Shown here one piece after another: positions 1-64,000 of a stretch of 64,000 bases of DNA. Under the pieces are notes generated by a model. That model ran no database searches and was not told the DNA's origin. It saw only the letters and a list, made by a program, of their open reading frames with translations. Origin of the DNA: Chiloscyllium plagiosum. Taxonomy: Eukaryota. Positions within the stretch are counted from its first letter, which is position 1. Each line of letters begins with the position of its first letter. The stretch lies in assembly GCF_004010195.1 (NCBI RefSeq), contig NC_057718.1, positions 100,961,637 through 101,025,636 on the forward strand, given 5' to 3'. The position numbers and the translations under genes were made by a program.

Positions 1-385
1 GTCAAGGTTAGGAATGACTCCGGTTGGTGGCAAGGAGCAGTGGAAAGGAAGGGGAGGGGCTGGGAAGGGAGTAGGGAGATGGGAATTTCAAATAACTACC
101 CTTCCCAGTCGCTCCCCCTCCCTTCCACTCCTCCCAGCGACCAACTAGGTCCATTCCTCCCATTGACCAACAAGGTCGAACCCTCTCTACCTGTCTTCAC
201 CTATCCTCACTTCACCACCCTGTCCCTCCTCCCCCCCCTCCCCTCCACCCCACTNAACCCACTCTGTTTATCTGCAACTCACCCTACACCCACCCCAGTC
301 CCAAAGAAAGGTTACAACTGAAACATCTCCACCTCCTGATGCTGCCTGGCTCACTGGGTTCTTCCAGCCTCCTGCTTGTCTATTG
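1..385 (+). mobile_element. Penelope-like element remnant (family C 3' end) with inverted repeat
   Basis: About 1-70 is an imperfect inverted copy of about 98-168. 300-385 matches the pLTR at 44860-44945 (ctccacctcctgatgctgcctgg...cttccagcctcctgc) and has a degenerate hammerhead. Confidence 0.6.
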
Positions 386-874
386 TAGATTGATGTACCA
401 TCCTTCACCCTCAATTCATCCACATGCAAAATTCTAAGAGTCCTCACCTTGTTGGCACTAACTTTCATTGACGTTTGATAGCACTGACCAGCACTAGGTT
501 CTGATCCCTCAGTCCATCGCATTTAACGTCCTCATGCTTGTATTTTAGATTTTCTGTGGTCTCACCCCTTTCTGTCTTTATAATCGGTCCCACCAATACT
601 AACCTTTTCTTCCATCTTTTTCACTCAGCACTCCCTCTTCTCTGCTTTTCTGATCCAAATCATCTTTGTATCCTGCACTTCATCCCTTGATCAGAGTTTT
701 TAAAATTTATTTGATTTATTATCATGTGTGCCTAAGTATGTTGAAAAGCTTTGTTTGTGAGCAGTATAGGCAGATCATAGAAAGCAAGGACATACAGATC
801 ATAGGGTGGAAAAAAAAGCTTGGACAGAGGCATACAGGCTACACTGTGCAGGGTGTGCAGTGGACAAGAGCAAC

Positions 875-996
875 ATTCCTGAAGAAGGGCTTATGCCCGA
901 AACGTTGATTTTCCTGTTCCTTTGATGCTGCCTGACCTGCTGTGCTTTTCCAGCAACACATTTTTAAGCTCTGATCTGCAGTCCTCACTTTCTCCT
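875..996 (+). mobile_element. Short PLE family A pLTR insert with hammerhead core
   Basis: ctgaaga-a-gggcttatgccc-gaaa-cgtt at 879-906. Matches the 3' end of the GIY-YIG-bearing copy at 8123-8740. Degenerate TSD acaagagcaacatt/acaagatcagcatt. Confidence 0.8.
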
Positions 997-1104
997 ACAA
1001 GATCAGCATTGGCAAGATCAACATTATTTGAAGTTAGAGAGTCCATTCACCTGTCTGATAACGGCTGGGAAGAAGCTGTTCCTGAAACTGCTGGTGCTTG
1101 GTGA

Positions 1105-1291
1105 TGGAAAAGCACAGCAGGTCAGGCAGCATCTGAGGAGCAGGAGAATCAAAGTTTTGGGCCATAGCCCTTCATCAGGAAACAGCTTATGCCTGAAACG
1201 TCGATACTCTTGCTCCTCGGATGCTGCCTGACCTGCTGTGCTTTTCCAGTAACACACTCTTGAGCCTGCATCTGTAATCCTCACTTTCTCC
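1105..1291. mobile_element. Fold-back PLE family A element
   Basis: Arm 1105-1180 is the reverse complement of arm ~1185-1248. Flanked by gatggaa on both sides. Confidence 0.8.
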
Positions 1292-2622
1292 GGATGGAAG
1301 AGGTTGTAGGAGAGCATTGCCGGGGTTTGATGGGACTTTGATGATGTTGGTGGCATTTCTGTGGCAAGAAGCTGTGTAAATAGAGTCTGTGGGTGGAAGT
1401 TTGGCTTCCATGATAGATGGGCTGTGCGCATCACCTTCTCTCGGTTCTTATGGTCCTGGGCAGAGCAGTTGCTGCACCAGGCCGTTATACCACCCAGACA
1501 GTATGCTTTCTGTTATGCGTCTGTTGTAGTTTCAGGTGCTTTGAAAGGTATTGACCACAGCATGGTACCTTTTTGCATCTACTTTGAGCTTTTAACTTGC
1601 TTGCGATATGCTGTACATCTCTATGACTCTATTTGACTTGACATTCTGTCTCCTTGCATCTTCCTATTGAGTTGTCGTGTAGAGGAGGGAGCCAATGGCA
1701 GTAATCAAGCACTGTTGTGAAGTTTTAAAGAAGAAACCCTCTGTCGGTAATGATTGACTGAACAAGACATGGAAGCAGTTGCAGCATCCAGCCTGGATAA
1801 ATAGAAGAGGAGGTTAATGGCTTTCTATAGCGGGGGAGTAAAACTGACCCTGGAGTTCCAAACCCACTCATTATCAGCAGAATCTTGGCAGAGGTCAAAA
1901 CTCTCAGCGTGATTTGCCACAGGCTAGTCGAATCAGGCAAGTTCCCAAATTTCTAAAATGTTGGAACTCTCGTTTGGCTGCTTTTGTTTCTTTTGTGCAG
2001 ATCCCCTTGTGATGTTCAGTGACATTCCCATAGCTTGAAAAAAAAATACGAGGCGGCACGATAATTATGTCATGGGTTCACAATGTGGAAATTATTACTG
2101 ACTCAGTAAGTGGAGAAGGGATTGAGCACCCGAAGGTTAAATTTTTGTACTAAAGATCACAAAATTCTAACTACAAAGAGCTTTGGACTCCAAAGTGAAA
2201 TTTACACTCTGAAGTGTAAGCGGCCCTCTCTCAGTCATGAAAAGAAAATGAATTTCTAAGCTTGCCAGATGTGTACAATGTCAATGTAGAACTTGAATTA
2301 GTGCAAAGTAAAGTAAGTTGTCAGAGAGAATTTTTTTTTACTTGATTAAGATAATTGTGTATTTTTATGATCATTACTGGAGTGAAACAGGGCCCTTAAT
2401 TTGAGAACATTAAATGCTCCAATTTCACCCTTTTGGGACACCGATCATTTGATGCAAACTTGCAGTTTGACCACAGAAGCTAAGACTCCTGCTGTAATGC
2501 CCTGTATATCTTAATAGATCAGTCAACATTCTTCAGAGGCTAGGAATTCTTCAGCGAGTAACTTACATCCTAACTCCCCAAAGCCTACCTAAAATCTGCA
2601 GGAAGTATGATGGAATACTCTT

Positions 2623-3344
2623 AGTTAAAAATCACACAGTACCAGGTTATAGTCCAACAGGCTTAATTGGAAGCACACTAGCTTTCGGAGCGTCGCTCCT
2701 TCATCAGGTGGTAGTGGAGGGCTCAATCCTAACACACGGAATTTATAGCAAAAATTTACAGTGTGATGTAACTGAAATTATACATTGAAAAATTGATTGT
2801 CTGTTAAGCCTTTCATCTGTTAGAATACAGTGATAGTTTCACTTCTTTCATGTGTAAATCACAAAACCCTTTTTTTTAAAGTTGCATTCTTGGGTTAGCT
2901 GTTAATAATGGTGATAGCTAGACAATATGTCGAAGGTGTTAGCCCCCTGTGTAAGTCTGTGAAGGGGTGCATGTGTGAGTGTGGGAATGTGTGTGTCTGT
3001 AAGAGTATGTGTGGGTGTCTGTGTATAGGAGTGCCTGTGTATGTGTGAGCGTGTGTGTGTGTGTGTGTGTGTAGGAGTATCTGTGTGTGTGTGTATAGTG
3101 CAATGGTGGTCACCTGTAATGTGACATGAACCCAAGGTCTTGGTTGAGGCCCTCCCTATGGGTACCGAACTTAGCTATCAGCCTCTGCTCGGCCACTTTT
3201 CGCTGCTGCCAGTCCCGATGTCCGCCTTGGGAGGATGGTCACCTGAAGGTCCGAGGTCAAATGTCCTGGACCACTGAAGTGTTCCCCGACTGGAAGGGAA
3301 CACTCCTGTCTGTTGATTGTTGTGCGGTGTCCATTGTCATAGTC
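2623..3344 (-). mobile_element. Penelope-like element family B, 5'-truncated, with GIY-YIG C-terminus and intact hammerhead
   Basis: 12-bp TSD tggaatactctt (2611-2622, 3345-3356). Minus strand reads RTTINRQECSLPVGEHFSGPGH...QRLIAKFGTHREGLNQDLGFMSHYR*. GT-rich 3' UTR. Confidence 0.9.
2676..2710 (-). ncRNA. Minimal type I hammerhead ribozyme motif (PLE family B)
   Basis: Reverse complement: cac CUGAUGA a ggagc gac gcucc GAAA gc UA gug. Stems I and II pair perfectly; stem III is the palindrome AGCU. Confidence 0.75.
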
Positions 3345-3571
3345 TGGAATACTCTTGGCTTCCTAGATGGGTACAGCTCTAACACTCAAGAAACTCAATG
3401 TCATCCAGGACAAAGCAGCTCATTTGATTGGCACAACGTTCACTCCCTTAAAGGTCCAGCCTAATGCACAGTGGCAGCACAGTACCATCTCCCAGGTGCA
3501 TGTAGCAACCTGCCAAAATTCCTTTGGCAGCACCTTGAAAACCCACAATCTCTACCACTTAGAAGCACAAC

Positions 3572-3926
3572 AGCAACATGGTGGCTCAGTGGCTAGCACT
3601 GCTGTCTCATAGCGCCAGGGACCCAGGTTCAATTCCAGCCTCGGGTGACTGTCTGTGTGGAGTTTGCACATTCTCCGTGACTTTATGGATTTCTTTTGGG
3701 TGCTCTGGTTTTCTCCCACAATCCAGAGATGTGCAGGTTAGGTGGATTAACCATGCTGAATTACCCCATAGTGTTAACGGATGTGTAGGTTAGGTGGATT
3801 AGCCATAGGGAATGCAGGGCTTCAGGAATTGGATAGCGGGGGGGTGAGTCTGAGTGGGATGCTTTTCGGAGAGTCAGTGTAGACCTGTTGGGCCAAATGG
3901 CCTGTTTTCTCACTGTTGGGATTCCA
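3572..3926 (+). mobile_element. HE1-type tRNA-derived V-SINE
   Basis: A box tggctcagtgg, B box ggttcaattcc, V-domain gtggagtttgcacattctcc, CR1-like tail. Confidence 0.9.
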
Positions 3927-5009
3927 GAAAAAATGCATTGGAACACCATCCGGTTCCCCTCCAAGCCACACACATCCTGACTTGGAAATATATCGCTAAT
4001 GCTTCACGGTCACTGGAACTCCCTTTGTTAGAGCACTGTGGATGCCCCTATCCCAGGGAGACTGCAGCGGTTCAAGAAGGCAGCTCACTATGACCTTCTT
4101 AAGCTCAATTAAAGATAGACAATAACAGCTGCGCTGGCCAGTGACACTCACATCAGTGAAAGAATTTATAAAAATCAGCTCAACAGTGGACTTGTAGGTC
4201 ATGGCACACGATAACCGCCGATTGTGAAAATCATGTTATGAAAAGAGACAGCACTTTCTGGGGAGCTGAAGAGAAAGCTGCAAAAGAATCTTGAGAATTT
4301 TGGGCTGAGGATCTGCTTTACCATGCTAACATTAATGCGGAGTTCTTGAGAGTTCGCCTTCAAATCCATGCTAATCCTGGTTTAGCTGTGCTGTAACACA
4401 GCTGTTATATAGTCTTCACAGAAGTGAGACACACTTGAGATGAAAAACTGACTTCCTTAATTAAGTTAATTTATTTTAAAACTGCAGTATGTCAGGAGAG
4501 GACAAAGTCTTCGACTGTTTTGTATTGCTTCTTTTTTGAGTTAATATTTTTTTACAGACACCAGGCACGAGTGTGATAGGCTGAGTGAGATTAATCTCAA
4601 CTATTCACCGCTGTGTGGAGGTTCATTTTAAGATTACTATTTGCCCAGTTTTATCCCAGACAATCCGCTTCTCAGCTGGTCTGTCCCCTGTTTATTACCA
4701 GACATCTTTTATGTCCTGCACTTTTGTTTTGAAATCATTAATCCCACTGCTGCTAAAACTGGTCCTGAGTCTCACAGTTGTGTCAGCTGTGCTCTGTCAG
4801 TGGCTCTTGTTCCTCAGTGTTCAGGCTTGCACAGAGTTCCATCCCTACACTCAAGCCTGAGTATGTCATTTTGTACTTTCCCCCATGGTGTTATCCTATC
4901 TGACCCCATAACCTCCTCACCTTTTTTTTGCATCCTTATTCACTTCCAGCCTTGCAATGGACTTCAGCTGCAATGCTTGTTCCAAATTATGTCCATTTGG
5001 CTTTAATGT

Positions 5010-6005
5010 AGTAGAAACATAGGAATTAGGAGGGGGAGTAGGCCATTCAGCCCTTCAGTCCTGCTTTGCCATTCCATATGGCTGGTTCTGTATCTTAACA
5101 TCATATTCTTGCTTTGCCCTCAACCCCTTCATGTCTTGAACATTTTTAAAGAAATTATGAATCTCTTTCTTAAGTATATACAGTGACCTGACCTTCAGTG
5201 GTAGTGAATTCCACAGGTTGACCACTTTCTGAGTGAATAAATATTTTCTCCTTTCACTCTCAAATAGTCTCCCCGAGATTGAGACACCTGGTTTGGGACT
5301 CCCTCAGCAGGGGGAACATCCTCCCTGCATCTCGTCTGTCCAGCCCTGTTAAAATTTTATGCATTTCAGTCTGATCCCCCTCTCATCCTTCTGATCTCAA
5401 GTGAATACAGTTCCGGCTGAAACAATCCCTCCTCGTAGAATAGTCCTAGTCATAGAATCATAGAGATGTACAGCATGGAAACAAAACCTTCGGCCCAACC
5501 CGTCCATGCCGACCAATATCCCAACCCAATCTAGTCCCACCTGCCAGCACCCGGCCCATATNNNNNNNNNNNNNNNNNNNNNNNNNNNNNNNNNNNNNNN
5601 NNNNNNNNNNNNNNNNNNNNNNNNNNNNNNNNNNTCAAACTCTCCCTATAGCTCAAATCCTCCAACCCTGGCAACATCCTTGTAAATCTTTTCTGAACCC
5701 TTTCAAGTTTCACAACATCTTTCCGATAGGAAGGAGCCCAGAATTGTACGCAATATTCCAACAGTGGCTTGACCAATGTCCTGTACAGCCGCAACATGAC
5801 CTCCCAATTCCTGTACTCAATACTCTGACCAATAAAGGAAAGCATATCAAACACCTTCTTCACTATCCTATCTACTGTCCCATATATCAGCTGAGTGAAC
5901 CTCAGCTGCACTCCATTATGACAAGTCTATTTTTTCTTCGATAGGGAGATGAAAGTTGCACACACTACTCCAGGTATGGCTTACCAAAGCCCTGTATAAC
6001 TGAAT
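5010..6005 (-). mobile_element. Older CR1 LINE 3' end (fam 2), interrupted by a younger CR1
   Basis: Tail motif ataggaattagg...gtaggccattcagccc; the sequence resumes after 5877. Confidence 0.7.
5449..5877 (-). mobile_element. Young CR1 LINE (HER1-like) 3' fragment, contains an N gap
   Basis: ORF LRLYRTLVKPLLEYCVQFWAPSYRKDVVKLERVQKRFTRMLPGL; characteristic tail; Ns at 5562-5634. Confidence 0.9.
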
Positions 6006-6063
6006 CTTGGCCTCAACTGCCCTTCCCTGCCCTCTCCCCATAACCCTGTAATCCATTACTCAA

Positions 6064-6428
6064 GAGGAGGTGATGGCCTAGTGATGATTGCCTGACTGTT
6101 AATCTGGGGATCCATGTTCTGGAGTCTGTGGTTCAAATCCCACCACGGTAGATGCTGGAATTTGAATCCAAATAAAATGGAATCCAAATAATTAGGAATC
6201 TAATGATGATCATATGATGAACAGCATCAATTATTGGGGGAAAAAAAAATTTGGTTCTCTAATGTCCTTTAGGAAAAGAAACTGCAATCCTGATCTGGTC
6301 TGGCCTACATGTGACTCCAGACACAGCAGTGTAGTTAACTCTGAACTACTGTCTGGGTAATTAGAGATGGGCAATAAATGCTGGCCTAACCAGTGATGTT
6401 CTCATGTCACGAATTAATTTTAAAAAAA
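6064..6428 (+). mobile_element. tRNA-derived SINE family 2 with CR1 fam-3 tail, inserted in a CR1 fam-2 remnant (~6005-6680, -)
   Basis: Head tggcctagtg / ggttcaaatccc; core tggtctggcctacatgtgactccaga; tail gatgggcaataaatgctggcc. Confidence 0.75.
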
Positions 6429-6769
6429 CTATCTCCTTAAATTTATTCAGTCTTCTGGCATCTACCACATTCTGATGTCGTGAATTCCACAGATTCACGA
6501 CCACGTGAGACAATAAATTGCTTCTGATCTTCGCCACGCCTTAGCCTAAAACTGTGACCTCTCCTTCGATATCCTCCCACAAGAGGAAACATCTACTTTG
6601 TCAATCCCTTTAGCACTTTGTACATGTCCACTCCTGTCACTCTTCTTTTGAACTCTTGCAATAAAGGCCAGTACACCATTGGTCTTCCACCAGTTTATTG
6701 TGTAGGTTGATCAGTCCTAACTTCCATCAGTGACCACTCTGAGGTTCAAGCAATTTGCATTATTAATAG

Positions 6770-6965
6770 AGTAAGTTGTGTGAAGACCCTTGACAGGAGT
6801 GGACATCAGGCAAAAATAGACACCCAGCTAAGGAAGGAGACATCGGGATAAGTGACTGAACATTTGAGCAAAGAAGCAGATTTTAAACTATGTCTCAGAA
6901 AAAGATAGGGAGACATTGGGGAGGCAATTGCAGAGCTGACAGGGTCTCTGCAGCTGCAGGCTTCC
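6770..6965 (-). mobile_element. Decayed L2-like LINE 3' fragment
   Basis: Resembles 32690-33040 and the reverse complement of 63380-63580. Confidence 0.45.
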
Positions 6966-8122
6966 TTGATTTGAATTTCGTGTCATTAGACTAATTACAT
7001 TAATTTATTTAATATATGCAGTAGTGGATTAGGTGAACCAGTTTGATCCTAAAAGTGTTAACACCCATAAAATTCGTAACTTCTAATGAGCTTCATTAAT
7101 TTCTTCATTTGCACTCCTCTTTAGCTGACAGTATGTTCACTTTCTGCTTCTATTATTTACTTGTGGTCAACATTTTGTTTCCACAATGGGCTCATTTTCC
7201 ATGTAATTTGAAACGAACTGAAGAATGAAGTGTTAACATTTTAACCATTACCTCTTCAGTTCAATTCCGTGTTAGTTTGCTCTGAAGGTACTCGCGCTGG
7301 GGGTACAGTTAACATAAGAACGAGGAATAACAGTAAGCCATTTAGTCCCTCCAGCATGCTCCACCATTTAATATGATCATGGTTGATCTTATCTCAGACT
7401 CAACTCCAGTTTTCTACCCACTCCCCATAACCCTTTAACACATTACTCATTAAAAATTGCCGTGTCCCCTCTGTAAATTTATTCTGTGTCCACCATACAC
7501 CAGGTAATCAATTGCACAGAATCACATCCATTTGAGGGAAATAATTTCTCCTCATTTCTGTTCTAAATCTGCCACTCCTAAAACAATGAACTCTCATTCT
7601 AGATTGCTCCACAAAAGGAAACATCCTTCCTATATCTACTTCGTAAATCCCCTTAAGCATCTTGTATACCTCAATTAAATAGAGTCATAGAGTACAGCAC
7701 AGAAACAGACCTTTCGGCCAGACCATCCGTGCCAACCGGATATCTTAAGTTAATCTAGTCCCACCTGCCAGCACCCGTCCCATATCCCTCTAACCCATCC
7801 AGATGCCTTTTAACTGTTGTAATTGTACCAGCCTCCGCCACTTCCTCTGGCAGCACATTCCATACACACACCACCCTCTGCATGAACAAGTTGCACCTTG
7901 GGTCTTTTTTAAATCTTTCCCCTCCCACCTTAAACCTATGCCCTCTAGTTCTGGACTCCCCCACCCCAGGGAAAAGACCTTATCTTTTTATCCTATGCAT
8001 GCCCCTCATGATTTTATAAACCTCTATAAGGTTACCCTTCAGCCTCCGACGCTCCAGGGAAAACAATCCCAGCTTATTCAGCCTCTCCCTGGAGCTCAAA
8101 CCTTCCAACCCTGACAACATCC

Positions 8123-8740
8123 GCTGCACCTGATGTCGCCTCCTATACACTGGGGAGACAGGCCGCCTACTTGCAGAACGTTGCAGAGAACACCTCTGGG
8201 ACACCTGGACCAACCAACCCAACCGCCCTGTGGCTGAACACTTTAACTCCCCCTCCCACTCCACCAAGGACATGCAGGTCCTTGGCCTCTTCCATCACCA
8301 GACCATAGCAACACGACGCCTGGAGGAAGAGCGCCTCACCTTCCGCCTAGGAACCCTCCAACCACAAGGGATGAATGCAGATTTCTCCAGCTTTCTCATT
8401 TCCCCTCCCCCCACCTTTTCTCAGTCCCAACCCTCAGACTCAGCACCGCCTTCTTGACCTGCAATCTTCTTCCCGACCTGTCCACCCCCACCCCCTCTCT
8501 GGCCTATCACCCTCACCTTAACCTCCTTCCACCTATCGTATTCCCAACGCCCCTTCCCCAAGTCCCTCCTCCCTATCTTTTATCTTAGCCTGCTTGGCAC
8601 GCCCTCCTCATTCCTGAAGAAGGGCTTATGCCCGAAACGTCGATTCTCCTGCTCCTTTGATGCTGCCTGACCTGCTGCACTTTTCCAGCAACACATTTTT
8701 AAGCTCTGATCTCCAGCATCTGCAGTCCTCATTTTCTCCT
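8123..8740 (+). mobile_element. Penelope-like element family A: GIY-YIG fragment, 3' UTR and pLTR
   Basis: TSD aacatcc (8116-8122, 8741-8747). Peptide LYTGETGRLLAERCREHL...PVAEHFNSPSHS...FRLGTLQPQGMN. Hammerhead at 8614-8641. Confidence 0.9.
8611..8644 (+). ncRNA. Minimal hammerhead ribozyme motif (PLE family A)
   Basis: uuc CUGAAGA a gggc uuau gccc GAAA cg UC gau. Palindromic ACGU stem III; stem I is weak (2 bp). Confidence 0.6.
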
Positions 8741-9524
8741 AACATCCTTGTAAATCTTTTCTAAACCCTTTCAACATCCTTCTGACAGCAAGGAGACCAA
8801 AATTAGATGCAATGTTCTTAACGTGGCCTAACCAATGACCTGTACAGCCGTAACATGACCTCCCAACTCCTATACTCAGTGCTGTGACCAATAAAGAAAA
8901 GCATACCAAACAACTTCATCACTATCCTGTCTACCTGTGACTCCACTTTCAAGGAGCTATGAACCTGCACTCCAAGATCCCTTTTTTCAGCAACACTTCC
9001 CAGGACCTTACCATTAAGTGTATAAGTCATGTTCTGATTTTCCTTTCCAAAATGCAGCACCTTGCATTTATCTAAATTAAACTCCTCAGCCCATTGGCCC
9101 ATCTGATCAAGAGCCCATTGTAATGTGAGGTAATCTTCTTCACTGTCCATTACACCTCCAATTATGGTGTCATCTCCAAACTGACTAACCATACCTCCTA
9201 TGTTCATATCCAAATAATTTATTTAAATGATGAAAAGCAGTGGACCCAGCATCGATCCCTAAACTCTTGTGAGTAAGACCCATCTTGCCTTATAAGATAA
9301 GCCTTGCATCTCTGGAATTAATCACATGAACATTCTCTGAACTACGTCAAGCATCCTGCCTCAGAAAAAGGAACCACAACGGTGGGCACTACTTCAGATG
9401 CGGTCTCACAAATGCCTGATACAATTGCTACGTCACTTCCATAGTTCCGCAGGCAATGGTAACCCTTGTGTATGTGGCTATATATCAGGTCAGACTGAAC
9501 AATGAGTTGCAGTGGAATCACCTA

Positions 9525-9752
9525 CAGGGTGATCTGGTATAACACGATGATTGCGTTCCTCTGCAAATCTGTGCTATAGAAAATAGCGGTATTGAAAACC
9601 GCCATAGAAAATCACACTTTCATTGATCACTATAGAAAATCGCGATACCCATTCAGCAGAAAGCTTGCATTGTCCAAACAGTGCCCACAATTCATTAGTC
9701 GTGTTACAGCCAATTGGTGTTGATGAAACACTAGATATACCAGAACAATCTG
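9525..9752. mobile_element. Tc1/mariner-Tigger-like MITE
   Basis: TA on both sides. Imperfect TIRs: cagggtgatctggtataac on the left, cagattgttctggtatatc (reverse complement) on the right. Internal tagaaaat repeats. Confidence 0.6.
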
Positions 9753-10287
9753 TACTTAATAAGGAACCAAAATTAAATGGTGTCTTTGCCTGCCCATGCG
9801 CGCTTCACTATAGCTCACTGGATCTAACCCGTGGTGGGGGAATGGGGAATATGTTTTGTTATTTTGGTCAGTGGTGAACCTGAAGAAGTGATTCTGCATG
9901 CATTAGATTTTGCCTTTGACTATGGGGCCTTTAAAAGGCTGAGACAAGTGAGTCTTGCACCTGATTTGTTCAAGATTGTGGTGCACGTTGGGCAATGTGT
10001 GCTCCTTTATGTTCCTGGCAGCCACCTACCCCACACTCTTTCCAGAAGGCAGTTGAGGCGAGAAGTTGGCTGAAAATTCCGGAATCCGAGAGGGCTATGT
10101 TTTCTTTCCGAGCCAGGAATTGTAGAACCAAGGTGGGTAAATGGTGAACCAATCAGCCATAATCCAATCATGGCAGGAACAGGCCGGAAAGGCGCATGAG
10201 TGGATGGGTGCTCTTGTAGGTCATCAGATCATCCATGATCTCTTTGAATGGCAGAGCAGACTTGATGGGCCAAATGGCCTCCCTTTC

Positions 10288-10410
10288 GGAGAAAGTTAGG
10301 ACTGTTGATGCTGGAGATCAGGAGGGCCTTATGGCCGAAATGTCGATTCTCCTGCTCCTTGGATGCTGCCTGACCTGCTGTGCTTTTCCAGCACCACGCT
10401 TTTTGACTCT
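10288..10410. mobile_element. PLE family A fragment (inverted plus direct pLTR pieces) after a CR1 fam-2 tail
   Basis: ggagaaagttaggactg...ctggagatca followed by cttatggccgaaatgtcgattctcctgctcc. Confidence 0.7.
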
Positions 10411-11514
10411 TTCCATTCCTCTGTCTAATGGTCTTATGGAAAGGCCTCTTCCTGTTCCTATAGTGCATCAAATTGGACACACATTGGAGAGATCACATCT
10501 GAAAATTGTTTCTGTGATTTGCAGAATTGTCTTCTGAAAATTGGGATTTAACGTTGTTTGATCATGATAAAAGGTTGTCTCTCCTGACAGTGAGCTGTAA
10601 TTAGGAACGTGTGTGGATGAATTCATACCCTCCAGGGTAGACTGGATCTTGAATGTACTACAAGATCCTCTTCATCTGATTCCTTTTATTTGGAAGTTAA
10701 CATTTGCTAATTTAGGTTTGTTCATGTTTGAAAGAGATTATGGAATCACTTGGAGGGAAAATGATGATGCAGCATGCATTAAATGGTTTGATGGTGAAAA
10801 TGGATAAGTCTTGTGTCAGTCATGGTCCAAGCAACATAAGCATTTCACATTATCAAGGTTAGCTTTTAAGTGTGTCAAAAGATGTCCCATTTTTTGGAAA
10901 CTTGATGCAGCTTAATATTTAATTTATTGATGCTGTGTGAAAGGAGTTGGGTAAGGACATTTTATTGCTTTGAACGCACTGAGATGCAGCAGTAGGCTTC
11001 CACACAGTGTAATGACCTTCAAAAGATTTAATTATAATGGAGCACTCATTACAATGATCCCTCAATATTCCATTCCAGCTTGTTTTTTGCTACCCTGATG
11101 GCAATCTCGCTGTCTTTGCCTCAGACCTCTTGGCGTACATTTGAAAATGGCAGTGCTAAATCAATAAACCAAAGCCGGGGGTTGAGTGGAACATGTAGAA
11201 CATGTATGTCACTTGACGAGGTAGGTAAGTATTTATTTTGTACAGAGGGAAAGACAGCCATTGGAGCACTTGGCAGAGCTGGTGTAAAGCTGAGACTTAG
11301 ACATTGCTTTCTGTTTTAGTTTATCTGTGCTTGAGGTCCGTAGTCTTGTGAATTGATATGTTACTCTCGTTCCTTCTCCATTAGAGCTACTTATACATTT
11401 TTTTAAAAGTAGATTAAACATACCAACTACCATTGGACAACCAACCACGGTGCTTTTGTTCTCTGGATTAAACAGCAGATAATGACAGTGTGCAAGTCGG
11501 AAAGATATTTGATT

Positions 11515-11750
11515 TGTTTCACGCAGAGGGTGGTGTGCGTATGGAATGAGCTGCCAGGAGAAGTGGTAGAGGCTGGTATAATTACAACATTTAAAAGGCA
11601 ACTGGATGGATACATGAATACAAAAGGTGTAGAGGGATATGGGCCAAATGCTGGCAAATGGGATTAGATTCATTTTTCTGATAGGCATGGACAAGTTGGG
11701 CAGCAAGGTCTATTTCTGTGCTGTACATCTTTATAGTTCTATGACTCTGT
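11515..11750 (+). mobile_element. CR1 (HER1-like) 3' fragment
   Basis: FTQRVVCVWNELPGEVVEAG...FKRQLD; tail ctatgactct. Confidence 0.85.
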
Positions 11751-11964
11751 AATGTGGATGATACATTCTTCAGATTCACACGGGACTAAGCAACACCTCC
11801 ATTCCGGTATGATTCACACATGTATTGGGACATAATTTTACACCACAACATCTTTATAGTTCTATGACTCTGTAATGTGGATGATACATTCTTCCTTCAT
11901 TTTTCTGACTTTATATTCCATGTTTTGGTGTATTTTTCTGTGTTTTAAGATATTTCAAGAGTGA

Positions 11965-12100
11965 GTTTTGAGGAAGGGTCACCAGACCTGAAACATTAAC
12001 TCTGATTTCTCTCTGCAGATGCTGCCAGACCTACTGAGCTTTTCCAGCAACTTCTGTTTTTGTTTCTGATTTCCAGCAGTTGCAGTTCTTTCAGTTTTTA
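11965..12100 (+). mobile_element. PLE family E pLTR fragment with degenerate hammerhead
   Basis: ttgagga-a-gggtc accagacct-gaaa followed by gatgctgccagacctactgag. Related to 34885-35112. Confidence 0.6.
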
Positions 12101-12220
12101 TTTATGTTAACCTGTAATGGAGCAAACACTTTCTTCCCAATACCTTGTGCAAAACATCTGACTCTTTTAAGCTACCAGTGTTTAAAAATAATACTATTGT
12201 TACCTATATCCAAACTTTTT

Positions 12221-12490
12221 ATGATTTGGAGGTGCCAGTGTTGGACTGGTGTTGACAGAGTTAAAAATCACACAATGCCAGGCTATAGTCCAACAGGTTT
12301 ATTTGGAAGCGCTAGCTTTCAGAGCGCTGCTCCTTCATCAGCTCATTCCATGCACGCACAACCCGCTGCATGAAACAAATTAAGTACCGTTCCTACTTGC
12401 AAACTGTCGTTATCTGCTGTTCAATCCATATAACAATCCATACAACCACCTGATGTAGGAGCGGCGCTCCGAAAGCTAGTGCTTCCAATT
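12221..12490. mobile_element. Fold-back PLE family B element with captured local sequence in the loop
   Basis: Minus-strand pLTR 12221-12342, plus-strand pLTR 12443-12490. Loop 12339-12428 is an inverted copy of 11464-11553. Confidence 0.85.
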
Positions 12491-13296
12491 TTTTTTGTGT
12501 TAGAGAATGGAAGAGACATGTGGTTTCTAAGATGATGCTGGTACTCATAAGACACCACAAGCCGTGTAGTTTACATTGATGTATTTGTGAATGTATATAA
12601 AGAAGGCAAGTTTCCTGACTGTTACCCCATGAAGACTTTTCCCTTTAGGCCAGTGCTGTCGCAAACTGTGGATGTTGACAAGCAAGAACACAGGCAGTAC
12701 CAATGTTAGCAATGTTTCACGATAAGGAAGTACACTTATGCGTTATAAAAGCATACATCTGTTGAAAACAGAAATATATTGCTATCATATCAAGCTGATG
12801 CTGCCAATTTTGTTAGTAACTAAGTTAAATTTCAAATGTGTATGCTAGGGTGAAGACGGGAGTGAACCAGTATTATTATCGCCAGTTGCAAGTGCCTTTC
12901 ATCCTTTATTTACCTAATCATTAAGAATTTGGTTAGTTTGCCTGGCATGTAAATCATTGTGATGTCACCAAAGTTGCATATTATATACAATGTTTTCCAC
13001 AGACTTTTCTTCTGGTTGTTTTGCAAACATAGAGTCACAATTATATCTCAAAAGCCCATTGTTTTCAGTGATTGTTTTCTGTGGGCTTGCAGGAGACCCT
13101 GATTACCTTATTTCTGAATTCCATCAGCAACCAAAAATATACACATCTGCATCTCGAACAAATGCTCTTTGCACCCACAATTCCATAGCTGGATGTGTTC
13201 CAGGATTCATAACCTTCATAAGAATTTTCTCCTCCTCTCTGCACTTTATCATTCACTACATTTACAGATTGAATCTTCGAGACAATACACTTAGAG

Positions 13297-14280
13297 GGAG
13301 GAGGTGGTGATCCATAGAGGTAATGACATTGGATCAATAATTAGAACTCTAAGCCAATGTTTGGGGGCATGGGTTCAAATCCCACCAAGGCAGATGATGA
13401 AATTTGAATTTACCAAAAAATTCATTTTTTAAAATCCAGTAAAAATCTGGAATAAAAGGCCAATCTAATCTTTACTGTGTAACTATTGTTAATTGTCATT
13501 AAAAATACACATGCTGGGTGGTTCACCAAAGTCCTTTAAGGGAAAAATTGAGTCATCCATATTTGATCTGGCCTACACGTGAATCCAATAAATCCCTACA
13601 ATGTGGAGGCAGGCCATTCAGCCCATCGAATCTACACTGACACTCCTGACAAGCAATCCACCAGACCCACTCCCATACCCCCATGCTCCGGTTTCCTCCC
13701 ATAGTCCAAAGATGTGCAGGTCAGGTGAATTGGCCATGCTAAATTGCCCGTAGTGTTAGGTAAGGGGTAAATGTAGGGGTATGGGTGGGTTGCATTTCAG
13801 CGGGTCGGTGTGGACTTGTTGGGCCGAAGTGCCTGTTTCCACACTGTAATGTAATCTAATCTAATCTAAAAACCCCTGTAACCTTGCATTTTCCATGGCA
13901 AATCCACCGAGCCTGCACATTCCTGGACACAATGAGCAATTTAGCATGGCCAATCCATCGTAACCTGCACATCTTTGGATTGTGGGAAGAAACCGGAGCA
14001 CCAGAGGAAACCCACGCAGACATGGGGAGAATGTGCAAACTCCACATGGACAGTCACCCTAGAGTGGAATCGAACCCTGGTCCCTGGCGCCGTGAGGCAG
14101 CAGTGTTAACCACTGAGCCACCGTGCTGCCCCTACTGTGCTAACTCCAGACCCACAGTCATGTGGTTGACTTTTAAATGCCCTAAGAAATGGCTTGAAGG
14201 GTCAATAAGCTTAAGTTGGGATGGGCAATGAATTCTGCCCTTGCCATCAGCACCCACATCCTATGAAAGAATTGAAAAAA
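13297..14280 (+). mobile_element. SINE family 2 split by nested HE1 copies
   Basis: Head/core at 13297-13590; continuation actccagacccacagtcatgtggttgac...gatgggcaatgaattctg at 14133-14280. Confidence 0.75.
13590..14131 (-). mobile_element. HE1 SINE (-) containing a 5'-truncated HE1 (+) at ~13684-13868
   Basis: Reverse-complement HE1 head ends at 14131. The inner plus-strand copy ends in (aatct)n. Confidence 0.85.
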
Positions 14281-14444
14281 GGTCCATATACCTATCCCAA
14301 GTTGTCTCAGAATCTTATGTTGACATGACTTCTTCTGTCTAAACATTAGAGAAATTAGATGTTACTTACGCCAAGTCTCCCCATTGAACGTTCTGCTAAC
14401 CCAGAAATTTGTACACTGTCATGTGCACCCACTTCTGGGACCGT

Positions 14445-14770
14445 TATTTTAAAAATTCATTTACGGCATGAGGGAGGCACTGGCTGGGCCTAGATTTATC
14501 GCCCATCCCTAATTGCCCAGAGGGCAGTTCAGAGTCAGCCACATTGCTGTGGGTCTGGACCAGATAAGGATGGCAGATTTCCTTCCCTGAAGGACTTTGA
14601 GCCAGGTGGGTTGTTCTGAGAATCAACAGTGGATTTATGGTCATCGTTGCACTCTTAATTACAGATTTTTTTAAAAAAATTCAAATTCCACCATCTGCCG
14701 TGATGGGAGTGAACCTGGGTCCTCAGAACATCACCCTAGTCTCTGGATTAACAGTGTAGCAGAAATATCA
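14445..14770 (-). mobile_element. SINE family 2
   Basis: Reverse complement of the 6064-6428 pattern. Confidence 0.75.
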
Positions 14771-15791
14771 TTAGGTCAACACCTTCCCTTGAGTAGTATT
14801 GGTCCTTGGGCAAGGAACTGAAAACTGTACACTGCCGTCCAAATATCGTCTCGCCAGAGCCCTGTATAATTTTCTTTGACACTGTCTGCTGTGGTGTCAT
14901 TTCCCAATTGCAGTTGCTTGATGTTGGAGGATTGCCCATCAGTGTTAAAGAATGAAAAGAATGCTGGTGCTCATCAAATAAAAGAAACATGAGCTGAGCA
15001 GGTGGCATATAAAGTATACATGGAGCAGATTGAGCAAAAGATCACATTTCAAGAGCATCATGCAGTGCTGCAAATGATCGATTTGTTTTTCAGAAGTGAT
15101 GCGGCAGGAATATGAGGAGAAAGAAGGGGAGAAAGAAAGCCCTATAGTTGCTGGAATTAAATAGCAGCTCTTCAGGTGCTGACTTGACCTGCTGTGCTGG
15201 GCTGAGAAATGTCTATCTGTGCTCCAAAGGGTTTCAAGAGTTATTGATGGAGAGATAAAAAGGGGAGTCGTGGTGGGGGCAGCCTGTCACCTCAGGATCA
15301 GAGCCAGCCCACTGGTGGAGCCAAGTTAGGAGTCCTTCTTCATGCAACTGTGGAAATCTTCCCCAGTAGGTGTTACCTCAATTGTTAGCTTAAAACCCAA
15401 GGTCAATAGACCTTTGCCAAAGCAGGTGAACAGAGGTCAGCATCAATTCTGTTGAATAGCAAAACAGTCTTGAGGAGCTGAATGGTCTCCCAAAATTTCT
15501 TACATACCTGAAGACAAGAAGCACTTTGCAATTAATGTAACTCCCTGTCAACTCTGAAACTGCTGCACCTTATTTTCACCATGCAGCATGTGGGTGAAGT
15601 TCAAAGCTTATTGATTTTGAATTGACTGGAAATAGTTTGAAGTTGAGGGGTGTGTGTTAATGAAGCCAGTCTCTGCCTGTGGATTTATCTCATGGACCAC
15701 CTAGAGGGCTATGTTGGATTTATCTCTCCGAATGATTAGCTGTGAAGTTTAAGATTTAGGTATTGACATTTTTTTTGTTTATCTCTTACAG

Positions 15792-15821
15792 CAAACAAAA
15801 GTCTGCTTGGAGGGGGTGGAG
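15792..15821 (+). CDS. MACROD1: 30-nt internal coding exon (phase 1/1) of a macrodomain ADP-ribose glycohydrolase (MACROD1/MACROD2 family), peptide (A)NKSLLGGGG(V)
   Basis: Branch-like TTGAC at 15763-15767, polypyrimidine tract ttttttttgtttatctcttacAG, exon CAAACAAAAGTCTGCTTGGAGGGGGTGGAG, donor GTAAGC. Translation fits the macrodomain motif NAANxSLLGGGGVDG, which as I recall lies on a 30-nt exon in vertebrate MACROD1/2. The paralog choice is tentative: Lys at this position recalls fish MACROD1, and MACROD2 is not excluded. Confidence 0.85.
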
Positions 15822-16164
15822 GTAAGCTTATGCTTAGTCTTTATAACAGTTCCTGTAAGTGCTATTTGCTTCTTTGGTTGTGCTATGATAAATGTAGTAC
15901 AACTATTGCTCTGATGATTTGAATGTTAAATCACATTTTTAATGATATAGTGCTTATGATCTCTATTTTCAGCGTGCTCAGGGATAATGGGTGATAGATA
16001 TGTCTTTAACTAACATTAAATCTCATAATACCTTATTCTTTCACCATTGTACCTCATTTGCACAGTTCTTTAGGTTGAAGTTGATTTTTTGTGACTGCAT
16101 CATTTTATTTGCAGCATTGTTGATTTTTATGTAATTTGCATGTTTTATTTTGGCCTATATTTGG

Positions 16165-16545
16165 TTCATTTTTTCATGGGATGTGGGCATCGCAGGCAAA
16201 GTCAAAGTTTATGACCATACCAAATTGCCCTTGCGAAATTAGTGGTGAACTACGATCTTGAACTGATGCAGACCATTTGGATTGATTTGATATAACCGAA
16301 TGGCTTACTGCGCCATTTCAGAATCACATTCAGGTAGGTCCAGGTAAGGGTAACCAATTTCCTTCCATAAGGGACCTTCTGAATGGAATGAATTCTTAAT
16401 GACAATCAATGATGGTTTCATGGTCGCCATGACTGACATAAGCAGATTTCGTAATGGGATTTAAATTCCACCAGCTGCCACAGCAGGATTTGAACCTGGC
16501 CCCCAGAGCATTTGCATTACTAATGTCCAGTGATATTACCATTGT
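16165..16545 (-). mobile_element. Decayed SINE family 2 / CR1 fam-3 tail
   Basis: ttcatgggatgtgggcatcgc tail; ggatttgaacc B box on the minus strand. Confidence 0.6.
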
Positions 16546-16973
16546 CCCAACCTCTTCCTTCCTATGCCTAGTGATTTTGTTGGAATAGTCAGTGTTACAA
16601 CATGGCACTGAACCCTTCTGTTAATTAAACCCAAACACCCAGAAAAAACTCACCTTGCCTCATAATCTGTTATGAGAACTCTCAAATTCCACTATTTAAA
16701 GAAAATAATATCAATTTATTCTTTAACTCTAAAAGCAAACAGTAAACAACAACTATTCAAAACTCTAAGCCCCTTTTCTCTGAACTGCTTATTAGCTGCC
16801 TCCAACTCTATAACAACATGCTGTTCCAATAAGACACTTATTAAAATTATATCAACTTCATTTCAAAACCACACAGCAGCTGTTGTCTTTGGTGTCTGTC
16901 ATCTTCCGACTGAAGATCTCCCTGCATCATCGTCTGTCTTTTTTCAGTGAATATGTTTCATATGAAAAGGTAC

Positions 16974-17719
16974 GTTGTGGTTCTGTTCGCCGAGCTGGGA
17001 ATTTGTGTTGCAGACATTTCGTCCCCTGTCTAGGTGACATCCTCAGTGCTTGGGACCCTCCTGTGAAGGGCTTCTACCATACATCAAGAGCATTTCCGAA
17101 CTGACAGCCAGACTACGGGCGACCATTAGGACTCATAACAGCACACAAACTAACAGCCACTCTCAGACAACAACTCACCAGGACGAAGGACCCGATACCT
17201 AGCATGAGCAAAACCAATGTAGTGTACAAAATCCCATGCAAGGACTGCACAAAACACTACATAGGACAAACAGGAAGACAGCTAACGATCCGCATCCATG
17301 AACACCAACTAGCCACGAAATGACACGACCAGCTATCCTTAGTAGCCACACACTCAGATGACAAGCAACATGAGTTCGACTGGGACAACACTACTATTAT
17401 AGGACAAGCCAAACAGAGAACAGCCAGGGAATTCTTAGAGGCATGGCACTCATCCACTGATTCAATCAACAAACATATCGACCTGAACCCAATATACCGA
17501 CCACTGCAGCGGACAGCTGGAACTGACAATCGGAAGCGGCAGATACAAATCACTATAAATGCCGGAGGAAACATCACAAAAGTGCTTCACAGGAGGCTCC
17601 CAAGCACTGAGGATGTCACCTAGACAGGGGACGAAACGTCTGCAACACAAATTCCCAGCTTGGCGAACCAAACCACAACAACGAGCACCTGAGCTACAAA
17701 TCTTCTCCCAAACTTTGAT
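16974..17719 (+). mobile_element. Penelope-like element family D: inverted 5' pLTR, GIY-YIG fragment, 3' pLTR
   Basis: 13-bp TSD tatgaaaaggtac (16961-16973, 17720-17732). Peptide NVVYKIPCKDCTKHYIGQTGRQLTIRIHEH. Confidence 0.92.
17604..17643 (+). ncRNA. Minimal hammerhead ribozyme motif (PLE family D)
   Basis: gca CUGAGGA u gucaccu agac aggggac GAAA cg UC ugc. Antisense copy at 17010-17049. Confidence 0.75.
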
Positions 17720-18119
17720 TATGAAAAGGTACCTTTGATCGAGAGTGTTTCTTATTTTTTGGATCTGAGTTGATGACAGTTGCTCTATCTATAATTTTCA
17801 AAATGCCTGCATTTTTGTATCCCCAACATCGTATCATCTCATTGGTTTGTTGTTGGTAAAGCAATAAATTCAAACTTGATCGGGTTTTGCTATCCTGGGG
17901 CATAACTTAAACTGGTTAAATTCAAATTGTTGTCAAAACACCAACCAACTCAGGTGTCCACTTCACAGCCAAATGTTACATATTTTCAATTTTCCAGTGC
18001 ACTCTGAGACTGCTATCTCGTCATATACGCAGGTGCTTGTCAGCTCTTAGTTCAGGACAACATTCACAATCTCTTAAAGATATAGTACACACCTTCAACT
18101 TCATAACATCAGCTAGAAT

Positions 18120-18530
18120 TTTGTTTTTCACTTACTCATTCAGAGGATGTAGGCATCACTGCCTAAACCAGCATCCGTATTTGCTTTTGAGAAGGCGCTG
18201 TTCAGTCACAGCAGTACTTGGGGTGTTAAGAATACCCAACGAGCTATTAGGCAGGGAGTTCCAAGATTTTGACCCAGCAATAATGAAGAAGCAATAATAT
18301 GGTTCCAAATCAGGATGTGATTTGGAGGGAAACCTAAAGGGTTAAAAATCACACAACACCAGGTCCAACAGGTTTATTTGGAAGCACTAGCTTTCGGAGC
18401 GCTGCTTCTTCACCAGGTAGCTGTGGAGTATAAGATCGTAAGACACAGAATTTAAAGCAAAACCTAAAGCGGATGGTTTTGTCATGGATCTGCCACCCTT
18501 GACCTTCAAGATGGTGGTTATTGGCAGAGA
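18120..18530 (-). mobile_element. CR1 fam-3 3' remnant interrupted by a PLE
   Basis: gggagttccaagattttgacccagc...ttccaaatcaggatg matches 57310-57525. Confidence 0.6.
18340..18459 (-). mobile_element. Short PLE family B insert
   Basis: 10-bp TSD aaacctaaag (18330-18339, 18460-18469); degenerate hammerhead. Confidence 0.85.
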
Positions 18531-18539
18531 ATGGCAGAG

Positions 18540-18800
18540 ATTCTTTCTATATCTCACTGTCTTTCTCCTCTCCATCTCATTCCACCCTTTTTCTTTCCCC
18601 TTCCCCCGCTGCCTCTCCACCCCTCCCCTTTTTTTTGACTTTGCCCTTTATGCCTCTTTTCTCTTTCCTTCTTTCCCATTCTTCCTCCCTTTAGCCCTTC
18701 GTTTCTTCCCCTTCTACCCTTCTGTCTCTCCACGCCCTACTCTCTTCATTTACCCTTGTTTTTCTACCTCCTCTCTCTCTTTTCCCTTAACTTCCTTAAG
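18540..18800. repeat. Pyrimidine-rich low-complexity tract
   Basis: Almost pure C/T on the plus strand. Confidence 0.8.
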
Positions 18801-18970
18801 ACCATAAGCCATAGGAGCGGAAGACGACCATTTAGCCCATTGAGTCTGCTCCAATATTTGACGAGACCATGACTGTTCCTCAACTCCTCTTTTCTGCCTC
18901 TTCTCCATAACCCTTGATTCCTTTGCTGATCAAAGATCGATCTCGGCCTTGAATATCCTTAACAACCCAG
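18800..18970 (-). mobile_element. CR1 fam-2 3' tail
   Basis: cataggagcgg...ccatttagcccattgagtctgctcc. Confidence 0.65.
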
Positions 18971-19136
18971 TCAAAAGGACTCCCTCCGCTGTGACATAGC
19001 ACTTGTTGCACAGAGAACTCCCAGATTCTTAGCGTGTTCAAGCAAGAATAAAAGAAGATTCAGCCTTAGGGAGAGAATGTAGAAGTAGATACAGTCAGTT
19101 TTTCTATAACGCAACCCCACATTATACAAAATCGTG

Positions 19137-19645
19137 CTTCCTATCAGAAAGATGTTGTGAAACTTGAAAGGGTTCAGAAAAGATTTACAAGGATGTTGTT
19201 AGGGTTGGAGGATTTGAACTATAGGGAGAGGTTGACTAGGCTGGGGCTGTTTTCCCTGGAGTGTCAGAGATTGAGGGGTGACCTTATAGAGGTTTATAAA
19301 ATCATGAGGGGCATGTATAGGATAAATAGACGAGGTCTTTTCCCTGGGGTGGGGGAGTCTAGAAGTCAAGGGCATAGGTTTAAGACGAGAGGGGAAAGAT
19401 ATAAAAGGCACCTAAGGGGCAACTTTTTCATGCAGAGGGTGGTACGTGTATAGAATGAGCTGCCAGATGAGGTGGTGGAGGCTGGTACAATTGCAACATT
19501 TTAAAGGCATCTGGATGGGTGTATGAATAGGAAGGGTTTGGAGGAATATGGTCCAGGTGTTGGCAGGTGGGACTAGATTGGGTTGGGATATCTGGTCGAA
19601 GGGTCTGTTTCCATTCTGTACATCCTTATGACCCTATGACTCTGT
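19137..19645 (+). mobile_element. CR1 (HER1-like) 3' fragment
   Basis: KLERVQKRFTRML...RLRGDLIEVYKIMRG; tail present. Confidence 0.9.
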
Positions 19646-21124
19646 GTCACTCCGCATCACAAACCAGTCATCCAGCCTATTGAGCTAACTACCTGTCTTT
19701 TCTTACCAAGTGGTGTATTGAGAATAGCTCGTTTCTGGCTTGGATGAACACTCTCTCAACCCGCCGGTGAGAATAATCAGCAGTGAGGCATTTATCAGTT
19801 CCCACTACTTGCATTGAGCGGGCAAAATGATTTTCAACAAGATCATTTTGGTTCCCAACAAAATCCAACTTAGTTGAAGTGTGTTTTCCTTGTGTTTTAT
19901 TATGGGAAACTTATACGAAGGAAGTTTGTTGCTGAACTTGGGGCTTTTTTTGGCAAAGAATAGAGCATGTGTAGGCAGGTGGGATTAGATTGAAATGTCA
20001 TCGTAGTCAGCATAGACATAGTGGGCTGAAGGGCCTGTCGCATGCTGTACTCTTCTATGTTTTGTAAAAGGCACAGGTGGAAATTTGATCAAAACTATGT
20101 CATTTTAGTTTGATGTGTTAGTGGTAATTTGACATATTTAATATGAGCAGCCTATGTAAGATAATGAAAGCATTTCAATGGTAATCTTTTACAATTTACA
20201 TTGTTTTTGCAATGTTACAACTGATGAATTGCTACAAATGGGATAGTTTAACAACTCATTCCTAGGTGTCTCCAGTGCATGGTTAGTCAATAATCCATAA
20301 TATTTAAAAGTAGGAAAGTGAAAGAAACAGACATTCCTACAAAAATTAATTGTGTTTCTTTAATACAGGGAATTGCCAGTTGCCATATACATTTGCGTGT
20401 AATTGTTTCAGTTTAGTATTTTGCTAAATTACTCGATTGTAGCTGAAGTCATTACACCAAATGAGGTGCAATCATTTCACATTATTGATCTCGAAATGAT
20501 TTCAACTTGCTAAATTTATGTATGTCCTCCATTAAGTTTTAAATTAGAAAAAGGAATTGCAAAAAAATGGATGGCAGAACCTTGCTAATATAATGCATAA
20601 TTCAAGAACTCTGTGCTTATGTTCGTGGTTCTGAATAACTGTCTCAAGGAAAATGTAGAATTTCAGTGCCTTCTGCCGTTTGAACAGAGTGCTGTTATTG
20701 TCACACTAGTTGCTACTTTGTACCACCTCATGAGACCCTTGTAATTGAAAAGATGCAGAAAGATGGAGGGTGGATTGATATATGTGATGGAAATCAATGA
20801 TCCACCTGCATTAACATTCTGTCCGTCCACCCATCCCTAGCTCCTCAAACGCTGACAGAAGTAATAACAATTGACCTTGGATGGTACAGACATCAAGTAT
20901 CTTGACTTATGTTTTAAATTAAATCTTAATATATTCTGCAATGGATCTTTCTCTAGGAATGTGGTTCTCTGATTATTTACAAGCGTCGCCATAAGGTTGG
21001 GCACTTCCAGTGTTGGTGCCTTGTCGAATAAATATGTGTGTCTCAGAAAAAACCTTCACACTGGTGTTTGAAGACAGATCTCGCCAACTGATAACCGATA
21101 GCTGGGGAAGGAAACTGCAGGGGA

Positions 21125-22625
21125 TGGGCACAGTTGAAATGGGGAACTTATTCAAGTTGATGAAGGCTTATGTTAGGATGTGATGACTCAGGACGCTTGA
21201 GAGTTACGAATTAGCCAGGAAAGATGGAAATAGAAAGCTAAGAAGGGGCCATGAGAAGTTGTTGGCAGATGGGATCAAGGAAAACCCTAAGGCTTTCTTT
21301 GGTATATCAGGAATAAAAGAATAACTAGAATAAGATTAGAGCCAATCAAGCGTAGTAGTGGGAAGTTTTGCGGGGAGTCAGAGGAGATAAGGGAAGTGCT
21401 AAATGAATACTTTTTGTCAGTATTCACACTAGAAAAAGACAATGTGGTCAAGCAGAATATGAGATGCAGGTTACTAGACTAGATGGGATTGAGGTGTGCA
21501 TAAGGAGGAGGTATTAGTAATTCTGGAAAGTGTAAAAATAGATACGTCCTCTGGGCCAGACAGGACTTATCCTAGGATTCTCTGGGAAGCCAGGGAGGAG
21601 ATTGCAGAGCCTTTAGCTTTGATCTTTTAACCCTACTGCGAATCCTCTTGCAAGGATGCCTGCCTTGAAGAGGTTTTCCTCCTCTCTCTACAAGAAAACC
21701 ACCTATCCACTCCACTCTCTCCTCCCTGACCTATCACCTTCATCTCCTCCCCCACTCACCTATTGTACTCTATGCTACTTTCTCCCCACCCCCACCCTCC
21801 TCTAGCTTATCTCTCCATGCTTCAGGCTCTCTGCTTTTATTCCTGATGAAGGGCTTTTGCCCGAAAACTTGGATTTTGCTGCTCGTCGGATGCTGTCTGA
21901 ATTGCTGTGCTCTTCCAGCACCACTGATCCAGAATTTATGTTGTCATTGTCTATTGGAATAATGCCGGAAGACTGGAGGATAGCAAATGTTGTCCCCTTG
22001 TTCAAGAAGGAGAGTATAGACAACCCTGTTAAACAAAGACCTGTGAGTCTTACTTTGGTTGTGGGTAAAGTGTTGGAAAGGATTCGAAGAGATAGGATTT
22101 ATAATCATCTAGAAAGGAATAAGTTGGTTAGGGATAATCAACATGGTTTTGTAAGGGTAGGTCGTGCCTCACAAATCTTACTGAGTTCTTTGAGATGGTG
22201 ACCAAACAGGTGGATGAGGGTAAAGCGGTTGATGTTGTGTATGGATTTCAGTAACGCGTTTGATAAGGTTCCCCATGGTAGGCTATTGCACAAAATATGG
22301 AGGCATGGGATTGAGGGTGATTTGGCGGTTTAGATCAGGCTGAATAGCATTAAATTAAGCATAGCTTTAAATTGAGTGGTGATAGATATAGGATTGATGT
22401 CAGAGGTAGTTTCTTTACTCAGAAAGTAGTAGGGGCGTGGAATGCACTACCTGCAACAGTAGGAGACTCTCCAACTTTAAGGGCATTTAAATGGTTATTG
22501 GATAGGCATATGGATGAGAATGGAATTGTGTAAGTTAGATGGGCTTCAGATTAGTTCCACAGGTCAGTGCAACATTGAGGGCCGAAGGGCTTGTACTGCG
22601 CTGGAATGTTCTATGTCTATGTTCT
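21125..22625 (+). mobile_element. CR1 LINE ORF2 remnant (internally deleted), interrupted by a PLE
   Basis: PEDWRIANVVPLFKK...RPVSLT...QHGF; tail ctatgtctatgttcta. Confidence 0.85.
21625..21934 (+). mobile_element. PLE family A-related insert
   Basis: ctgatgaagggcttttgcccgaaa at 21843-21866. The CR1 resumes at tttatg. Confidence 0.8.
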
Positions 22626-23227
22626 ACCCAAAGGCAGCTGCTAATCCTAGGCCTCCCAAAGTAGGCGACAGGACCAACTGGTGTCTGGAGCTGACATACT
22701 GAAGTTGTAGTCTCTGAGGCAGCTGTGACCACTGTGCTTGGTCATCTCTAGCAACCTTCCCATACACCCACCCCAAGTTGTTTTCCTCTGTTTCATTGAA
22801 GCCTGACCACAAACGGTGAGCTCAGTGACAATGAAAGCCAATATTGGATATTTCAAATTCAGACAACATCCAAATCACTGATGGAGCGTATTATTGTCAT
22901 GGCAAGTGTTGCTTTACAATTCCGATTTAACCCTCTTGGTTTAATGTACACCAGCTGAAGTTACTCATAACTAAGTTAATGCTAGCAGTGACAAAAACAT
23001 CTTGACCAATACTGACTGTCCCACTCATGGAAAGCATTCATTGAGAATTTGTACCTGCCAAATTTCCAAGAAAGAGAAACTCATGTTTGTGTAGCTGGGA
23101 TCAACTTCCAGTCCAGATGGATTGTAATGCGAGGCATAAGTGGCTTAAAAAATCGATACCTTATCACCAGTCCAACCACAAAGATCCCCTTGAAGACCTT
23201 AAATAGAGTTCCACTGAAACCCTGCAG

Positions 23228-23538
23228 GGGCGGCACGGTGGCTCAGTGGTTAGCACAGCTGCCTCACAGCACCAGGGTCCCAGATTCGATTCCAACTTTG
23301 GGCGACTATCTGTGTGGAGTTTGCACATTCTCCCTGTGTCTGCGTGGGTTTCGTCCGGGTGTTCCAGTTTCCTCCCACAGTCCAAAGATGTGCAGGTCAG
23401 GTGAATTGGACTTGCTAAGTTGCCCATAGTGTTAGGTGCATTTATCAGAGGGAAATGGGTCTGGGTAGGTTACTCTTTGGAGGGTGGGTGTGGACTGGTT
23501 GGGCCGAAGGGCCTGTTTCCATACTGTAAGGAATCTAA
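23228..23538 (+). mobile_element. HE1 SINE, full length
   Basis: gggcggcacggtggctcagtggttagcac...gggccgaagggcctgtttcc. Confidence 0.92.
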
Positions 23539-24051
23539 AAGAGATCAATGTAGCTACTTATTCCACAAATAGAGTCATGGAGGTGAAAGATGGCTCAAAG
23601 TTATAATTTGGCCATAAATCCCAAATTATAGAAAGTATCTCACAAATCTTCCACTAAAGTCCCTTGTAGAAGGAACCATACTTCTCAGCTAAATGGATGA
23701 CAAAACTTGACATCCTATTAGGAGCCTTTCTCGTCATCCAACAGCAGTAACGTCAACGAGTGAAGCTCAAACTCTTACACAGGACAGGAAGGAAAGTTCT
23801 GAAAAGTCAAAAGAGAGTTGTCACAATCAAATATGAGGCAGCAGAAACCGGTGATGCAGATGTGACAGCCATGATATTATATTTGAAATTTTGCATTGTT
23901 TGCTAATCACACAATGTTTCCTGAGTGAATAGATTACATCTCTCATATTCACATGGGTCTGAGAGGCGTCACAACACCAAGAGCAGTTGAGAAAAAGTTT
24001 TGTGTAGAATGTAATACATAGAAGGTCTGTGTCATCATTCAGCTTCATTGA

Positions 24052-24400
24052 TAGAGGTGATGGCATCATGGTAATGTCACTGGACTTGTAATCAAGAGAC
24101 CCAGGCTAAAGTTCTGGGAAAATGGGTTCATATCCCACCTGATGAAACTTCAGTTAACAAATCTGGAATTAAAAACTCAACAGGGATAGTGCCTTGAAGC
24201 CATAAGATATAAGAGCAGAAGTGACCCATACCCTATTCAATGGGATCATGGCTGATCTGATAGGCCTCAACTCCACTTTCCTGCCTTTTCCCCTTGACCC
24301 TTGATTCCCTCACTGATTAAAACTCTGTCTATCTCAGCCTTGGATTTACTTCATGACCCTGCCTCAACAGCCTCCTATGGTAAAGAATTCCACCAGTTTA
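24052..24400. mobile_element. SINE family 2 head (+, 24052-24180) and CR1 fam-2 tail (-, 24200-24400)
   Basis: Motifs as in the other copies. Confidence 0.6.
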
Positions 24401-24423
24401 TTATTAGCCCTCAAGATAACTTG

Positions 24424-24686
24424 AGGCCTCAGGTGACTGACTGTGTGGAGTTTGCACGTTCTCCCCGCGTCTGCGTGGGTTTCCTCCGGGTGCTCCGGTA
24501 TCCTCCCACAGTCCAAAAGATGTGCAGGTCAGGTGAATTGGCCATGCTAAATTGCCCGTAGTGTTAGGTAAGGGGTGCATGTAGGGGTATGGGTGGGTTG
24601 CGCTTCGGCGGGGCGGTGTGGACTTGTTGGGCTGAAGGGCCTGTTTCCATACTGTAAGTAATCTAATCTAATCTAATCCAATCTAA
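24424..24686 (+). mobile_element. HE1 SINE, 5'-truncated
   Basis: V-domain and (aatct)n tail. Confidence 0.9.
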
Positions 24687-24709
24687 TAACTGTGTTTTTG
24701 TCTCATAAG

Positions 24710-25150
24710 TTCATGTAGCATGAAATCATGCCCTTCGGCCCAACTCGTCCATGCTGACCATGTTTCCTCAACTCAACTGGTCCCATTTGCCTGCATTTGG
24801 CCCATATCCCTCTCAACCTTTCCTATTCATATACCTTTCCAAGTATATTTTGATTGTTGTAATTGTACTCACCTCCACCACTTCCTCTGGCAGTACATTC
24901 CATAAAACACACCACCCTCTGCATGAAAAAGTTGCTGCTCAGGTCCCTTTTAAATTTTCCCCCTCTCACCTTAACAGTATGCCCTCTAGTTTTGGACTCC
25001 CCCACTCTGAGGAAACTACCCTTGGCTATTCATCCTGTCCATGTCCCTCATGATTTTATAAACCTAAATATGGTCACTCCTCAGCCTCCCACGCTCCAGG
25101 GAAAAAGTCCCAGCCTATCCAGCCTTGCCTTATAAATCAAACCCTCCAGT
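24710..25150 (-). mobile_element. CR1 (HER1-like) 3' fragment
   Basis: ESKTRGHTVKVRGGKFKRDLSSNFFMQRVV. Confidence 0.85.
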
Positions 25151-25289
25151 CTAAGTGCATGTTTGAGTAAACATGCTACATTGGCAGTTTTCTAATCCTC
25201 TGGGACCTTTCCAGAATCTAGGTGTTCCTGGAAAATTCATACCAGCATGTTCACTACCTCTGTAGCTACTTCCCTTAATGGCCAAGCAT

Positions 25290-25485
25290 CAATTGGTGTA
25301 AAGGTCCATCTGGTTCACTGATGGAAGGAAATCTGTTGTTCTTACCAGATCTGATCTAAGTGCGATTCCAGATACAGAGAGATGGGGAACCACCCTCTGA
25401 AATGGCTGAGCAAGCTACTCAATTCAAGGGCATTTAGGAATGGCTGTACCAGTGATGCTGATATGCCATAAAAGAAATTAAATCA
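25290..25485 (+). mobile_element. SINE family 2 3' part
   Basis: catctggttcactgatg-gaaggaaatctg core and tail. Confidence 0.55.
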
Positions 25486-26304
25486 ATTAAGGAACGATGT
25501 TGTGTATAAAGCTGCAGCATTTTGGCATGCTACTAAATTCTTTAGTATCATTCAGAAATGACTCTTGTGTCTTCGTCTATTGAATTGCAATATGAAAACC
25601 CATCCTCTAGTCGATTCTTTTGATTTTGTGTAGTGTGATCAAATCAATGGGTTTAAATAACAATGACAAATGAGAGAAATTGTTTTTGATTATGCTAGTG
25701 CCCAATTAAACTGAAGGCACACAGGTCTGTCGAGCAACGAATGGTAAAGACAGCTCAAAAAATCCATTAGAACCATTTGGTCTTTTACTGCGTATTCTAA
25801 GTGTTGAACCCTGCTGTGATACAGATGAAAAAAAAAACAATTAATCCTGGATCTAGGAAGTTCAAACTAATCTTGAAATGGATGTGGTAAACCGAAACAC
25901 TTGAGTAACTGCATTAGCGGAAGCATTTGCTTGGTTAGAACTGAAGATTGAAATGGTAACCACCACATTTAAATGTGAATTTGGGAGTCGGCTGCACTAT
26001 AATTTACAGTCATTTGCTGTTGTAAATGTGGTTATTTACTGTGGAAATTTTTAGTTTCAACAGTGAGGGTGCTACCTTGGAATATCGAGAATTGCAGAGG
26101 CAGCTGAGTGAGTTGAAGGATACAAACATATGAAAGACCAGTTGATTCACTTCATGCTCCGGCAGATCTGTATTCTCCAGGGGCAGGTGAAAAAAAAGCA
26201 ACATCTCTAAAGGAAAAGCCAACATGGGAAACTCTCCCCTAATGGCCTCAAAAGATCTCATCGACCTCCTGGTCTTGTTACCTCTTATTCTACTTACCTT
26301 CCAG

Positions 26305-26730
26305 GTGGTATGATCCCTTCGGTCCAACCAGTCCATACCGAACATAATCCCAAATTAATAGCCAGAGACCTTTCCCCAGGGCAGAATTGACTGGTACGAG
26401 AAGTCATAGTTTGAAGATATTAGGAGGAAGGTATAAAGGAGACATTGGAGGTAGGTTCTTTACTCACAGAGTTGTGAATGCATGCAATGCATTGCCAGCT
26501 GTGGTGGTGGAAGCCGACTGTTGGACATGCACATGGATAGCAATGAGTTGAGGGGTGCGTAGGTTAAGTTACTATATTTTACATTAGGATTAAATCGTGG
26601 CACAACATCGTGGGCCAAAAGACCTGTTCTGTGCTGTACATTTCTATGTTCTATGTTCTAAACCAGTGCCACCTGCCTGGGTCTGGCCCATACCCCTCCA
26701 AACCTTTCCTATTCATGTACTTATCTAAAT
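26305..26730. mobile_element. CR1 tail (-) interrupted by a CR1 3' fragment (+, ~26360-26660)
   Basis: ccaaccagtccataccgaacataatccca...aaccagtgccacctgcc is split by a plus-strand tail ending ctatgttcta. Confidence 0.7.
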
Positions 26731-27059
26731 CCACCACACAGCTGGAACCTCATTGCCAAGGCTCCCTACCCTCACCAAAAATAGGAATCCCTTGAAACCC
26801 AGTTTGTTTATATCCTTCCATAGGAACCCCACCTCTCTGTGTGACTCGATGCGAAGGAACTCATGGGTTGAATTTGAACAAGAGCAGGGCACTTTTCCCA
26901 TGTGACCTGGCCAATGTTTGACTCTTGTCCAATATCTTTTTTGGGAAAATATACTTTATTCATAAGAAAAGGAAATCTCAAACACAGTTACTAAAGCAGT
27001 TCAAATCTATACAGATATTGTGTACAGAGAAGAAAACAAGTTTTGGGTTTGACTTCCTC

Positions 27060-27330
27060 AATTGTGGTGTGCAGTGAGAGAGGGACTCACTGAAATCCTT
27101 GTAGAGGGAGGAAGAGAGCTTCTTCAAGGAAGGCGTCCTTGCAAGAGGATTTGCAGTCGGTTAAAATCTTCTCGGAGATAGTGAGGACTGCAGATGCTGG
27201 AGATCAGAGCTGAAAATGTGTTGCTGGAAAAGCGCAGCAGGTCAGGCAGCATCCAAGGAGCAGGAGAATCGACGTTTCGGGCATGAGCCCTTCTTCTTCC
27301 TGAAGAAATATGAGGGGGAGGGTGGGGGTG
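27060..27330 (-). mobile_element. PLE family A pLTR plus adjacent element sequence
   Basis: Reverse complement of 8620-8740 and of 21625-21692. Confidence 0.8.
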
Positions 27331-28908
27331 CTACGTAAGTGCAAGTCTTTCTCTGCTTACATTTATCATTATCACTTCTAATGATGATCATTAGAATCAT
27401 TAGTTTATCATGTCGATGAAGGTGGGAAGTTACTGGGTTTGCACTATGTGCCATTGATTGTGCATGTGTTACTGTAAGCTGGAAAAAAACCCATATGCAA
27501 TGAATGGCCATTAAAGGAAAATCTCCTTCTAGGTCGAGATTAATGCAATTATTGTGAAGGGCCCAGGTAAACGCAACCACATTGTAATGAGGAATGTAAT
27601 TTTAAAAAGTACTTTCGATAGAAAAGTTATTTTTGTCATGAGAAATTTCTGAGAAACAGAATGGTTTATGGATTTTCGTTCCCCCAAGAAGTATTTAGAG
27701 CATTTTATGGGGAAGTGGCAATAAAGCAGCAACATTACATTGCCTTGAGACTTCTGGTCATAAGATTAGCATTGATAATCTTATTGGAGAATCTCCTGGT
27801 GATGTTGCAAAAAACATCCGTCTGGATTTTCCGACGAGGACACTGTCTCCTCTGAAGCGTAGATATGGGTTGAGCATGGGAATCCTACAGAACCTCCATT
27901 GTAGCTGTCTTCAAAAGATTTCTGGAGGATATTGAAGATTCTGCTGGGCAATTCACCTCTGCCCGGTGCCCTCTAAAAGACACCATTGAAATCGTAGAAT
28001 GCCCAGGTAGTTAAATAGATAGGTACTCCGGAAAACTAACTCCTGGGTAACTAGTAAACTGATCCACCAACTTAGCACACTGCCCCAAACTCCTTACACG
28101 CCCCAACCCTGTCACCCGACCCAATTCCCCTCGTCTCCCCCAAGGGCCTAAAACACCTCAGACTGCACCTGATAGCTCTCCACCGCCTCAGCCCCTACAC
28201 CTATCCCAGCCCCCTCCGACCTATCCCAACACTCTGTCATTTACCTGCATTCCCCCACTGTCTATTCTCCTGGCACCCTTCTCACCTGGTACCCTAATCT
28301 CACGCTTATGTCACATACTTAGCATTTCCCATGAGCTGTCAAAGTGACCATCTGCAATGCTGGACCCTATACTTTACAGGATACAGCAGCTGACTGCTGT
28401 GAATAAGGAGGCACAGTTTTCCTTCCCTGAATATCCTGCACTGCACGGGATCTGTTTCAGAATGGGCACTGACCGGAATCCCCTGTCAGATATGTCGAAC
28501 ATGCTGTTTGCACATTATAGAAGGAGCGGTGTGCTATCTGGGTGTAATTGTGGTTCCTGGGAAATCATTCATAAATGCACACTGAAATCCCTACTGTAAG
28601 GCAGATTTCAGTGAACACTATATTAGACTTCCCCTTTGTAAAGAGCCAAGGAGGGAATCCTACAGCCTTGCATTATTAAAGTTATTGGGAGCTTGGCTTG
28701 GACTATTGGTCCATTTTCTGTTAGGTAAGGTGGTAAGCTAAAGGAAGAACTCAGAAAGAAGGCTTGAAGTAATGACATGAAATTATTCATGAGCTTGATT
28801 TTCACTATGGTCTAGCAGGAGTCCTGCAGTGCACCAGCACAAACATGGACAGTTATTTCCAACTCTTCACCATAGAGTGCTGATGAGGCTGGATCATTAA
28901 GTATAAAT

Positions 28909-29285
28909 GATGTGAAGGTGCCGGTGTTGGACTGGGATGGATAAGGTCAGAAGTCACATGACATCAGGCTATAGTCCAACAGGTTGGGCGGCACGGTGGC
29001 ACAGTGGTTAGCACTGCTGCCTCACAGCGCCAGAGATGTGAAGGTGCCGGTGTTGGACTGGGATGGATAAGGTCAGAAGTCACATGACATCAGGCTATAG
29101 TCCAACAGGTTTATTTGAAATTGCAAGCTTTTGGAGCACTGCTCCTTTGTCAGGCGAAGCGAGAGAGAATCACACAGACACAGAACTTCTAGGCAGAGAG
29201 ATCAAAAGATCATAGAAATGGTGTGACTGGAGTGTCGACAGGCTGAATAATAAGTCTCTGTGGGTGATCAAAAGTGTCAGATGAG
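28909..29285 (-). mobile_element. PLE family B remnant with an exact 77-bp duplication around an HE1 head
   Basis: 28909-28985 = 29035-29111; insert 28986-29034. Confidence 0.75.
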
Positions 29286-29309
29286 ACAGGGCTCTTGTGA
29301 CACAGTGGT

Positions 29310-29770
29310 CTGGAGGGTTTTATTATGAGGAGAGGTTGGATAAACTCAGATTATTTTCACTGGAAAGACGGAGGCTGAAGGGTGACCTGATAGAGATCTA
29401 CAAAATTATGAGCAGCATAGATAGGGTGGATAGACAGATAGGGTGGATAGACAGAGGCTTTTTCCCAAGATGGGTAGGTCAACTACAAGAAGGCACAGGT
29501 TCAAGGTGAGTGAGGGAAGGTTGAGGGGAGAAGTGCAGGAAAATTTTCCCCACAGAGGGAGGTGGGTGCCTGGAACGCACTGCCAGTGGAGGTGGTGGAA
29601 GCAGGTGTGTTAGCAAGGTTTAAGGCATATCTTGATTGACACATGAATGGGAGGTCAAGAAAGGTTCAGAAACTGCGCATGGGCAATAAGTAGCGGGTCT
29701 AAATAAGGATTAGGAATCGGCACAGGCTTGGTGGACCAAAGGGCCTGTTCTTGTGCTGCATTGTAATGTG
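29310..29770 (+). mobile_element. CR1 3' fragment inserted in a short tRNA-SINE (29287-29309, 29772-29860)
   Basis: YEERLDKLRLFSLERRRLKGDLIEIYKIM. Confidence 0.8.
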
Positions 29771-29864
29771 TTGTAATACCCCTGTCTCTGAGCCAGGAGA
29801 TCCAGGTTCCAATTGCACCTGCCCTAGTGGTGTTTAATAACAATCTGAACAGGTTGATATCTAT

Positions 29865-30020
29865 TCAAGGCTGAGATACAGATTTTTCATCAGTTGAGGA
29901 ATGCACGGGCTATGGGAAAAGGCAGGCAAGTGAAGTTGAGGATTATCAGATCTCATTGAATGGCGGAGCAGACTCAGTGGGCTGAATGGCCTACGTCCCC
30001 TGATGTGTCCTATGGTTTTG
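29865..30020 (+). mobile_element. CR1 fam-2 3' tail
   Basis: attcaaggctgagatacagatt...ttgaatggcggagcagactc. Confidence 0.7.
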
Positions 30021-31034
30021 TAGTTCAATGGCCTCCGGCTGGGTGCTGAAGTCAGTCTATGATTTTATAAATGATGTTCAGTGCAGACAGCTTACAGATC
30101 TCTGCTGTCTGTCTCTCCCCCTTTCTCCAATTACTGTGTTACATTTGCTGCTTTCCAACCCTCTTGGACCAGATAACATGTGACCTCTTAAAAGTTAGAT
30201 ATTTCACAAATGACTCAATAAATTGCCTTTCAATATGTGTGCAATAGTTCTTGCCTCCCATTGTCAGCCTGGGTCAATAAACTGGACTTGACTTGATATT
30301 TTTAACTGACAAAATTGTTGGAGAGAGCTTTCAATTACATCTGCATGTTCTGATCTGATGCAATTCTCTGAATTCAAAAAATCCATTAACATGATTTGAA
30401 GCATAGAAGGTTTTGACTTCTCATTGTGTGTGGATTTGGCTTTCCAGAGGACCACAAAGAAAGAAATAGGTGATTAGATTGTTAAAGTTTTTGTTTCAGA
30501 CAAGACTGCCTCCGGCTTAGTGATTCTAAAAAGCCAAGTGTGAGCAGGAACATTCACAAGCAAAACTATGTGTGACTGTGCTTTCCTCATTGACTTAAAA
30601 CAGAACACAGAAATTGCTTTCAATAGATTTATCGCAGTTAAAATTTCACTTTTACTCTATCGGTTTTGAGGTTCAAGGGATTTGTATAGCTACAGGAAGT
30701 TAATGTTTGCTGAAGTCAGCTAACTCACGATATAACCTTGTGGCAATCATAGCACAGAAAAAGCTCTTCAGCCCATCTAACTCATGTTGGTATTTATATT
30801 CCAAGCAAGTCTACTCCTGTCTCATGCCATCAACATGGCTCTATTTCTTTCTCCCTCATGTGTTTGTTCAGTTTACCCCTGAGATCTACATTGTAAACCT
30901 TCTGTTTGGAGTAAAGAAGTTTAAACTGACTGATCTAATATTTTGCCAAACATTCTGTTTCTCTGACTCCTCAAGCAGACTGTCATTACATCTTACAGAC
31001 TGTGCTTTCAGCTGATTGTTCCCTATCCACTGCA

Positions 31035-31590
31035 GAATCACAGAGGCACAGAATTGTACAGCACAGAAACAGATCCTTCGGTCTAACCTGTCCATGTCAA
31101 CTAGATATCTTAAACTGATCTAGTCCCATTTGCCAACATTACTGTAAGTAATCTAATCTAATTTTACCCATATCCCTTTAAGCACTTCCTATTCATGCCC
31201 ATCCAGATGCCTCTTAAATGTTGTAACTGTACCAGTCTCCACCATTTCCTCTGACAGCTTATTCCATACACGCACCACCCTCTGCATGAAAAAGGTGGCC
31301 CTTAGGTCTCTTTTAAATTTTTGGCCTCTCACTTTCAACCTATGTCCTCTAGTTTTGGACTCCCCTACCCTGGGGAAAATGTATTGTCGATTTACCCTAT
31401 CCATGCCCCTCATGATTTAATAAACCTCTATAAGGTTATCCCTCAGCCTCCGATGCTCCAGGGAAAACAGTCCTAGTCGATTCAGCCTCTCCCTATAGCT
31501 CAAACCCTCCAACCATGACAACATCCTTGTAAATCTTCTCTGAACTCTTTAAAGTTTCACAACATATTTCCTATAGCAGGGAGACCAGCC
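31035..31590 (-). mobile_element. CR1 (HER1-like) 3' fragment with a 22-nt HE1-tail insert at ~31141-31162
   Basis: ORF MRGMDRVNRQYIFPRVGESKTRGH...; insert actgtaagtaatctaatctaat. Confidence 0.85.
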
Positions 31591-32152
31591 TTATGAAACT
31601 GGAAGTTACACACAAATACGTGAAAACAATATAACTGGAAAGTGTTCCTTTACAAATGAAAGGAATTTCAGGGGGATGGTTGCTGCCTGGAAATATGGTG
31701 AGGATGTTAGCATCTAAAGGCGGTGAGAACAGTTTGGGTGCCTTTAACAAATCAAAACCTGTTAGTGAACAGTTGAGATCAGCCAACAAAGTAGCTAGCC
31801 TCCCTGTTTTTACAACCTGCCTGTTTAGATAACTTTAAGGACAGAAGCCAGTTTTGTTTCCCAGAATAGCTAATGTGTGACTCCACAAAAATATTCTTGC
31901 CTCTTACCTATTCTTTGGCATGATGTGGCAAGTGGTGTTTGGAATGAAGGGTGAGTAATAAATGGAGAACTTGTCAATAACAGGCAAAACCCAGTCATTG
32001 AGGAATAGAAACAACCCTAAAACCAGCCTACAGCCTGATTGACCACAACCTCTCAGTTCCCAACATCTCATGACTCTCCCCAACATTTTCAAGACCTCTG
32101 CGATCAGATGGCATGTTTCTTGGCTTCCCGTTCTTCTTTAACCTCCTATGTG

Positions 32153-32445
32153 TCATAGAATCGGAGTCATACAGCACAGAAACAGACCCTTAGGTCCAAC
32201 CAGTCCATGCTGAACATAATCCCACACTAAACTAGTCCCACCTGCCTTCTCCTGGCCCATAACCCTCCAAACCTTTCCTGTTCAAGTACTTAGCCAAATA
32301 TTTTTTAAAGTTTGTAATTGTGCCCACATCCATCACTTCCTCTGGAAGTTTATTCCACACACGAACCACCCTCTGTGTCAAGAATTTACTTTGCGTGTCC
32401 TTTTAAAATCTTTCTCCTCTTACCTTAAAAGTATGGCCTCTAGTG
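32153..32445 (-). mobile_element. CR1 3' fragment
   Basis: Tail and 3' ORF2 similarity. Confidence 0.8.
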
Positions 32446-32689
32446 TGATTCCATGAATTACAAAGGAGTCTTGCCCACAGCAAGATGTTAAAAATAAATG
32501 CTGTAAATAATTTGTAAAATATCCTTCACCTTTTATATTGTTCGTCCTTTGGCAACAAGGGCAAGCTGTTTAAATGCACTAATGCTTCTCCGTTGACATG
32601 ACTGACCTATACCCTGAACAGGGAAGAATTGCAGGACTGGAAACTATTTACTTATGCAACCCCATATTCCGTAACAACGAGGAAGCTAT

Positions 32690-33330
32690 TTACAGTAGCA
32701 CATTGCCTTTAATGTGGAATGAAACGACCAATCCCCTGATTAAGAATATCGTTGACACTGAACCTCACAAGGAGATATCAGGACAGATGAACACAAACTT
32801 AGTCAAAACCTTGAGGAGAGAAAGGGGTGGGGAGGCAGTGGTTGGTTCAGGGAGGGATTTGCAGAGTCTGATACCCCAGGCAGCAGACCGTAGAACAGTC
32901 GAAATAGCAGAAATGTGGAAGAGGCCAGAACAGTTGGACCGCAGCGATTGTGGTAGATTCTCAGGCTTGGAGGGTGAGAGAGGGGTATTTTGAAGGTGAG
33001 GGGAGACAGGAGGCCGTGGAAGATTTCAAAGCAAAGATGATAATGAAGTAACTCCACAAAGGCCGTTATCTGTTCAACAAGTCACTCTTTATTCACAAGG
33101 GCATAGTACATGACACTGACCTAGCTCGCTCAGGGTCTGTTGTCAGAGTGAACAGGACCCCTGACATTTCTGCTTATACCTGTCAACCAGGGCTCCCTGA
33201 TTGAACCAGGGTAACAGCCCCAATCAGGGAACTCATATTCAGTGAGGTCCACCTGGCTGACCTCATTCCAGTCACCAGAGAGAACTTTAACATTGAGGCA
33301 TTGTCTGGTGCCAGTGCAGGTCAGCAAAAA
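32690..33330 (-). mobile_element. Decayed L2-like LINE 3' part, interrupted by a solo LTR
   Basis: gacactgaacctcacaaggagatatcaggacag...ggccgtggaagatttcaaagcaaagatga, resuming gagaactttaacattgaggcattg after the insert. Confidence 0.55.
33044..33277 (-). mobile_element. Short solo LTR (about 230 bp)
   Basis: TG...CA ends. On the minus strand: paired ccctgattg/caatcaggg CCAAT-like boxes, then TATAAG, then AATAAA, in U3-R-U5 order. No clear TSD. Confidence 0.6.
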
Positions 33331-33580
33331 CCTGGGCATCCCCTTGCCTTGGGATTTGCTCCTCTTCCTCCTCTCCCGAGTGGGATTCTCCACAGTTTCC
33401 CTTGTGCTGAGGAATATCCCCCTACATTCCCACTTTCAGTCTCCAGTCCCTCAGTTTTAAAGGCTGGACACCTCCTCTTTTCCAATAGGAAATCTGTTGA
33501 AATGTTGTTTTTAAATTGTGCACCTCTTTTCAAATTGTCATGAACATTTGGATCCTTTAGTTGAGCTTTGAAGGATGGAG

Positions 33581-33642
33581 AATTCATCAGCTGGTGAACA
33601 TCTGAAGCTAATTCATCAGCTGGTGAACATCTGAAGCTAATT
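33581..33642. repeat. Exact 29-bp tandem duplication
   Basis: aattcatcagctggtgaacatctgaagct x2. Confidence 0.95.
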
Positions 33643-33939
33643 TGCCGCGCTGCATTTGGAGATTTGGGAGAATTTCATGTTTGTGTAGAAGTCATTTTTA
33701 AAAATATTTCGATGTAGTTACACTAGTGCGTTTTCTTTTTGAAAGTCATATGATATTGATTTTAATAAAATTGCCCTTGATTCATTGTGGTGGTGTATTA
33801 CAGATCTCTCAGGAAGTTTGTGTTGCTGTGGCAATGAACTCTTTTATATTCATGTTATAGCCTGGAGCTATGGATAGTGATGGTAGAGACTCCAATGTCC
33901 TTTGCACTTTGCGACTCACCAGGAAGTGTCGCTGGTTAA

Positions 33940-34110
33940 ATACACACAAGACTGAGATGGAGAGATTTCTAATCGTTAGGAGGATCGAGGGTTATAGCTG
34001 AAAGGCAGGACACCGGAGTTGAGGATTATCAGATCAGCCATGATGTCATTGAATGGTATTGCGGACTCAGTGGGCTGAATGGCCACGTTTTGCCCCTGTG
34101 TTTTATGGAC
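33940..34110 (+). mobile_element. CR1 fam-2 3' tail
   Basis: gatcagccatgatgtcattgaatgg...gggctgaatggcc. Confidence 0.7.
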
Positions 34111-34884
34111 TCTCTCCTGCTCTCGCCATCTGTGTGCATTGGGAAGATTTGCAGATTAATGCTTTGACTGTCTGGCCATGTTATGAATGCATCTTCTTAA
34201 GACACTGAACCGTGAAGTGGGATTCAAACCTGGGGCCCCTGGCTCAGAGGCAGCAGCACTACCCATTGAACCCCAATTAATTCTGGTTGATAGTGCATAA
34301 ATTTGAACTGCAATCTCATTATTGTCCAGCAGTGTTTGGTTGTTAGTCAGGTAGTGATGGCAGAAAAACTGGGCGAGTGGTGTCACCTCATATGCTATTG
34401 AGAAGTCATAACAGTTTTTCTTGAATGCAGTGAAAACTCCCTGAGTTGGCGAGTGCGTGCATGTTCTATATTTTGAAACTCTGTCCAAACACAGCTTAAA
34501 CTGATTGCACTGAGTGACTTTAATCTAACTCTGGTCTCTATGTTTTGCCTACTGTTGAATAAAGCAGCTTACTAACGGAATACAATAACACTTTGCCTGG
34601 CTTTAACTGGGCACACCATTGCAGAGATGACAGGAGATCAGGAGATCCAATCAGGATTTCGATCAGGTCTCATTGTTACATTCTCAGCTGGCAGATATAA
34701 GGTGATGAGAGTCAGCATCTCCGCATAAAACAAATCGGCAAGCAGAAAGGCAGATTATAAAAGGGAATTTGCAGTTTGAGGAATATTGATTGTCCAACTT
34801 TCATTTTTCCCATCTAACAACAGAAACTAATCGGCTTTGAAACACATTTGGCCGTTTTGCGAACCTGATAGGGGTGGCCAATGA

Positions 34885-35112
34885 AACAAACACAGAGACT
34901 TCTAGACAAACTCAGCAGATCTGGCGGTATTGGTGGAGAGAGAAACAGAGTTAATATTTCAAGTCCAGTGTAGACTTCTCTTTAGTGTCATACCAGACTC
35001 AACTTGTTAACACTATTTTTCTCTCTCCACAGATGCTGCCAGAACTGCTGAGTTTCTTCAGCATTCGTTGTGTTTGTTTCAGATTTGTAACATTCGCAGT
35101 ATTTTGCTTTCA
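34885..35112. mobile_element. Fold-back PLE family E element
   Basis: Arm ~34885-34960 is complementary to ~35005-35080. Confidence 0.7.
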
Positions 35113-35745
35113 TTTGAAGGATGATAAAAGTGCATCTTTCTTTTGGTTTCTGACTGAAGTTCTCTTTCTGCCTGCCCCTCCTGCACTCCTCTCATTCTGG
35201 TCTTATGTCCCTCCTTAATGTTTGGCTTGGTACTTGCACTTGGCTCCCTTACATAAATCTGTATGGTGGATACTGAAATTTTATTGGGTTTTTTTGTCAG
35301 ACGTTGGATTGCATTTAGTCTTTATCTCTTCCTCCAGTTCCACCCCCAGTCATGGGTTTCTTTCTGAGGAAGATGAAAATCCTGACATGGAACTGTGAAA
35401 GTCAGCTTATATCTCCCTGTGTAAGAACATACAGTTGACCGTTTTTGAATGCCAGTACTTGTGACCTGGTGAAGAGGCAAAATGTTCCAGAGCTCACTGT
35501 CTTCCTGGAGGATTCCAGAGTATTGTCAAGAAACTAATGTGATGCCCCTATTCAAGATGGGAGATTGACAGAAAGCAGGAAACGATAGGATGGTTAATCT
35601 AGCTCTGTTGGTAGGAAAATACTAGAGTCCATTACTAAAGAAGAAATGGCAGCACTTTTAAAGTAGGGATGTCATGTTACAACTGCACAGGGTGTGGGTG
35701 CAGCTGCACCTGGAGTAGTGCACATAGTTTTGGTCTCCTGTATTT

Positions 35746-36061
35746 CATAGAATCCCTACAGTGTGGAAATAGGCCACTCAGCCCATTGCGTCCACATCGG
35801 CCCTCTGAAGAGCATCCCACACAGACCCATCCCCACTGCCCTATTTCTGGGACATGACCCCTCGTACCCTATCCCTGTAACCATGGCCAATCCAGCTAAC
35901 CTGTTCATTTTTGGGAAGAAACCGGAGCGCCCGAAGGAAACCCACGCAGACATGGGGAGAATGTGCAAATTCCACACAAACAGTCGTCCGAGGCTGGAAT
36001 CGAGCCTGCGTCCCTGGCGCTGTGAGGCAGCAGTGCTAACCACTGAGCCACCGTGCTGCCC
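35746..36061 (-). mobile_element. HE1 SINE
   Basis: Reverse-complement head gcagcagtgctaaccactgagccaccgtgctgccc. Confidence 0.9.
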
Positions 36062-36146
36062 TTAAAGAAGGATATGTTGGCATCGGAGGCGGTTCAAAAG
36101 AGATTCACGAGATCCATGGTTCCTGGGATGAAGGGATTGACTTATG

Positions 36147-36428
36147 ATTAGATTCCTTACAATGTGGAAACAGGCCCTTTGGCCCAACAAGTCCACACCA
36201 ACCCTCCGAAGAGTAATCCATCCAAACCCATTTCCCTTTGACTAATACACCTAACACTATGGGCAATTTAGCATGGCCAATTCACCTGATGTGCACATCT
36301 TTGAATTGTGGGAGGAAACCAGAGCACCCAGAGGAAACCCACGCAGAAACGGAGCGAATGTGCACACTCCACATAGACAGTTGCCCAAGGCTGGAATCAA
36401 ACCTGGTCCCTGTGAGGCAGCAGTGCTC
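36147..36428 (-). mobile_element. HE1 SINE
   Basis: Tail, V-domain and most of the head on the minus strand. Confidence 0.9.
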
Positions 36429-37837
36429 AGGAACAGCTGAACAGGTTAGGCCTTTAATTCATTAGAATTTAGGAGAATGAGGGGTGATCTTATTGAAGCA
36501 TATAATATTCTGAGGGGGCTTTGACAGGGTAGATGTTGAGAAATTATTTCCACTAGCGGGGAGTCTCAAACTAGCAAGACATAATTGCAGAAAGAAGGGG
36601 ACACCCTTTTAAAACTAAGATGTGAAGGAATTTCTTCTCCTGAAGAGTTGTGAATATCTGGGATTCTCTACCCCAGAGAATTGTGGAAGTCGATCACTGA
36701 AAATATTAAAACAGGAGGGAGATATGTTTGTGAAATATCAATGCGTTGAGGGCTATAAAGAGACAATACAAGAAAGGAATTGAGGCCTGTGGCAGATCTT
36801 ATGGAAAGGCAGGAGAGGCTTGAGGGGCTGAATGGCCTACTCCTGTACCTATTACATATGTTCTTATTCAGGATAGTACAGTGTTTGTTGTGTTAATCTG
36901 TGAAATATAATCACCAGTTTTGGTTGCACGGCGTGTATTGAGAAATGCGATACATCGGTAGATTGATTACAAACACCCAAAATGTCTACAAACCCCTGCA
37001 GAGGTCAAGTTTCTGCAAAGTGCCTTGAGTCATTTTTGAATTTCTCTTGTTCAGCAGGCTTCATTGCTATGCAGTCGTAGGGGTGTAGGATGTAGAATGG
37101 TGTTGGACATAGCTGCTTCTGTAAGCAAATGACATGACTAATGCATATAATTTTAATTGATGTTTGAGTTTAATTGCAGCTCTCTGTAAAATAAGTAAAT
37201 GTTAGAGAGAGACTGTGATGTTCAGGTAAAGATTGGGCATTACTGACACAGTGACTTAATTTGCATTGCAATGATGGGAATCATATTCTAAAAATGGTAT
37301 TGTGCCCCTGGAGATGAGACAAAATGATTTTACACTTTTGACCCTTTTTTGAGCATGAAATGACAATTATTTAAATGCTGTATGTTTAAAAGTTGATGGA
37401 TTTGTTTGGACTGACTGTATGAGTTCCTTGAACATTCTGATTTGAGTGTAACTTTGATCTTTTAGTTTCTAAGTAAGCTGTTAGCTGTCTTTAAAAAATA
37501 AATGAAGATACTAGTGGTGTTCTTCTTTGACCTTGCTCCCTTAAGAAAATCAGAAGCTTTGAGGCTATTTTTGGTTTCTAAAAGCTGCCTAATATTTTCA
37601 TAAAAATGTGTTTTCATTTCTCAAATGTCATTTCTGCACTTAGATTGGGAACCAAAAAAATACCTGTTAAATGTAAAAGCAAAATGCAGCATATATGGGG
37701 ATTTGAAAGTCATTCTAAATAACATGTTACAGGTAAAGAGCTGGATGAATTTTCTTGTTGGTTCAAATTGCGTTATAATTTTAACCTAGGCATTTTGTTT
37801 TTTAGTTTTCCTTGCCCAGTGTTTTCCTTGTGAGCAG

Positions 37838-38337
37838 GTCTCTATCAGAAGGATGTGAAACTTGAAAGGGTTCAGAAAAAATTGGAGGATTTGAGCTGTA
37901 GGGAGAGGCTGAACAGGCTGGGGCTGTTTTCCCTGGAGCGTCAGAGGCTGAGGGGTGATTTCATAGAGGTTTATAAAATCATGAGAAGCACGGATAGGAT
38001 AAATAGACAAAATCTTTTCCCTGGGGTCGGGGAGTCCAGAACTAGAGGACATAGGTTTAGGATGAGAGGGGAAAGATATAAAAGAGACCTAAGGGGCAAC
38101 TTTCTCAGGTGGAGGGTGGTACGTGTATGGAGTAAGTTGCCAGAGGATGTGGTGGAGGCTGGTACAATTGCAACATTTAAAAGGCATTTGGATGGGTATA
38201 TGATTCGGAAGGGTTTGGAGAGACATGGGTTGGGTGCTGGCAGGTGAGACTAGATTGAGTTGGGATATCTGGTTGGCATGGACGGGTTGGACCAAAGGGT
38301 CTGTTTCCATGCTGTACATCTCTGTGACTCTATGACT
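37838..38337 (+). mobile_element. CR1 (HER1-like) 3' fragment
   Basis: ORF 37855-38247; tail gactctatgact. Confidence 0.9.
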
Positions 38338-38534
38338 TTGTTGAAATTGTAGTTTGGGAGATTTCGTACAAACATGTCGACGTATTCTTTTTCTATTTGT
38401 GTACAGTACGATTTCACCCCAATTTAAGACTTTTGCCTCAAGCGTGTAGTTCCAACATCATTAAAGAACCTCAATACTGTCCCACTTTCTTGGTGCCACA
38501 TCCACCATCTTCAGCATTCATTCCCTGAACCATT

Positions 38535-38670
38535 GATGCACAAAGTCAGAAGTCGCACCGCACCTGGTTTATTTGAAATCACAAGCTTTCAGAGCACAGC
38601 TCCTTCTTCAGGTTCACTTCCAAAAGCTTTGTGATTTCAAATAAATCTATTGGGCTATAACCTGCTGTCA
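38535..38670. mobile_element. Fold-back PLE family B element
   Basis: ttatttgaaatcacaagctttc...aaagctttgtgatttcaaataaa inverted arms turning at the hammerhead. Confidence 0.7.
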
Positions 38671-40290
38671 TAGAACATAGAACAATGCAGTACAGTACAG
38701 GCCCTTGATGTTTTGCCCACCTTTTATCCTGCAAAGATCAAACTCACCTACATACCCTTCATTTTACTATCATTCATCTGCCTATCCAAGAGTCACTTAA
38801 ATGTCCCTAATGTCTCTGACTCTACTACTACTGCTGGCAGTGCATTCCACGCACCCACCACTCTCTGCGTGAAGAACCTACCTCTGTCATCTCCCCTAAG
38901 CCTTCCTCCAGTCATCTTAAAATTATGCCCCCTCATGATAGCCATTTCTGCCCTGGGAAAAGGTCTCTGATATTCTTGAAAGGGTTCAGAAAAGATTTAC
39001 AAGGATGTTGCCAGGGTTGGAGAATTGAGCTATCGGGAGAGATTGAATAGGCTCGGACTATTTTCCCTGGAGGGTCGCAGGCTGAGGTATAGAGGTTTAT
39101 AAAATCATGAGGGGCATGGATAGGATAAATAGACAAAGTCTTTTCCCTGGGGTGAGGGAGTCCAGAACTAGAGAGCATAGGTTGAAGGCGAGAGGGGAAA
39201 GATATAAAAGAGACCTAAGAGGCAACCTTTTCATGCAACATTTAAAAGGCATCTGTATGGGTAAATGAATAGGAAGGGTTTGGAGGGATATGGGTTGGGT
39301 GCTGGCAGGTGGGACTAGATTGGGTTGGGATATCTGATCGGCATGGATGAGTTGAACCGAAGGGTCTGTGTCTGTGTTGTACATCTCTGTGACTCTATTC
39401 ATTCTATCTATGTCTCTCATCATCTTGTACCTCTCTATCAAAACACCTCTCACCCTTCTTCACTACAATGAGAAAAGCCCAAGGTCCCTCAACCTTTCTT
39501 CATGAGACAGTCCAGGCAGCATCCTGGTAAATCTCCTCTGTACCCTCTATAAAGCTTCCATATCCTTCCTAAAATGAGGCAACCAGAACTGAACACATTA
39601 TTCCAAGTGTGGTCTAACCAGTGCTCTATAGAGCTGCAGCGTAACAACACAGCTCTTAAACTCAATCCCCCTGCTAATGAAAGCCAACACACTGTATGCC
39701 TTCTTAATTACCCTATTTACTTGGGTGGCAACTTTGAGGGATCTATGGACATGGACCCCGAGATCCCTCTGTTCCTCCACATTGCCAAGAAACCTGCCTT
39801 TAGCCCTGCATTCAAACTCAACCTTCCGAAGTGAATGACTTAACAATTTTCCTGGTTGTACTCCATCTGCCACTCATCAGCCCAGTTCTGCGACCTGTCA
39901 ATGTCCCATTGCAACCTACAACAGCCCTCCACACTATCCACAACTGCACCAACCTTCATGTTATCGGCAACGTAGTAACCCACCCTTCCACCTCCTCATC
40001 AAGTCATTTATAAAAATCACAAAGAGCAGAGGTCCCAGAACTAATCCCTGCGGAACCCCCTGGTCATTGAGCTCCAGGTTGAATATGTTCCATCTCCCAT
40101 CACCGTCTATCTTTTATGGGGCAGCCAATTCCGAATCTCGACAGCTAGATTTCCCTGTATCCCATGCCTCCTTACTTTCTGAATGAACCTACCACAGGGA
40201 ACCTTATCAAGCACCTTGCTAAAATCCATGTACACCACACTCACTGCTCTACTTTCATCAATGTGTTTTGTCATATCCTCAAAGACTAAA
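38670..40290 (-). mobile_element. CR1 RT/3' remnant interrupted by an HER1-like copy (+, ~38970-39396)
   Basis: VVYMDFSKVLDKVP, EEQRDLGVHVHRSLK, LYRALVRPHLE. Confidence 0.85.
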
Positions 40291-40327
40291 TCCAACCAGC
40301 ACCTCTGCATCATTGCACAGTGGCAGC

Positions 40328-41330
40328 AACCTCTTCCTCCAACCGTCGTGTTGCCATGGTCTGGTGATGGAGGAGTCCAAGGACCTGCATGTCCTTGGTG
40401 GAGTGGGAGGGGGAGTTGTAGTGTTGGGCCACGGGGTGGTTGGGTTGGTTGGTCTGGGTGTCCCAGAGGTGTTCTCTGAAACGTTCTGCAAGTAGGCGGC
40501 CTGTCTCCCCAATATAGAGGAGGCCACATCGGGTGCAGCAGATGCAATAGATGGGACCTTGGAGGGAAGTAAGGGGGGAGGTGTGGGCGCAAGTTTTGCA
40601 TTTCTTGCGGTTGCAGGGGAAGGTGCCGGGAGTGGAGGTTGGGTTGGTGGGGGGTGTGGACCTGACGAGGGAGTCACGGAGGGAGTGGTCTTTTCAGAAC
40701 GCTGATAGGGGAGGGGAGGGAAATATATCCCTCGTGGTGGGGTCCGTTTGGAGGTGGCAGAAATGACGGCGGNNNNNNNNNNNNNNNNNNNNNNNNNNNN
40801 NNNNNNNNNNNNNNNNNNNNNNNNNNNNNNNNNNNNNNNNNNNNNNNNNNNNNNNNNNNNNNNNNNNNNNNNNNNNNNNNNNNNNNNNNNNNNNNNNNNA
40901 GGATGGGAGGTGGTGTAGTCCAGGTAGCTGTGGGAGTCGGTTGGTTTGTAGTAGATGTCCGTGTTGATTCGGTCGCCTGAGGTAGAAATAGATAGGTCGA
41001 GGAAGGGGAGGGAGGAATCTGGGACTGTCCAGGTGAATTTGAGGTCGGGGTGGAAGGTGTTGGTGAAGTGGATGAACTGTTCAACCTCCTCGTGGGAGCA
41101 CGAGGCAGCGCCGATACAGTCATCGATGTAGCGGAGGAAAAGGTGGGGGATGGGGCCAGTGTAGCTGCGGAAGATGGACTGTTCCACATGTCCTACGAGG
41201 AGGCAGGCAAGGACCGCAATTTCCCCCCAGACGTGGTCGACGATGCCCTCCACCGCATCTCTTCCACTTCCCGCTCCTCCGCCCTTGAGCCCCGCCCCTC
41301 CAACTGCCACCAAGACAGAACCCCACAGAA
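40328..41330 (-). mobile_element. Penelope-like element: RT (YIDD) and GIY-YIG remnant with an inverted internal segment (+, ~41208-41330); N gap 40773-40899
   Basis: LFLRYIDDCIG...FHPDLKFTW...LPFLDL...TDIYYKPTDSHSYLDY. The GIY-YIG part matches 8123-8340. Confidence 0.9.
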
Positions 41331-41564
41331 CCGCACTATATCCTATGAGTGACACTTGGTGGCACAAGGAGCAGACATGTTCGCTCGTAAATACAGTAAC
41401 ATATATTCACAGAAAAAATTAATGATCCAATTGTAATGAAACAATATATTGCATGATAGAATTAATATGTTCAACTGAAAAAGAATTTTTGTTTTGTATT
41501 GTGCATGTGTGTGCACATGCAATGAGGAAATGTCAGCAAGCAGATCCTTAAATAATAGCACTTG

Positions 41565-41790
41565 TTTTAGTAACTCAAGGCATAGTGTTGGGCTGGAGTC
41601 ACATGTTGGCCAGATGTGGGTTTCAGGATTGGAAGTCTCTTCCTTGAGTGTTATTGGCTTTTTATGCCAATCCAGTAGCTTCCACTTCCACTTTATTTAA
41701 TCTGATGCCAGAACACAGATGACTGAATTTACAGAAGTCAATTTTGAAACTTGTCACAATGTGATTCAACCATATGGTCAAAAACCACTG
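41565..41790 (-). mobile_element. Decayed SINE family 2
   Basis: ctggagtcacatgttggccaga core. Confidence 0.5.
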
Positions 41791-41973
41791 GGCCTGAGGA
41801 CAGACATTATGGCTGATGTTCCACTGCACGGGGGGAGGGGGGTGCTGCACTGTTGGAAGAGCCTTTTTCTGATGAGACATTAATTGAGTTCCCATCTGCC
41901 TGCTTGGTTGGATGAAAAACATTCCATGTTTTCAAAGACGAGCAGGAGTTTATCCCAGTGTCCTACAATAAGC

Positions 41974-44437
41974 CAGCATGGTGGCTCAGTGGTTAGCACT
42001 GCTACCTCTCAGCGCCAGGGATGTGGGTTCAATTCCACCCTCAGGAACCTGTCTGTGTGGAGTTTACATGTTCTCCCTGTGTTTGCGTGGGTTTCCTGCA
42101 GATGCTCCAGTTTCCTCCCGTGGTCCAAAGATGTGCAGGTTAGGATGGATTGGCCATGGGAAATGCAGGATTACAGGGATTGGGTGGGTTTGAGTGAATT
42201 GAATTGAAATGGATTGAATTTATTGTCACGTGTGCTGAGGCACAGTGAAAAGCTTTGACTTGCGAGCAATGCAGGCAGATGACAGAGTTAAATAGCATCG
42301 ATAGGTAAATAGTAGGTAAACAGCAACAAAAACAAAAAAAACACAGGTACAGGCAAATGTTAAGAGTTTGTGAATCCATTCAGTATTCTAACAACAGTAG
42401 GGTAGAAACTGGTGCAAAGCCACCTCGTGCATGTGTTCAGGCTTCTGCACCTTCTCCCCGATGGTAGAGATTGTAGAAAAACATTGCCGGGATGGGATGG
42501 ATCTTTGAGAATGCTGGTGGCCTTTCTTTGACGGCGGGTCTGGTAGATGGATTCTATAGATGGGAGGTTGGCCTTTGTGATTGTCCGGGCCAAGTTCACC
42601 ACTCTCTGTGACCATCTCTGTTCTTGAATGGTACAGTTACCATACCAGGTACTGATACATCCAGACAGAATGCTCTCAATGCGCGCCTATAAAAATTGGC
42701 AAGGGTATTCGCCGTCATGCCAAATTTCCTCAGCTGCCTGAGAAAGAAGAGACATTGTTTGGCCTGTGTAACCAGTCCGAAGAGTCCAAGAGAGCTTGTT
42801 GTGGATGCCCATTCCCAGGAGCTTGACACTCTCCACTCATTCCACCTCTGTGCTGTTAATGTGTAGGGGGGCTTGAGTAACATCCCGCCAAAAGTCAATA
42901 ATGAGTTCCTTGGTTTTGCTGGCATAAAGAGCTAGGTTGTTCTCAGTGCACCATTTTCCAAGTCTTCCACCTCCCGTCTATAGTCTGTTTCGTCACCATC
43001 TGAGATTCGACCGACTATGGTGGTGTCATCAGCGAACTTGTAAATGGCATTAGTCTGGTATTTGGCAACGCAGTCATGGGTATATAGTGAGTACAGTAGG
43101 GGGCTGAGTATGCCCCTGGAAGGCTCCAGTGTTGAGTGTTAGTGAGGATGAAATATTGTCCCCAATCTTCACTGATTGTGGCCTGTGTGTCAGGAAACTC
43201 AGGATCCAGTTGCAGAGAGTGGGGCTTAGTCCGAGATCATTAAGTTTAGTTATCAGTCTCGAGGGGATAATAGTGTTGAAGGCTGAACTGTAGTCAATGA
43301 GTAGGATTCTTACGTAGCTGTTCTTGGTGTGAAGATGTTCTAGGGAGGAGTAAAGGGCAAGTGACATGGCATCTGACATGGATCTGTTAGTCTGATAGGT
43401 AAATTGGAGTGGGTCAAGAGTTGATTAATGCCATGACCAGCCTTTCAAAGCACTTCATGACCACCGAAGTTGGGGCCACTGGCCGGTAGTCATTGAGACA
43501 TGCTGCATGAGTCTCCTTAGGCACAGAGATGATGTTGGCCCTCTTGAAACAGGCAGAGAGTGTCCTACTGCAGGGAGAGGTTGAAGATGTCCGAGAAGAC
43601 CTCTGCCAGTTGATCTGCACATGCTCCATGTGCACGGCCTGGTACTCCGTCTGGTCCCATTGCTTTCCTTGGATTCACATGAAGGAAAACTGATCTGACC
43701 TCTGATGCAGTGACTGTTGGGATAGGTTCATCAGGACATGTCGGAATAGATGTTACCTCCCTGCCGAAATTCTGCTCAAAGCGAGCACAGAAGGCGTTGA
43801 GACAATCTGGGAGGGATATTCCATCATCTGCTATCTTGCACTGTCTCTTTTTAGAACCTGTGATGTCATTCAATCCTTGCCATAGTCGCTGGGTGTCTGT
43901 CTGGGTCTCTAGTTTGGATCGGTCTTGGTCCTTGGCTGTCTTCATGGCTCAGCGAAGGTCATACTTGGATTCTTTATATTTGAGTGGGTCTCCTGATCTG
44001 AAGACCTCACACCTGGTGTTTAGCAGGTTCTGTATGTCCTGATTCATCCAGGGTTTCCTATTGGGGAACACCCGGATTGACTCCCTCGGTATGCAGTCCT
44101 CCACACACTTGCTGATAAAGTCTGTGACTGTGTTGACGTACACGTCCAAGGTACGTGCAGCTTGTTTGAACACGGCCCAATCAGCCGATTCCAGACAGCA
44201 CCAGAATTGATCCTCTGCCTCCTTCGACCAACACTGGACTAGTATCTGCGAGGGGGTCTCCTGCTTGAACTTTTGCCTGTAAACGCCGGGAGAAGAAACA
44301 CAGCATTGTGGTCGGAATTCCCGAAATGAGGATGGGGGATGGAGCAGTCGGCATCTTTCACAGTGGGGTACTCTTTGGAGAGTCACTGTGGACTTGATGG
44401 GCCAAATGGCCTATTTCCATACTGTAGGGGTTTTATG
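41974..44437 (+). mobile_element. HE1 SINE split into 41974-42195 and 44362-44437
   Basis: Collinear HE1 halves, with agtg repeated at the break. Confidence 0.85.
42196..44361 (-). mobile_element. Rex1/Babar LINE, 5'-truncated (~2.2 kb), RT pseudogene
   Basis: [59 protein letters not shown]; (attca)n 3' tail; several frameshifts. Confidence 0.9.
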
Positions 44438-44809
44438 AATATTTATCGCTCAGTCAGCAAGGTGACCATTATCAAAGAACAGGATTGTGTGACATTGCTG
44501 AGTTTGAGCTAGCTGCAATATTTCCTACATTACAGTTGTAGCAACATTTCAAACATGTACTTCATTGGCTGCAGAGCCCTTTGACATGGCTGGTGTTCGT
44601 GAAAGCTGCTGTTAAATGTAAGTTTTTGTTTCTTGTCTCTCTAGAAGAATACTTATCCAGCACTTGATCTTTCGACAGTCATTTAAATCTCCACACTGTA
44701 CTACTGCTGAAGGAGACTCCAAATGATGAATAACATTTTCAAGCTGTGCAGTGCGCTTGCGTTTGAAGTCACAAGATGTAAAAAGGTTGTCCTGCTGGCT
44801 ATACAAACT

Positions 44810-44975
44810 GGACAGGCAGGAGGCTGGAAGAACACAGCAAGCCAGGCAGCATCAGGAGGTGGAGAAGGGTTGCATCCAAAACATCGACTTCTCCACCTCC
44901 TGATGCTGCCTTGCTTGCTGTGTTCTTCCAGCCTCCTGCCTGTCTACTTTGGATTCCAGCATCTGCAGTTTTTCA
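44810..44975. mobile_element. Fold-back PLE family C element
   Basis: 44810-44867 is the reverse complement of ~44888-44945. Confidence 0.8.
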
Positions 44976-45119
44976 TTTTGTCTCTGCTAGATATATAGGT
45001 GGGAATATATCCTTGTTCAATATCTTGTTGCTCAAATTAAGCCACAAATTTGATGTTGCTCGTCAATGGATAACAATCTTACTGTTAAGCTCTGGACTGG
45101 AGCCTTGCCTCTTGAGACT

Positions 45120-45625
45120 TAGTCATAGAGGTGCACAGCATGGAAGCAGACCCTTCAGTCTAGCATATCCATGCTGACTACATATCCTACACTGATCTAG
45201 TCCCAATTGCCAGCACTTGGCCCATATCCCTCTAAACCCTTCCTGTCCATATACCCATCCAGATGCCTTTTAAGTGTGCAATTGTACCAGCCTCCACCCT
45301 TCCTCTGGCAGCTCATTCCATACACACACCACCCTCAGTGTGAAAATTTACCCTTTAGGTGCCTTCTAAATCTTAACCCTCTCACTGTAAACCTATGCCC
45401 TCTAGTTCTGGACTCCCCTGGGAAAAGATCTTATCTATTTATCCTATCCATGCCCCTCATGATTTTATAAACCTCTATAAGGTCACCCCTCAGCCTCCGA
45501 CACCCCAGGGAAAACAGCCCTAGTCTGTTCAGCCTCTACCTACAGCTCAATCCCTCCAATCCTGGCAACATCCTCGTAAATATTTTCTCAACCCTTTCAA
45601 GTTTTACAACATCTTTCCTGTAGCA
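45120..45625 (-). mobile_element. CR1 (HER1-like) 3' fragment
   Basis: KDVVKLERVEKIFTRMLPGLEGLS; tail present. Confidence 0.9.
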
Positions 45626-45627
45626 AG

Positions 45628-45975
45628 GAGACTTGAACCCAAATTCCAGGTTGACATTCCAGTGAATTACCGGGGTGCTGCCTTGCAGCTGAGGCATTAA
45701 ATGCAGGGCCCAACTGTCCTCCTGGTGTAGCCATGAAGGATCCCACAACAAGAAGGGCCTGGGAGTAATTCATGGGACCCACCCAATATTTATCCCTCAC
45801 CAACATAGTGTGCACTGATCATCTGGTCAATGTCCTAACGCTGTTCATGAGAGATTGCTGCACACAGATTGGCTGTGTATTTCATGTTCTACACAGTGAG
45901 TGCATTGCAAAAAGGACTTCATTAATTGAACAGCACTTTGAAGATCCTGAGGTCATGATGATATTTCTTTCCTTT
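45628..45975 (+). mobile_element. Deu-domain SINE, decayed
   Basis: ccaatatttatccctcaccaacat...gatcatctggtca...acttcatt...gcactttg. Confidence 0.65.
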
Positions 45976-45981
45976 TTCTAT

Positions 45982-46289
45982 CATAATGTCTCAGAGTCAA
46001 AGGAACTAAAAATGCGAATGTTAATCTCGAGTCAAATCCATTTGCTCTTTCTATTAGTTCAGTTTGATGCTGAAAACCAGGAAATGTCTTAATGCAACCT
46101 ATTGTTTGCTGTGTGTGAATTGGCCAGGCGTTTCCCATAATGTCTCAGAGTCAAAGGAACTAAAAATGCGAATGTTAATCTCGAGTCAAATCCATTTGCT
46201 CTTTCTATTAGTTCAGTTTGATGCTGATAACCAGGAAATGTCTTAATGCAACCCAATGTTTGCTGTGTGTGAATTGGCCAGGCGTTTCC
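45982..46289. repeat. 154-bp tandem duplication of unique sequence
   Basis: 45982-46135 vs 46136-46289, 3 substitutions. Confidence 0.95.
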
Positions 46290-46928
46290 TGAACTACACA
46301 ACGACTACACTCCCCCCCCCAAAAAAGAGGTTAATTGGCTTTGTGTGAAATACTTCATTTTCTGAGATGTTACTGACAAAATATGTCAATTGCTGCCCTC
46401 AGGACAGTTGTCAAAAACACTTTGAAAATGTGAATGCATGTCCCTGGGGAGTCAGGCTGACCGTACCTGTCAGTTCTACCGGATAATTGAAGTCAAGAGG
46501 GAAAAAGGCAGCAGGCATTTGGCATCTGTTTATAAAATGGAGTTTGATCAGGATGTTAGTATTTCTGTTCGCATGAGGTGCTGGGGGACCACAACATCTT
46601 GTTGCACCTAGATGTGTGAATAGCTCAAGCAGTGCTGACCCACTTGCTGTCTGCTGTGTTCTGGGAGGATAATGATCGGTGAATTAACCCGGATATGTTG
46701 TTAAAATATTGGCTTTTTTTTGCAGTTGTGTGCGGTTAACCATCTGAGTCTTTACAAGTGCTGACAGGTGATCAGGTGCAGAAATGCTGACCCTAAGGTG
46801 AGGTCTCATGGGGGAAAGGAGATGAAGCAGTCTTTAGCTTTATCTGTCTGCCCTAATGAGAGTCACTGGTGTGATAATAACAGGATCAGGGTTTTTGATA
46901 GTTTAATTAGCAGCATGCTTTTGTCTAA

Positions 46929-46952
46929 CTCTCTCTCTTGCCCGTTCTCTCA

Positions 46953-47015
<63 letters not shown>

Positions 47016-47197
47016 CGCAACAGACACATGCGTATACACACGCACAACAGACACACATGCACGCACACACAACGCAACAGACACGCACACACACAACAGA
47101 CACGCACACACACACAACAGACACGCACGCTCACACAACAGACACGCACACGCACATATACAACAGGCACACGCGCGTACACAACAGACATGCACAT
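46929..47197. repeat. (CT)n(CA)n microsatellite followed by cryptic CA-rich (caacagacac) repeats
   Basis: Direct inspection. Confidence 0.95.
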
Positions 47198-47234
47198 GTA
47201 ATTTTAAAACTATAAGAGTTCTAGTTCTATGATA

Positions 47235-47930
47235 GAAAATAAAGAGGGCAGCAACATTCAGCAGTCCAAGAATGGCAGGAAAGAAGCTGTTCTTGAACCT
47301 GTTGATATGTGTGTGTTCAAGCTTCTGTATCTTCTGTCTGGCAGAAGAGATTGGAAGAGAATATTGCTGGGGTGGGAGGGGTCTTTGATGATGTTGGCAC
47401 CTTTCCGCGGCAATGAGCCGTGTAAATGGAGTGCGTGGGTGGAAGGAGAGAGTGATGACTGCAGATGCTGGGGAGTCAGAGTCGAAAAGTATGGCACTGG
47501 AAAAGCACAGCAGATCAGGCAGCATCTGAGGAGCAGGACAGTCAAAGTTTGGAGCATCAGCCCTTCATCTGGATGAAAGACTTGTGCCTGAAACATTGAC
47601 TCTCATGCTCGTTGGCTGCTGCCTGACCTGCTGTGCTTTTCCAGCACCGCACCTTTGATGCAGTGGCTTCCATAAGTTCTGGGCTCTGCACATCACCTTC
47701 TGTATATTGTTACGGCTCTGGGCAGAGCAGTTACCACACCAGACCATTATGCATCTGGACAGAATGCTTTGTAAAAGTTGGTGAGGGTTTTATGGACAAG
47801 CTGAATTTCTTAAGCTTCCTAAGGAAGGAGAGGCGTTGTTGTGCCTTCCTGACCATTGCATCTATGTGGGGTGGTCCAGGACAGATTGTTGGTATGCATC
47901 GCTCCTAGAAACATGACGCTCTCGATCTCC
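47235..47930 (-). mobile_element. Rex1/Babar 3' fragment containing a fold-back PLE family A insert (~47445-47657)
   Basis: KGANIIKDPSHPSNILFQSLLPDRRYRSL; inverted arms ggaaaagcacagcag / ctgctgtgcttttcc. Confidence 0.8.
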
Positions 47931-49849
47931 CCGCCTCTTGTTGCGAGTGAGGAAGAGTTACCCTTGGGTAGATTAAAGATACAGGTACTACAGTCTCAAA
48001 GTAGGAGCAGTCTAGAACAGCCTCAAGATTGCAGGGCAGATGCTCAACTCCAGCCACTGTGCAGGCTCATGCCCGTAGAAGTTGGCCCAATCCACAGATA
48101 CAGCAGGACCAGCACAATGCACCTCCCTCCTGTATCGTTCTCATTATCACATTAAGATGATATCAAGACATCCTTAAAATAGAACAAAGAGTTGCGGACG
48201 CTGAAGATCTGAAATAAAAAACAAAACTGCTTGGGAAACCAGCAGGCCCGGCAACACCTACAGATTCCTATCAGGTACCTGTCATGGATGTGATTTCTTA
48301 ATCCATTTTTATGATAAAACATTCCTTTATATACTGTGGCCAACCAGAGAACAGTGCTAGCAGATGCCTGGGTTGATAGGATAAGGCAATATTGCTGCAA
48401 AACAGACTTACCCAGTGGCTGACTTTCTTTATTGTGAGTGTTGTGTAGAAGAATTTTGAGCTACAAGCCAATCCAACTCAGTGCATAAAGGTCTGATTCT
48501 GAGACAGAAGGCCAGGGTTCAAATCCTACCTACTCCAGAGGTGCATTGTAACATGTCTGTCTGATCAGGATGATTAAAAAAATGTCTATAAAGGACTCAT
48601 TCACAACGAGTCATGGTATTGAATTTGGATGAATCTCAAGCTGACTGTGTTCAGATGAATTGGCATCTGTTGTAGAGCTGCAAGAGAACTCCAGTGGTTG
48701 TGCAAGAAAATATGCACTTTGAATGGGAACTACTATGAAAGTTTAGTTTTCTTTTAAGCTGGATATTTTGGGCATTGCTTGATTTGTGTTGCTATCTTAG
48801 TATCATAAATGAATTGAATTATTAGCTTGTTTTGTTAATGAAATTGATTAGAACTTTGATGTATATCTTTAAACTGCAGATTACAGAAGAATCATGTTTT
48901 AACAAGAACTATTTGATGTATTCACTTTAGAGATGATAAGATTAGTAACTAAATGCTTTACAGAGTCCAAATTAAATAGAGTGTTGTAACAAAAATAGGT
49001 TCCGTCACATGCATACAGTGTTATTCTCATTCATTGACTGATCTTGCATAAAGATTTTAGCTTGAAGATCAACTCAGGATTTTGCCAATTTCATTTGCAG
49101 TTTTTAAAGTCTGACAGGAGACTTAACGATTTTAAGTTGTCCATAGAGTTTAGTGTGGAATTGTGCACCTTCAAGCAAAGGTCAGTGATCTTGGAGGTAG
49201 CTTCAAAATGTAAAAGACTGGGTAACCGCCTAATTACCAGGGAATGATTAGTCACTTTGGTACCGCACAATGCAATTTGGAAAATCCAATTGTTCATGAA
49301 AGTCTTAAAGGCTAAAGGTCCACCATCACCACAGGCTAGGGCTCAAACGCATGACATGGCAATTGGCCTTTTTTCCATGAATATTAACAATGCCATCACC
49401 ATCTTCCTGAGTTTATTGCTGCGATCATAGCACTCAGTAAAATCTGTGTTCACTCATAACATGGCTCGATATGAGGAATGCAGAGTGGACCATAATTCAG
49501 AAATTTGCCATTTATTTTCTCACTCCACCCCCCCCTACCCCAACTTGTTTTGGTCACCTTCGATTGAATAACTTTCTTGATGTGTTCAAAAAGTGAGCTG
49601 AATTGAAGGAATTCTGAGTCAGGATTGGCGAGTTTTAGTTTCTCACTGCAAATGAGATTCGGCCTTTAAAGAGCTAATAAGACATAAAATTTTAAAGCAG
49701 TTCATTGACTGGAAAGCCATCAATGCTTGCTGATTTCAACAATGATTACGTGGCAAAATATCCATGAATAAGTTCCTGCGTTGATTCGTAATGATCATTT
49801 ACAGTAATTAACCACAGCAGAACTATTTGGGGATTTGACTGGGTACATG

Positions 49850-50145
49850 TATTCCCTTTTGGGAGAGTCCAGGACTAAGGGGCATAATCTCAGAATAAAG
49901 GGTTGCCTGTTTAAGACAGAGATGAGGAGGTTGTGAATCTGTGGAGCTCTTTACCACAGAGGATTGTTGAGGCTGGGACGTTGAGTATATTCAAGGCTGA
50001 GAGAGACAGATTTTGGATCAGTAAGTGAATCAACGGTTATGAGGAAAAGGCAGGAGAGTGGACTTCAGATTAGCCATGATGTCATTGAATGACAGAGCAG
50101 GCTGGACAGACTGAATGGCCTACTTCTGCAATGTTGTATGGTCAA
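49850..50145 (+). mobile_element. CR1 fam-2 3' fragment
   Basis: gagagtccaggactaaggggcataatctcagaataaagg...gaatggcctact. Confidence 0.75.
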
Positions 50146-50654
50146 ATACAGCTCTATCAACCTCTCTTTTTATATATAAAATGATAAGACTGAAAGCTCA
50201 TTGAGTTTTGTTCATAGTTCAAGTTAATGGGATTCCAATATTCTTTTGAATAGCAGTAGCAACCGAAATGATTCTTTTTTTTGTCAAAGGCCTTTCTAAG
50301 TAATGATGAAAACCCATTCACTTTTGTCTCCAGGGAAAGGTTAAAAAGTCAGCAGAGCACTTGTATGTTGCACGATAACTTGGAGCATTGTGACTGTCCA
50401 TTTGTGGTAACATTAAACTCACATTGTCGAAGTGATTTCTTCTTGAATTACTGTTATGATGATCAAACTTGCCTTTATAAAGTGCCTTATCATGTGGCCA
50501 ACATCTTATATATGCTTCATAAATGAATTACTTATGGAGTGCAGCAAATGAGTAGAAATGGATAAAACCTGCAATATTTTTTATCAGCCCGTGTCCTACT
50601 CAGAGTGGTAGATTGACTGGGCATTGAGACTGTTTTTATGGGGGACTTTTCTCG

Positions 50655-50955
50655 ATCATTCTTGTAACGTGGGTGAACCTGGCTAGGCTGGACTTTATTG
50701 CCCAGCCCTAGTTGTCATTCAAAGTCAACCACATTGCTGAGGGTCTGGAGTCACGTATAGGCCAGACCAGGTAAGGTTAGCAGATTTCCCTGGTGAGTGA
50801 ACCAGGTAGATATTTACAACCGTTGGATTATTCCATATTTTTATTGAACTCCAGTATCAGGATCTGGGCGTGGAGAAATCCAAACCCGTGTCTCCAGAGC
50901 ATTTGGCTTGGATTCTAGCCAATTAGCCGAGTGAGGTTATCACTAAGCCACCACT
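50655..50955 (-). mobile_element. SINE family 2
   Basis: gtcaaccacattgctgagggtctggagtcacgtataggccagaccagg. Confidence 0.7.
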
Positions 50956-51394
50956 TCCTGTCAAGTAATGCTGGGGTTAGCCTTGTTCTGTAAATAGAAT
51001 CTTTTAGTGTCTGCTTGATCGGGGAAGGTTATTGTTGACAAATGCATGATAAAATGAGTGGATGACAAGCAGTGGTTAATGCCAGAATACTGACACCACG
51101 ATCCCAGCCAGGATCGAGCTGATCAGATAATTCCCTCAGTGATCATGTTTGGAGACTGTACAACAGTGATTGACTAGACTGGAACTCAGTTGCATGATTG
51201 ATACCATACACTGACTGCATCATGCTGGAGAAATGCCCAGTTTTTAGTCTCAGGTGGTGCTGCAAGCTCAGTCATGAGTTCCATCACCCATAGTTCATTG
51301 GACTTCATTTTAAATAAACACTGCAAACTTTATGAAGTGTCGCATTCTGTTTAAGAAAAGATATTTGCCAGGCTGCTGGGAAAATTTGGGAAGT

Positions 51395-51705
51395 CTGTGG
51401 TGTGGTGGACTAGTAATTCCAAATCCCCCGCTAATGTTCTGGGAACATGCGTTGGATCCCCCCATAGCAGATGGTGAAAGTTAAATTCAAGCAAACAAAA
51501 TCTTGAATATAAATGTCACATGATGACAAATATGTAATGACTATCGATTGCGTAAAGACTAATGTCTTTGAGGGAAGGAAATCTGCCATCCTTACCTGGT
51601 CTGGCTTCCATGCAATTCCAGATAATTTGGCTGACTCTTAACTACCCTATGGGCAACAAATGCTAACCTAGTCAGCAATGCCCGAATCTTGAGAATGAAT
51701 AGATC
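51395..51705 (+). mobile_element. SINE family 2
   Basis: gggaaggaaatctgccatccttacctggtctggc core and tail. Confidence 0.7.
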
Positions 51706-52224
51706 AAAACTAGGTGAGAAGCTCTTGCAGAAAGCCAACATTGTTTGGAAAGGGCTGAATAACCACCTTCTATGCTCTGGCAGTTCTATGATAAATGGAT
51801 CCTGATTGATGAGTACATAGACTTTGCTACAATTGAGACTATTTGCTGTGGGTTCTGCTCATTGCTTGGCACAGTGGTTTCAATAGACATTGGAAATTAT
51901 CGATGAAAAGGCATCTCAAGCTTCACTTGTAGCTCACCTCTGGCACAGTGGACTGTTTGATTTTATGTTCAGTAGCACCAGATGACTGCAGTTTCATCGC
52001 TAACTTGTAGTTGTTTGAAGATTTCATCTGAGGCAGTGCTGGGGTTGCCCCATATCCATCAGTGCACTAAGGGAGGAGGATATCACTCAGGATGTCTATT
52101 GCTGATGACGATAAAGTGCAGTGGCACATTGCAGATCAATCAACAAAACAACACCTCACTTGTACTTCGATTTTACAAACTGCTTAATCAACAGAGAAAT
52201 CACATTATTTTTCTTTGATCAATC

Positions 52225-52430
52225 TTTGGTTGAGCCAGCATTTATTGCTCATACCAAATTTTCCAGAGGGCCGTTAAGAGTCAACCACATTGCTGTGGGT
52301 CTGGAGTCACATGTAGGCCAGACCAGGTAAGGATGGCACTTTCCTTCCCTCAATGGCATTAGTGAATCCGACTTTTTTTTCTGACCATCGGCAATGGACT
52401 CATGACCATCATCGGAAAGCCCTTCTTCAT
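52225..52430 (-). mobile_element. SINE family 2 fragment
   Basis: gagtcaaccacattgctgtgggtctggagtcacatgtaggccagacc. Confidence 0.75.
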
Positions 52431-52668
52431 TTAACTCCATTAGTAGATTTTTCTATTCCGTTCACGCTCACATGTTATCTGTGTTTCCATTATGTGCATA
52501 ATTGCTTTACGCCTCAAACACTTCCTGTGGTAACAAGTTCCATGTTCTTTTTAGGTCGAGAAATTTCATTCCCTATTAAACTTATCCCCTAATTAAGGTC
52601 CTTGTTTTTGGGTCTCCTACTGGTGGAGAGACCTCTGTGTCTACACCAACAGTATCTTTAAGAATTGT

Positions 52669-52922
52669 CATGATTTGGAGATGCCGGTGTTGGACTGGGG
52701 TGTACAAAGTTAAAAATCACACAACATCAGGCTATAGTCCAACGGGTTTAATTGGAAGCAATAACTTTCAGAGCGATGCACCTTCATCAGGTGGTTGTGG
52801 AAAATAAGATTACAAGTTCTGTGTTATATACCACAACCACCTGATGAAGGAGCGGCGCTTCGAAAGCTAGTGCTTCCAATTAAACCTGTTGGACTATAAC
52901 CTGGTGTTGTGTGATTTTTAAC
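52669..52922. mobile_element. Fold-back PLE family B element with 12-bp TSD
   Basis: TSD tttaagaattgt (52657-52668, 52923-52934). About 90-bp inverted arms 52708-52800 / 52831-52922. Confidence 0.9.
52838..52872 (+). ncRNA. Minimal hammerhead ribozyme motif (PLE family B)
   Basis: cac CUGAUGA a ggagc ggc gcuuc GAAA gc UA gug. Confidence 0.72.
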
Positions 52923-52981
52923 TTTAAGAATTGTGCATTCTTCAACGAAATCATCCCTTATCCATCGAAACCTTGGAGAAT

Positions 52982-53300
52982 ATTAGATTGGATTAGATTC
53001 CCTACAGTGTGGAAATAGGCCCTTCTGTCCAACAAGTCCACACCGACCCTCTGAAAAGTAACCCACTCAGATCCATTTCCCTCTGACTAATGCACCTAAC
53101 ACTACGGGCAGTTTAGCCTGGCCAATTCACCTAACCTGCACATCTTTGGATTGTGGGAGGAAAGCAGAGCACCCGAAGAAAACCCACGCAGACACGCGGA
53201 GAATGTGCAAACTCCACACAGACAGTCGCCTGAGGGTGGGACAGTACCCGGGTCCCTGGTGCTGTGAGGCAGCAGTGCGAACCATTGACCCACCGTTGCC
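52982..53300 (-). mobile_element. HE1 SINE
   Basis: Full pattern on the minus strand. Confidence 0.9.
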
Positions 53301-53402
53301 ACTCCATTTTCTGAGTGGACCAAAACCCTTCCTCACTGGATACCCTACTTAGCTGAAGAATCAGGCAGGTTAATCTTTGTTCCATATCCTGAAAGGAGTG
53401 GC

Positions 53403-53520
53403 AGATATTTTCCAATCAACCTGCTCAGAGATGTTATGACCCACCTCTGGATCAGGTGGACCTTGAACACAGGCCTCCTGCTCCAGAGGTAGTGGCACTC
53501 CCATTGTGTCACAAAATCCT
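53403..53520 (-). mobile_element. Short (~120 bp) tRNA-derived SINE-like repeat
   Basis: Minus-strand A box tgacacaatgg and B box tgttcaaggtcc. Similar copies at 48478-48590 (+), 34155-34270 (-) and the split copy 29287-29860 (+). Confidence 0.55.
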
Positions 53521-53671
53521 TTCAAGACCACTGTATCCTTCCTTAGTTAAGATAACCAAATCTCAGCACAGGTCAACGTAAAAGACATGGAAGAGCTCAG
53601 GAAAGTAAAATCAAAAGCATGTGAATTGCTGCTGAATTGCTAAGATTATAAAATCTAATCCAGTTTTGTTA

Positions 53672-54135
53672 GACTTGAAAGGGTTCAGAAAAGATTTACA
53701 AGGATATTGCCAGGGTTGGAGAGTTTGAGCTAGAGGGAGAGGCTGAATAGGCTGGGGCTATTTTCCCTGAAACGTCGGAGGCTGAGGTTTATAAAATCAT
53801 GAGGGGCATGGATAAGGTGAATAGTCAAGGTCTTTCTTCAAGTGTAGGGGAGTCCATAGGTTTAAGGTGAGAGGGGAAAGATTTAAAAGGCACCTGAAGA
53901 GCAACTTTTTCACACAGAAGGTGGTGCATGAATGGCATGAGCTGCCACAGGAAGTGGTGGAGGCCGACACAATTACAATGTTGAAAAGGCATCTGGATGG
54001 GTACATGACTAGGAAGGATTTAGAGGGAAATGGCCCAAATGCTGGCAAATGGGACTAGATTAATTTAGGATATCTGGTCAGCATGGACGAGTTGGACCAA
54101 AGGGTCTGTTTCCATGCTGTACATCTCTATGACTC
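53672..54135 (+). mobile_element. CR1 (HER1-like) 3' fragment
   Basis: RGERFKRHLKSNFFTQKVV...; tail present. Confidence 0.9.
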
Positions 54136-54929
54136 AGTGCCATCTGTAGCAGTTTATAGCGGTATCAGCAGTGCAAATACAAAGAATCCTTTGGCATGGT
54201 TCCATAACTTGAAGCATTTGTATTCTAAAGATAGGTGGTAGTGCGAGATCTCCACTTGATTATCATTGGTGAAGATCACAGCAACTCAGCTTTTAGAGCC
54301 AATATCTGTCAGTGTTTTCCTCATCAATTCTGTGGAAATCCATGTTCAGGAATCAATCCATGCATCGGATGGGAGGTGGAGGGGAAAGGGGAAAACTACT
54401 GTTTTAAATAGCCTGGAATCAAATAGCGTGTGTGTCTTTCTGATTCCTCATTTCACTTTTACAGTCTCTCATGAGGGAGCTGGCAAAAAAACTGTTTATT
54501 CAATGTAATGCTTTCATTCATAAATAAAAAATGGCTTGTAGATATCCACGCAGTGTAGGGAATTCTAATGAGTTTCTCTTTGTAAAGTACAAGTCTGATT
54601 GCTTTATTTATTTATGCTAAGAAGACGGCTGAGTTTGTCTGCTTGTAATAAAAGGGTGTTTAAGTGTAACCAGAGTAGAGTTTGAATGTTGAGATCAATC
54701 ATTACTCCTTTCCAGTTTCTGAATGCATGGTATTTAGCAAATGAAGTCATTGTGAAATATGATTTCAGGTTATATTTTCCAAAAAAAAACCTTCTGTCGG
54801 TAGGTTGTGCTGTGGATTTCATCCTTAGACCTTCTGTGTTAGTGTTTGGAAAGCTGCCTCCTTGCCTTATCTTTGCTTGGTCAAAAATCAGACGAGGTCA
54901 GGTTATAATCCAACAGATTTATTTGAAAT

Positions 54930-54964
54930 CACGAGCTTTCGGAGCGCTGCCCCTTCCTCAGGTG
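54930..54964 (-). ncRNA. Minimal hammerhead ribozyme motif (PLE family B variant)
   Basis: Reverse complement: cac CUGAGGA a ggggc agc gcucc GAAA gc UC gug. Confidence 0.7.
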
Positions 54965-55105
54965 AAGTGAGGGAGAAGCGCACAGGCACAGAGTAAATAG
55001 GCAGAGAGATCAATGGCGAGGGAGATCAAAAGATCAAACAAATGATGTGAGTATAATGTTGACAGGATGAATAATAGGTCTCTGCAGGTGATCTAAAATG
55101 TCAGA

Positions 55106-56705
55106 AGAAAGATACTAAATGAGTTTTTCATCAGTATTTGCTGTGGAAAAGGATATGGACGATATAGACTGTAGGGAAATAGATGGTGACATCTTGCAAA
55201 ATATCCATGTTACAGAGGGGGAAATGCTGGATGTCTTGAAACGGGTAAAGGTGGATAAATCCCTTGGACCTGATCAGGTGTACCCTAGAACTCTGTGGGA
55301 AGCTAGAGAAGTGATTGCTGGGCCTCTTGCTGAGATATTTGTATCATCGATAGTCACAGGTGATGTGCCGGAAGACTGGAGGTTGTCTAACGTGGTGCCA
55401 CTATAAAGAAGGGTGGTAAAGACAAGCCAGGGAACTATAGACCAGTGAGCCTGACGTCAGTGGTGGGCATGTTGTTGGAGGGAATCCTGAGGGACATGAT
55501 GTACTTGTATTTGGAAAGGCAAGGACTGATTCGGGATAGTCAACATGACTTTGTGCGTGGGAAATCATGTCTCACAAACTTAATTGAGTTTTTTGAAGAA
55601 GTAACAAAGAGGATTGTTGAGGGCAGAGCAGTAGATGTGATCTATATGGACTTCAGTAAGGCCTTCGGCAAAGTTCCCCATGGGACACTGGTTAGCAAGG
55701 TTAGACCTCACGGCATATAGTGAGAACTAGCCATTTGGATACAGAACTGGCTCAAAGGTAGAAGACAGAGGGTGGTGGTGGAGGGTTGTTTTTCAGACTG
55801 GAGGCCTGTGCCCAGGGAGTGCCACAAGGATCGGCGCTGGGTCCTCTACTTTTTGTCATTTACATAAATGATTTGGATGCGAGCATAAGAGGTACAGTTA
55901 GTAAGTTTGCAGATGACACCAAAATTAGAAGTGTAGTGGACAGCGAAGAGGGTTACCCCAGATTACAACCGGATCTTGACCAGATGGGCCAATGCGCTGA
56001 GAAGTGGCAGATGGGGTTTAATTCAGATAAATGCGAGGTGCTGCATTTTGAGAAAGCAAATCAGAGCAGGACTTATACACTTAATGGTAAGGTCCTAGGG
56101 CGTATTGAGTACAGGAGTTGGGAGGTCATGTTGCGGCTGTACAGGACATTGGTTAGGCCACTGTTGGAATATTGCGTGCAATCCTGGTCTCCTTCTTATT
56201 GGAAGAATGTTGTGAAACTTGAAAGGGTTCAGAAACAATTTACAAGGATGTTGCCAGGGCTGGAGGATTTGAGCTAAAGGTAGAGGCTGAACAGGCTGGG
56301 GCTGTTTTTCTGCAGCGTCGGAATCTGAAAGATGACCTTGTAGAGGTTTACAAAATTATAAGGGATATGGATAGGGTAAATAGGCAAAGTCTTTTCCCTG
56401 GGGTCGGGAAGTCCAGAATTAGAGAGCATAGGTTTAGGGTGAGAGGGAAAAGATATAAAAGAGATCTATGTAGCAACTTTTTCACACAGAGGGTGGTATG
56501 TGTATGGAATGAGCTATCAGAGGAAGTGGTAGAGGCTGGTACAATTGCAACATTCAAGAAGCATTTGGATGGGTATATGAATAGGAAGGGTTTGGAGGGT
56601 AGCGGGCCGGGTGCTGGCAGGTGGGACTAGATTGGGTTGGGATATCTGGTCAGCATGGGTTGGACCAAAGGGCCTGTTTCCATGCTGTACATCTCTTTGA
56701 CTCTA
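55106..56705 (+). mobile_element. CR1 (HER1-like) ORF2 RT remnant, 1.6 kb, stops/frameshifts, internal deletion near 56100
   Basis: PEDWRLSNVVPL, GKSCLTNLIEFF, IYMDFSKAF, GVPQGSALGPLLF, SKFADDTKI. Confidence 0.93.
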
Positions 56706-56761
56706 TATGAGTAAAGTCAATAAGGATGGTAAGCAAGATAATCGACTTTTCAGGTATAAGC

Positions 56762-56893
56762 CATTCCTGATAAAGGGCTTATGCTCAAAATGTTGATTCT
56801 CCTGCTCCTCAGATGCTGCTTGACCTGTTGTGCTTTTCCAGCGCTACCCTTTTCAACCCTGACTCTTCAGCATCTGCAGTCCTCATTTTCTCC
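56762..56893 (+). mobile_element. Short PLE family A pLTR insert
   Basis: Starts attcctgataaagggcttatgctc (degenerate hammerhead) and ends ttttctcc. Confidence 0.8.
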
Positions 56894-57309
56894 AAGATGT
56901 CAGTCAAGTATCAACAGCTGTATAACGAGCGCAGGGATGTCCTATAATCTGATTAAATGAGCAGCGAGCGATAATGACAAAAAATTAAAAATAAGATAGT
57001 GCTGGAGACAAACCAACTAACTGGAATAACATCGCAGGTATGATGGACAGCCCATCATATCCAGCAATGTGGGGACCCTGTGTGAGAACCTCTCTGGCTA
57101 TGTTGAGAATTGTTACCCACCACTCTATCTGTATGACCACCTCATAGTTCCTCAGTGGTTATCAATTACACAAATATGTGGTTGCAGTTTTGTTCGTATC
57201 CTACCTTTGGTTGAACCAGTGGAATGTAATGTACATCCAGGATCAGACCATTGGTAGTTTAGTTCAATAAAATCACAGACTCAAGAAGAAGTATTTCACA
57301 GTCAAATTA

Positions 57310-58550
57310 ACCTTTTTTATTCATTTGTGGGATGTAGGCATAGCGGGCTGGGCTAGCATTAATTGTCCGTCCCTAGTTACCCCTGAGCAGCTGGGGGTGA
57401 GCTGCCATCTTGAACTGCTGCAATTCATGCACTATCCATAGATCCACAATGTCATTATGGAAGGAGTTCCAGGATTTTGGCCTAACAATGCTGAATGAAT
57501 GGTGATATAGTTCCAAGTCAGAATGGTTGTAAACATATTCATGTTGAGATAGACAGGTTTTTAATCAGGAAGGGAATTAAGAGTTATTGCGAAAAGGCAG
57601 GAAAGTAATATTGAGGATTATTAGATCTGCCGTGAGGTAATTGAATAGCAGAGCAGACTCGATGGGCTGAATAGCCCACGTCTGATTCAAACATCTTCTG
57701 GTCTGATATGAGTGGTTCGGAGGGGAACCATGTACCTGCTGTCCTTGTTCTTCCAGATGGTAGTGGCCGCAGGTTTGGAAGGCACTGCTGAAGGCACCTG
57801 GCTGAATCTCTGCAGAGCACCTTGTAGATATTACACACTGCTGCTACTGAGCATCACTAGTGGAAGGACTGGATGTGTGTGGATCTGGTGCCAATTAAGC
57901 TGGTCACTTTGTCCTGGATGGTGTCACATTTTTTGTGTGATGTTGGAGCTGCACCCATCCAGGGCAAGTGGGGAGTATTCCATCACACTCCTGATTGTGC
58001 CTTGTAGATGGTGGACAGGCTTTGGGGAGTCAGGAGGTGTGTTAGTTATCCTCTGATCTGCTATTACAGCCACAATATTGACTTGACCGGTTGAGTTTCT
58101 GGTCAATGGTAACCCCCAGGATGTCGATAGGGGGGACTCAGTGATGGTAACTTCATTGAATGTCAAGAGGTGATAATTAGATCATGTCTTATTAGAGATG
58201 GTCAGTGCATGGCATTTGTGTGTCATGAATGCTATTTGCCACTATTCAGCCCAAGCCTGGATATGCTCCAGGTCTTTCTACATTTCGACACGGACAGCTT
58301 CAGTAACTGACAAGTCACAAATGGTGCTAAACATTGTGCAATCATTGGCAAGTATCCCCACTTCTGACCTAATGATGGAGGGAAGGTTGGACCAAGGACA
58401 AGACCCTGAGGAACCCCTGTCCTGGAGCTGGCACAACAGACGTCCAGCAATCAGAGGAATCTTCATATGTGTCAGCTCCATCTGACTCCAAGCAGTGGAG
58501 AGTTTTACTCTGATTCCAATTGACTCCAGTTTTGCCTGGTCTCCTTGATG
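57310..58550 (-). mobile_element. CR1 fam-3 RT/3' remnant interrupted by a CR1 fam-2 tail (+, ~57530-57700)
   Basis: GVPQGLVLGP, IIRSEVGILANDCTMFSTI, IRSVMEYSPLA. Confidence 0.8.
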
Positions 58551-58765
58551 AAGCTAAAGCTATTCTGAGGTTACTTCAGATCGTTTTCTGGAATGGCACA
58601 ATTACTAAACCCGCCCCCAATTAGTTCTCTCTGTAATGTGAAAGCAGCCCTCTGGACGATGGTGATTTTACCTTTGCATCACCAGATAGAGAAAATTAAA
58701 AGCTGCGTTGGGCCGAAATTCTTCTCTGAAGAAATGGTGAATATTTTGAATAATTTGCCAAATTT

Positions 58766-59122
58766 GGATGGCACATTGGCTCAGTGGTTAACACTGCTGC
58801 CTCACAGTGCCACAGTCCCGGGTTCAATTCCACCCTCGGGTGAATGTTTGTGTGGAGTTTGCACATTCTCTCCGTGTCTGCGTGGGTTTCCTCCGGGTGC
58901 TCCAGTTTCCTCCTAGCCTACCCTACCCTCCAAAGATGTGCAGGGTAGGGTAGATTGACCACGCTAAATTGCCCATTGTGTTCAGGGATGTGCAGGCTAG
59001 GTGGATTGGCCATGGGAAATTCAGGGTTACAAGGATAGGGTGGGTCTGGGTGGGATACTCTTCAGAGCATCAGTGCGGACTCGATAGGCTGAATGGCCTG
59101 CTTCAATTCTGTAGGGATTCTG
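58766..59122 (+). mobile_element. HE1 SINE
   Basis: A/B boxes, V-domain and tail. Confidence 0.9.
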
Positions 59123-60172
59123 AGATGGAATGAAACAATGAAGATTGAGGCAAAACAATTGAGATGGTTCAAAATATAATTTATTGCCAAGTTGGGAAAG
59201 TTGAGGAATAACAGCAAGAGGGGTCAGACAGCACTCTACAAAACATAACTAAAGCTCCACTGATACCTTTTGTCTTACCATGAATTTTTCTTGAGTACGT
59301 TCCTATGGAATCAACAGGAATTAAAGATTGATCTCCTGGGCAGGACTGTGAGTGGCATGCAACGGTGAACAGAAAATCTGAGGCGGGAAGATTAGCTGCT
59401 TGACTGATGGTCAGAATTGGCAGAGGGAAGGCAAGGATGAGCATGTTGGCTGTCCACGGGTGGCAATGTGGGAGGGGCATGCAGATTGGAGGCAAGCGGT
59501 CGCATGAGGTAACCCCAGGGATGCATCCGGCATGAGCTGGCGTTCCTGGGTGCGGGGGACAGAGCATGAGGGAGAGGGCGACTAATTTGCATTGAAGCTT
59601 TGGCAATTAAAATGGAGGGTGGGGCGTGGCTGCGAGCGGTCACACTAAGGAATCTGTGGGAGAGGTTCTTGACCATGTGACTCCAGGTGAAAGTCAACCC
59701 TGCTATTTTCCACTTTGAGAATTTATTCGACAACCACAGGACTTAGTGGTGTATGATTGAGCAATATGTAAGATCTTCGTGATAGAGAGATGAGTATTAG
59801 TAGGGACAAATTGGCTTTTTTTATAAACCAATCCTGACTTTTCTTAACATCCTTTGCTTGACTTTAGTCCTGCAGGTTTGGCTTTTTGTTGCAGGCTCAT
59901 CGTTCATTCTATGTAAATGCAGCAGCTGCGTGGGAAATTTTAATGGCTGAAGGAGAAGCATTTGATTTCCATTACGATACATAATCTGAACGGCCTGTTC
60001 TTGTAAATTGGATTGTGAAGTTAAATTCAGCACAGCACCACATCATTGTGACTTCAGTTTCATTATCTGTAGCATTGAAAATGTAATGTATTGTTGGCAA
60101 AATACTACACGTATCTGATAAATCAAAATTTGATATCAGGGAAGTCTTTGAAAAAACATTAGTGGTTTCAGA

Positions 60173-60485
60173 GATTAGATTAGATTACTTAGTGTGGAAA
60201 CTGGCCCTTTGGCCCAACAAGTCCACACTGACCCGCCGAAGCGCAACCCACCCATACCCCTACGTTTACCCTTTACCTAACACTATGGGGCAATTTAGCA
60301 TGGCCAATTCACCTGACCTGCACATCTTTGGACTGTGGGAGAAAACCGGAGCACCCGGAGGAAACCCACACAGACACGGGGAGAATGTGCAAACTCCACA
60401 CAATCAGTCACCTGAGGCGGGAATTGAACCCAGGTCTCTGACGCTGTGAGGCAGCAGTGCTAACCACTGTGCCACCGTGCCGCCC
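60173..60485 (-). mobile_element. HE1 SINE, full length, little decayed
   Basis: Ends gccaccgtgccgccc; (attag)n tail. Confidence 0.93.
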
Positions 60486-61114
60486 ACAAATTGGAGAGAT
60501 GCTTAATTTAATGTCTTAGGTTGATCTTATTAGATAAGAATCACAGTTGCTTTATTTATGAAATCACTGCCCATTTTCCTTCAACAACAGGCAATAATTT
60601 GCTAAATGAATGCATTCTTGATTTTATATCTAATTTCAGTTCATCATACTTGCTCTCTTGTTAGTAGTTACATTAGAGTCAAATGATTAAAAAGACCAAG
60701 ACACTAAATTCATTGTGGTGGAACATTGTACATGAAAAATGTAACTTCAAACACATTAAAGCCATGCTGGCGATCACTGACCTGTTCACAGATCATTGAT
60801 TTCTGAAAACATAACGTGCGGGAAAGACCTATCTGCAAATTTGCCAAACACTTGCCATTCCTGACACTCCTTCTAATGCTACGATCACTGCTTTGATGGG
60901 ATTAGTTTTTACTCCCAGCAGCTTATTTTATTTCAAACTGGAATCTTTTCTGTCTCGTTTTCAAACAAAAAAGAAGAGTGGATCATCATCTTCACTTATT
61001 TTACCTTAATTTTCTCAAAAGCCTCAAGTTCTTGAGCATTCTGTCAGCAGTTTGCATTGGGACAGATGCATTTTAATTATTTTTATTTTCTTAAAAGAAT
61101 TGTTGCAATTTAAT

Positions 61115-61685
61115 TGTTAGGAAGCACTTCTGCACACAAAGGGTTTGGAATTCTCTTCCACATCAACAATGGATACAGAATCAGTTGTTAATTTTAATCC
61201 TGAGATAGAGAAATCTTTGTAAAGCAAAAGTATTAAGGGATATGGGCCAAATGCAGGTATTTGGAGTGTGGCCACAGATCAGCTGTGATCTCACTGAATG
61301 GCGGACCAGGCTCGAGAAACGTAATGGCCTACTCCTGTTTCTATGTTCCTAAACAAGTTATTTTCTCAGCTCATGTGACAGACTGAGGACGTCTGAAAAC
61401 TTCTGTCCTTTTGAGGATCCTAGATGTGATTGTCTCATGAACAGCTGTACATGGTTTCTTTAAGAGTGATGGTTTTCTCTCCATTTTGAAATCAACAGAA
61501 GAATGGCCAAAACTTTGAGTGTTTTCAAGAAGGAGTTACACATTGTTCTTGGGGCTAAAGGGTTCAAAGGGTATAGGGAGAGAGCAGGAACAGGGGACTG
61601 AGTGGGGTGATAAGCCACGATCATATGGAATAGTGGAGCACACTCGAAGGGCTGAATGGCACATTCTTCCTATTTTCTATTGTTC
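61115..61685 (+). mobile_element. Two CR1 3' tail remnants (61115-61350, 61505-61685)
   Basis: Tail motifs gaatggcggaccaggctcg and gaagggctgaatggc. Confidence 0.6.
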
Positions 61686-62039
61686 CAAGGTGTTAAGACA
61701 AAGCCTCATGTCACTTGAAATCTTCAACAGATTACAAGTTGTTAATATCTGCACTGTGAACGTTTGAACTAATTCGAGCCTGTGACGTCCATTCGTCCAC
61801 TTATCACATGTCAGTGTCATGTGTCACGTCTTGTGAATTTGAACTTCATTTGTGATGAGCTGAGCACATCTGTTAATGCAACATAAGTTTTTAACTTGAA
61901 GGAAGTATCTTTCTTAGCATTTAAAAAAAAAACCCAGGATAACACAACAGTAACCAGAGTGTCCACATGATACAGGGCATCAATAACACAAAGAGTACAC
62001 TGACCCCCAAGTTCAGGAACTGGCATTAATAAATGTGTT

Positions 62040-62940
62040 TCAAGATGATGGCAGAGTGGTGAAGAGCTAAGCCCAGGGTCTGTTTGCTCCCATTGGCTTT
62101 CTTCCTCTTTTTTTATCTTTTTACTTTTGCTATTTTTCTTTCCTTGTTCTTTCCTTTGTTTTCTTTAATGTTAAGTTGGGAGAGCGATGGCTGAAGGAGG
62201 AGGTCCCTGGCAGTAGTGGCAATGATGCCAGGATGAGCCAGACATGGCTCCATCCCAGCCTGGGGTTTCTCGGTGAGTGGGGAGCAGGTCGATGGCTGAC
62301 TCCCCCTAGCCGGGACTCACAGGTTAGCCCGAGGCTCCAGGCCGCCTGAAGGAGGAGGAAAGTGGTCTCAGTCGAGTGTGGCTGTCTCCCAGCGACCTGC
62401 TGTGCTGTTCCAGCAATAAAGTTTCAGCTTTGATCTCCAGCGTCTGCAGACCTCACTTTCTCCCCCTAACCGGGACTCACATGTTAGCCCGAGGCTCCAG
62501 GCCACCTGAAGGAGGAGGAAAGTGGTCTCAGTCGAGTGTGGCTGTCTCCCAGCGTGGTGGTCCACTCTCCACGTGGAGGTCTTCTTTGTCTTCAGTGGCC
62601 TGGCAGGTGGGCCGGTCCAGGAGCGGCATTCTCGGCCCGGCATGTTGGTCTCTTCCTGGCTGCATCTTCAGGGTATTCCACTGTTCCTAAATCAGCCTTC
62701 CTTGAGCACAGCAGCAATTAGCTGAACTGTGACGAACTTTATCTTAATTTTACTGTTTTAAAGTTATTATGTATAACTTCTGTCATTAATATAGGTGCAA
62801 TGGTAGGGCAACTTATAAAACTTTTCATTGTATTATTTGTGTAAAAATACATGAGACAGTAAATTTGTATTCTGTTCTGTTCTATTGTACTGCATTCTAT
62901 TCCACTATATTCTATTCTAATCTATTTTTCTCTACTCTAA
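62040..62940 (+). mobile_element. Non-coding element with a Rex1-type 3' tail (putative non-autonomous retroposon)
   Basis: Starts caagatgatggc. Ends cttttcattgta...catgagacagtaaatt(tattc)n, similar to the Rex1 3' end (reverse complement of 42196-42255). Confidence 0.5.
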
Positions 62941-63379
62941 TGTAGTCTTTGGTCAGTGTAGACAAAGTGGACTGAAGGGCCTCCTGTGCTTTATGATTCT
63001 GTGACTCTACAACCAGGATGGCCTAAGCCAGATTGGTTGGGACTGAGGGTCATTCAGGTTGACTTTGAGCACGGTAACTAGATGCTGGTCCAGCCTGTGA
63101 CTCCCACGTTCCATGTGTGAGTAAAGGAAGCATTACTCTGCCCCTTCACCTCCAATATTCAGGGACATTGAACTGTCCTTTTGACTCCTGAGTCTTACTT
63201 CTCATTCTTCCTTTATAAACACCAACAACATTTATTTGCTTTTCCACTTAAAAGCTGCACTTAATCTCCGGGGTCTGCTTTATAACTGAATTGGAAAATA
63301 AATAACTGAATAACTGGGTTGCTATTATCAGAAGCTTTTTTTTTGTTTTGGTCTGAGATGAATGGAATTTCATTATCAT

Positions 63380-63580
63380 GCTTAATCCTGACCTCTGGCA
63401 CCTCCCCACTTTCCTTTGTTCTGCCATTGGCGGCTGTACCTCCAGCTCCTGTCGTGGCAATCAGCTCTAATTCTCTCCCAACACTTCTCAATACAGCTCA
63501 CCTGCCCAAAATGGTCTTTAACACCCACCTTTTGGAACGAGCTTTCGATCATTAATCTTGAGATTGCCTTATGTTGCTCT
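63380..63580 (+). mobile_element. L2-like LINE 3' fragment
   Basis: ccattggcggctgtacctccagct...aattctctccc...tttaacacccaccttt. Confidence 0.5.
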
Positions 63581-63594
63581 GTGACAAATTTTGA

Positions 63595-64000
63595 GAAGCA
63601 GAAGTAGGCCATTTGGCCCATCGAGCCTGCTCTGCCACTCGATGAGGCCGTGGCCGATCTGACAATCCTCAGATCCACTTTTCCCTGTAACCCTTATTCC
63701 CTTCCCCCCTTAAAAATCTGTCGATCTCAGCCTTGAATGTACTTGATGGCAGTTCTCTGCTGTAAAGAATTCCTCAGGTTCACTGCCTTCTGAGAGAAGA
63801 AATCCTATCTCATTGCTGTCTTAAACTGACAACCCCTTTCTCTAAACCTAAGCTGTCTTGTCCTAGAGTCTCCTATGAGGGGGAGCAACATTTTGTATCG
63901 ACCCTATTGTGTGCAGGCCTGGAACTCACATTATAGCAAAGATGTGATTGCACTGGAGAGGGTGCAGAGGAGATTTACCAGGATATTGTCTGGGCTGGAG
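63595..64000. mobile_element. CR1 fam-2 tail (-, 63595-63905) and CR1 fragment (+, 63925-64000)
   Basis: gtaggccatttggcccatcgagcctgctc; gatgtgattgcactggagagggtgcagaggagattt. Confidence 0.7.

Follow-up and report, generated by a model that had tools for sequence, protein, structure and literature searches.

Predicted minimal hammerhead ribozymes in the pseudo-LTRs of several Penelope-like element families of a carpet shark

Judged by its sequence, a 64,000-nucleotide stretch of the genome of the carpet shark Chiloscyllium plagiosum (contig NC_057718.1; hereafter the window) carries motifs that are minimal type-I hammerhead ribozymes of the pseudo-LTRs (pLTRs) of several Penelope-like element (PLE) families. 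This supports what an initial annotation had proposed, namely minimal type-I hammerheads with a self-complementary stem III in PLE pLTRs of several families in a shark host. Very probably, these hammerheads are kept in the source elements, carried along by reverse transcription and left behind as inert, neutrally decaying stubs. Since the cores in the window fit the minimal hammerheads that Cervera and De la Pena described in 2014, we regard them as an ordinary shark case of a known class.

All seven cores named in the initial annotation were present: 879 and 8614 in family A, 2676, 52838 and 54930 in family B, and 17604 and 17010 in family D. In each of these stretches (7/7) CUGANGA is followed by one extra base, stem II, GAAA, two bases and UH, and the type-I core order (C3 U4 G5 A6 N7 G8 A9 ... 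G12 A13 A14 A15.1 ... U16.1 H17) was found. A strict descriptor scan returned ten perfect cores in the window, five on each strand, nine of them with at least two stem I pairs; the three beyond those named earlier lie at 21843-21870 (+), 12313-12341 (-) and 38583-38611 (-). In 20 dinucleotide shuffles we obtained 0-1 perfect cores each (4 in total) and 0-1 cores with at least two stem I pairs each (2 in total). Ten perfect cores against 0-1 per shuffle rule out a chance origin. The marks of a canonical hammerhead (a 6-bp helix I, a stable helix III and an Rfam match) were absent, helix I having 0-5 bp and helix III two pairs without a loop in the 19 tabulated copies. An Rfam scan of the window with E values up to 10 gave 61 matches, none of them a hammerhead; the top matches, microRNA models lying on inverted repeats, were all under the gathering score and were rejected as hairpin artefacts.

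Profile searches found about 30 arms, which fall into five related families, A to E; the earlier figure of about ten degenerate copies was too low. Because a MAFFT alignment of 14 cores shifted family B by one column, pair counts were anchored on the core. An extra unpaired base between A9 and 10.1 is present in 19/19 tabulated copies, and pair 10.1-11.1 is G-C in 14, G-U in 4 and A-U in 1. As had been claimed, the pair table shows that stem II stays paired though its sequence changes from family to family: helix II pairs 2-4 have both bases exchanged between families A, B, D and E, a compensatory change, and pairs of stems I, II and III are all altered on both sides between families. The description of stem III as a 4-nt element also held. 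Of helix III there remains a palindrome at 15.1-16.1, which reads ACGU in families A and D (at 879, 8614 and 17607) and AGCU in B (three copies), with AUGU in the antisense D copy (at 17046); pair 15.2-16.2 is Watson-Crick in 12 of the 19 copies, wobble in 3 and broken in 4.

These features were compared with those of the minimal hammerheads of metazoan PLE pLTRs, as given in the accessible parts of PMC4209133. Shared with them are the type-I core, the extra base 9/10.1, the G10.1-C11.1 pair, the palindromic 15.2-16.2 without loop 3, the short helix I, the presence of several consensus families per genome and the predominance of single or opposite-strand copies of truncated PLEs. Helix II differs, with 4-6 bp in the shark copies versus 7-8 bp in Schistosoma, and the sequence families of the shark are new relative to that paper, whose accessible main text and two of three supplementary files name no sharks. 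Within the accessible literature, taken outside Repbase, Dfam and subscription journals, searches on sharks with hammerhead ribozymes and on Penelope with Chiloscyllium gave no catalogue of such families. The shark families may thus be uncatalogued, within a class that is known across vertebrates; as it stands, the finding adds shark families to the class described in 2014 and has little impact. Dimer dependence of the shark cores would follow from the literature on this class, dimer cleavage being the result of Lunse et al. as cited in the accessible part of PMC6765202.

Remnants coding for a GIY-YIG endonuclease lie upstream of A, B and D cores on the same strand. In the family A copy at 8119..8740 (+), a remnant (8119-8454) leads through a pyrimidine-rich pLTR to a perfect core (8614-8641) and a tail ending at 8740. 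Its endonuclease piece is 91% identical in DNA to that of a remnant at 40313..41250 (-) with PLE reverse transcriptase (RT; YIDD motif), cysteine-rich linker and GIY-YIG (Pfam E 2e-4), to which no hammerhead is attached. In this A-linked remnant the linker precedes GIY-YIG (40313-40693) as in Neptune-clade PLEs, a placement by this motif alone, a Zn-finger-like linker being described for Neptune in the accessible part of PMC8557442. Used as a query against the sequences in PDB, the endonuclease linked to family A gave 0 matches. The link of family B to an endonuclease is weaker: adjacency and a weak match (tblastn E 6e-4; translation) suggest that a frameshifted C-terminal GIY-YIG remnant (3300-3120, -) belongs to the B pLTR end at 2620..2716 (-), whose perfect core from the strict scan (2679-2707, AGCU) lies about 400 nt downstream at 2707. 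The window holds no intact PLE with RT and GIY-YIG in a single ORF, only broken or truncated remnants; database relatives carry both in one frame.

Family D is represented by a whole insertion at 16974..17716 (+) between 13-bp target-site duplications at 16961 and 17720. It comprises an inverted pLTR arm (17068-16974, core 17013-17046), the end of a GIY-YIG ORF (17105-17620), a second core (17607-17640) and a tail. Its protein shows 91% identity over 167 aa to P0004, a shark protein bearing RT and endonuclease, and 96% identity to a Chiloscyllium punctatum protein. The ORF end overlaps the core, and this preceding ORF stops in loop II. Family D resembles Poseidon PAc of Anolis carolinensis (Frangieh et al. 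2024, PMC11167929) in several respects: stem II opens with an ATG (28 nt before the cut site, versus 26 nt in PAc), two 3' ends delimit a tail, the inner of these ends has an AC-rich stretch, and the cut site stays intact in insertions; it differs from PAc in that the previous ORF enters the core. PAc has been studied in vitro, whereas family D is known here from sequence alone, and the D ATG may be a real translation start.

Besides the copy at 8119..8740 and the stub with tail at 875..996 (+; strict scan and profiles; perfect core 879-906), family A comprises a pLTR at 21701..21925 (+), whose perfect core (21843-21870) has lost the stem III palindrome (AACU), a copy at 27166..27312 (-) with a micro-inversion (27285-27312) over the CUGA part of the core, and a 3' stub without hammerhead at 62394..62463 (+). 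Its head-to-head pairs lie at 1099..1292 (1181-1099, -, no tail, G12 lost; 1185-1292, +, tail, 5' part of the core missing), 10285..10410 (10321-10285, -, tail only; 10320-10410, +, core damaged), 47444..47657 (47574-47444, -, tail; 47572-47657, +, no tail; joined at the core CUGA) and 56732..56894 (56763-56732, -, short; 56763-56894, +, tail, G8 and G12 lost). Family B forms pairs at 12221..12490 (12341-12221, -, tail, perfect core, no stem I; 12442-12490, +, A9 changed), 38545..38668 (perfect core 38583-38611, -; partial arm 38619-38668, +) and 52670..52925 (52799-52670, -, tail, stem I broken; 52831-52925, +, perfect core 52841-52869), the last between 13-bp target-site duplications at 52656 and 52922. 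Further single B copies on the minus strand are a stub with A6 changed to G (18338..18462), a copy with a damaged core whose 3' end is directly duplicated (76 bp) around a SINE-like piece (28910..29284) and a subfamily copy with a 4-bp stem I (54878..55110, perfect core 54933-54961). Family C consists of a head-to-head pair with damaged cores (44790..44982) and a second copy at 300-396, and family E of a stub with an A-related 3' part (11967..12107, +; core 11968-11997, C3 changed to U) and another head-to-head pair with damaged cores (34882..35115).

Families A-D thus provide nine head-to-head insertions, eight of which have a one-sided tail. The marks of endonuclease-bearing (EN+) PLE insertion, an inverted 5'-truncated pLTR copy and a 30-40 nt tail on one arm, were found, with 13-bp target-site duplications around 2 of the 13 units tested and none clear in most others; head-to-head pairs, one-sided tails and duplications are likewise described in the accessible parts of PMC8557442 and PMC3846280. 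It is extremely unlikely that the short copies are instead a non-autonomous retrozyme or SINE-like family spreading as cleaved circular monomers. Many are indeed 80-130 nt long with similar ends, and retrozymes are reported in one chondrichthyan genome in the accessible text of bioRxiv 2026.07.22.740005, where the non-LTR retrozymes also combine type-I hammerheads with short PLE-derived vertebrate repeats. Those retrozymes form tandem arrays, however, while the shark copies are dispersed or inverted stubs, and none of 16 tandem-repeat rows contains a core. Moreover, the copies form a continuum with longer ones that are linked to endonuclease sequence, no permuted monomer begins at the cut site, and inverted pairs with one-sided tails are a PLE signature.

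Differences shared between copies were 0/185 in the core versus 42/808 downstream, although counted by site (0/20 versus 15/84) this reaches only p=0.07. Private changes were 6/185 in the core versus 28/808 downstream, with a base-matched expectation of 5.0 in the core, and 26/260 in the hammerhead outside the core (stem II, loop and N7), more than in the core itself; these counts exclude the duplicated B end (28910-28985) and include arms of one insertion, which are not independent. G12, which lies inside a CpG, is changed in 5/21 copies, and none of the 11 catalytic positions differs from one family or subfamily to another. The expected excess conservation of the core was therefore found for differences inherited from source elements, but not for private changes, which run at the background rate. 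Together, these two results point to selection on the source elements and neutral decay of the copies, so that one window shows ribozyme selection acting in the former and absent from the latter. As the D core overlaps the last ORF codons, coding may add to its conservation.

In active source elements the motif would be kept by selection and most likely cleaves slowly, which according to the literature may occur as a dimer via the 4-nt self-complementary stem III, be aided by the element's protein, or both; the related Anolis hammerhead needed PLE protein to cleave (PMC11167929). The PLE RT would begin copying 40-100 nt downstream from the cut, either internally or where the tail ends, and its template would be RNA that is intact or has been religated at the cut site, which would explain why the motif is carried in almost every short insertion. 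The copies in the window decay neutrally, fastest at CpG, as dead-on-arrival stubs, and presumably do nothing for a host gene.

Arm ends were examined in 26 arms with boundaries set by hand, some automatic 5' boundaries being inflated by partner arms; the count leaves out 27298 because of its micro-inversion, the three family E arms, which lack a reference upstream, the family C copy at 300-396 and the B end duplicated at 28910-28985. The cut site is spanned by 23/26 arms and none begins at it, which fits the finding that unprocessed RNA is the main template of the Anolis PLE (PMC11167929). In addition, 12/26 arms, from either start site, have their 5' end at the 5' edge of the hammerhead (-8..+10 of C3), compared with about 2 expected under exponential truncation. 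The accessible literature outside Repbase, Dfam and subscription journals gave no account of arm junctions at a PLE hammerhead.

The clustering and the lack of arms beginning at the cut site would suit a motif that is hammerhead-shaped but acts in the source as a protein-binding, translation-start or RNA-pairing signal marking RT stop or arm joining, rather than by cleavage. In A and D the motif contains an ATG whose frame, unless the copy is damaged, has no stop before the tail ends, and core mutants had no effect on Anolis PLE insertion in vitro (PMC11167929); both point the same way. We nevertheless find this distinctly unlikely: catalysis predicts that the catalytic positions stay unchanged across families and between subfamilies, as 11/11 do; cleavage, with C3/G8 rescue, is documented for the Anolis motif (PMC11167929); and the clustering, based on hand-set boundaries, can arise from short inverted words around CUGA, as in the micro-inversion at 27285-27312. 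Also unlikely is the conjecture that the hammerhead 5' edge is a hotspot of RT stops and of arm joining. In its boldest form, the family-specific stem III palindrome would dimerise two pLTR templates for a dimeric PLE protein that primes from both DNA ends. If true, this would account for the inverted stubs, for tails on one side only and for the intact copied cut site, and the minimal hammerhead would then be a structural part of the transposition process. The role of the hammerhead in transposition is still an open question in PMC11167929 and the accessible part of PMC8557442. A shark genome as rich as this one in short insertions suits that question well, and counting could put it to the test, should the 5' ends and the junctions of inversions truly concentrate at the ribozyme.

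Stem II of core 879 folds in context (probability 0.99); stem I of family A has only 2 bp and folds poorly (pair probability 0.02-0.2). In several head-to-head insertions the partner arm hides the core, the antisense arm leaving unpaired probabilities of 0.04 at 52841 and 0.0 at 17607. ACGU and AGCU cannot pair with one another, and the two free + strand ACGU copies lie 7.7 kb apart. We consider it very unlikely that a copy or copies have been co-opted by a + strand host gene, cutting or regulating its pre-mRNA. Five perfect cores on the + strand, the folding of stem II at 879 and an excess of T over A in 8/8 bins outside repeats, which hints weakly at + transcription by the known link between skew and transcription, speak for it. 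Against it, private core changes are at background, the perfect cores show no strand bias, 52841 and 17607 are buried, 21843 lacks the palindrome, and the remaining palindromes are mutually unpairable or far apart. Nor was a host exon found, either among 355 frames scanned against Pfam, where all hits with E < 0.001 were retroelement pieces, or in a rough splice-site scan with approximate weights, which gave eight weak candidates. The assignment of the window to a host intron was consequently not confirmed, and a meaning of motif density for such an intron is not supported, given the 5:5 strand ratio, neutral decay and several buried cores. The amniote intronic hammerheads HH9 and HH10 are single-copy loci with complete stems that host selection conserves; the shark copies have in common with them a type-I core in vertebrate non-coding DNA, but are repeat-borne, minimal and decaying.

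The initial annotation had named seven hammerhead cores in families A, B and D of the pseudo-LTRs (pLTRs) of Penelope-like elements (PLEs), and the sequence matched its transcription at all seven. Using a strict descriptor (CUGANGA, stem II, GAAA-NN-UH), we found ten perfect cores in the window, five on each strand, against 0-1 per shuffle in 20 dinucleotide shuffles; three of them (21843, 12341 and 38611) were absent from the earlier list. Allowing one mismatch gave 17 cores versus 0-6 in the shuffles, so this tier includes some chance matches. Family profiles brought the collection to about 30 arms (an arm being a single pLTR copy of an insertion) across five families, A, B and D plus C and E, the last two resembling A in their 3' parts.

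The initial annotation also held that stem II varies between families yet stays paired, and this was upheld, both sides of the pairs having changed. Among 19 copies anchored on the core, all carried a single extra base after A9, and pair 10.1-11.1 was G-C in 14, G-U in four and A-U in one. The second pair of stem II is G-C in A and B and U-A in D; the third is G-C in A and E, A-U in B and C-G in D; the fourth is C-G in A, G-C in B and U-A in E. Likewise, the first pair of stem I is C-G in A and B, A-U in D and U-A in E, and the inner pair of stem III is C-G in A and D and G-C in B. These between-family changes are two-sided but come from four lineages only and carry no statistical test. The copies show the four traits listed for minimal hammerheads by Cervera and De la Pena in the accessible part of their paper (PMC4209133). 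Judged from sequence, the window motifs should work like the PLE minimal hammerhead, all of whose sequence and architecture features they match.

A retrozyme array was rejected, no core lying inside the 16 tandem rows of the window, and a canonical host ribozyme was likewise rejected. An Rfam scan of the window matched no hammerhead model. No catalogue of the shark families was found in the searched literature, as far as its accessible text extends; a 2026 retrozyme preprint (bioRxiv 2026.07.22.740005), which in its accessible part covers one chondrichthyan, may list related sequences in its supplements.

Across 23 A and B arms, the 11 core positions differed from the family majority less than the downstream pLTR did (11/206 versus 186/1537, p=0.003). 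We then split changes outside CpG context in 22 arms into private and shared ones, counts that come from few copies with non-independent paired arms, and in which shared CpG changes may be recurrent. Changes common to several copies numbered 0/185 in the core versus 42/808 downstream (p=3e-4 by cells, p=0.07 by sites), while private changes were at background (6/185 versus 28/808, with a base-matched core expectation of 5.0). Thus, in the conservation test set by the initial annotation, an excess in the core was found for source elements and not for inserted copies. G12, within a CpG, was changed in 5/21 copies.

Nine insertions in families A-D are head-to-head pairs, eight of which carry a tail (3' extension) of 35-45 nt on one arm only. 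Since a clear 13-bp duplication encloses the whole pair in 2/13 units tested, a head-to-head pair represents one insertion event. Inverted pLTRs, one-sided tails, junction palindromes and a pLTR containing the first codons of the ORF were all previously published for PLEs (accessible parts of PMC8557442 and PMC3846280). The cut site (H17) was spanned by 23 of 26 arms and none began there, in agreement with unprocessed RNA being the main template in PAc, the Poseidon PLE of Anolis carolinensis (PMC11167929, available portion). A long purine/pyrimidine-rich hairpin at 36-133 is probably another inverted pLTR junction; it lies upstream of a family C copy (300-396).

With boundaries placed by hand, the 5' ends of 12/26 arms, starting from either of the two start sites, fell between -8 and +10 relative to C3, where an exponential-truncation null expected about 2; the best 19-nt window held 12 in at most 2/10,000 simulations. 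Counted by hand per event, the figure was 8/17, and 7/9 for inverted pairs alone. Most simply, the clustering would stem from microhomology or fold-back, for which short inverted words around CUGA offer sites; one family A copy (27285-27312) has an 11-nt micro-inversion spanning its CUGA, with short inverted words at the bounds. A bolder reading is a join guided by a ribozyme dimer. Our literature search found no prior report of arm ends or junctions at this hammerhead position.

Folding predictions bear on the capacity to act at this locus. Stem II folded locally in 7/10 perfect copies, and stem I was weak in every one but 54961 and, in part, 38611; in longer context, the antisense arm buried the core at 52841, 12341 and both D copies. 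The two stem III words, ACGU and AGCU, cannot pair with each other, and the sole free compatible pair on the + strand, 879 and 8614, is separated by 7.7 kb, a distance across which a 4-bp helix is unlikely to matter. Designed dimers of this minimal class cut poorly (PMC4209133; review PMC6765202; accessible text of both). The host intron of the initial annotation is a putative one. No host exon was found in the window by comparing 355 frames with Pfam or by a rough splice-site scan. T exceeded A in 8/8 bins of non-repeat sequence, a weak hint of + strand transcription.

As for the carriers, in family A a GIY-YIG remnant (8119-8454) leads into the pLTR bearing the core at 8614. This remnant shares 91% identity with an RT-linker-endonuclease remnant (40313-41250) that has a cysteine-rich linker, a mark of Neptune and Nematis PLEs in the accessible part of PMC8557442. 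The family A tail end (8700-8740 +, 27140-27200 -) combines a pyrimidine run with a branch-point-like word, and some copies also have AG, an arrangement that looks like a putative 3' splice site. 5' introns are known in PLEs. Within 62300-62505, a direct repeat flanks a family A stub; it is about 40 bp long, of which 21 bp match exactly.

Family D at 16974-17716 is a single insertion bounded by a 13-bp target-site duplication. Its coding part shares 91% identity across 167 aa with P0004, an RT-bearing protein of 463 aa from Chiloscyllium punctatum, a match that assigns the window to a carpet shark, above species level. Its RT-endonuclease ORF terminates within the ribozyme (17590-17630 +): the last codons cross stem I and the CUGAGGA core, with the stop in loop II, and P0004 has the same terminal residues. 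The ORF end overlaps, in a different frame, an ATG at the start of stem II that begins a frame open through the tail, a layout much like that of PAc (PMC11167929, available portion); stop-start coupling in tandem copies is possible. P0006, a Chiloscyllium punctatum MAP3K7 isoform model in the database, contains a family D endonuclease piece, reflecting either exonisation of a PLE fragment or an error of annotation.

In family B, the core at 2707 has a frameshifted C-terminal endonuclease piece some 400 nt upstream, a weaker link than those for A and D. A SINE-like 5' piece within a family B tail (28910-29111) sits between copies of a 76-bp direct duplication, which is long for a target-site duplication.

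Within-window repeats account for 32% of the window. LINE remnants with RVT_1 and ALKBH8_N Pfam matches (42300-44410 -, 55390-56630 + and many shorter pieces), CR1/L2-like by resemblance, make up much of it together with a frequent SINE. Two tandem duplications, both near-perfect, of 154 bp (45982-46289) and 29 bp (33581-33642), occur in sequence that is otherwise unique.

Follow-up and report, generated by a model that had tools for sequence, protein, structure and literature searches.

A head-to-head insertion of two element ends

The window, a 64,000-nt stretch of the Chiloscyllium plagiosum genome, contains at positions 52669 to 52922 two head-to-head 3' ends of a Neptune-type Penelope-like element (PLE) family, here named N1, with a tail of about 38 nt on one arm only. 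The fold-back arms (52706-52807 and 52824-52925) are complementary at 90 of 102 bases, and folding of the element as RNA gave z = -19.7 against 200 shuffles. The repeat CTTTAAGAATTGT flanks the element at 52656-52668 and, as an identical 13-mer on the plus strand, at 52922-52934; it is 13 bp long with 12 bp clear of the element end, in agreement with the 12-bp target site duplication (TSD) described in the earlier note.

Signed positions count from C3, the initial C of the hammerhead motif CTGANGA. The left arm (52669-52810, minus strand) is a tailed N1 3' end with its 5' end near -20. Its tail of about 37-38 nt covers 52669-52705; in the full-length copy L176 the tail ends at the ATG that opens the ORF (3998, followed by an open frame). 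A minimal type I hammerhead core (CTGATGA, stem II, GAAA), partly decayed, was found on this arm by pattern scan at 52766-52790 (minus). The right arm (52824-52922, plus) is a tailless N1 3' end terminating at about +82 to +85, with its 5' end at -17 or -33 depending on the reference. It encodes a further core found by pattern scan (52841-52869, plus), with a predicted cut after 52869 (+28) if the standard type I topology outlined in the available part of PMC4209133 applies, and an ATTAAA poly(A) signal (52879-52884, plus), which in reads of the family is followed after about 11-15 nt by poly(A) and then, in the genome, by a GT-rich stretch. Family alignment placed the whole element at 52671-52925, with arm 5' ends at -20/-17 and the right arm reaching -33 with another reference. 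The turn spans 52808-52823; each arm continues there past the hammerhead into upstream family sequence, and the junction was unlike those at the other loci examined. The identification as PLE pLTR ends in a head-to-head junction was confirmed. The pattern scan recovered the minimal type I features (CUGANGA core, stem II, GAAA, palindromic 15.2-16.2, short stem I); in an Rfam scan the hammerhead family was absent among the 40 matches at E <= 1, all of them sub-threshold and mostly to miRNA precursors.

Seven pLTR fold-backs had been reported in the window, and we found an opposite-strand arm pair at all seven. The other six are N2 hairpins (a second family, see below) at 1098-1287 (arm ends -3/+10), 44793-44970 (+29/+1) and 47451-47656 (-2/+2), an old N2 hairpin at 34883-35100 (+12/+18), an old N1 hairpin at 38535-38702 (-2/+18), and two N1 arms at 12222-12490 (0/-5), the right one cut short. 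The exception among clean fold-backs is 12222-12490, where 103 nt of other DNA lie in the turn. This filler (12341-12445) is 83% like window positions 11456-11551 reversed, its first 35 nt being a common repeat, and was possibly templated from nearby DNA. The solo copies noted at 875, 11965 and 56762 do start at the 5' edge of the hammerhead: they are plus-strand 3' ends of N2 at 874-991 (start -5) and 56762-56888 (start -5) and of old N2 at 11965-12089 (start -4). Profiles resolved the four families proposed in the note into two lineages, N1 and N2, each with young and old subfamilies.

The window contains further related insertions. A purine/pyrimidine-rich fold-back at 1-167 corresponds to 3' UTR sequence that, in an N2 subfamily, lies about 90-180 nt before the hammerhead. 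The window start likely truncates a longer PLE palindrome of which this is the turn; such a turn would be distant from the ribozyme. The Poseidon-type insertion at 16974-17716 is flanked by a 13-bp TSD; its inverted tailless arm ends at -29 and its long tailed arm at -534. Longer truncated Neptune-type copies with reverse transcriptase (RT) or endonuclease remnants lie at 40279-41406 (minus, broken by an N run), 2613-3330 (minus) and 8118-8741 (plus). Further inverted pairs at 13684-14000 and 14145-14559 comprise a SINE-like repeat present in both orientations and a 39-nt pair that is unrelated. A few N2 copies (27040-27296, minus, in the window; L168:3801-3880) extend 50-90 nt beyond the usual tail into shared sequence that is likely 5' UTR or ORF start, and that possibly represents a third 3' end.

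Families and parent elements

Upstream extension of copies separated three families: N1, N2 and the Poseidon-type P6. In all three, two 3' ends lie about 37-40 nt apart. Locus L176 holds a full-length N1 element with a 5' pLTR (3514-3997, its tail ending at the ATG), ORF, 3' pLTR up to 7435 and an inverted copy upstream, and L186 has a similar layout (pLTR as partial tandem, hammerhead inside). Among the 12 loci fetched for a full-length N2, no clear junction between a 5' pLTR and an ORF start was found. The RVT_1 domain matched the N2 parent at 5e-8, above the cut-off, and the N1 parent at 0.002, below it. A GIY-YIG-type motif (VVYLIRC...WYIGET) was read by eye in N1, on a fragment for which Pfam gave no GIY-YIG match; a Zn-finger-like Cys motif (PCHGRRCKTC) upstream of the endonuclease was also read by eye, in N1 only, and the P6 endonuclease has no linker Cys motif before it. 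Judged by these sequence features, the parent is a single ORF with predicted RT and C-terminal GIY-YIG endonuclease, that is, an EN+ Penelope-like element. We use Neptune-type as a provisional label for N1 and N2, based on the linker motif. A Cys motif in the RT-EN linker is described as common to Neptune and Nematis in the available part of PMC8557442.

At L177, L180 and L168, N1 copies abut the tail region of N2 copies, which could reflect an insertion preference. Long tandem arrays were seen at L167:5470-7900, where a short unit has grown from N2 ORF sequence, and at L166:2630-3970, where a longer unit lies beside an element.

Each hairpin is a separate insertion

Hairpins were counted in twelve 100-kb blocks taken at round coordinates on 12 chromosomes, blind to breakpoints, which with the window gave 1.26 Mb of a 3.56-Gb genome. 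This sample held 67 annotated copies of N1, 309 of N2 and 41 of P6, including 21, 60 and 5 abutting hairpins, respectively, and the density of short hairpins was about 14 (N1) and 45 (N2) per Mb. Head-to-head pairing goes beyond chance: 5' starts were less than 60 nt apart in 17 of 22 head-to-head pairs in N1 and 58 of 92 in N2, and the closest tail-to-tail pairs were separated by 343 and 70 nt. One tailed and one tailless arm were found in 20/21 N1, 50/60 N2 (70/81 for both) and 4/5 P6 hairpins. TSDs flanked 15/21, 25/60 and 5/5 of them and measured 11-17 bp save two of 7-8 bp.

The abundance of these hairpins and their clean TSDs would fit the suggestion of the earlier note that they form a mobile class of their own, MITE-like or retrozyme-like. 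A MITE repeats one fixed unit, internal junction included, across many loci, and the junctions found here vary by locus. Of the genome matches to the focal hairpin, the best 30 came from 26 distinct loci, and all 26 turns differed; among the 81 abutting hairpins of N1 and N2 only three junction types recurred, once each, and the recurring N2 junction -3/-3 carried its tail on opposite sides at its two loci. TSD length varied as well (7-17 bp), and the hairpin ends are the two RT start points of the PLE rather than terminal inverted repeats. Among same-strand neighbours within 320 nt in the 1.26 Mb, no head-to-tail retrozyme-like arrays were found. The diversity of junctions and TSDs and the single tailed arm point to separate insertions, so that junctions record per-insertion events. 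A hairpin that is itself mobile, or whose ends are set by ribozyme cleavage (see below), is largely refuted and extremely unlikely. The hairpins, 130-300 bases long, are a real and abundant variant of a known PLE insertion structure, with no new mobile class.

Breakpoints concentrate in front of the hammerhead core

Copies of N1 and N2 frequently start just before the core. In the 1.26 Mb, 23/67 N1, 80/309 N2 and 1/41 P6 5' ends fell in -10..-1, end calls from local alignments being uncertain by a few bases. For N1 this amounts to 6.5 ends per 100 nt at risk, compared to 0.9 in -100..-11 and 0.65 in 0..+44; for N2 the rates were 7.9, 0.65 and 1.3. Per base, the peak thus exceeds the upstream rate 7.2-fold (N1) and 12.1-fold (N2) and the downstream rate 9.9-fold and 6.3-fold. 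Breakpoints were therefore not uniform (p = 9e-9 for N1 and 3e-36 for N2 against the upstream rate), and the concentration at the hammerhead front edge claimed in the earlier note stood far above a constant rate. An independent N2 set, from loci fetched for other families, gave 40/109 ends in the peak (12.7 vs 1.4 per 100 nt) after removal of 10 loci that were duplicates or in the window and of matches with less than 200 nt upstream.

The main risk of artefact is that alignments end where conservation between subfamilies ends. Hairpin arms and solo copies delimited by TSDs are immune to such upstream drift, and both showed the peak: 16/42 N1 and 40/120 N2 arms of abutting hairpins (11 N2 arms pass -10), and 9/24 TSD-defined N2 solos, with 2 TSDs in the shifted control. 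This speaks against an alignment artefact. N1 solos had a TSD in only 4/16 cases, one of those four in the peak. Solo copies as a whole (6/25 N1, 33/160 N2), young copies (19/52 N1, 34/143 N2) and several subfamilies of both lineages peaked as well. When young N1 copies were selected by their sequence downstream of +12, 7/29 ends lay in -10..-1 and three in -15..-11, whereas -30..-16 was empty. The cluster of young N1 ends, at -10..-8, lies beyond the 3-bp stem I.

No excess of ends was found at the predicted cut (+27/+28), the rate in +25..+34 being 0.3 (N1) and 0.8 (N2) per 100 nt, and ends defined by cleavage were rejected on this ground. Two further candidates were rejected. A 3' splice site at the boundary was considered since in D. 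virilis an intron ends at helix I, according to the available part of PMC4209133; an AG occurs there in some of the old N2 subfamilies but nowhere else, and no upstream exon is common to the short copies. A type III hammerhead with a cut 5' of the core would need a matching stem III, and none was seen by eye.

We also considered that RT is stalled or released at stem I's front edge by the folded hammerhead or a protein bound to it. In favour of this, the N2 peak overlies the 5' strand of stem I, end rates are also raised within the core (0..+19; in N2, 50/309 ends lie in 0..+9, 2.8 per 100 nt), and PLE protein aids ribozyme folding in vitro in the available part of PMC11167929. However, RT runs 3' to 5' on the RNA and would meet a fold from the 3' side, so that stops should fall in +25..+44, the stretch with the lowest rates, and N1 ends at -8..-10 lie outside stem I. 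P6 has the hammerhead and no pile-up, with 2/70 ends in -10..-1 (41 copies plus 29 more, with the window's own copies L197 and L230 dropped and two N-bounded copies censored); arm lengths of two long P6 palindromes are overestimated, which leaves the peak unaffected. Partners of long arms rarely stop at the boundary either (1/23 and 1/11, see below). A stall is therefore unlikely. The claim that the ribozyme fold sets the stop is correspondingly weakened: the peak at the front edge stands, and the missing excess at the cut, the absence of a P6 peak and the passage of long-arm partners speak against it.

The two arms of a hairpin are concordant

Whether an arm passes the boundary was correlated with the behaviour of its partner. 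Both, one or neither arm extended past -15 in 5/2/14 N1 hairpins (p = 0.001) and 6/7/53 N2 hairpins (p = 1.6e-4). Partners of arms past -30 ended in the peak in 0/7 (N1) and 1/16 (N2) cases, 1/23 together, compared to 6/13 and 25/71, or 31/84, for partners of short arms. Of the 20 N1 loci that carry an ORF, 11 had an abutting inverted arm, and 10 of these 11 arms passed the boundary by at least 88 nt. A fold should affect every arm alike, whereas a template RNA that either has or lacks its 5' end at this position explains the concordance. Symmetric junctions may over-extend both alignments by up to about 14 nt, which limits these counts.

Concordant arms would also be expected if one cDNA or antisense RNA folded back and primed itself to give a palindrome, as proposed in the available part of PMC3846280. 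A few symmetric junctions recur, and overlaps of at least 2 nt were present at 7/21 N1 and 20/60 N2 junctions. Snap-back, however, requires the tailed arm to be the longer one, and the tailless arm was longer in 9/20 N1 and 24/50 N2 hairpins, the tailed arm in 4/20 and 17/50. Moreover, filler of at least 2 nt was found at 11/21 and 32/60 junctions, and solo copies share the peak. We consider self-priming quite unlikely. Arm-to-arm identity ranked at a mean percentile of 0.65 and 0.73 relative to other copies; being only moderately higher, it argues weakly for a single template.

A short non-autonomous master copied in trans (SINE-like or retrozyme-like, starting at -4/-8) could supply the short arms, a reading close to the one we favour. 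It predicts the same upper bound and the same concordance, and animal retrozymes derive from pLTRs in the available part of bioRxiv 10.64898/2026.07.22.740005. Against it, the peak is shared by several subfamilies across both lineages, clean head-to-tail arrays of a short unit were absent among neighbours on the same strand within 320 nt, and copies starting at -4 lack the upstream TATA-like box. We regard such a master as very unlikely.

Upstream of the boundary, TATAWW was present in 10/16 long N1 copies, with 9 sites at -40..-38. A relaxed TATA-like hexamer occurred at -37..-33 in N2 (30 sites in 47 long copies); the canonical form was present in only 4/47 of these, and young N2 is without a canonical TATA box. 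A pyrimidine-A step at -4 was found in 46/51 long N2 copies. The offset in TATA position between families parallels that of the outer edge of the ends (about -8 in N1, -4/-5 in N2). Start sites were predicted from the usual 30-nt TATA-to-start spacing and the initiator consensus. A copied cap would leave an extra G at the cDNA end, and a G directly 5' of A(-4) was found in 13/25 N2 copies without a templated C, against a background of 28% (p = 0.009); the effect is modest and was counted in N2, where 27/52 copies have a C at -5, clean N1 cases being too few to count.

RNA reads place a poly(A) site inside the pLTR

About 2% of run X21 (poly(A)-selected and so blind to circular RNA, single-cell, linked to the genome by the species label alone) was read, yielding 3841 reads at >=85% identity; they stem from a multi-copy family and may include host transcripts ending in copies. 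In 370 and 443 reads poly(A) is entered at L176 positions 3933 and 3936 (+57 and +60), where the genomic sequence is not A-rich. An A(A/T)TAAA signal precedes the site by 11-15 nt, and a GT-rich stretch follows it. AATAAA or ATTAAA was present in 40 of the 48 N1 copies scored. The N1 poly(A) site lies upstream of both RT start points. A predicted stem of 9-11 bp at L176:3922-3985 (whole-fragment z = -1.5) pairs the poly(A) cleavage region with the tail and might mask the 5' poly(A) site or expose the positions where RT starts.

In X21 no N1 or N2 site was found at which many molecules begin, poly(A) was absent among the 6 listed of 161 N2 loose ends, and no read started or ended at the predicted cut among those listed. 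Hairpin junctions were seen in N2 reads, e.g. 15 reads from 12 starts joining 8610 and 8621. Read depth steps at the boundary, which is also expected from read-through of the many short genomic copies. In genomic loci L185 and L194 a pLTR piece starting at about -8 or -5 is joined to internal ORF sequence; in L194:2863-2929 (oriented) this piece, about -5 to +60, matches the predicted R region and joins internal ORF sequence directly. These junctions hint at template jumps after run-off.

A proposed mechanism

We propose that the hairpins are probably single Neptune-type PLE insertions in which both nicked target strands primed cDNA on element RNA, the peak marking the 5' end of that RNA. The endonuclease would make a staggered cut, and the two 3' ends would prime at internal sites, near +88 for the tailless arm and near +125 for the tailed one. 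With a transcript initiated in the pLTR as template (predicted starts near -8 in N1, TATA-like box at -40/-38, and near -4 in N2, box at -35/-33), neither cDNA could pass the capped 5' end, which would explain why arms measure at most about 130 nt. With a read-through 3' pLTR as template both arms would run on, giving ordinary long truncated copies and long inverted arms; the focal element may be a short case of this class, or an upstream start may have been used. The cDNA ends would then be joined through microhomology or with filler. The hammerhead would lie at the turn because it sits at the transcript start, not by cutting or stalling.

Components of this scheme have precedents in the available parts of earlier work. 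PLE protein of an anole Poseidon element cuts and extends both strands in vitro, two internal RT start sites define the tail, and ribozyme cleavage is not needed (PMC11167929); in D. virilis, the Penelope promoter and start site lie within the pLTR (PMC2377424).

Several observations fit run-off less well. The start site is putative, and X21 gave no site of molecule starts. The focal arms (-20, -17/-33) overshoot the predicted start by about 10-25 nt, and many arms end within the hammerhead (0..+9 in N2). P6 has a TATA box at -53..-48, yet ends do not accumulate some 30 nt after it (4 ends, 0.5 per 100 nt), which argues that run-off is not general. In N2 the predicted start coincides with the 5' edge of stem I, so that position alone cannot separate run-off from a stall in this family.

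A more far-reaching version, which we hold to be doubtful, is that the Neptune pLTR is a true U3-R-U5 with its start just before the hammerhead and poly(A) at about +58. The hairpins would then be twin strong-stop DNAs, and long copies would arise only from unprocessed read-through RNA or by a jump to the 3' copy of R. Since poly(A) lies upstream of both RT sites, mature mRNA would offer these sites only at its 5' end. Arm concordance speaks against an independent jump for each arm.

Relation to known systems

Retroviral minus-strand strong-stop DNA is primed near the RNA 5' end and runs off at the cap, and in LINE-1 twin priming a second primer from the other target strand leads to an inversion. 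Priming near the RNA 5' end, run-off and a second primer from the other strand would be similar here, and the N1 pLTR is laid out like U3-R-U5; in contrast, the primer is nicked target DNA and not a tRNA, both arms start at near-identical 3' sites, and strand transfer is putative. The in vitro reactions of the Poseidon element PAc share the cutting and extension of two strands, the two internal RT starts and the independence from ribozyme cleavage; the available part of that paper (PMC11167929) draws no link between an RNA 5' end and genomic hairpins, and P6 here shows no pile-up.

In EN+ PLEs, units with an adjacent inverted 5'-truncated copy and a one-sided tail of 30-40 bp have been described (D. 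virilis Penelope, Adineta Pen2a; PMC8557442 and PMC3846280, in the parts available), and opposite-strand hammerhead pairs 100-700 bp apart have been noted (PMC4209133, likewise in part). Published work hence already covers the inverted arm, the tail, the TSD and hammerhead pairs on opposite strands. The hairpins resemble the units described in those parts in their head-to-head arms, one-sided tail, TSD and palindromic junction, and differ in that both arms are at most 130 nt, loci number an estimated tens of thousands, the bound at the hammerhead front edge is sharp, no such bound being given in those parts, and arms are concordant. Non-LTR retrozymes, as presented in the available part of bioRxiv 10.64898/2026.07.22.740005, are also non-coding and pLTR-derived with a type I hammerhead; they are head-to-tail tandems processed at the cut, unlike the head-to-head units here, which end before the ribozyme. 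Our literature search found no account of breakpoints peaking at the front edge of the hammerhead, of strong-stop products or of a pLTR poly(A) site, points on which supplements and subscription papers may bear.

Genome annotation should list these hairpins under PLE fragments and not under MITEs or miRNA precursors; Rfam yields many miRNA matches to them below threshold. Should the bound prove to be the RNA start, the fossil insertions of this genome, estimated at 2 x 10^5 by extrapolation from 1.17 Mb, map the start site, record priming on two strands in vivo and argue that the template was not cleaved by its own ribozyme. The U3-R-U5 layout, if true, would also account for the formation of partial-tandem pLTRs and perhaps for intron retention in PLEs. 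The hairpins thus offer a quantitative and testable clue to the replication of PLEs, whose copying mechanism is poorly understood.
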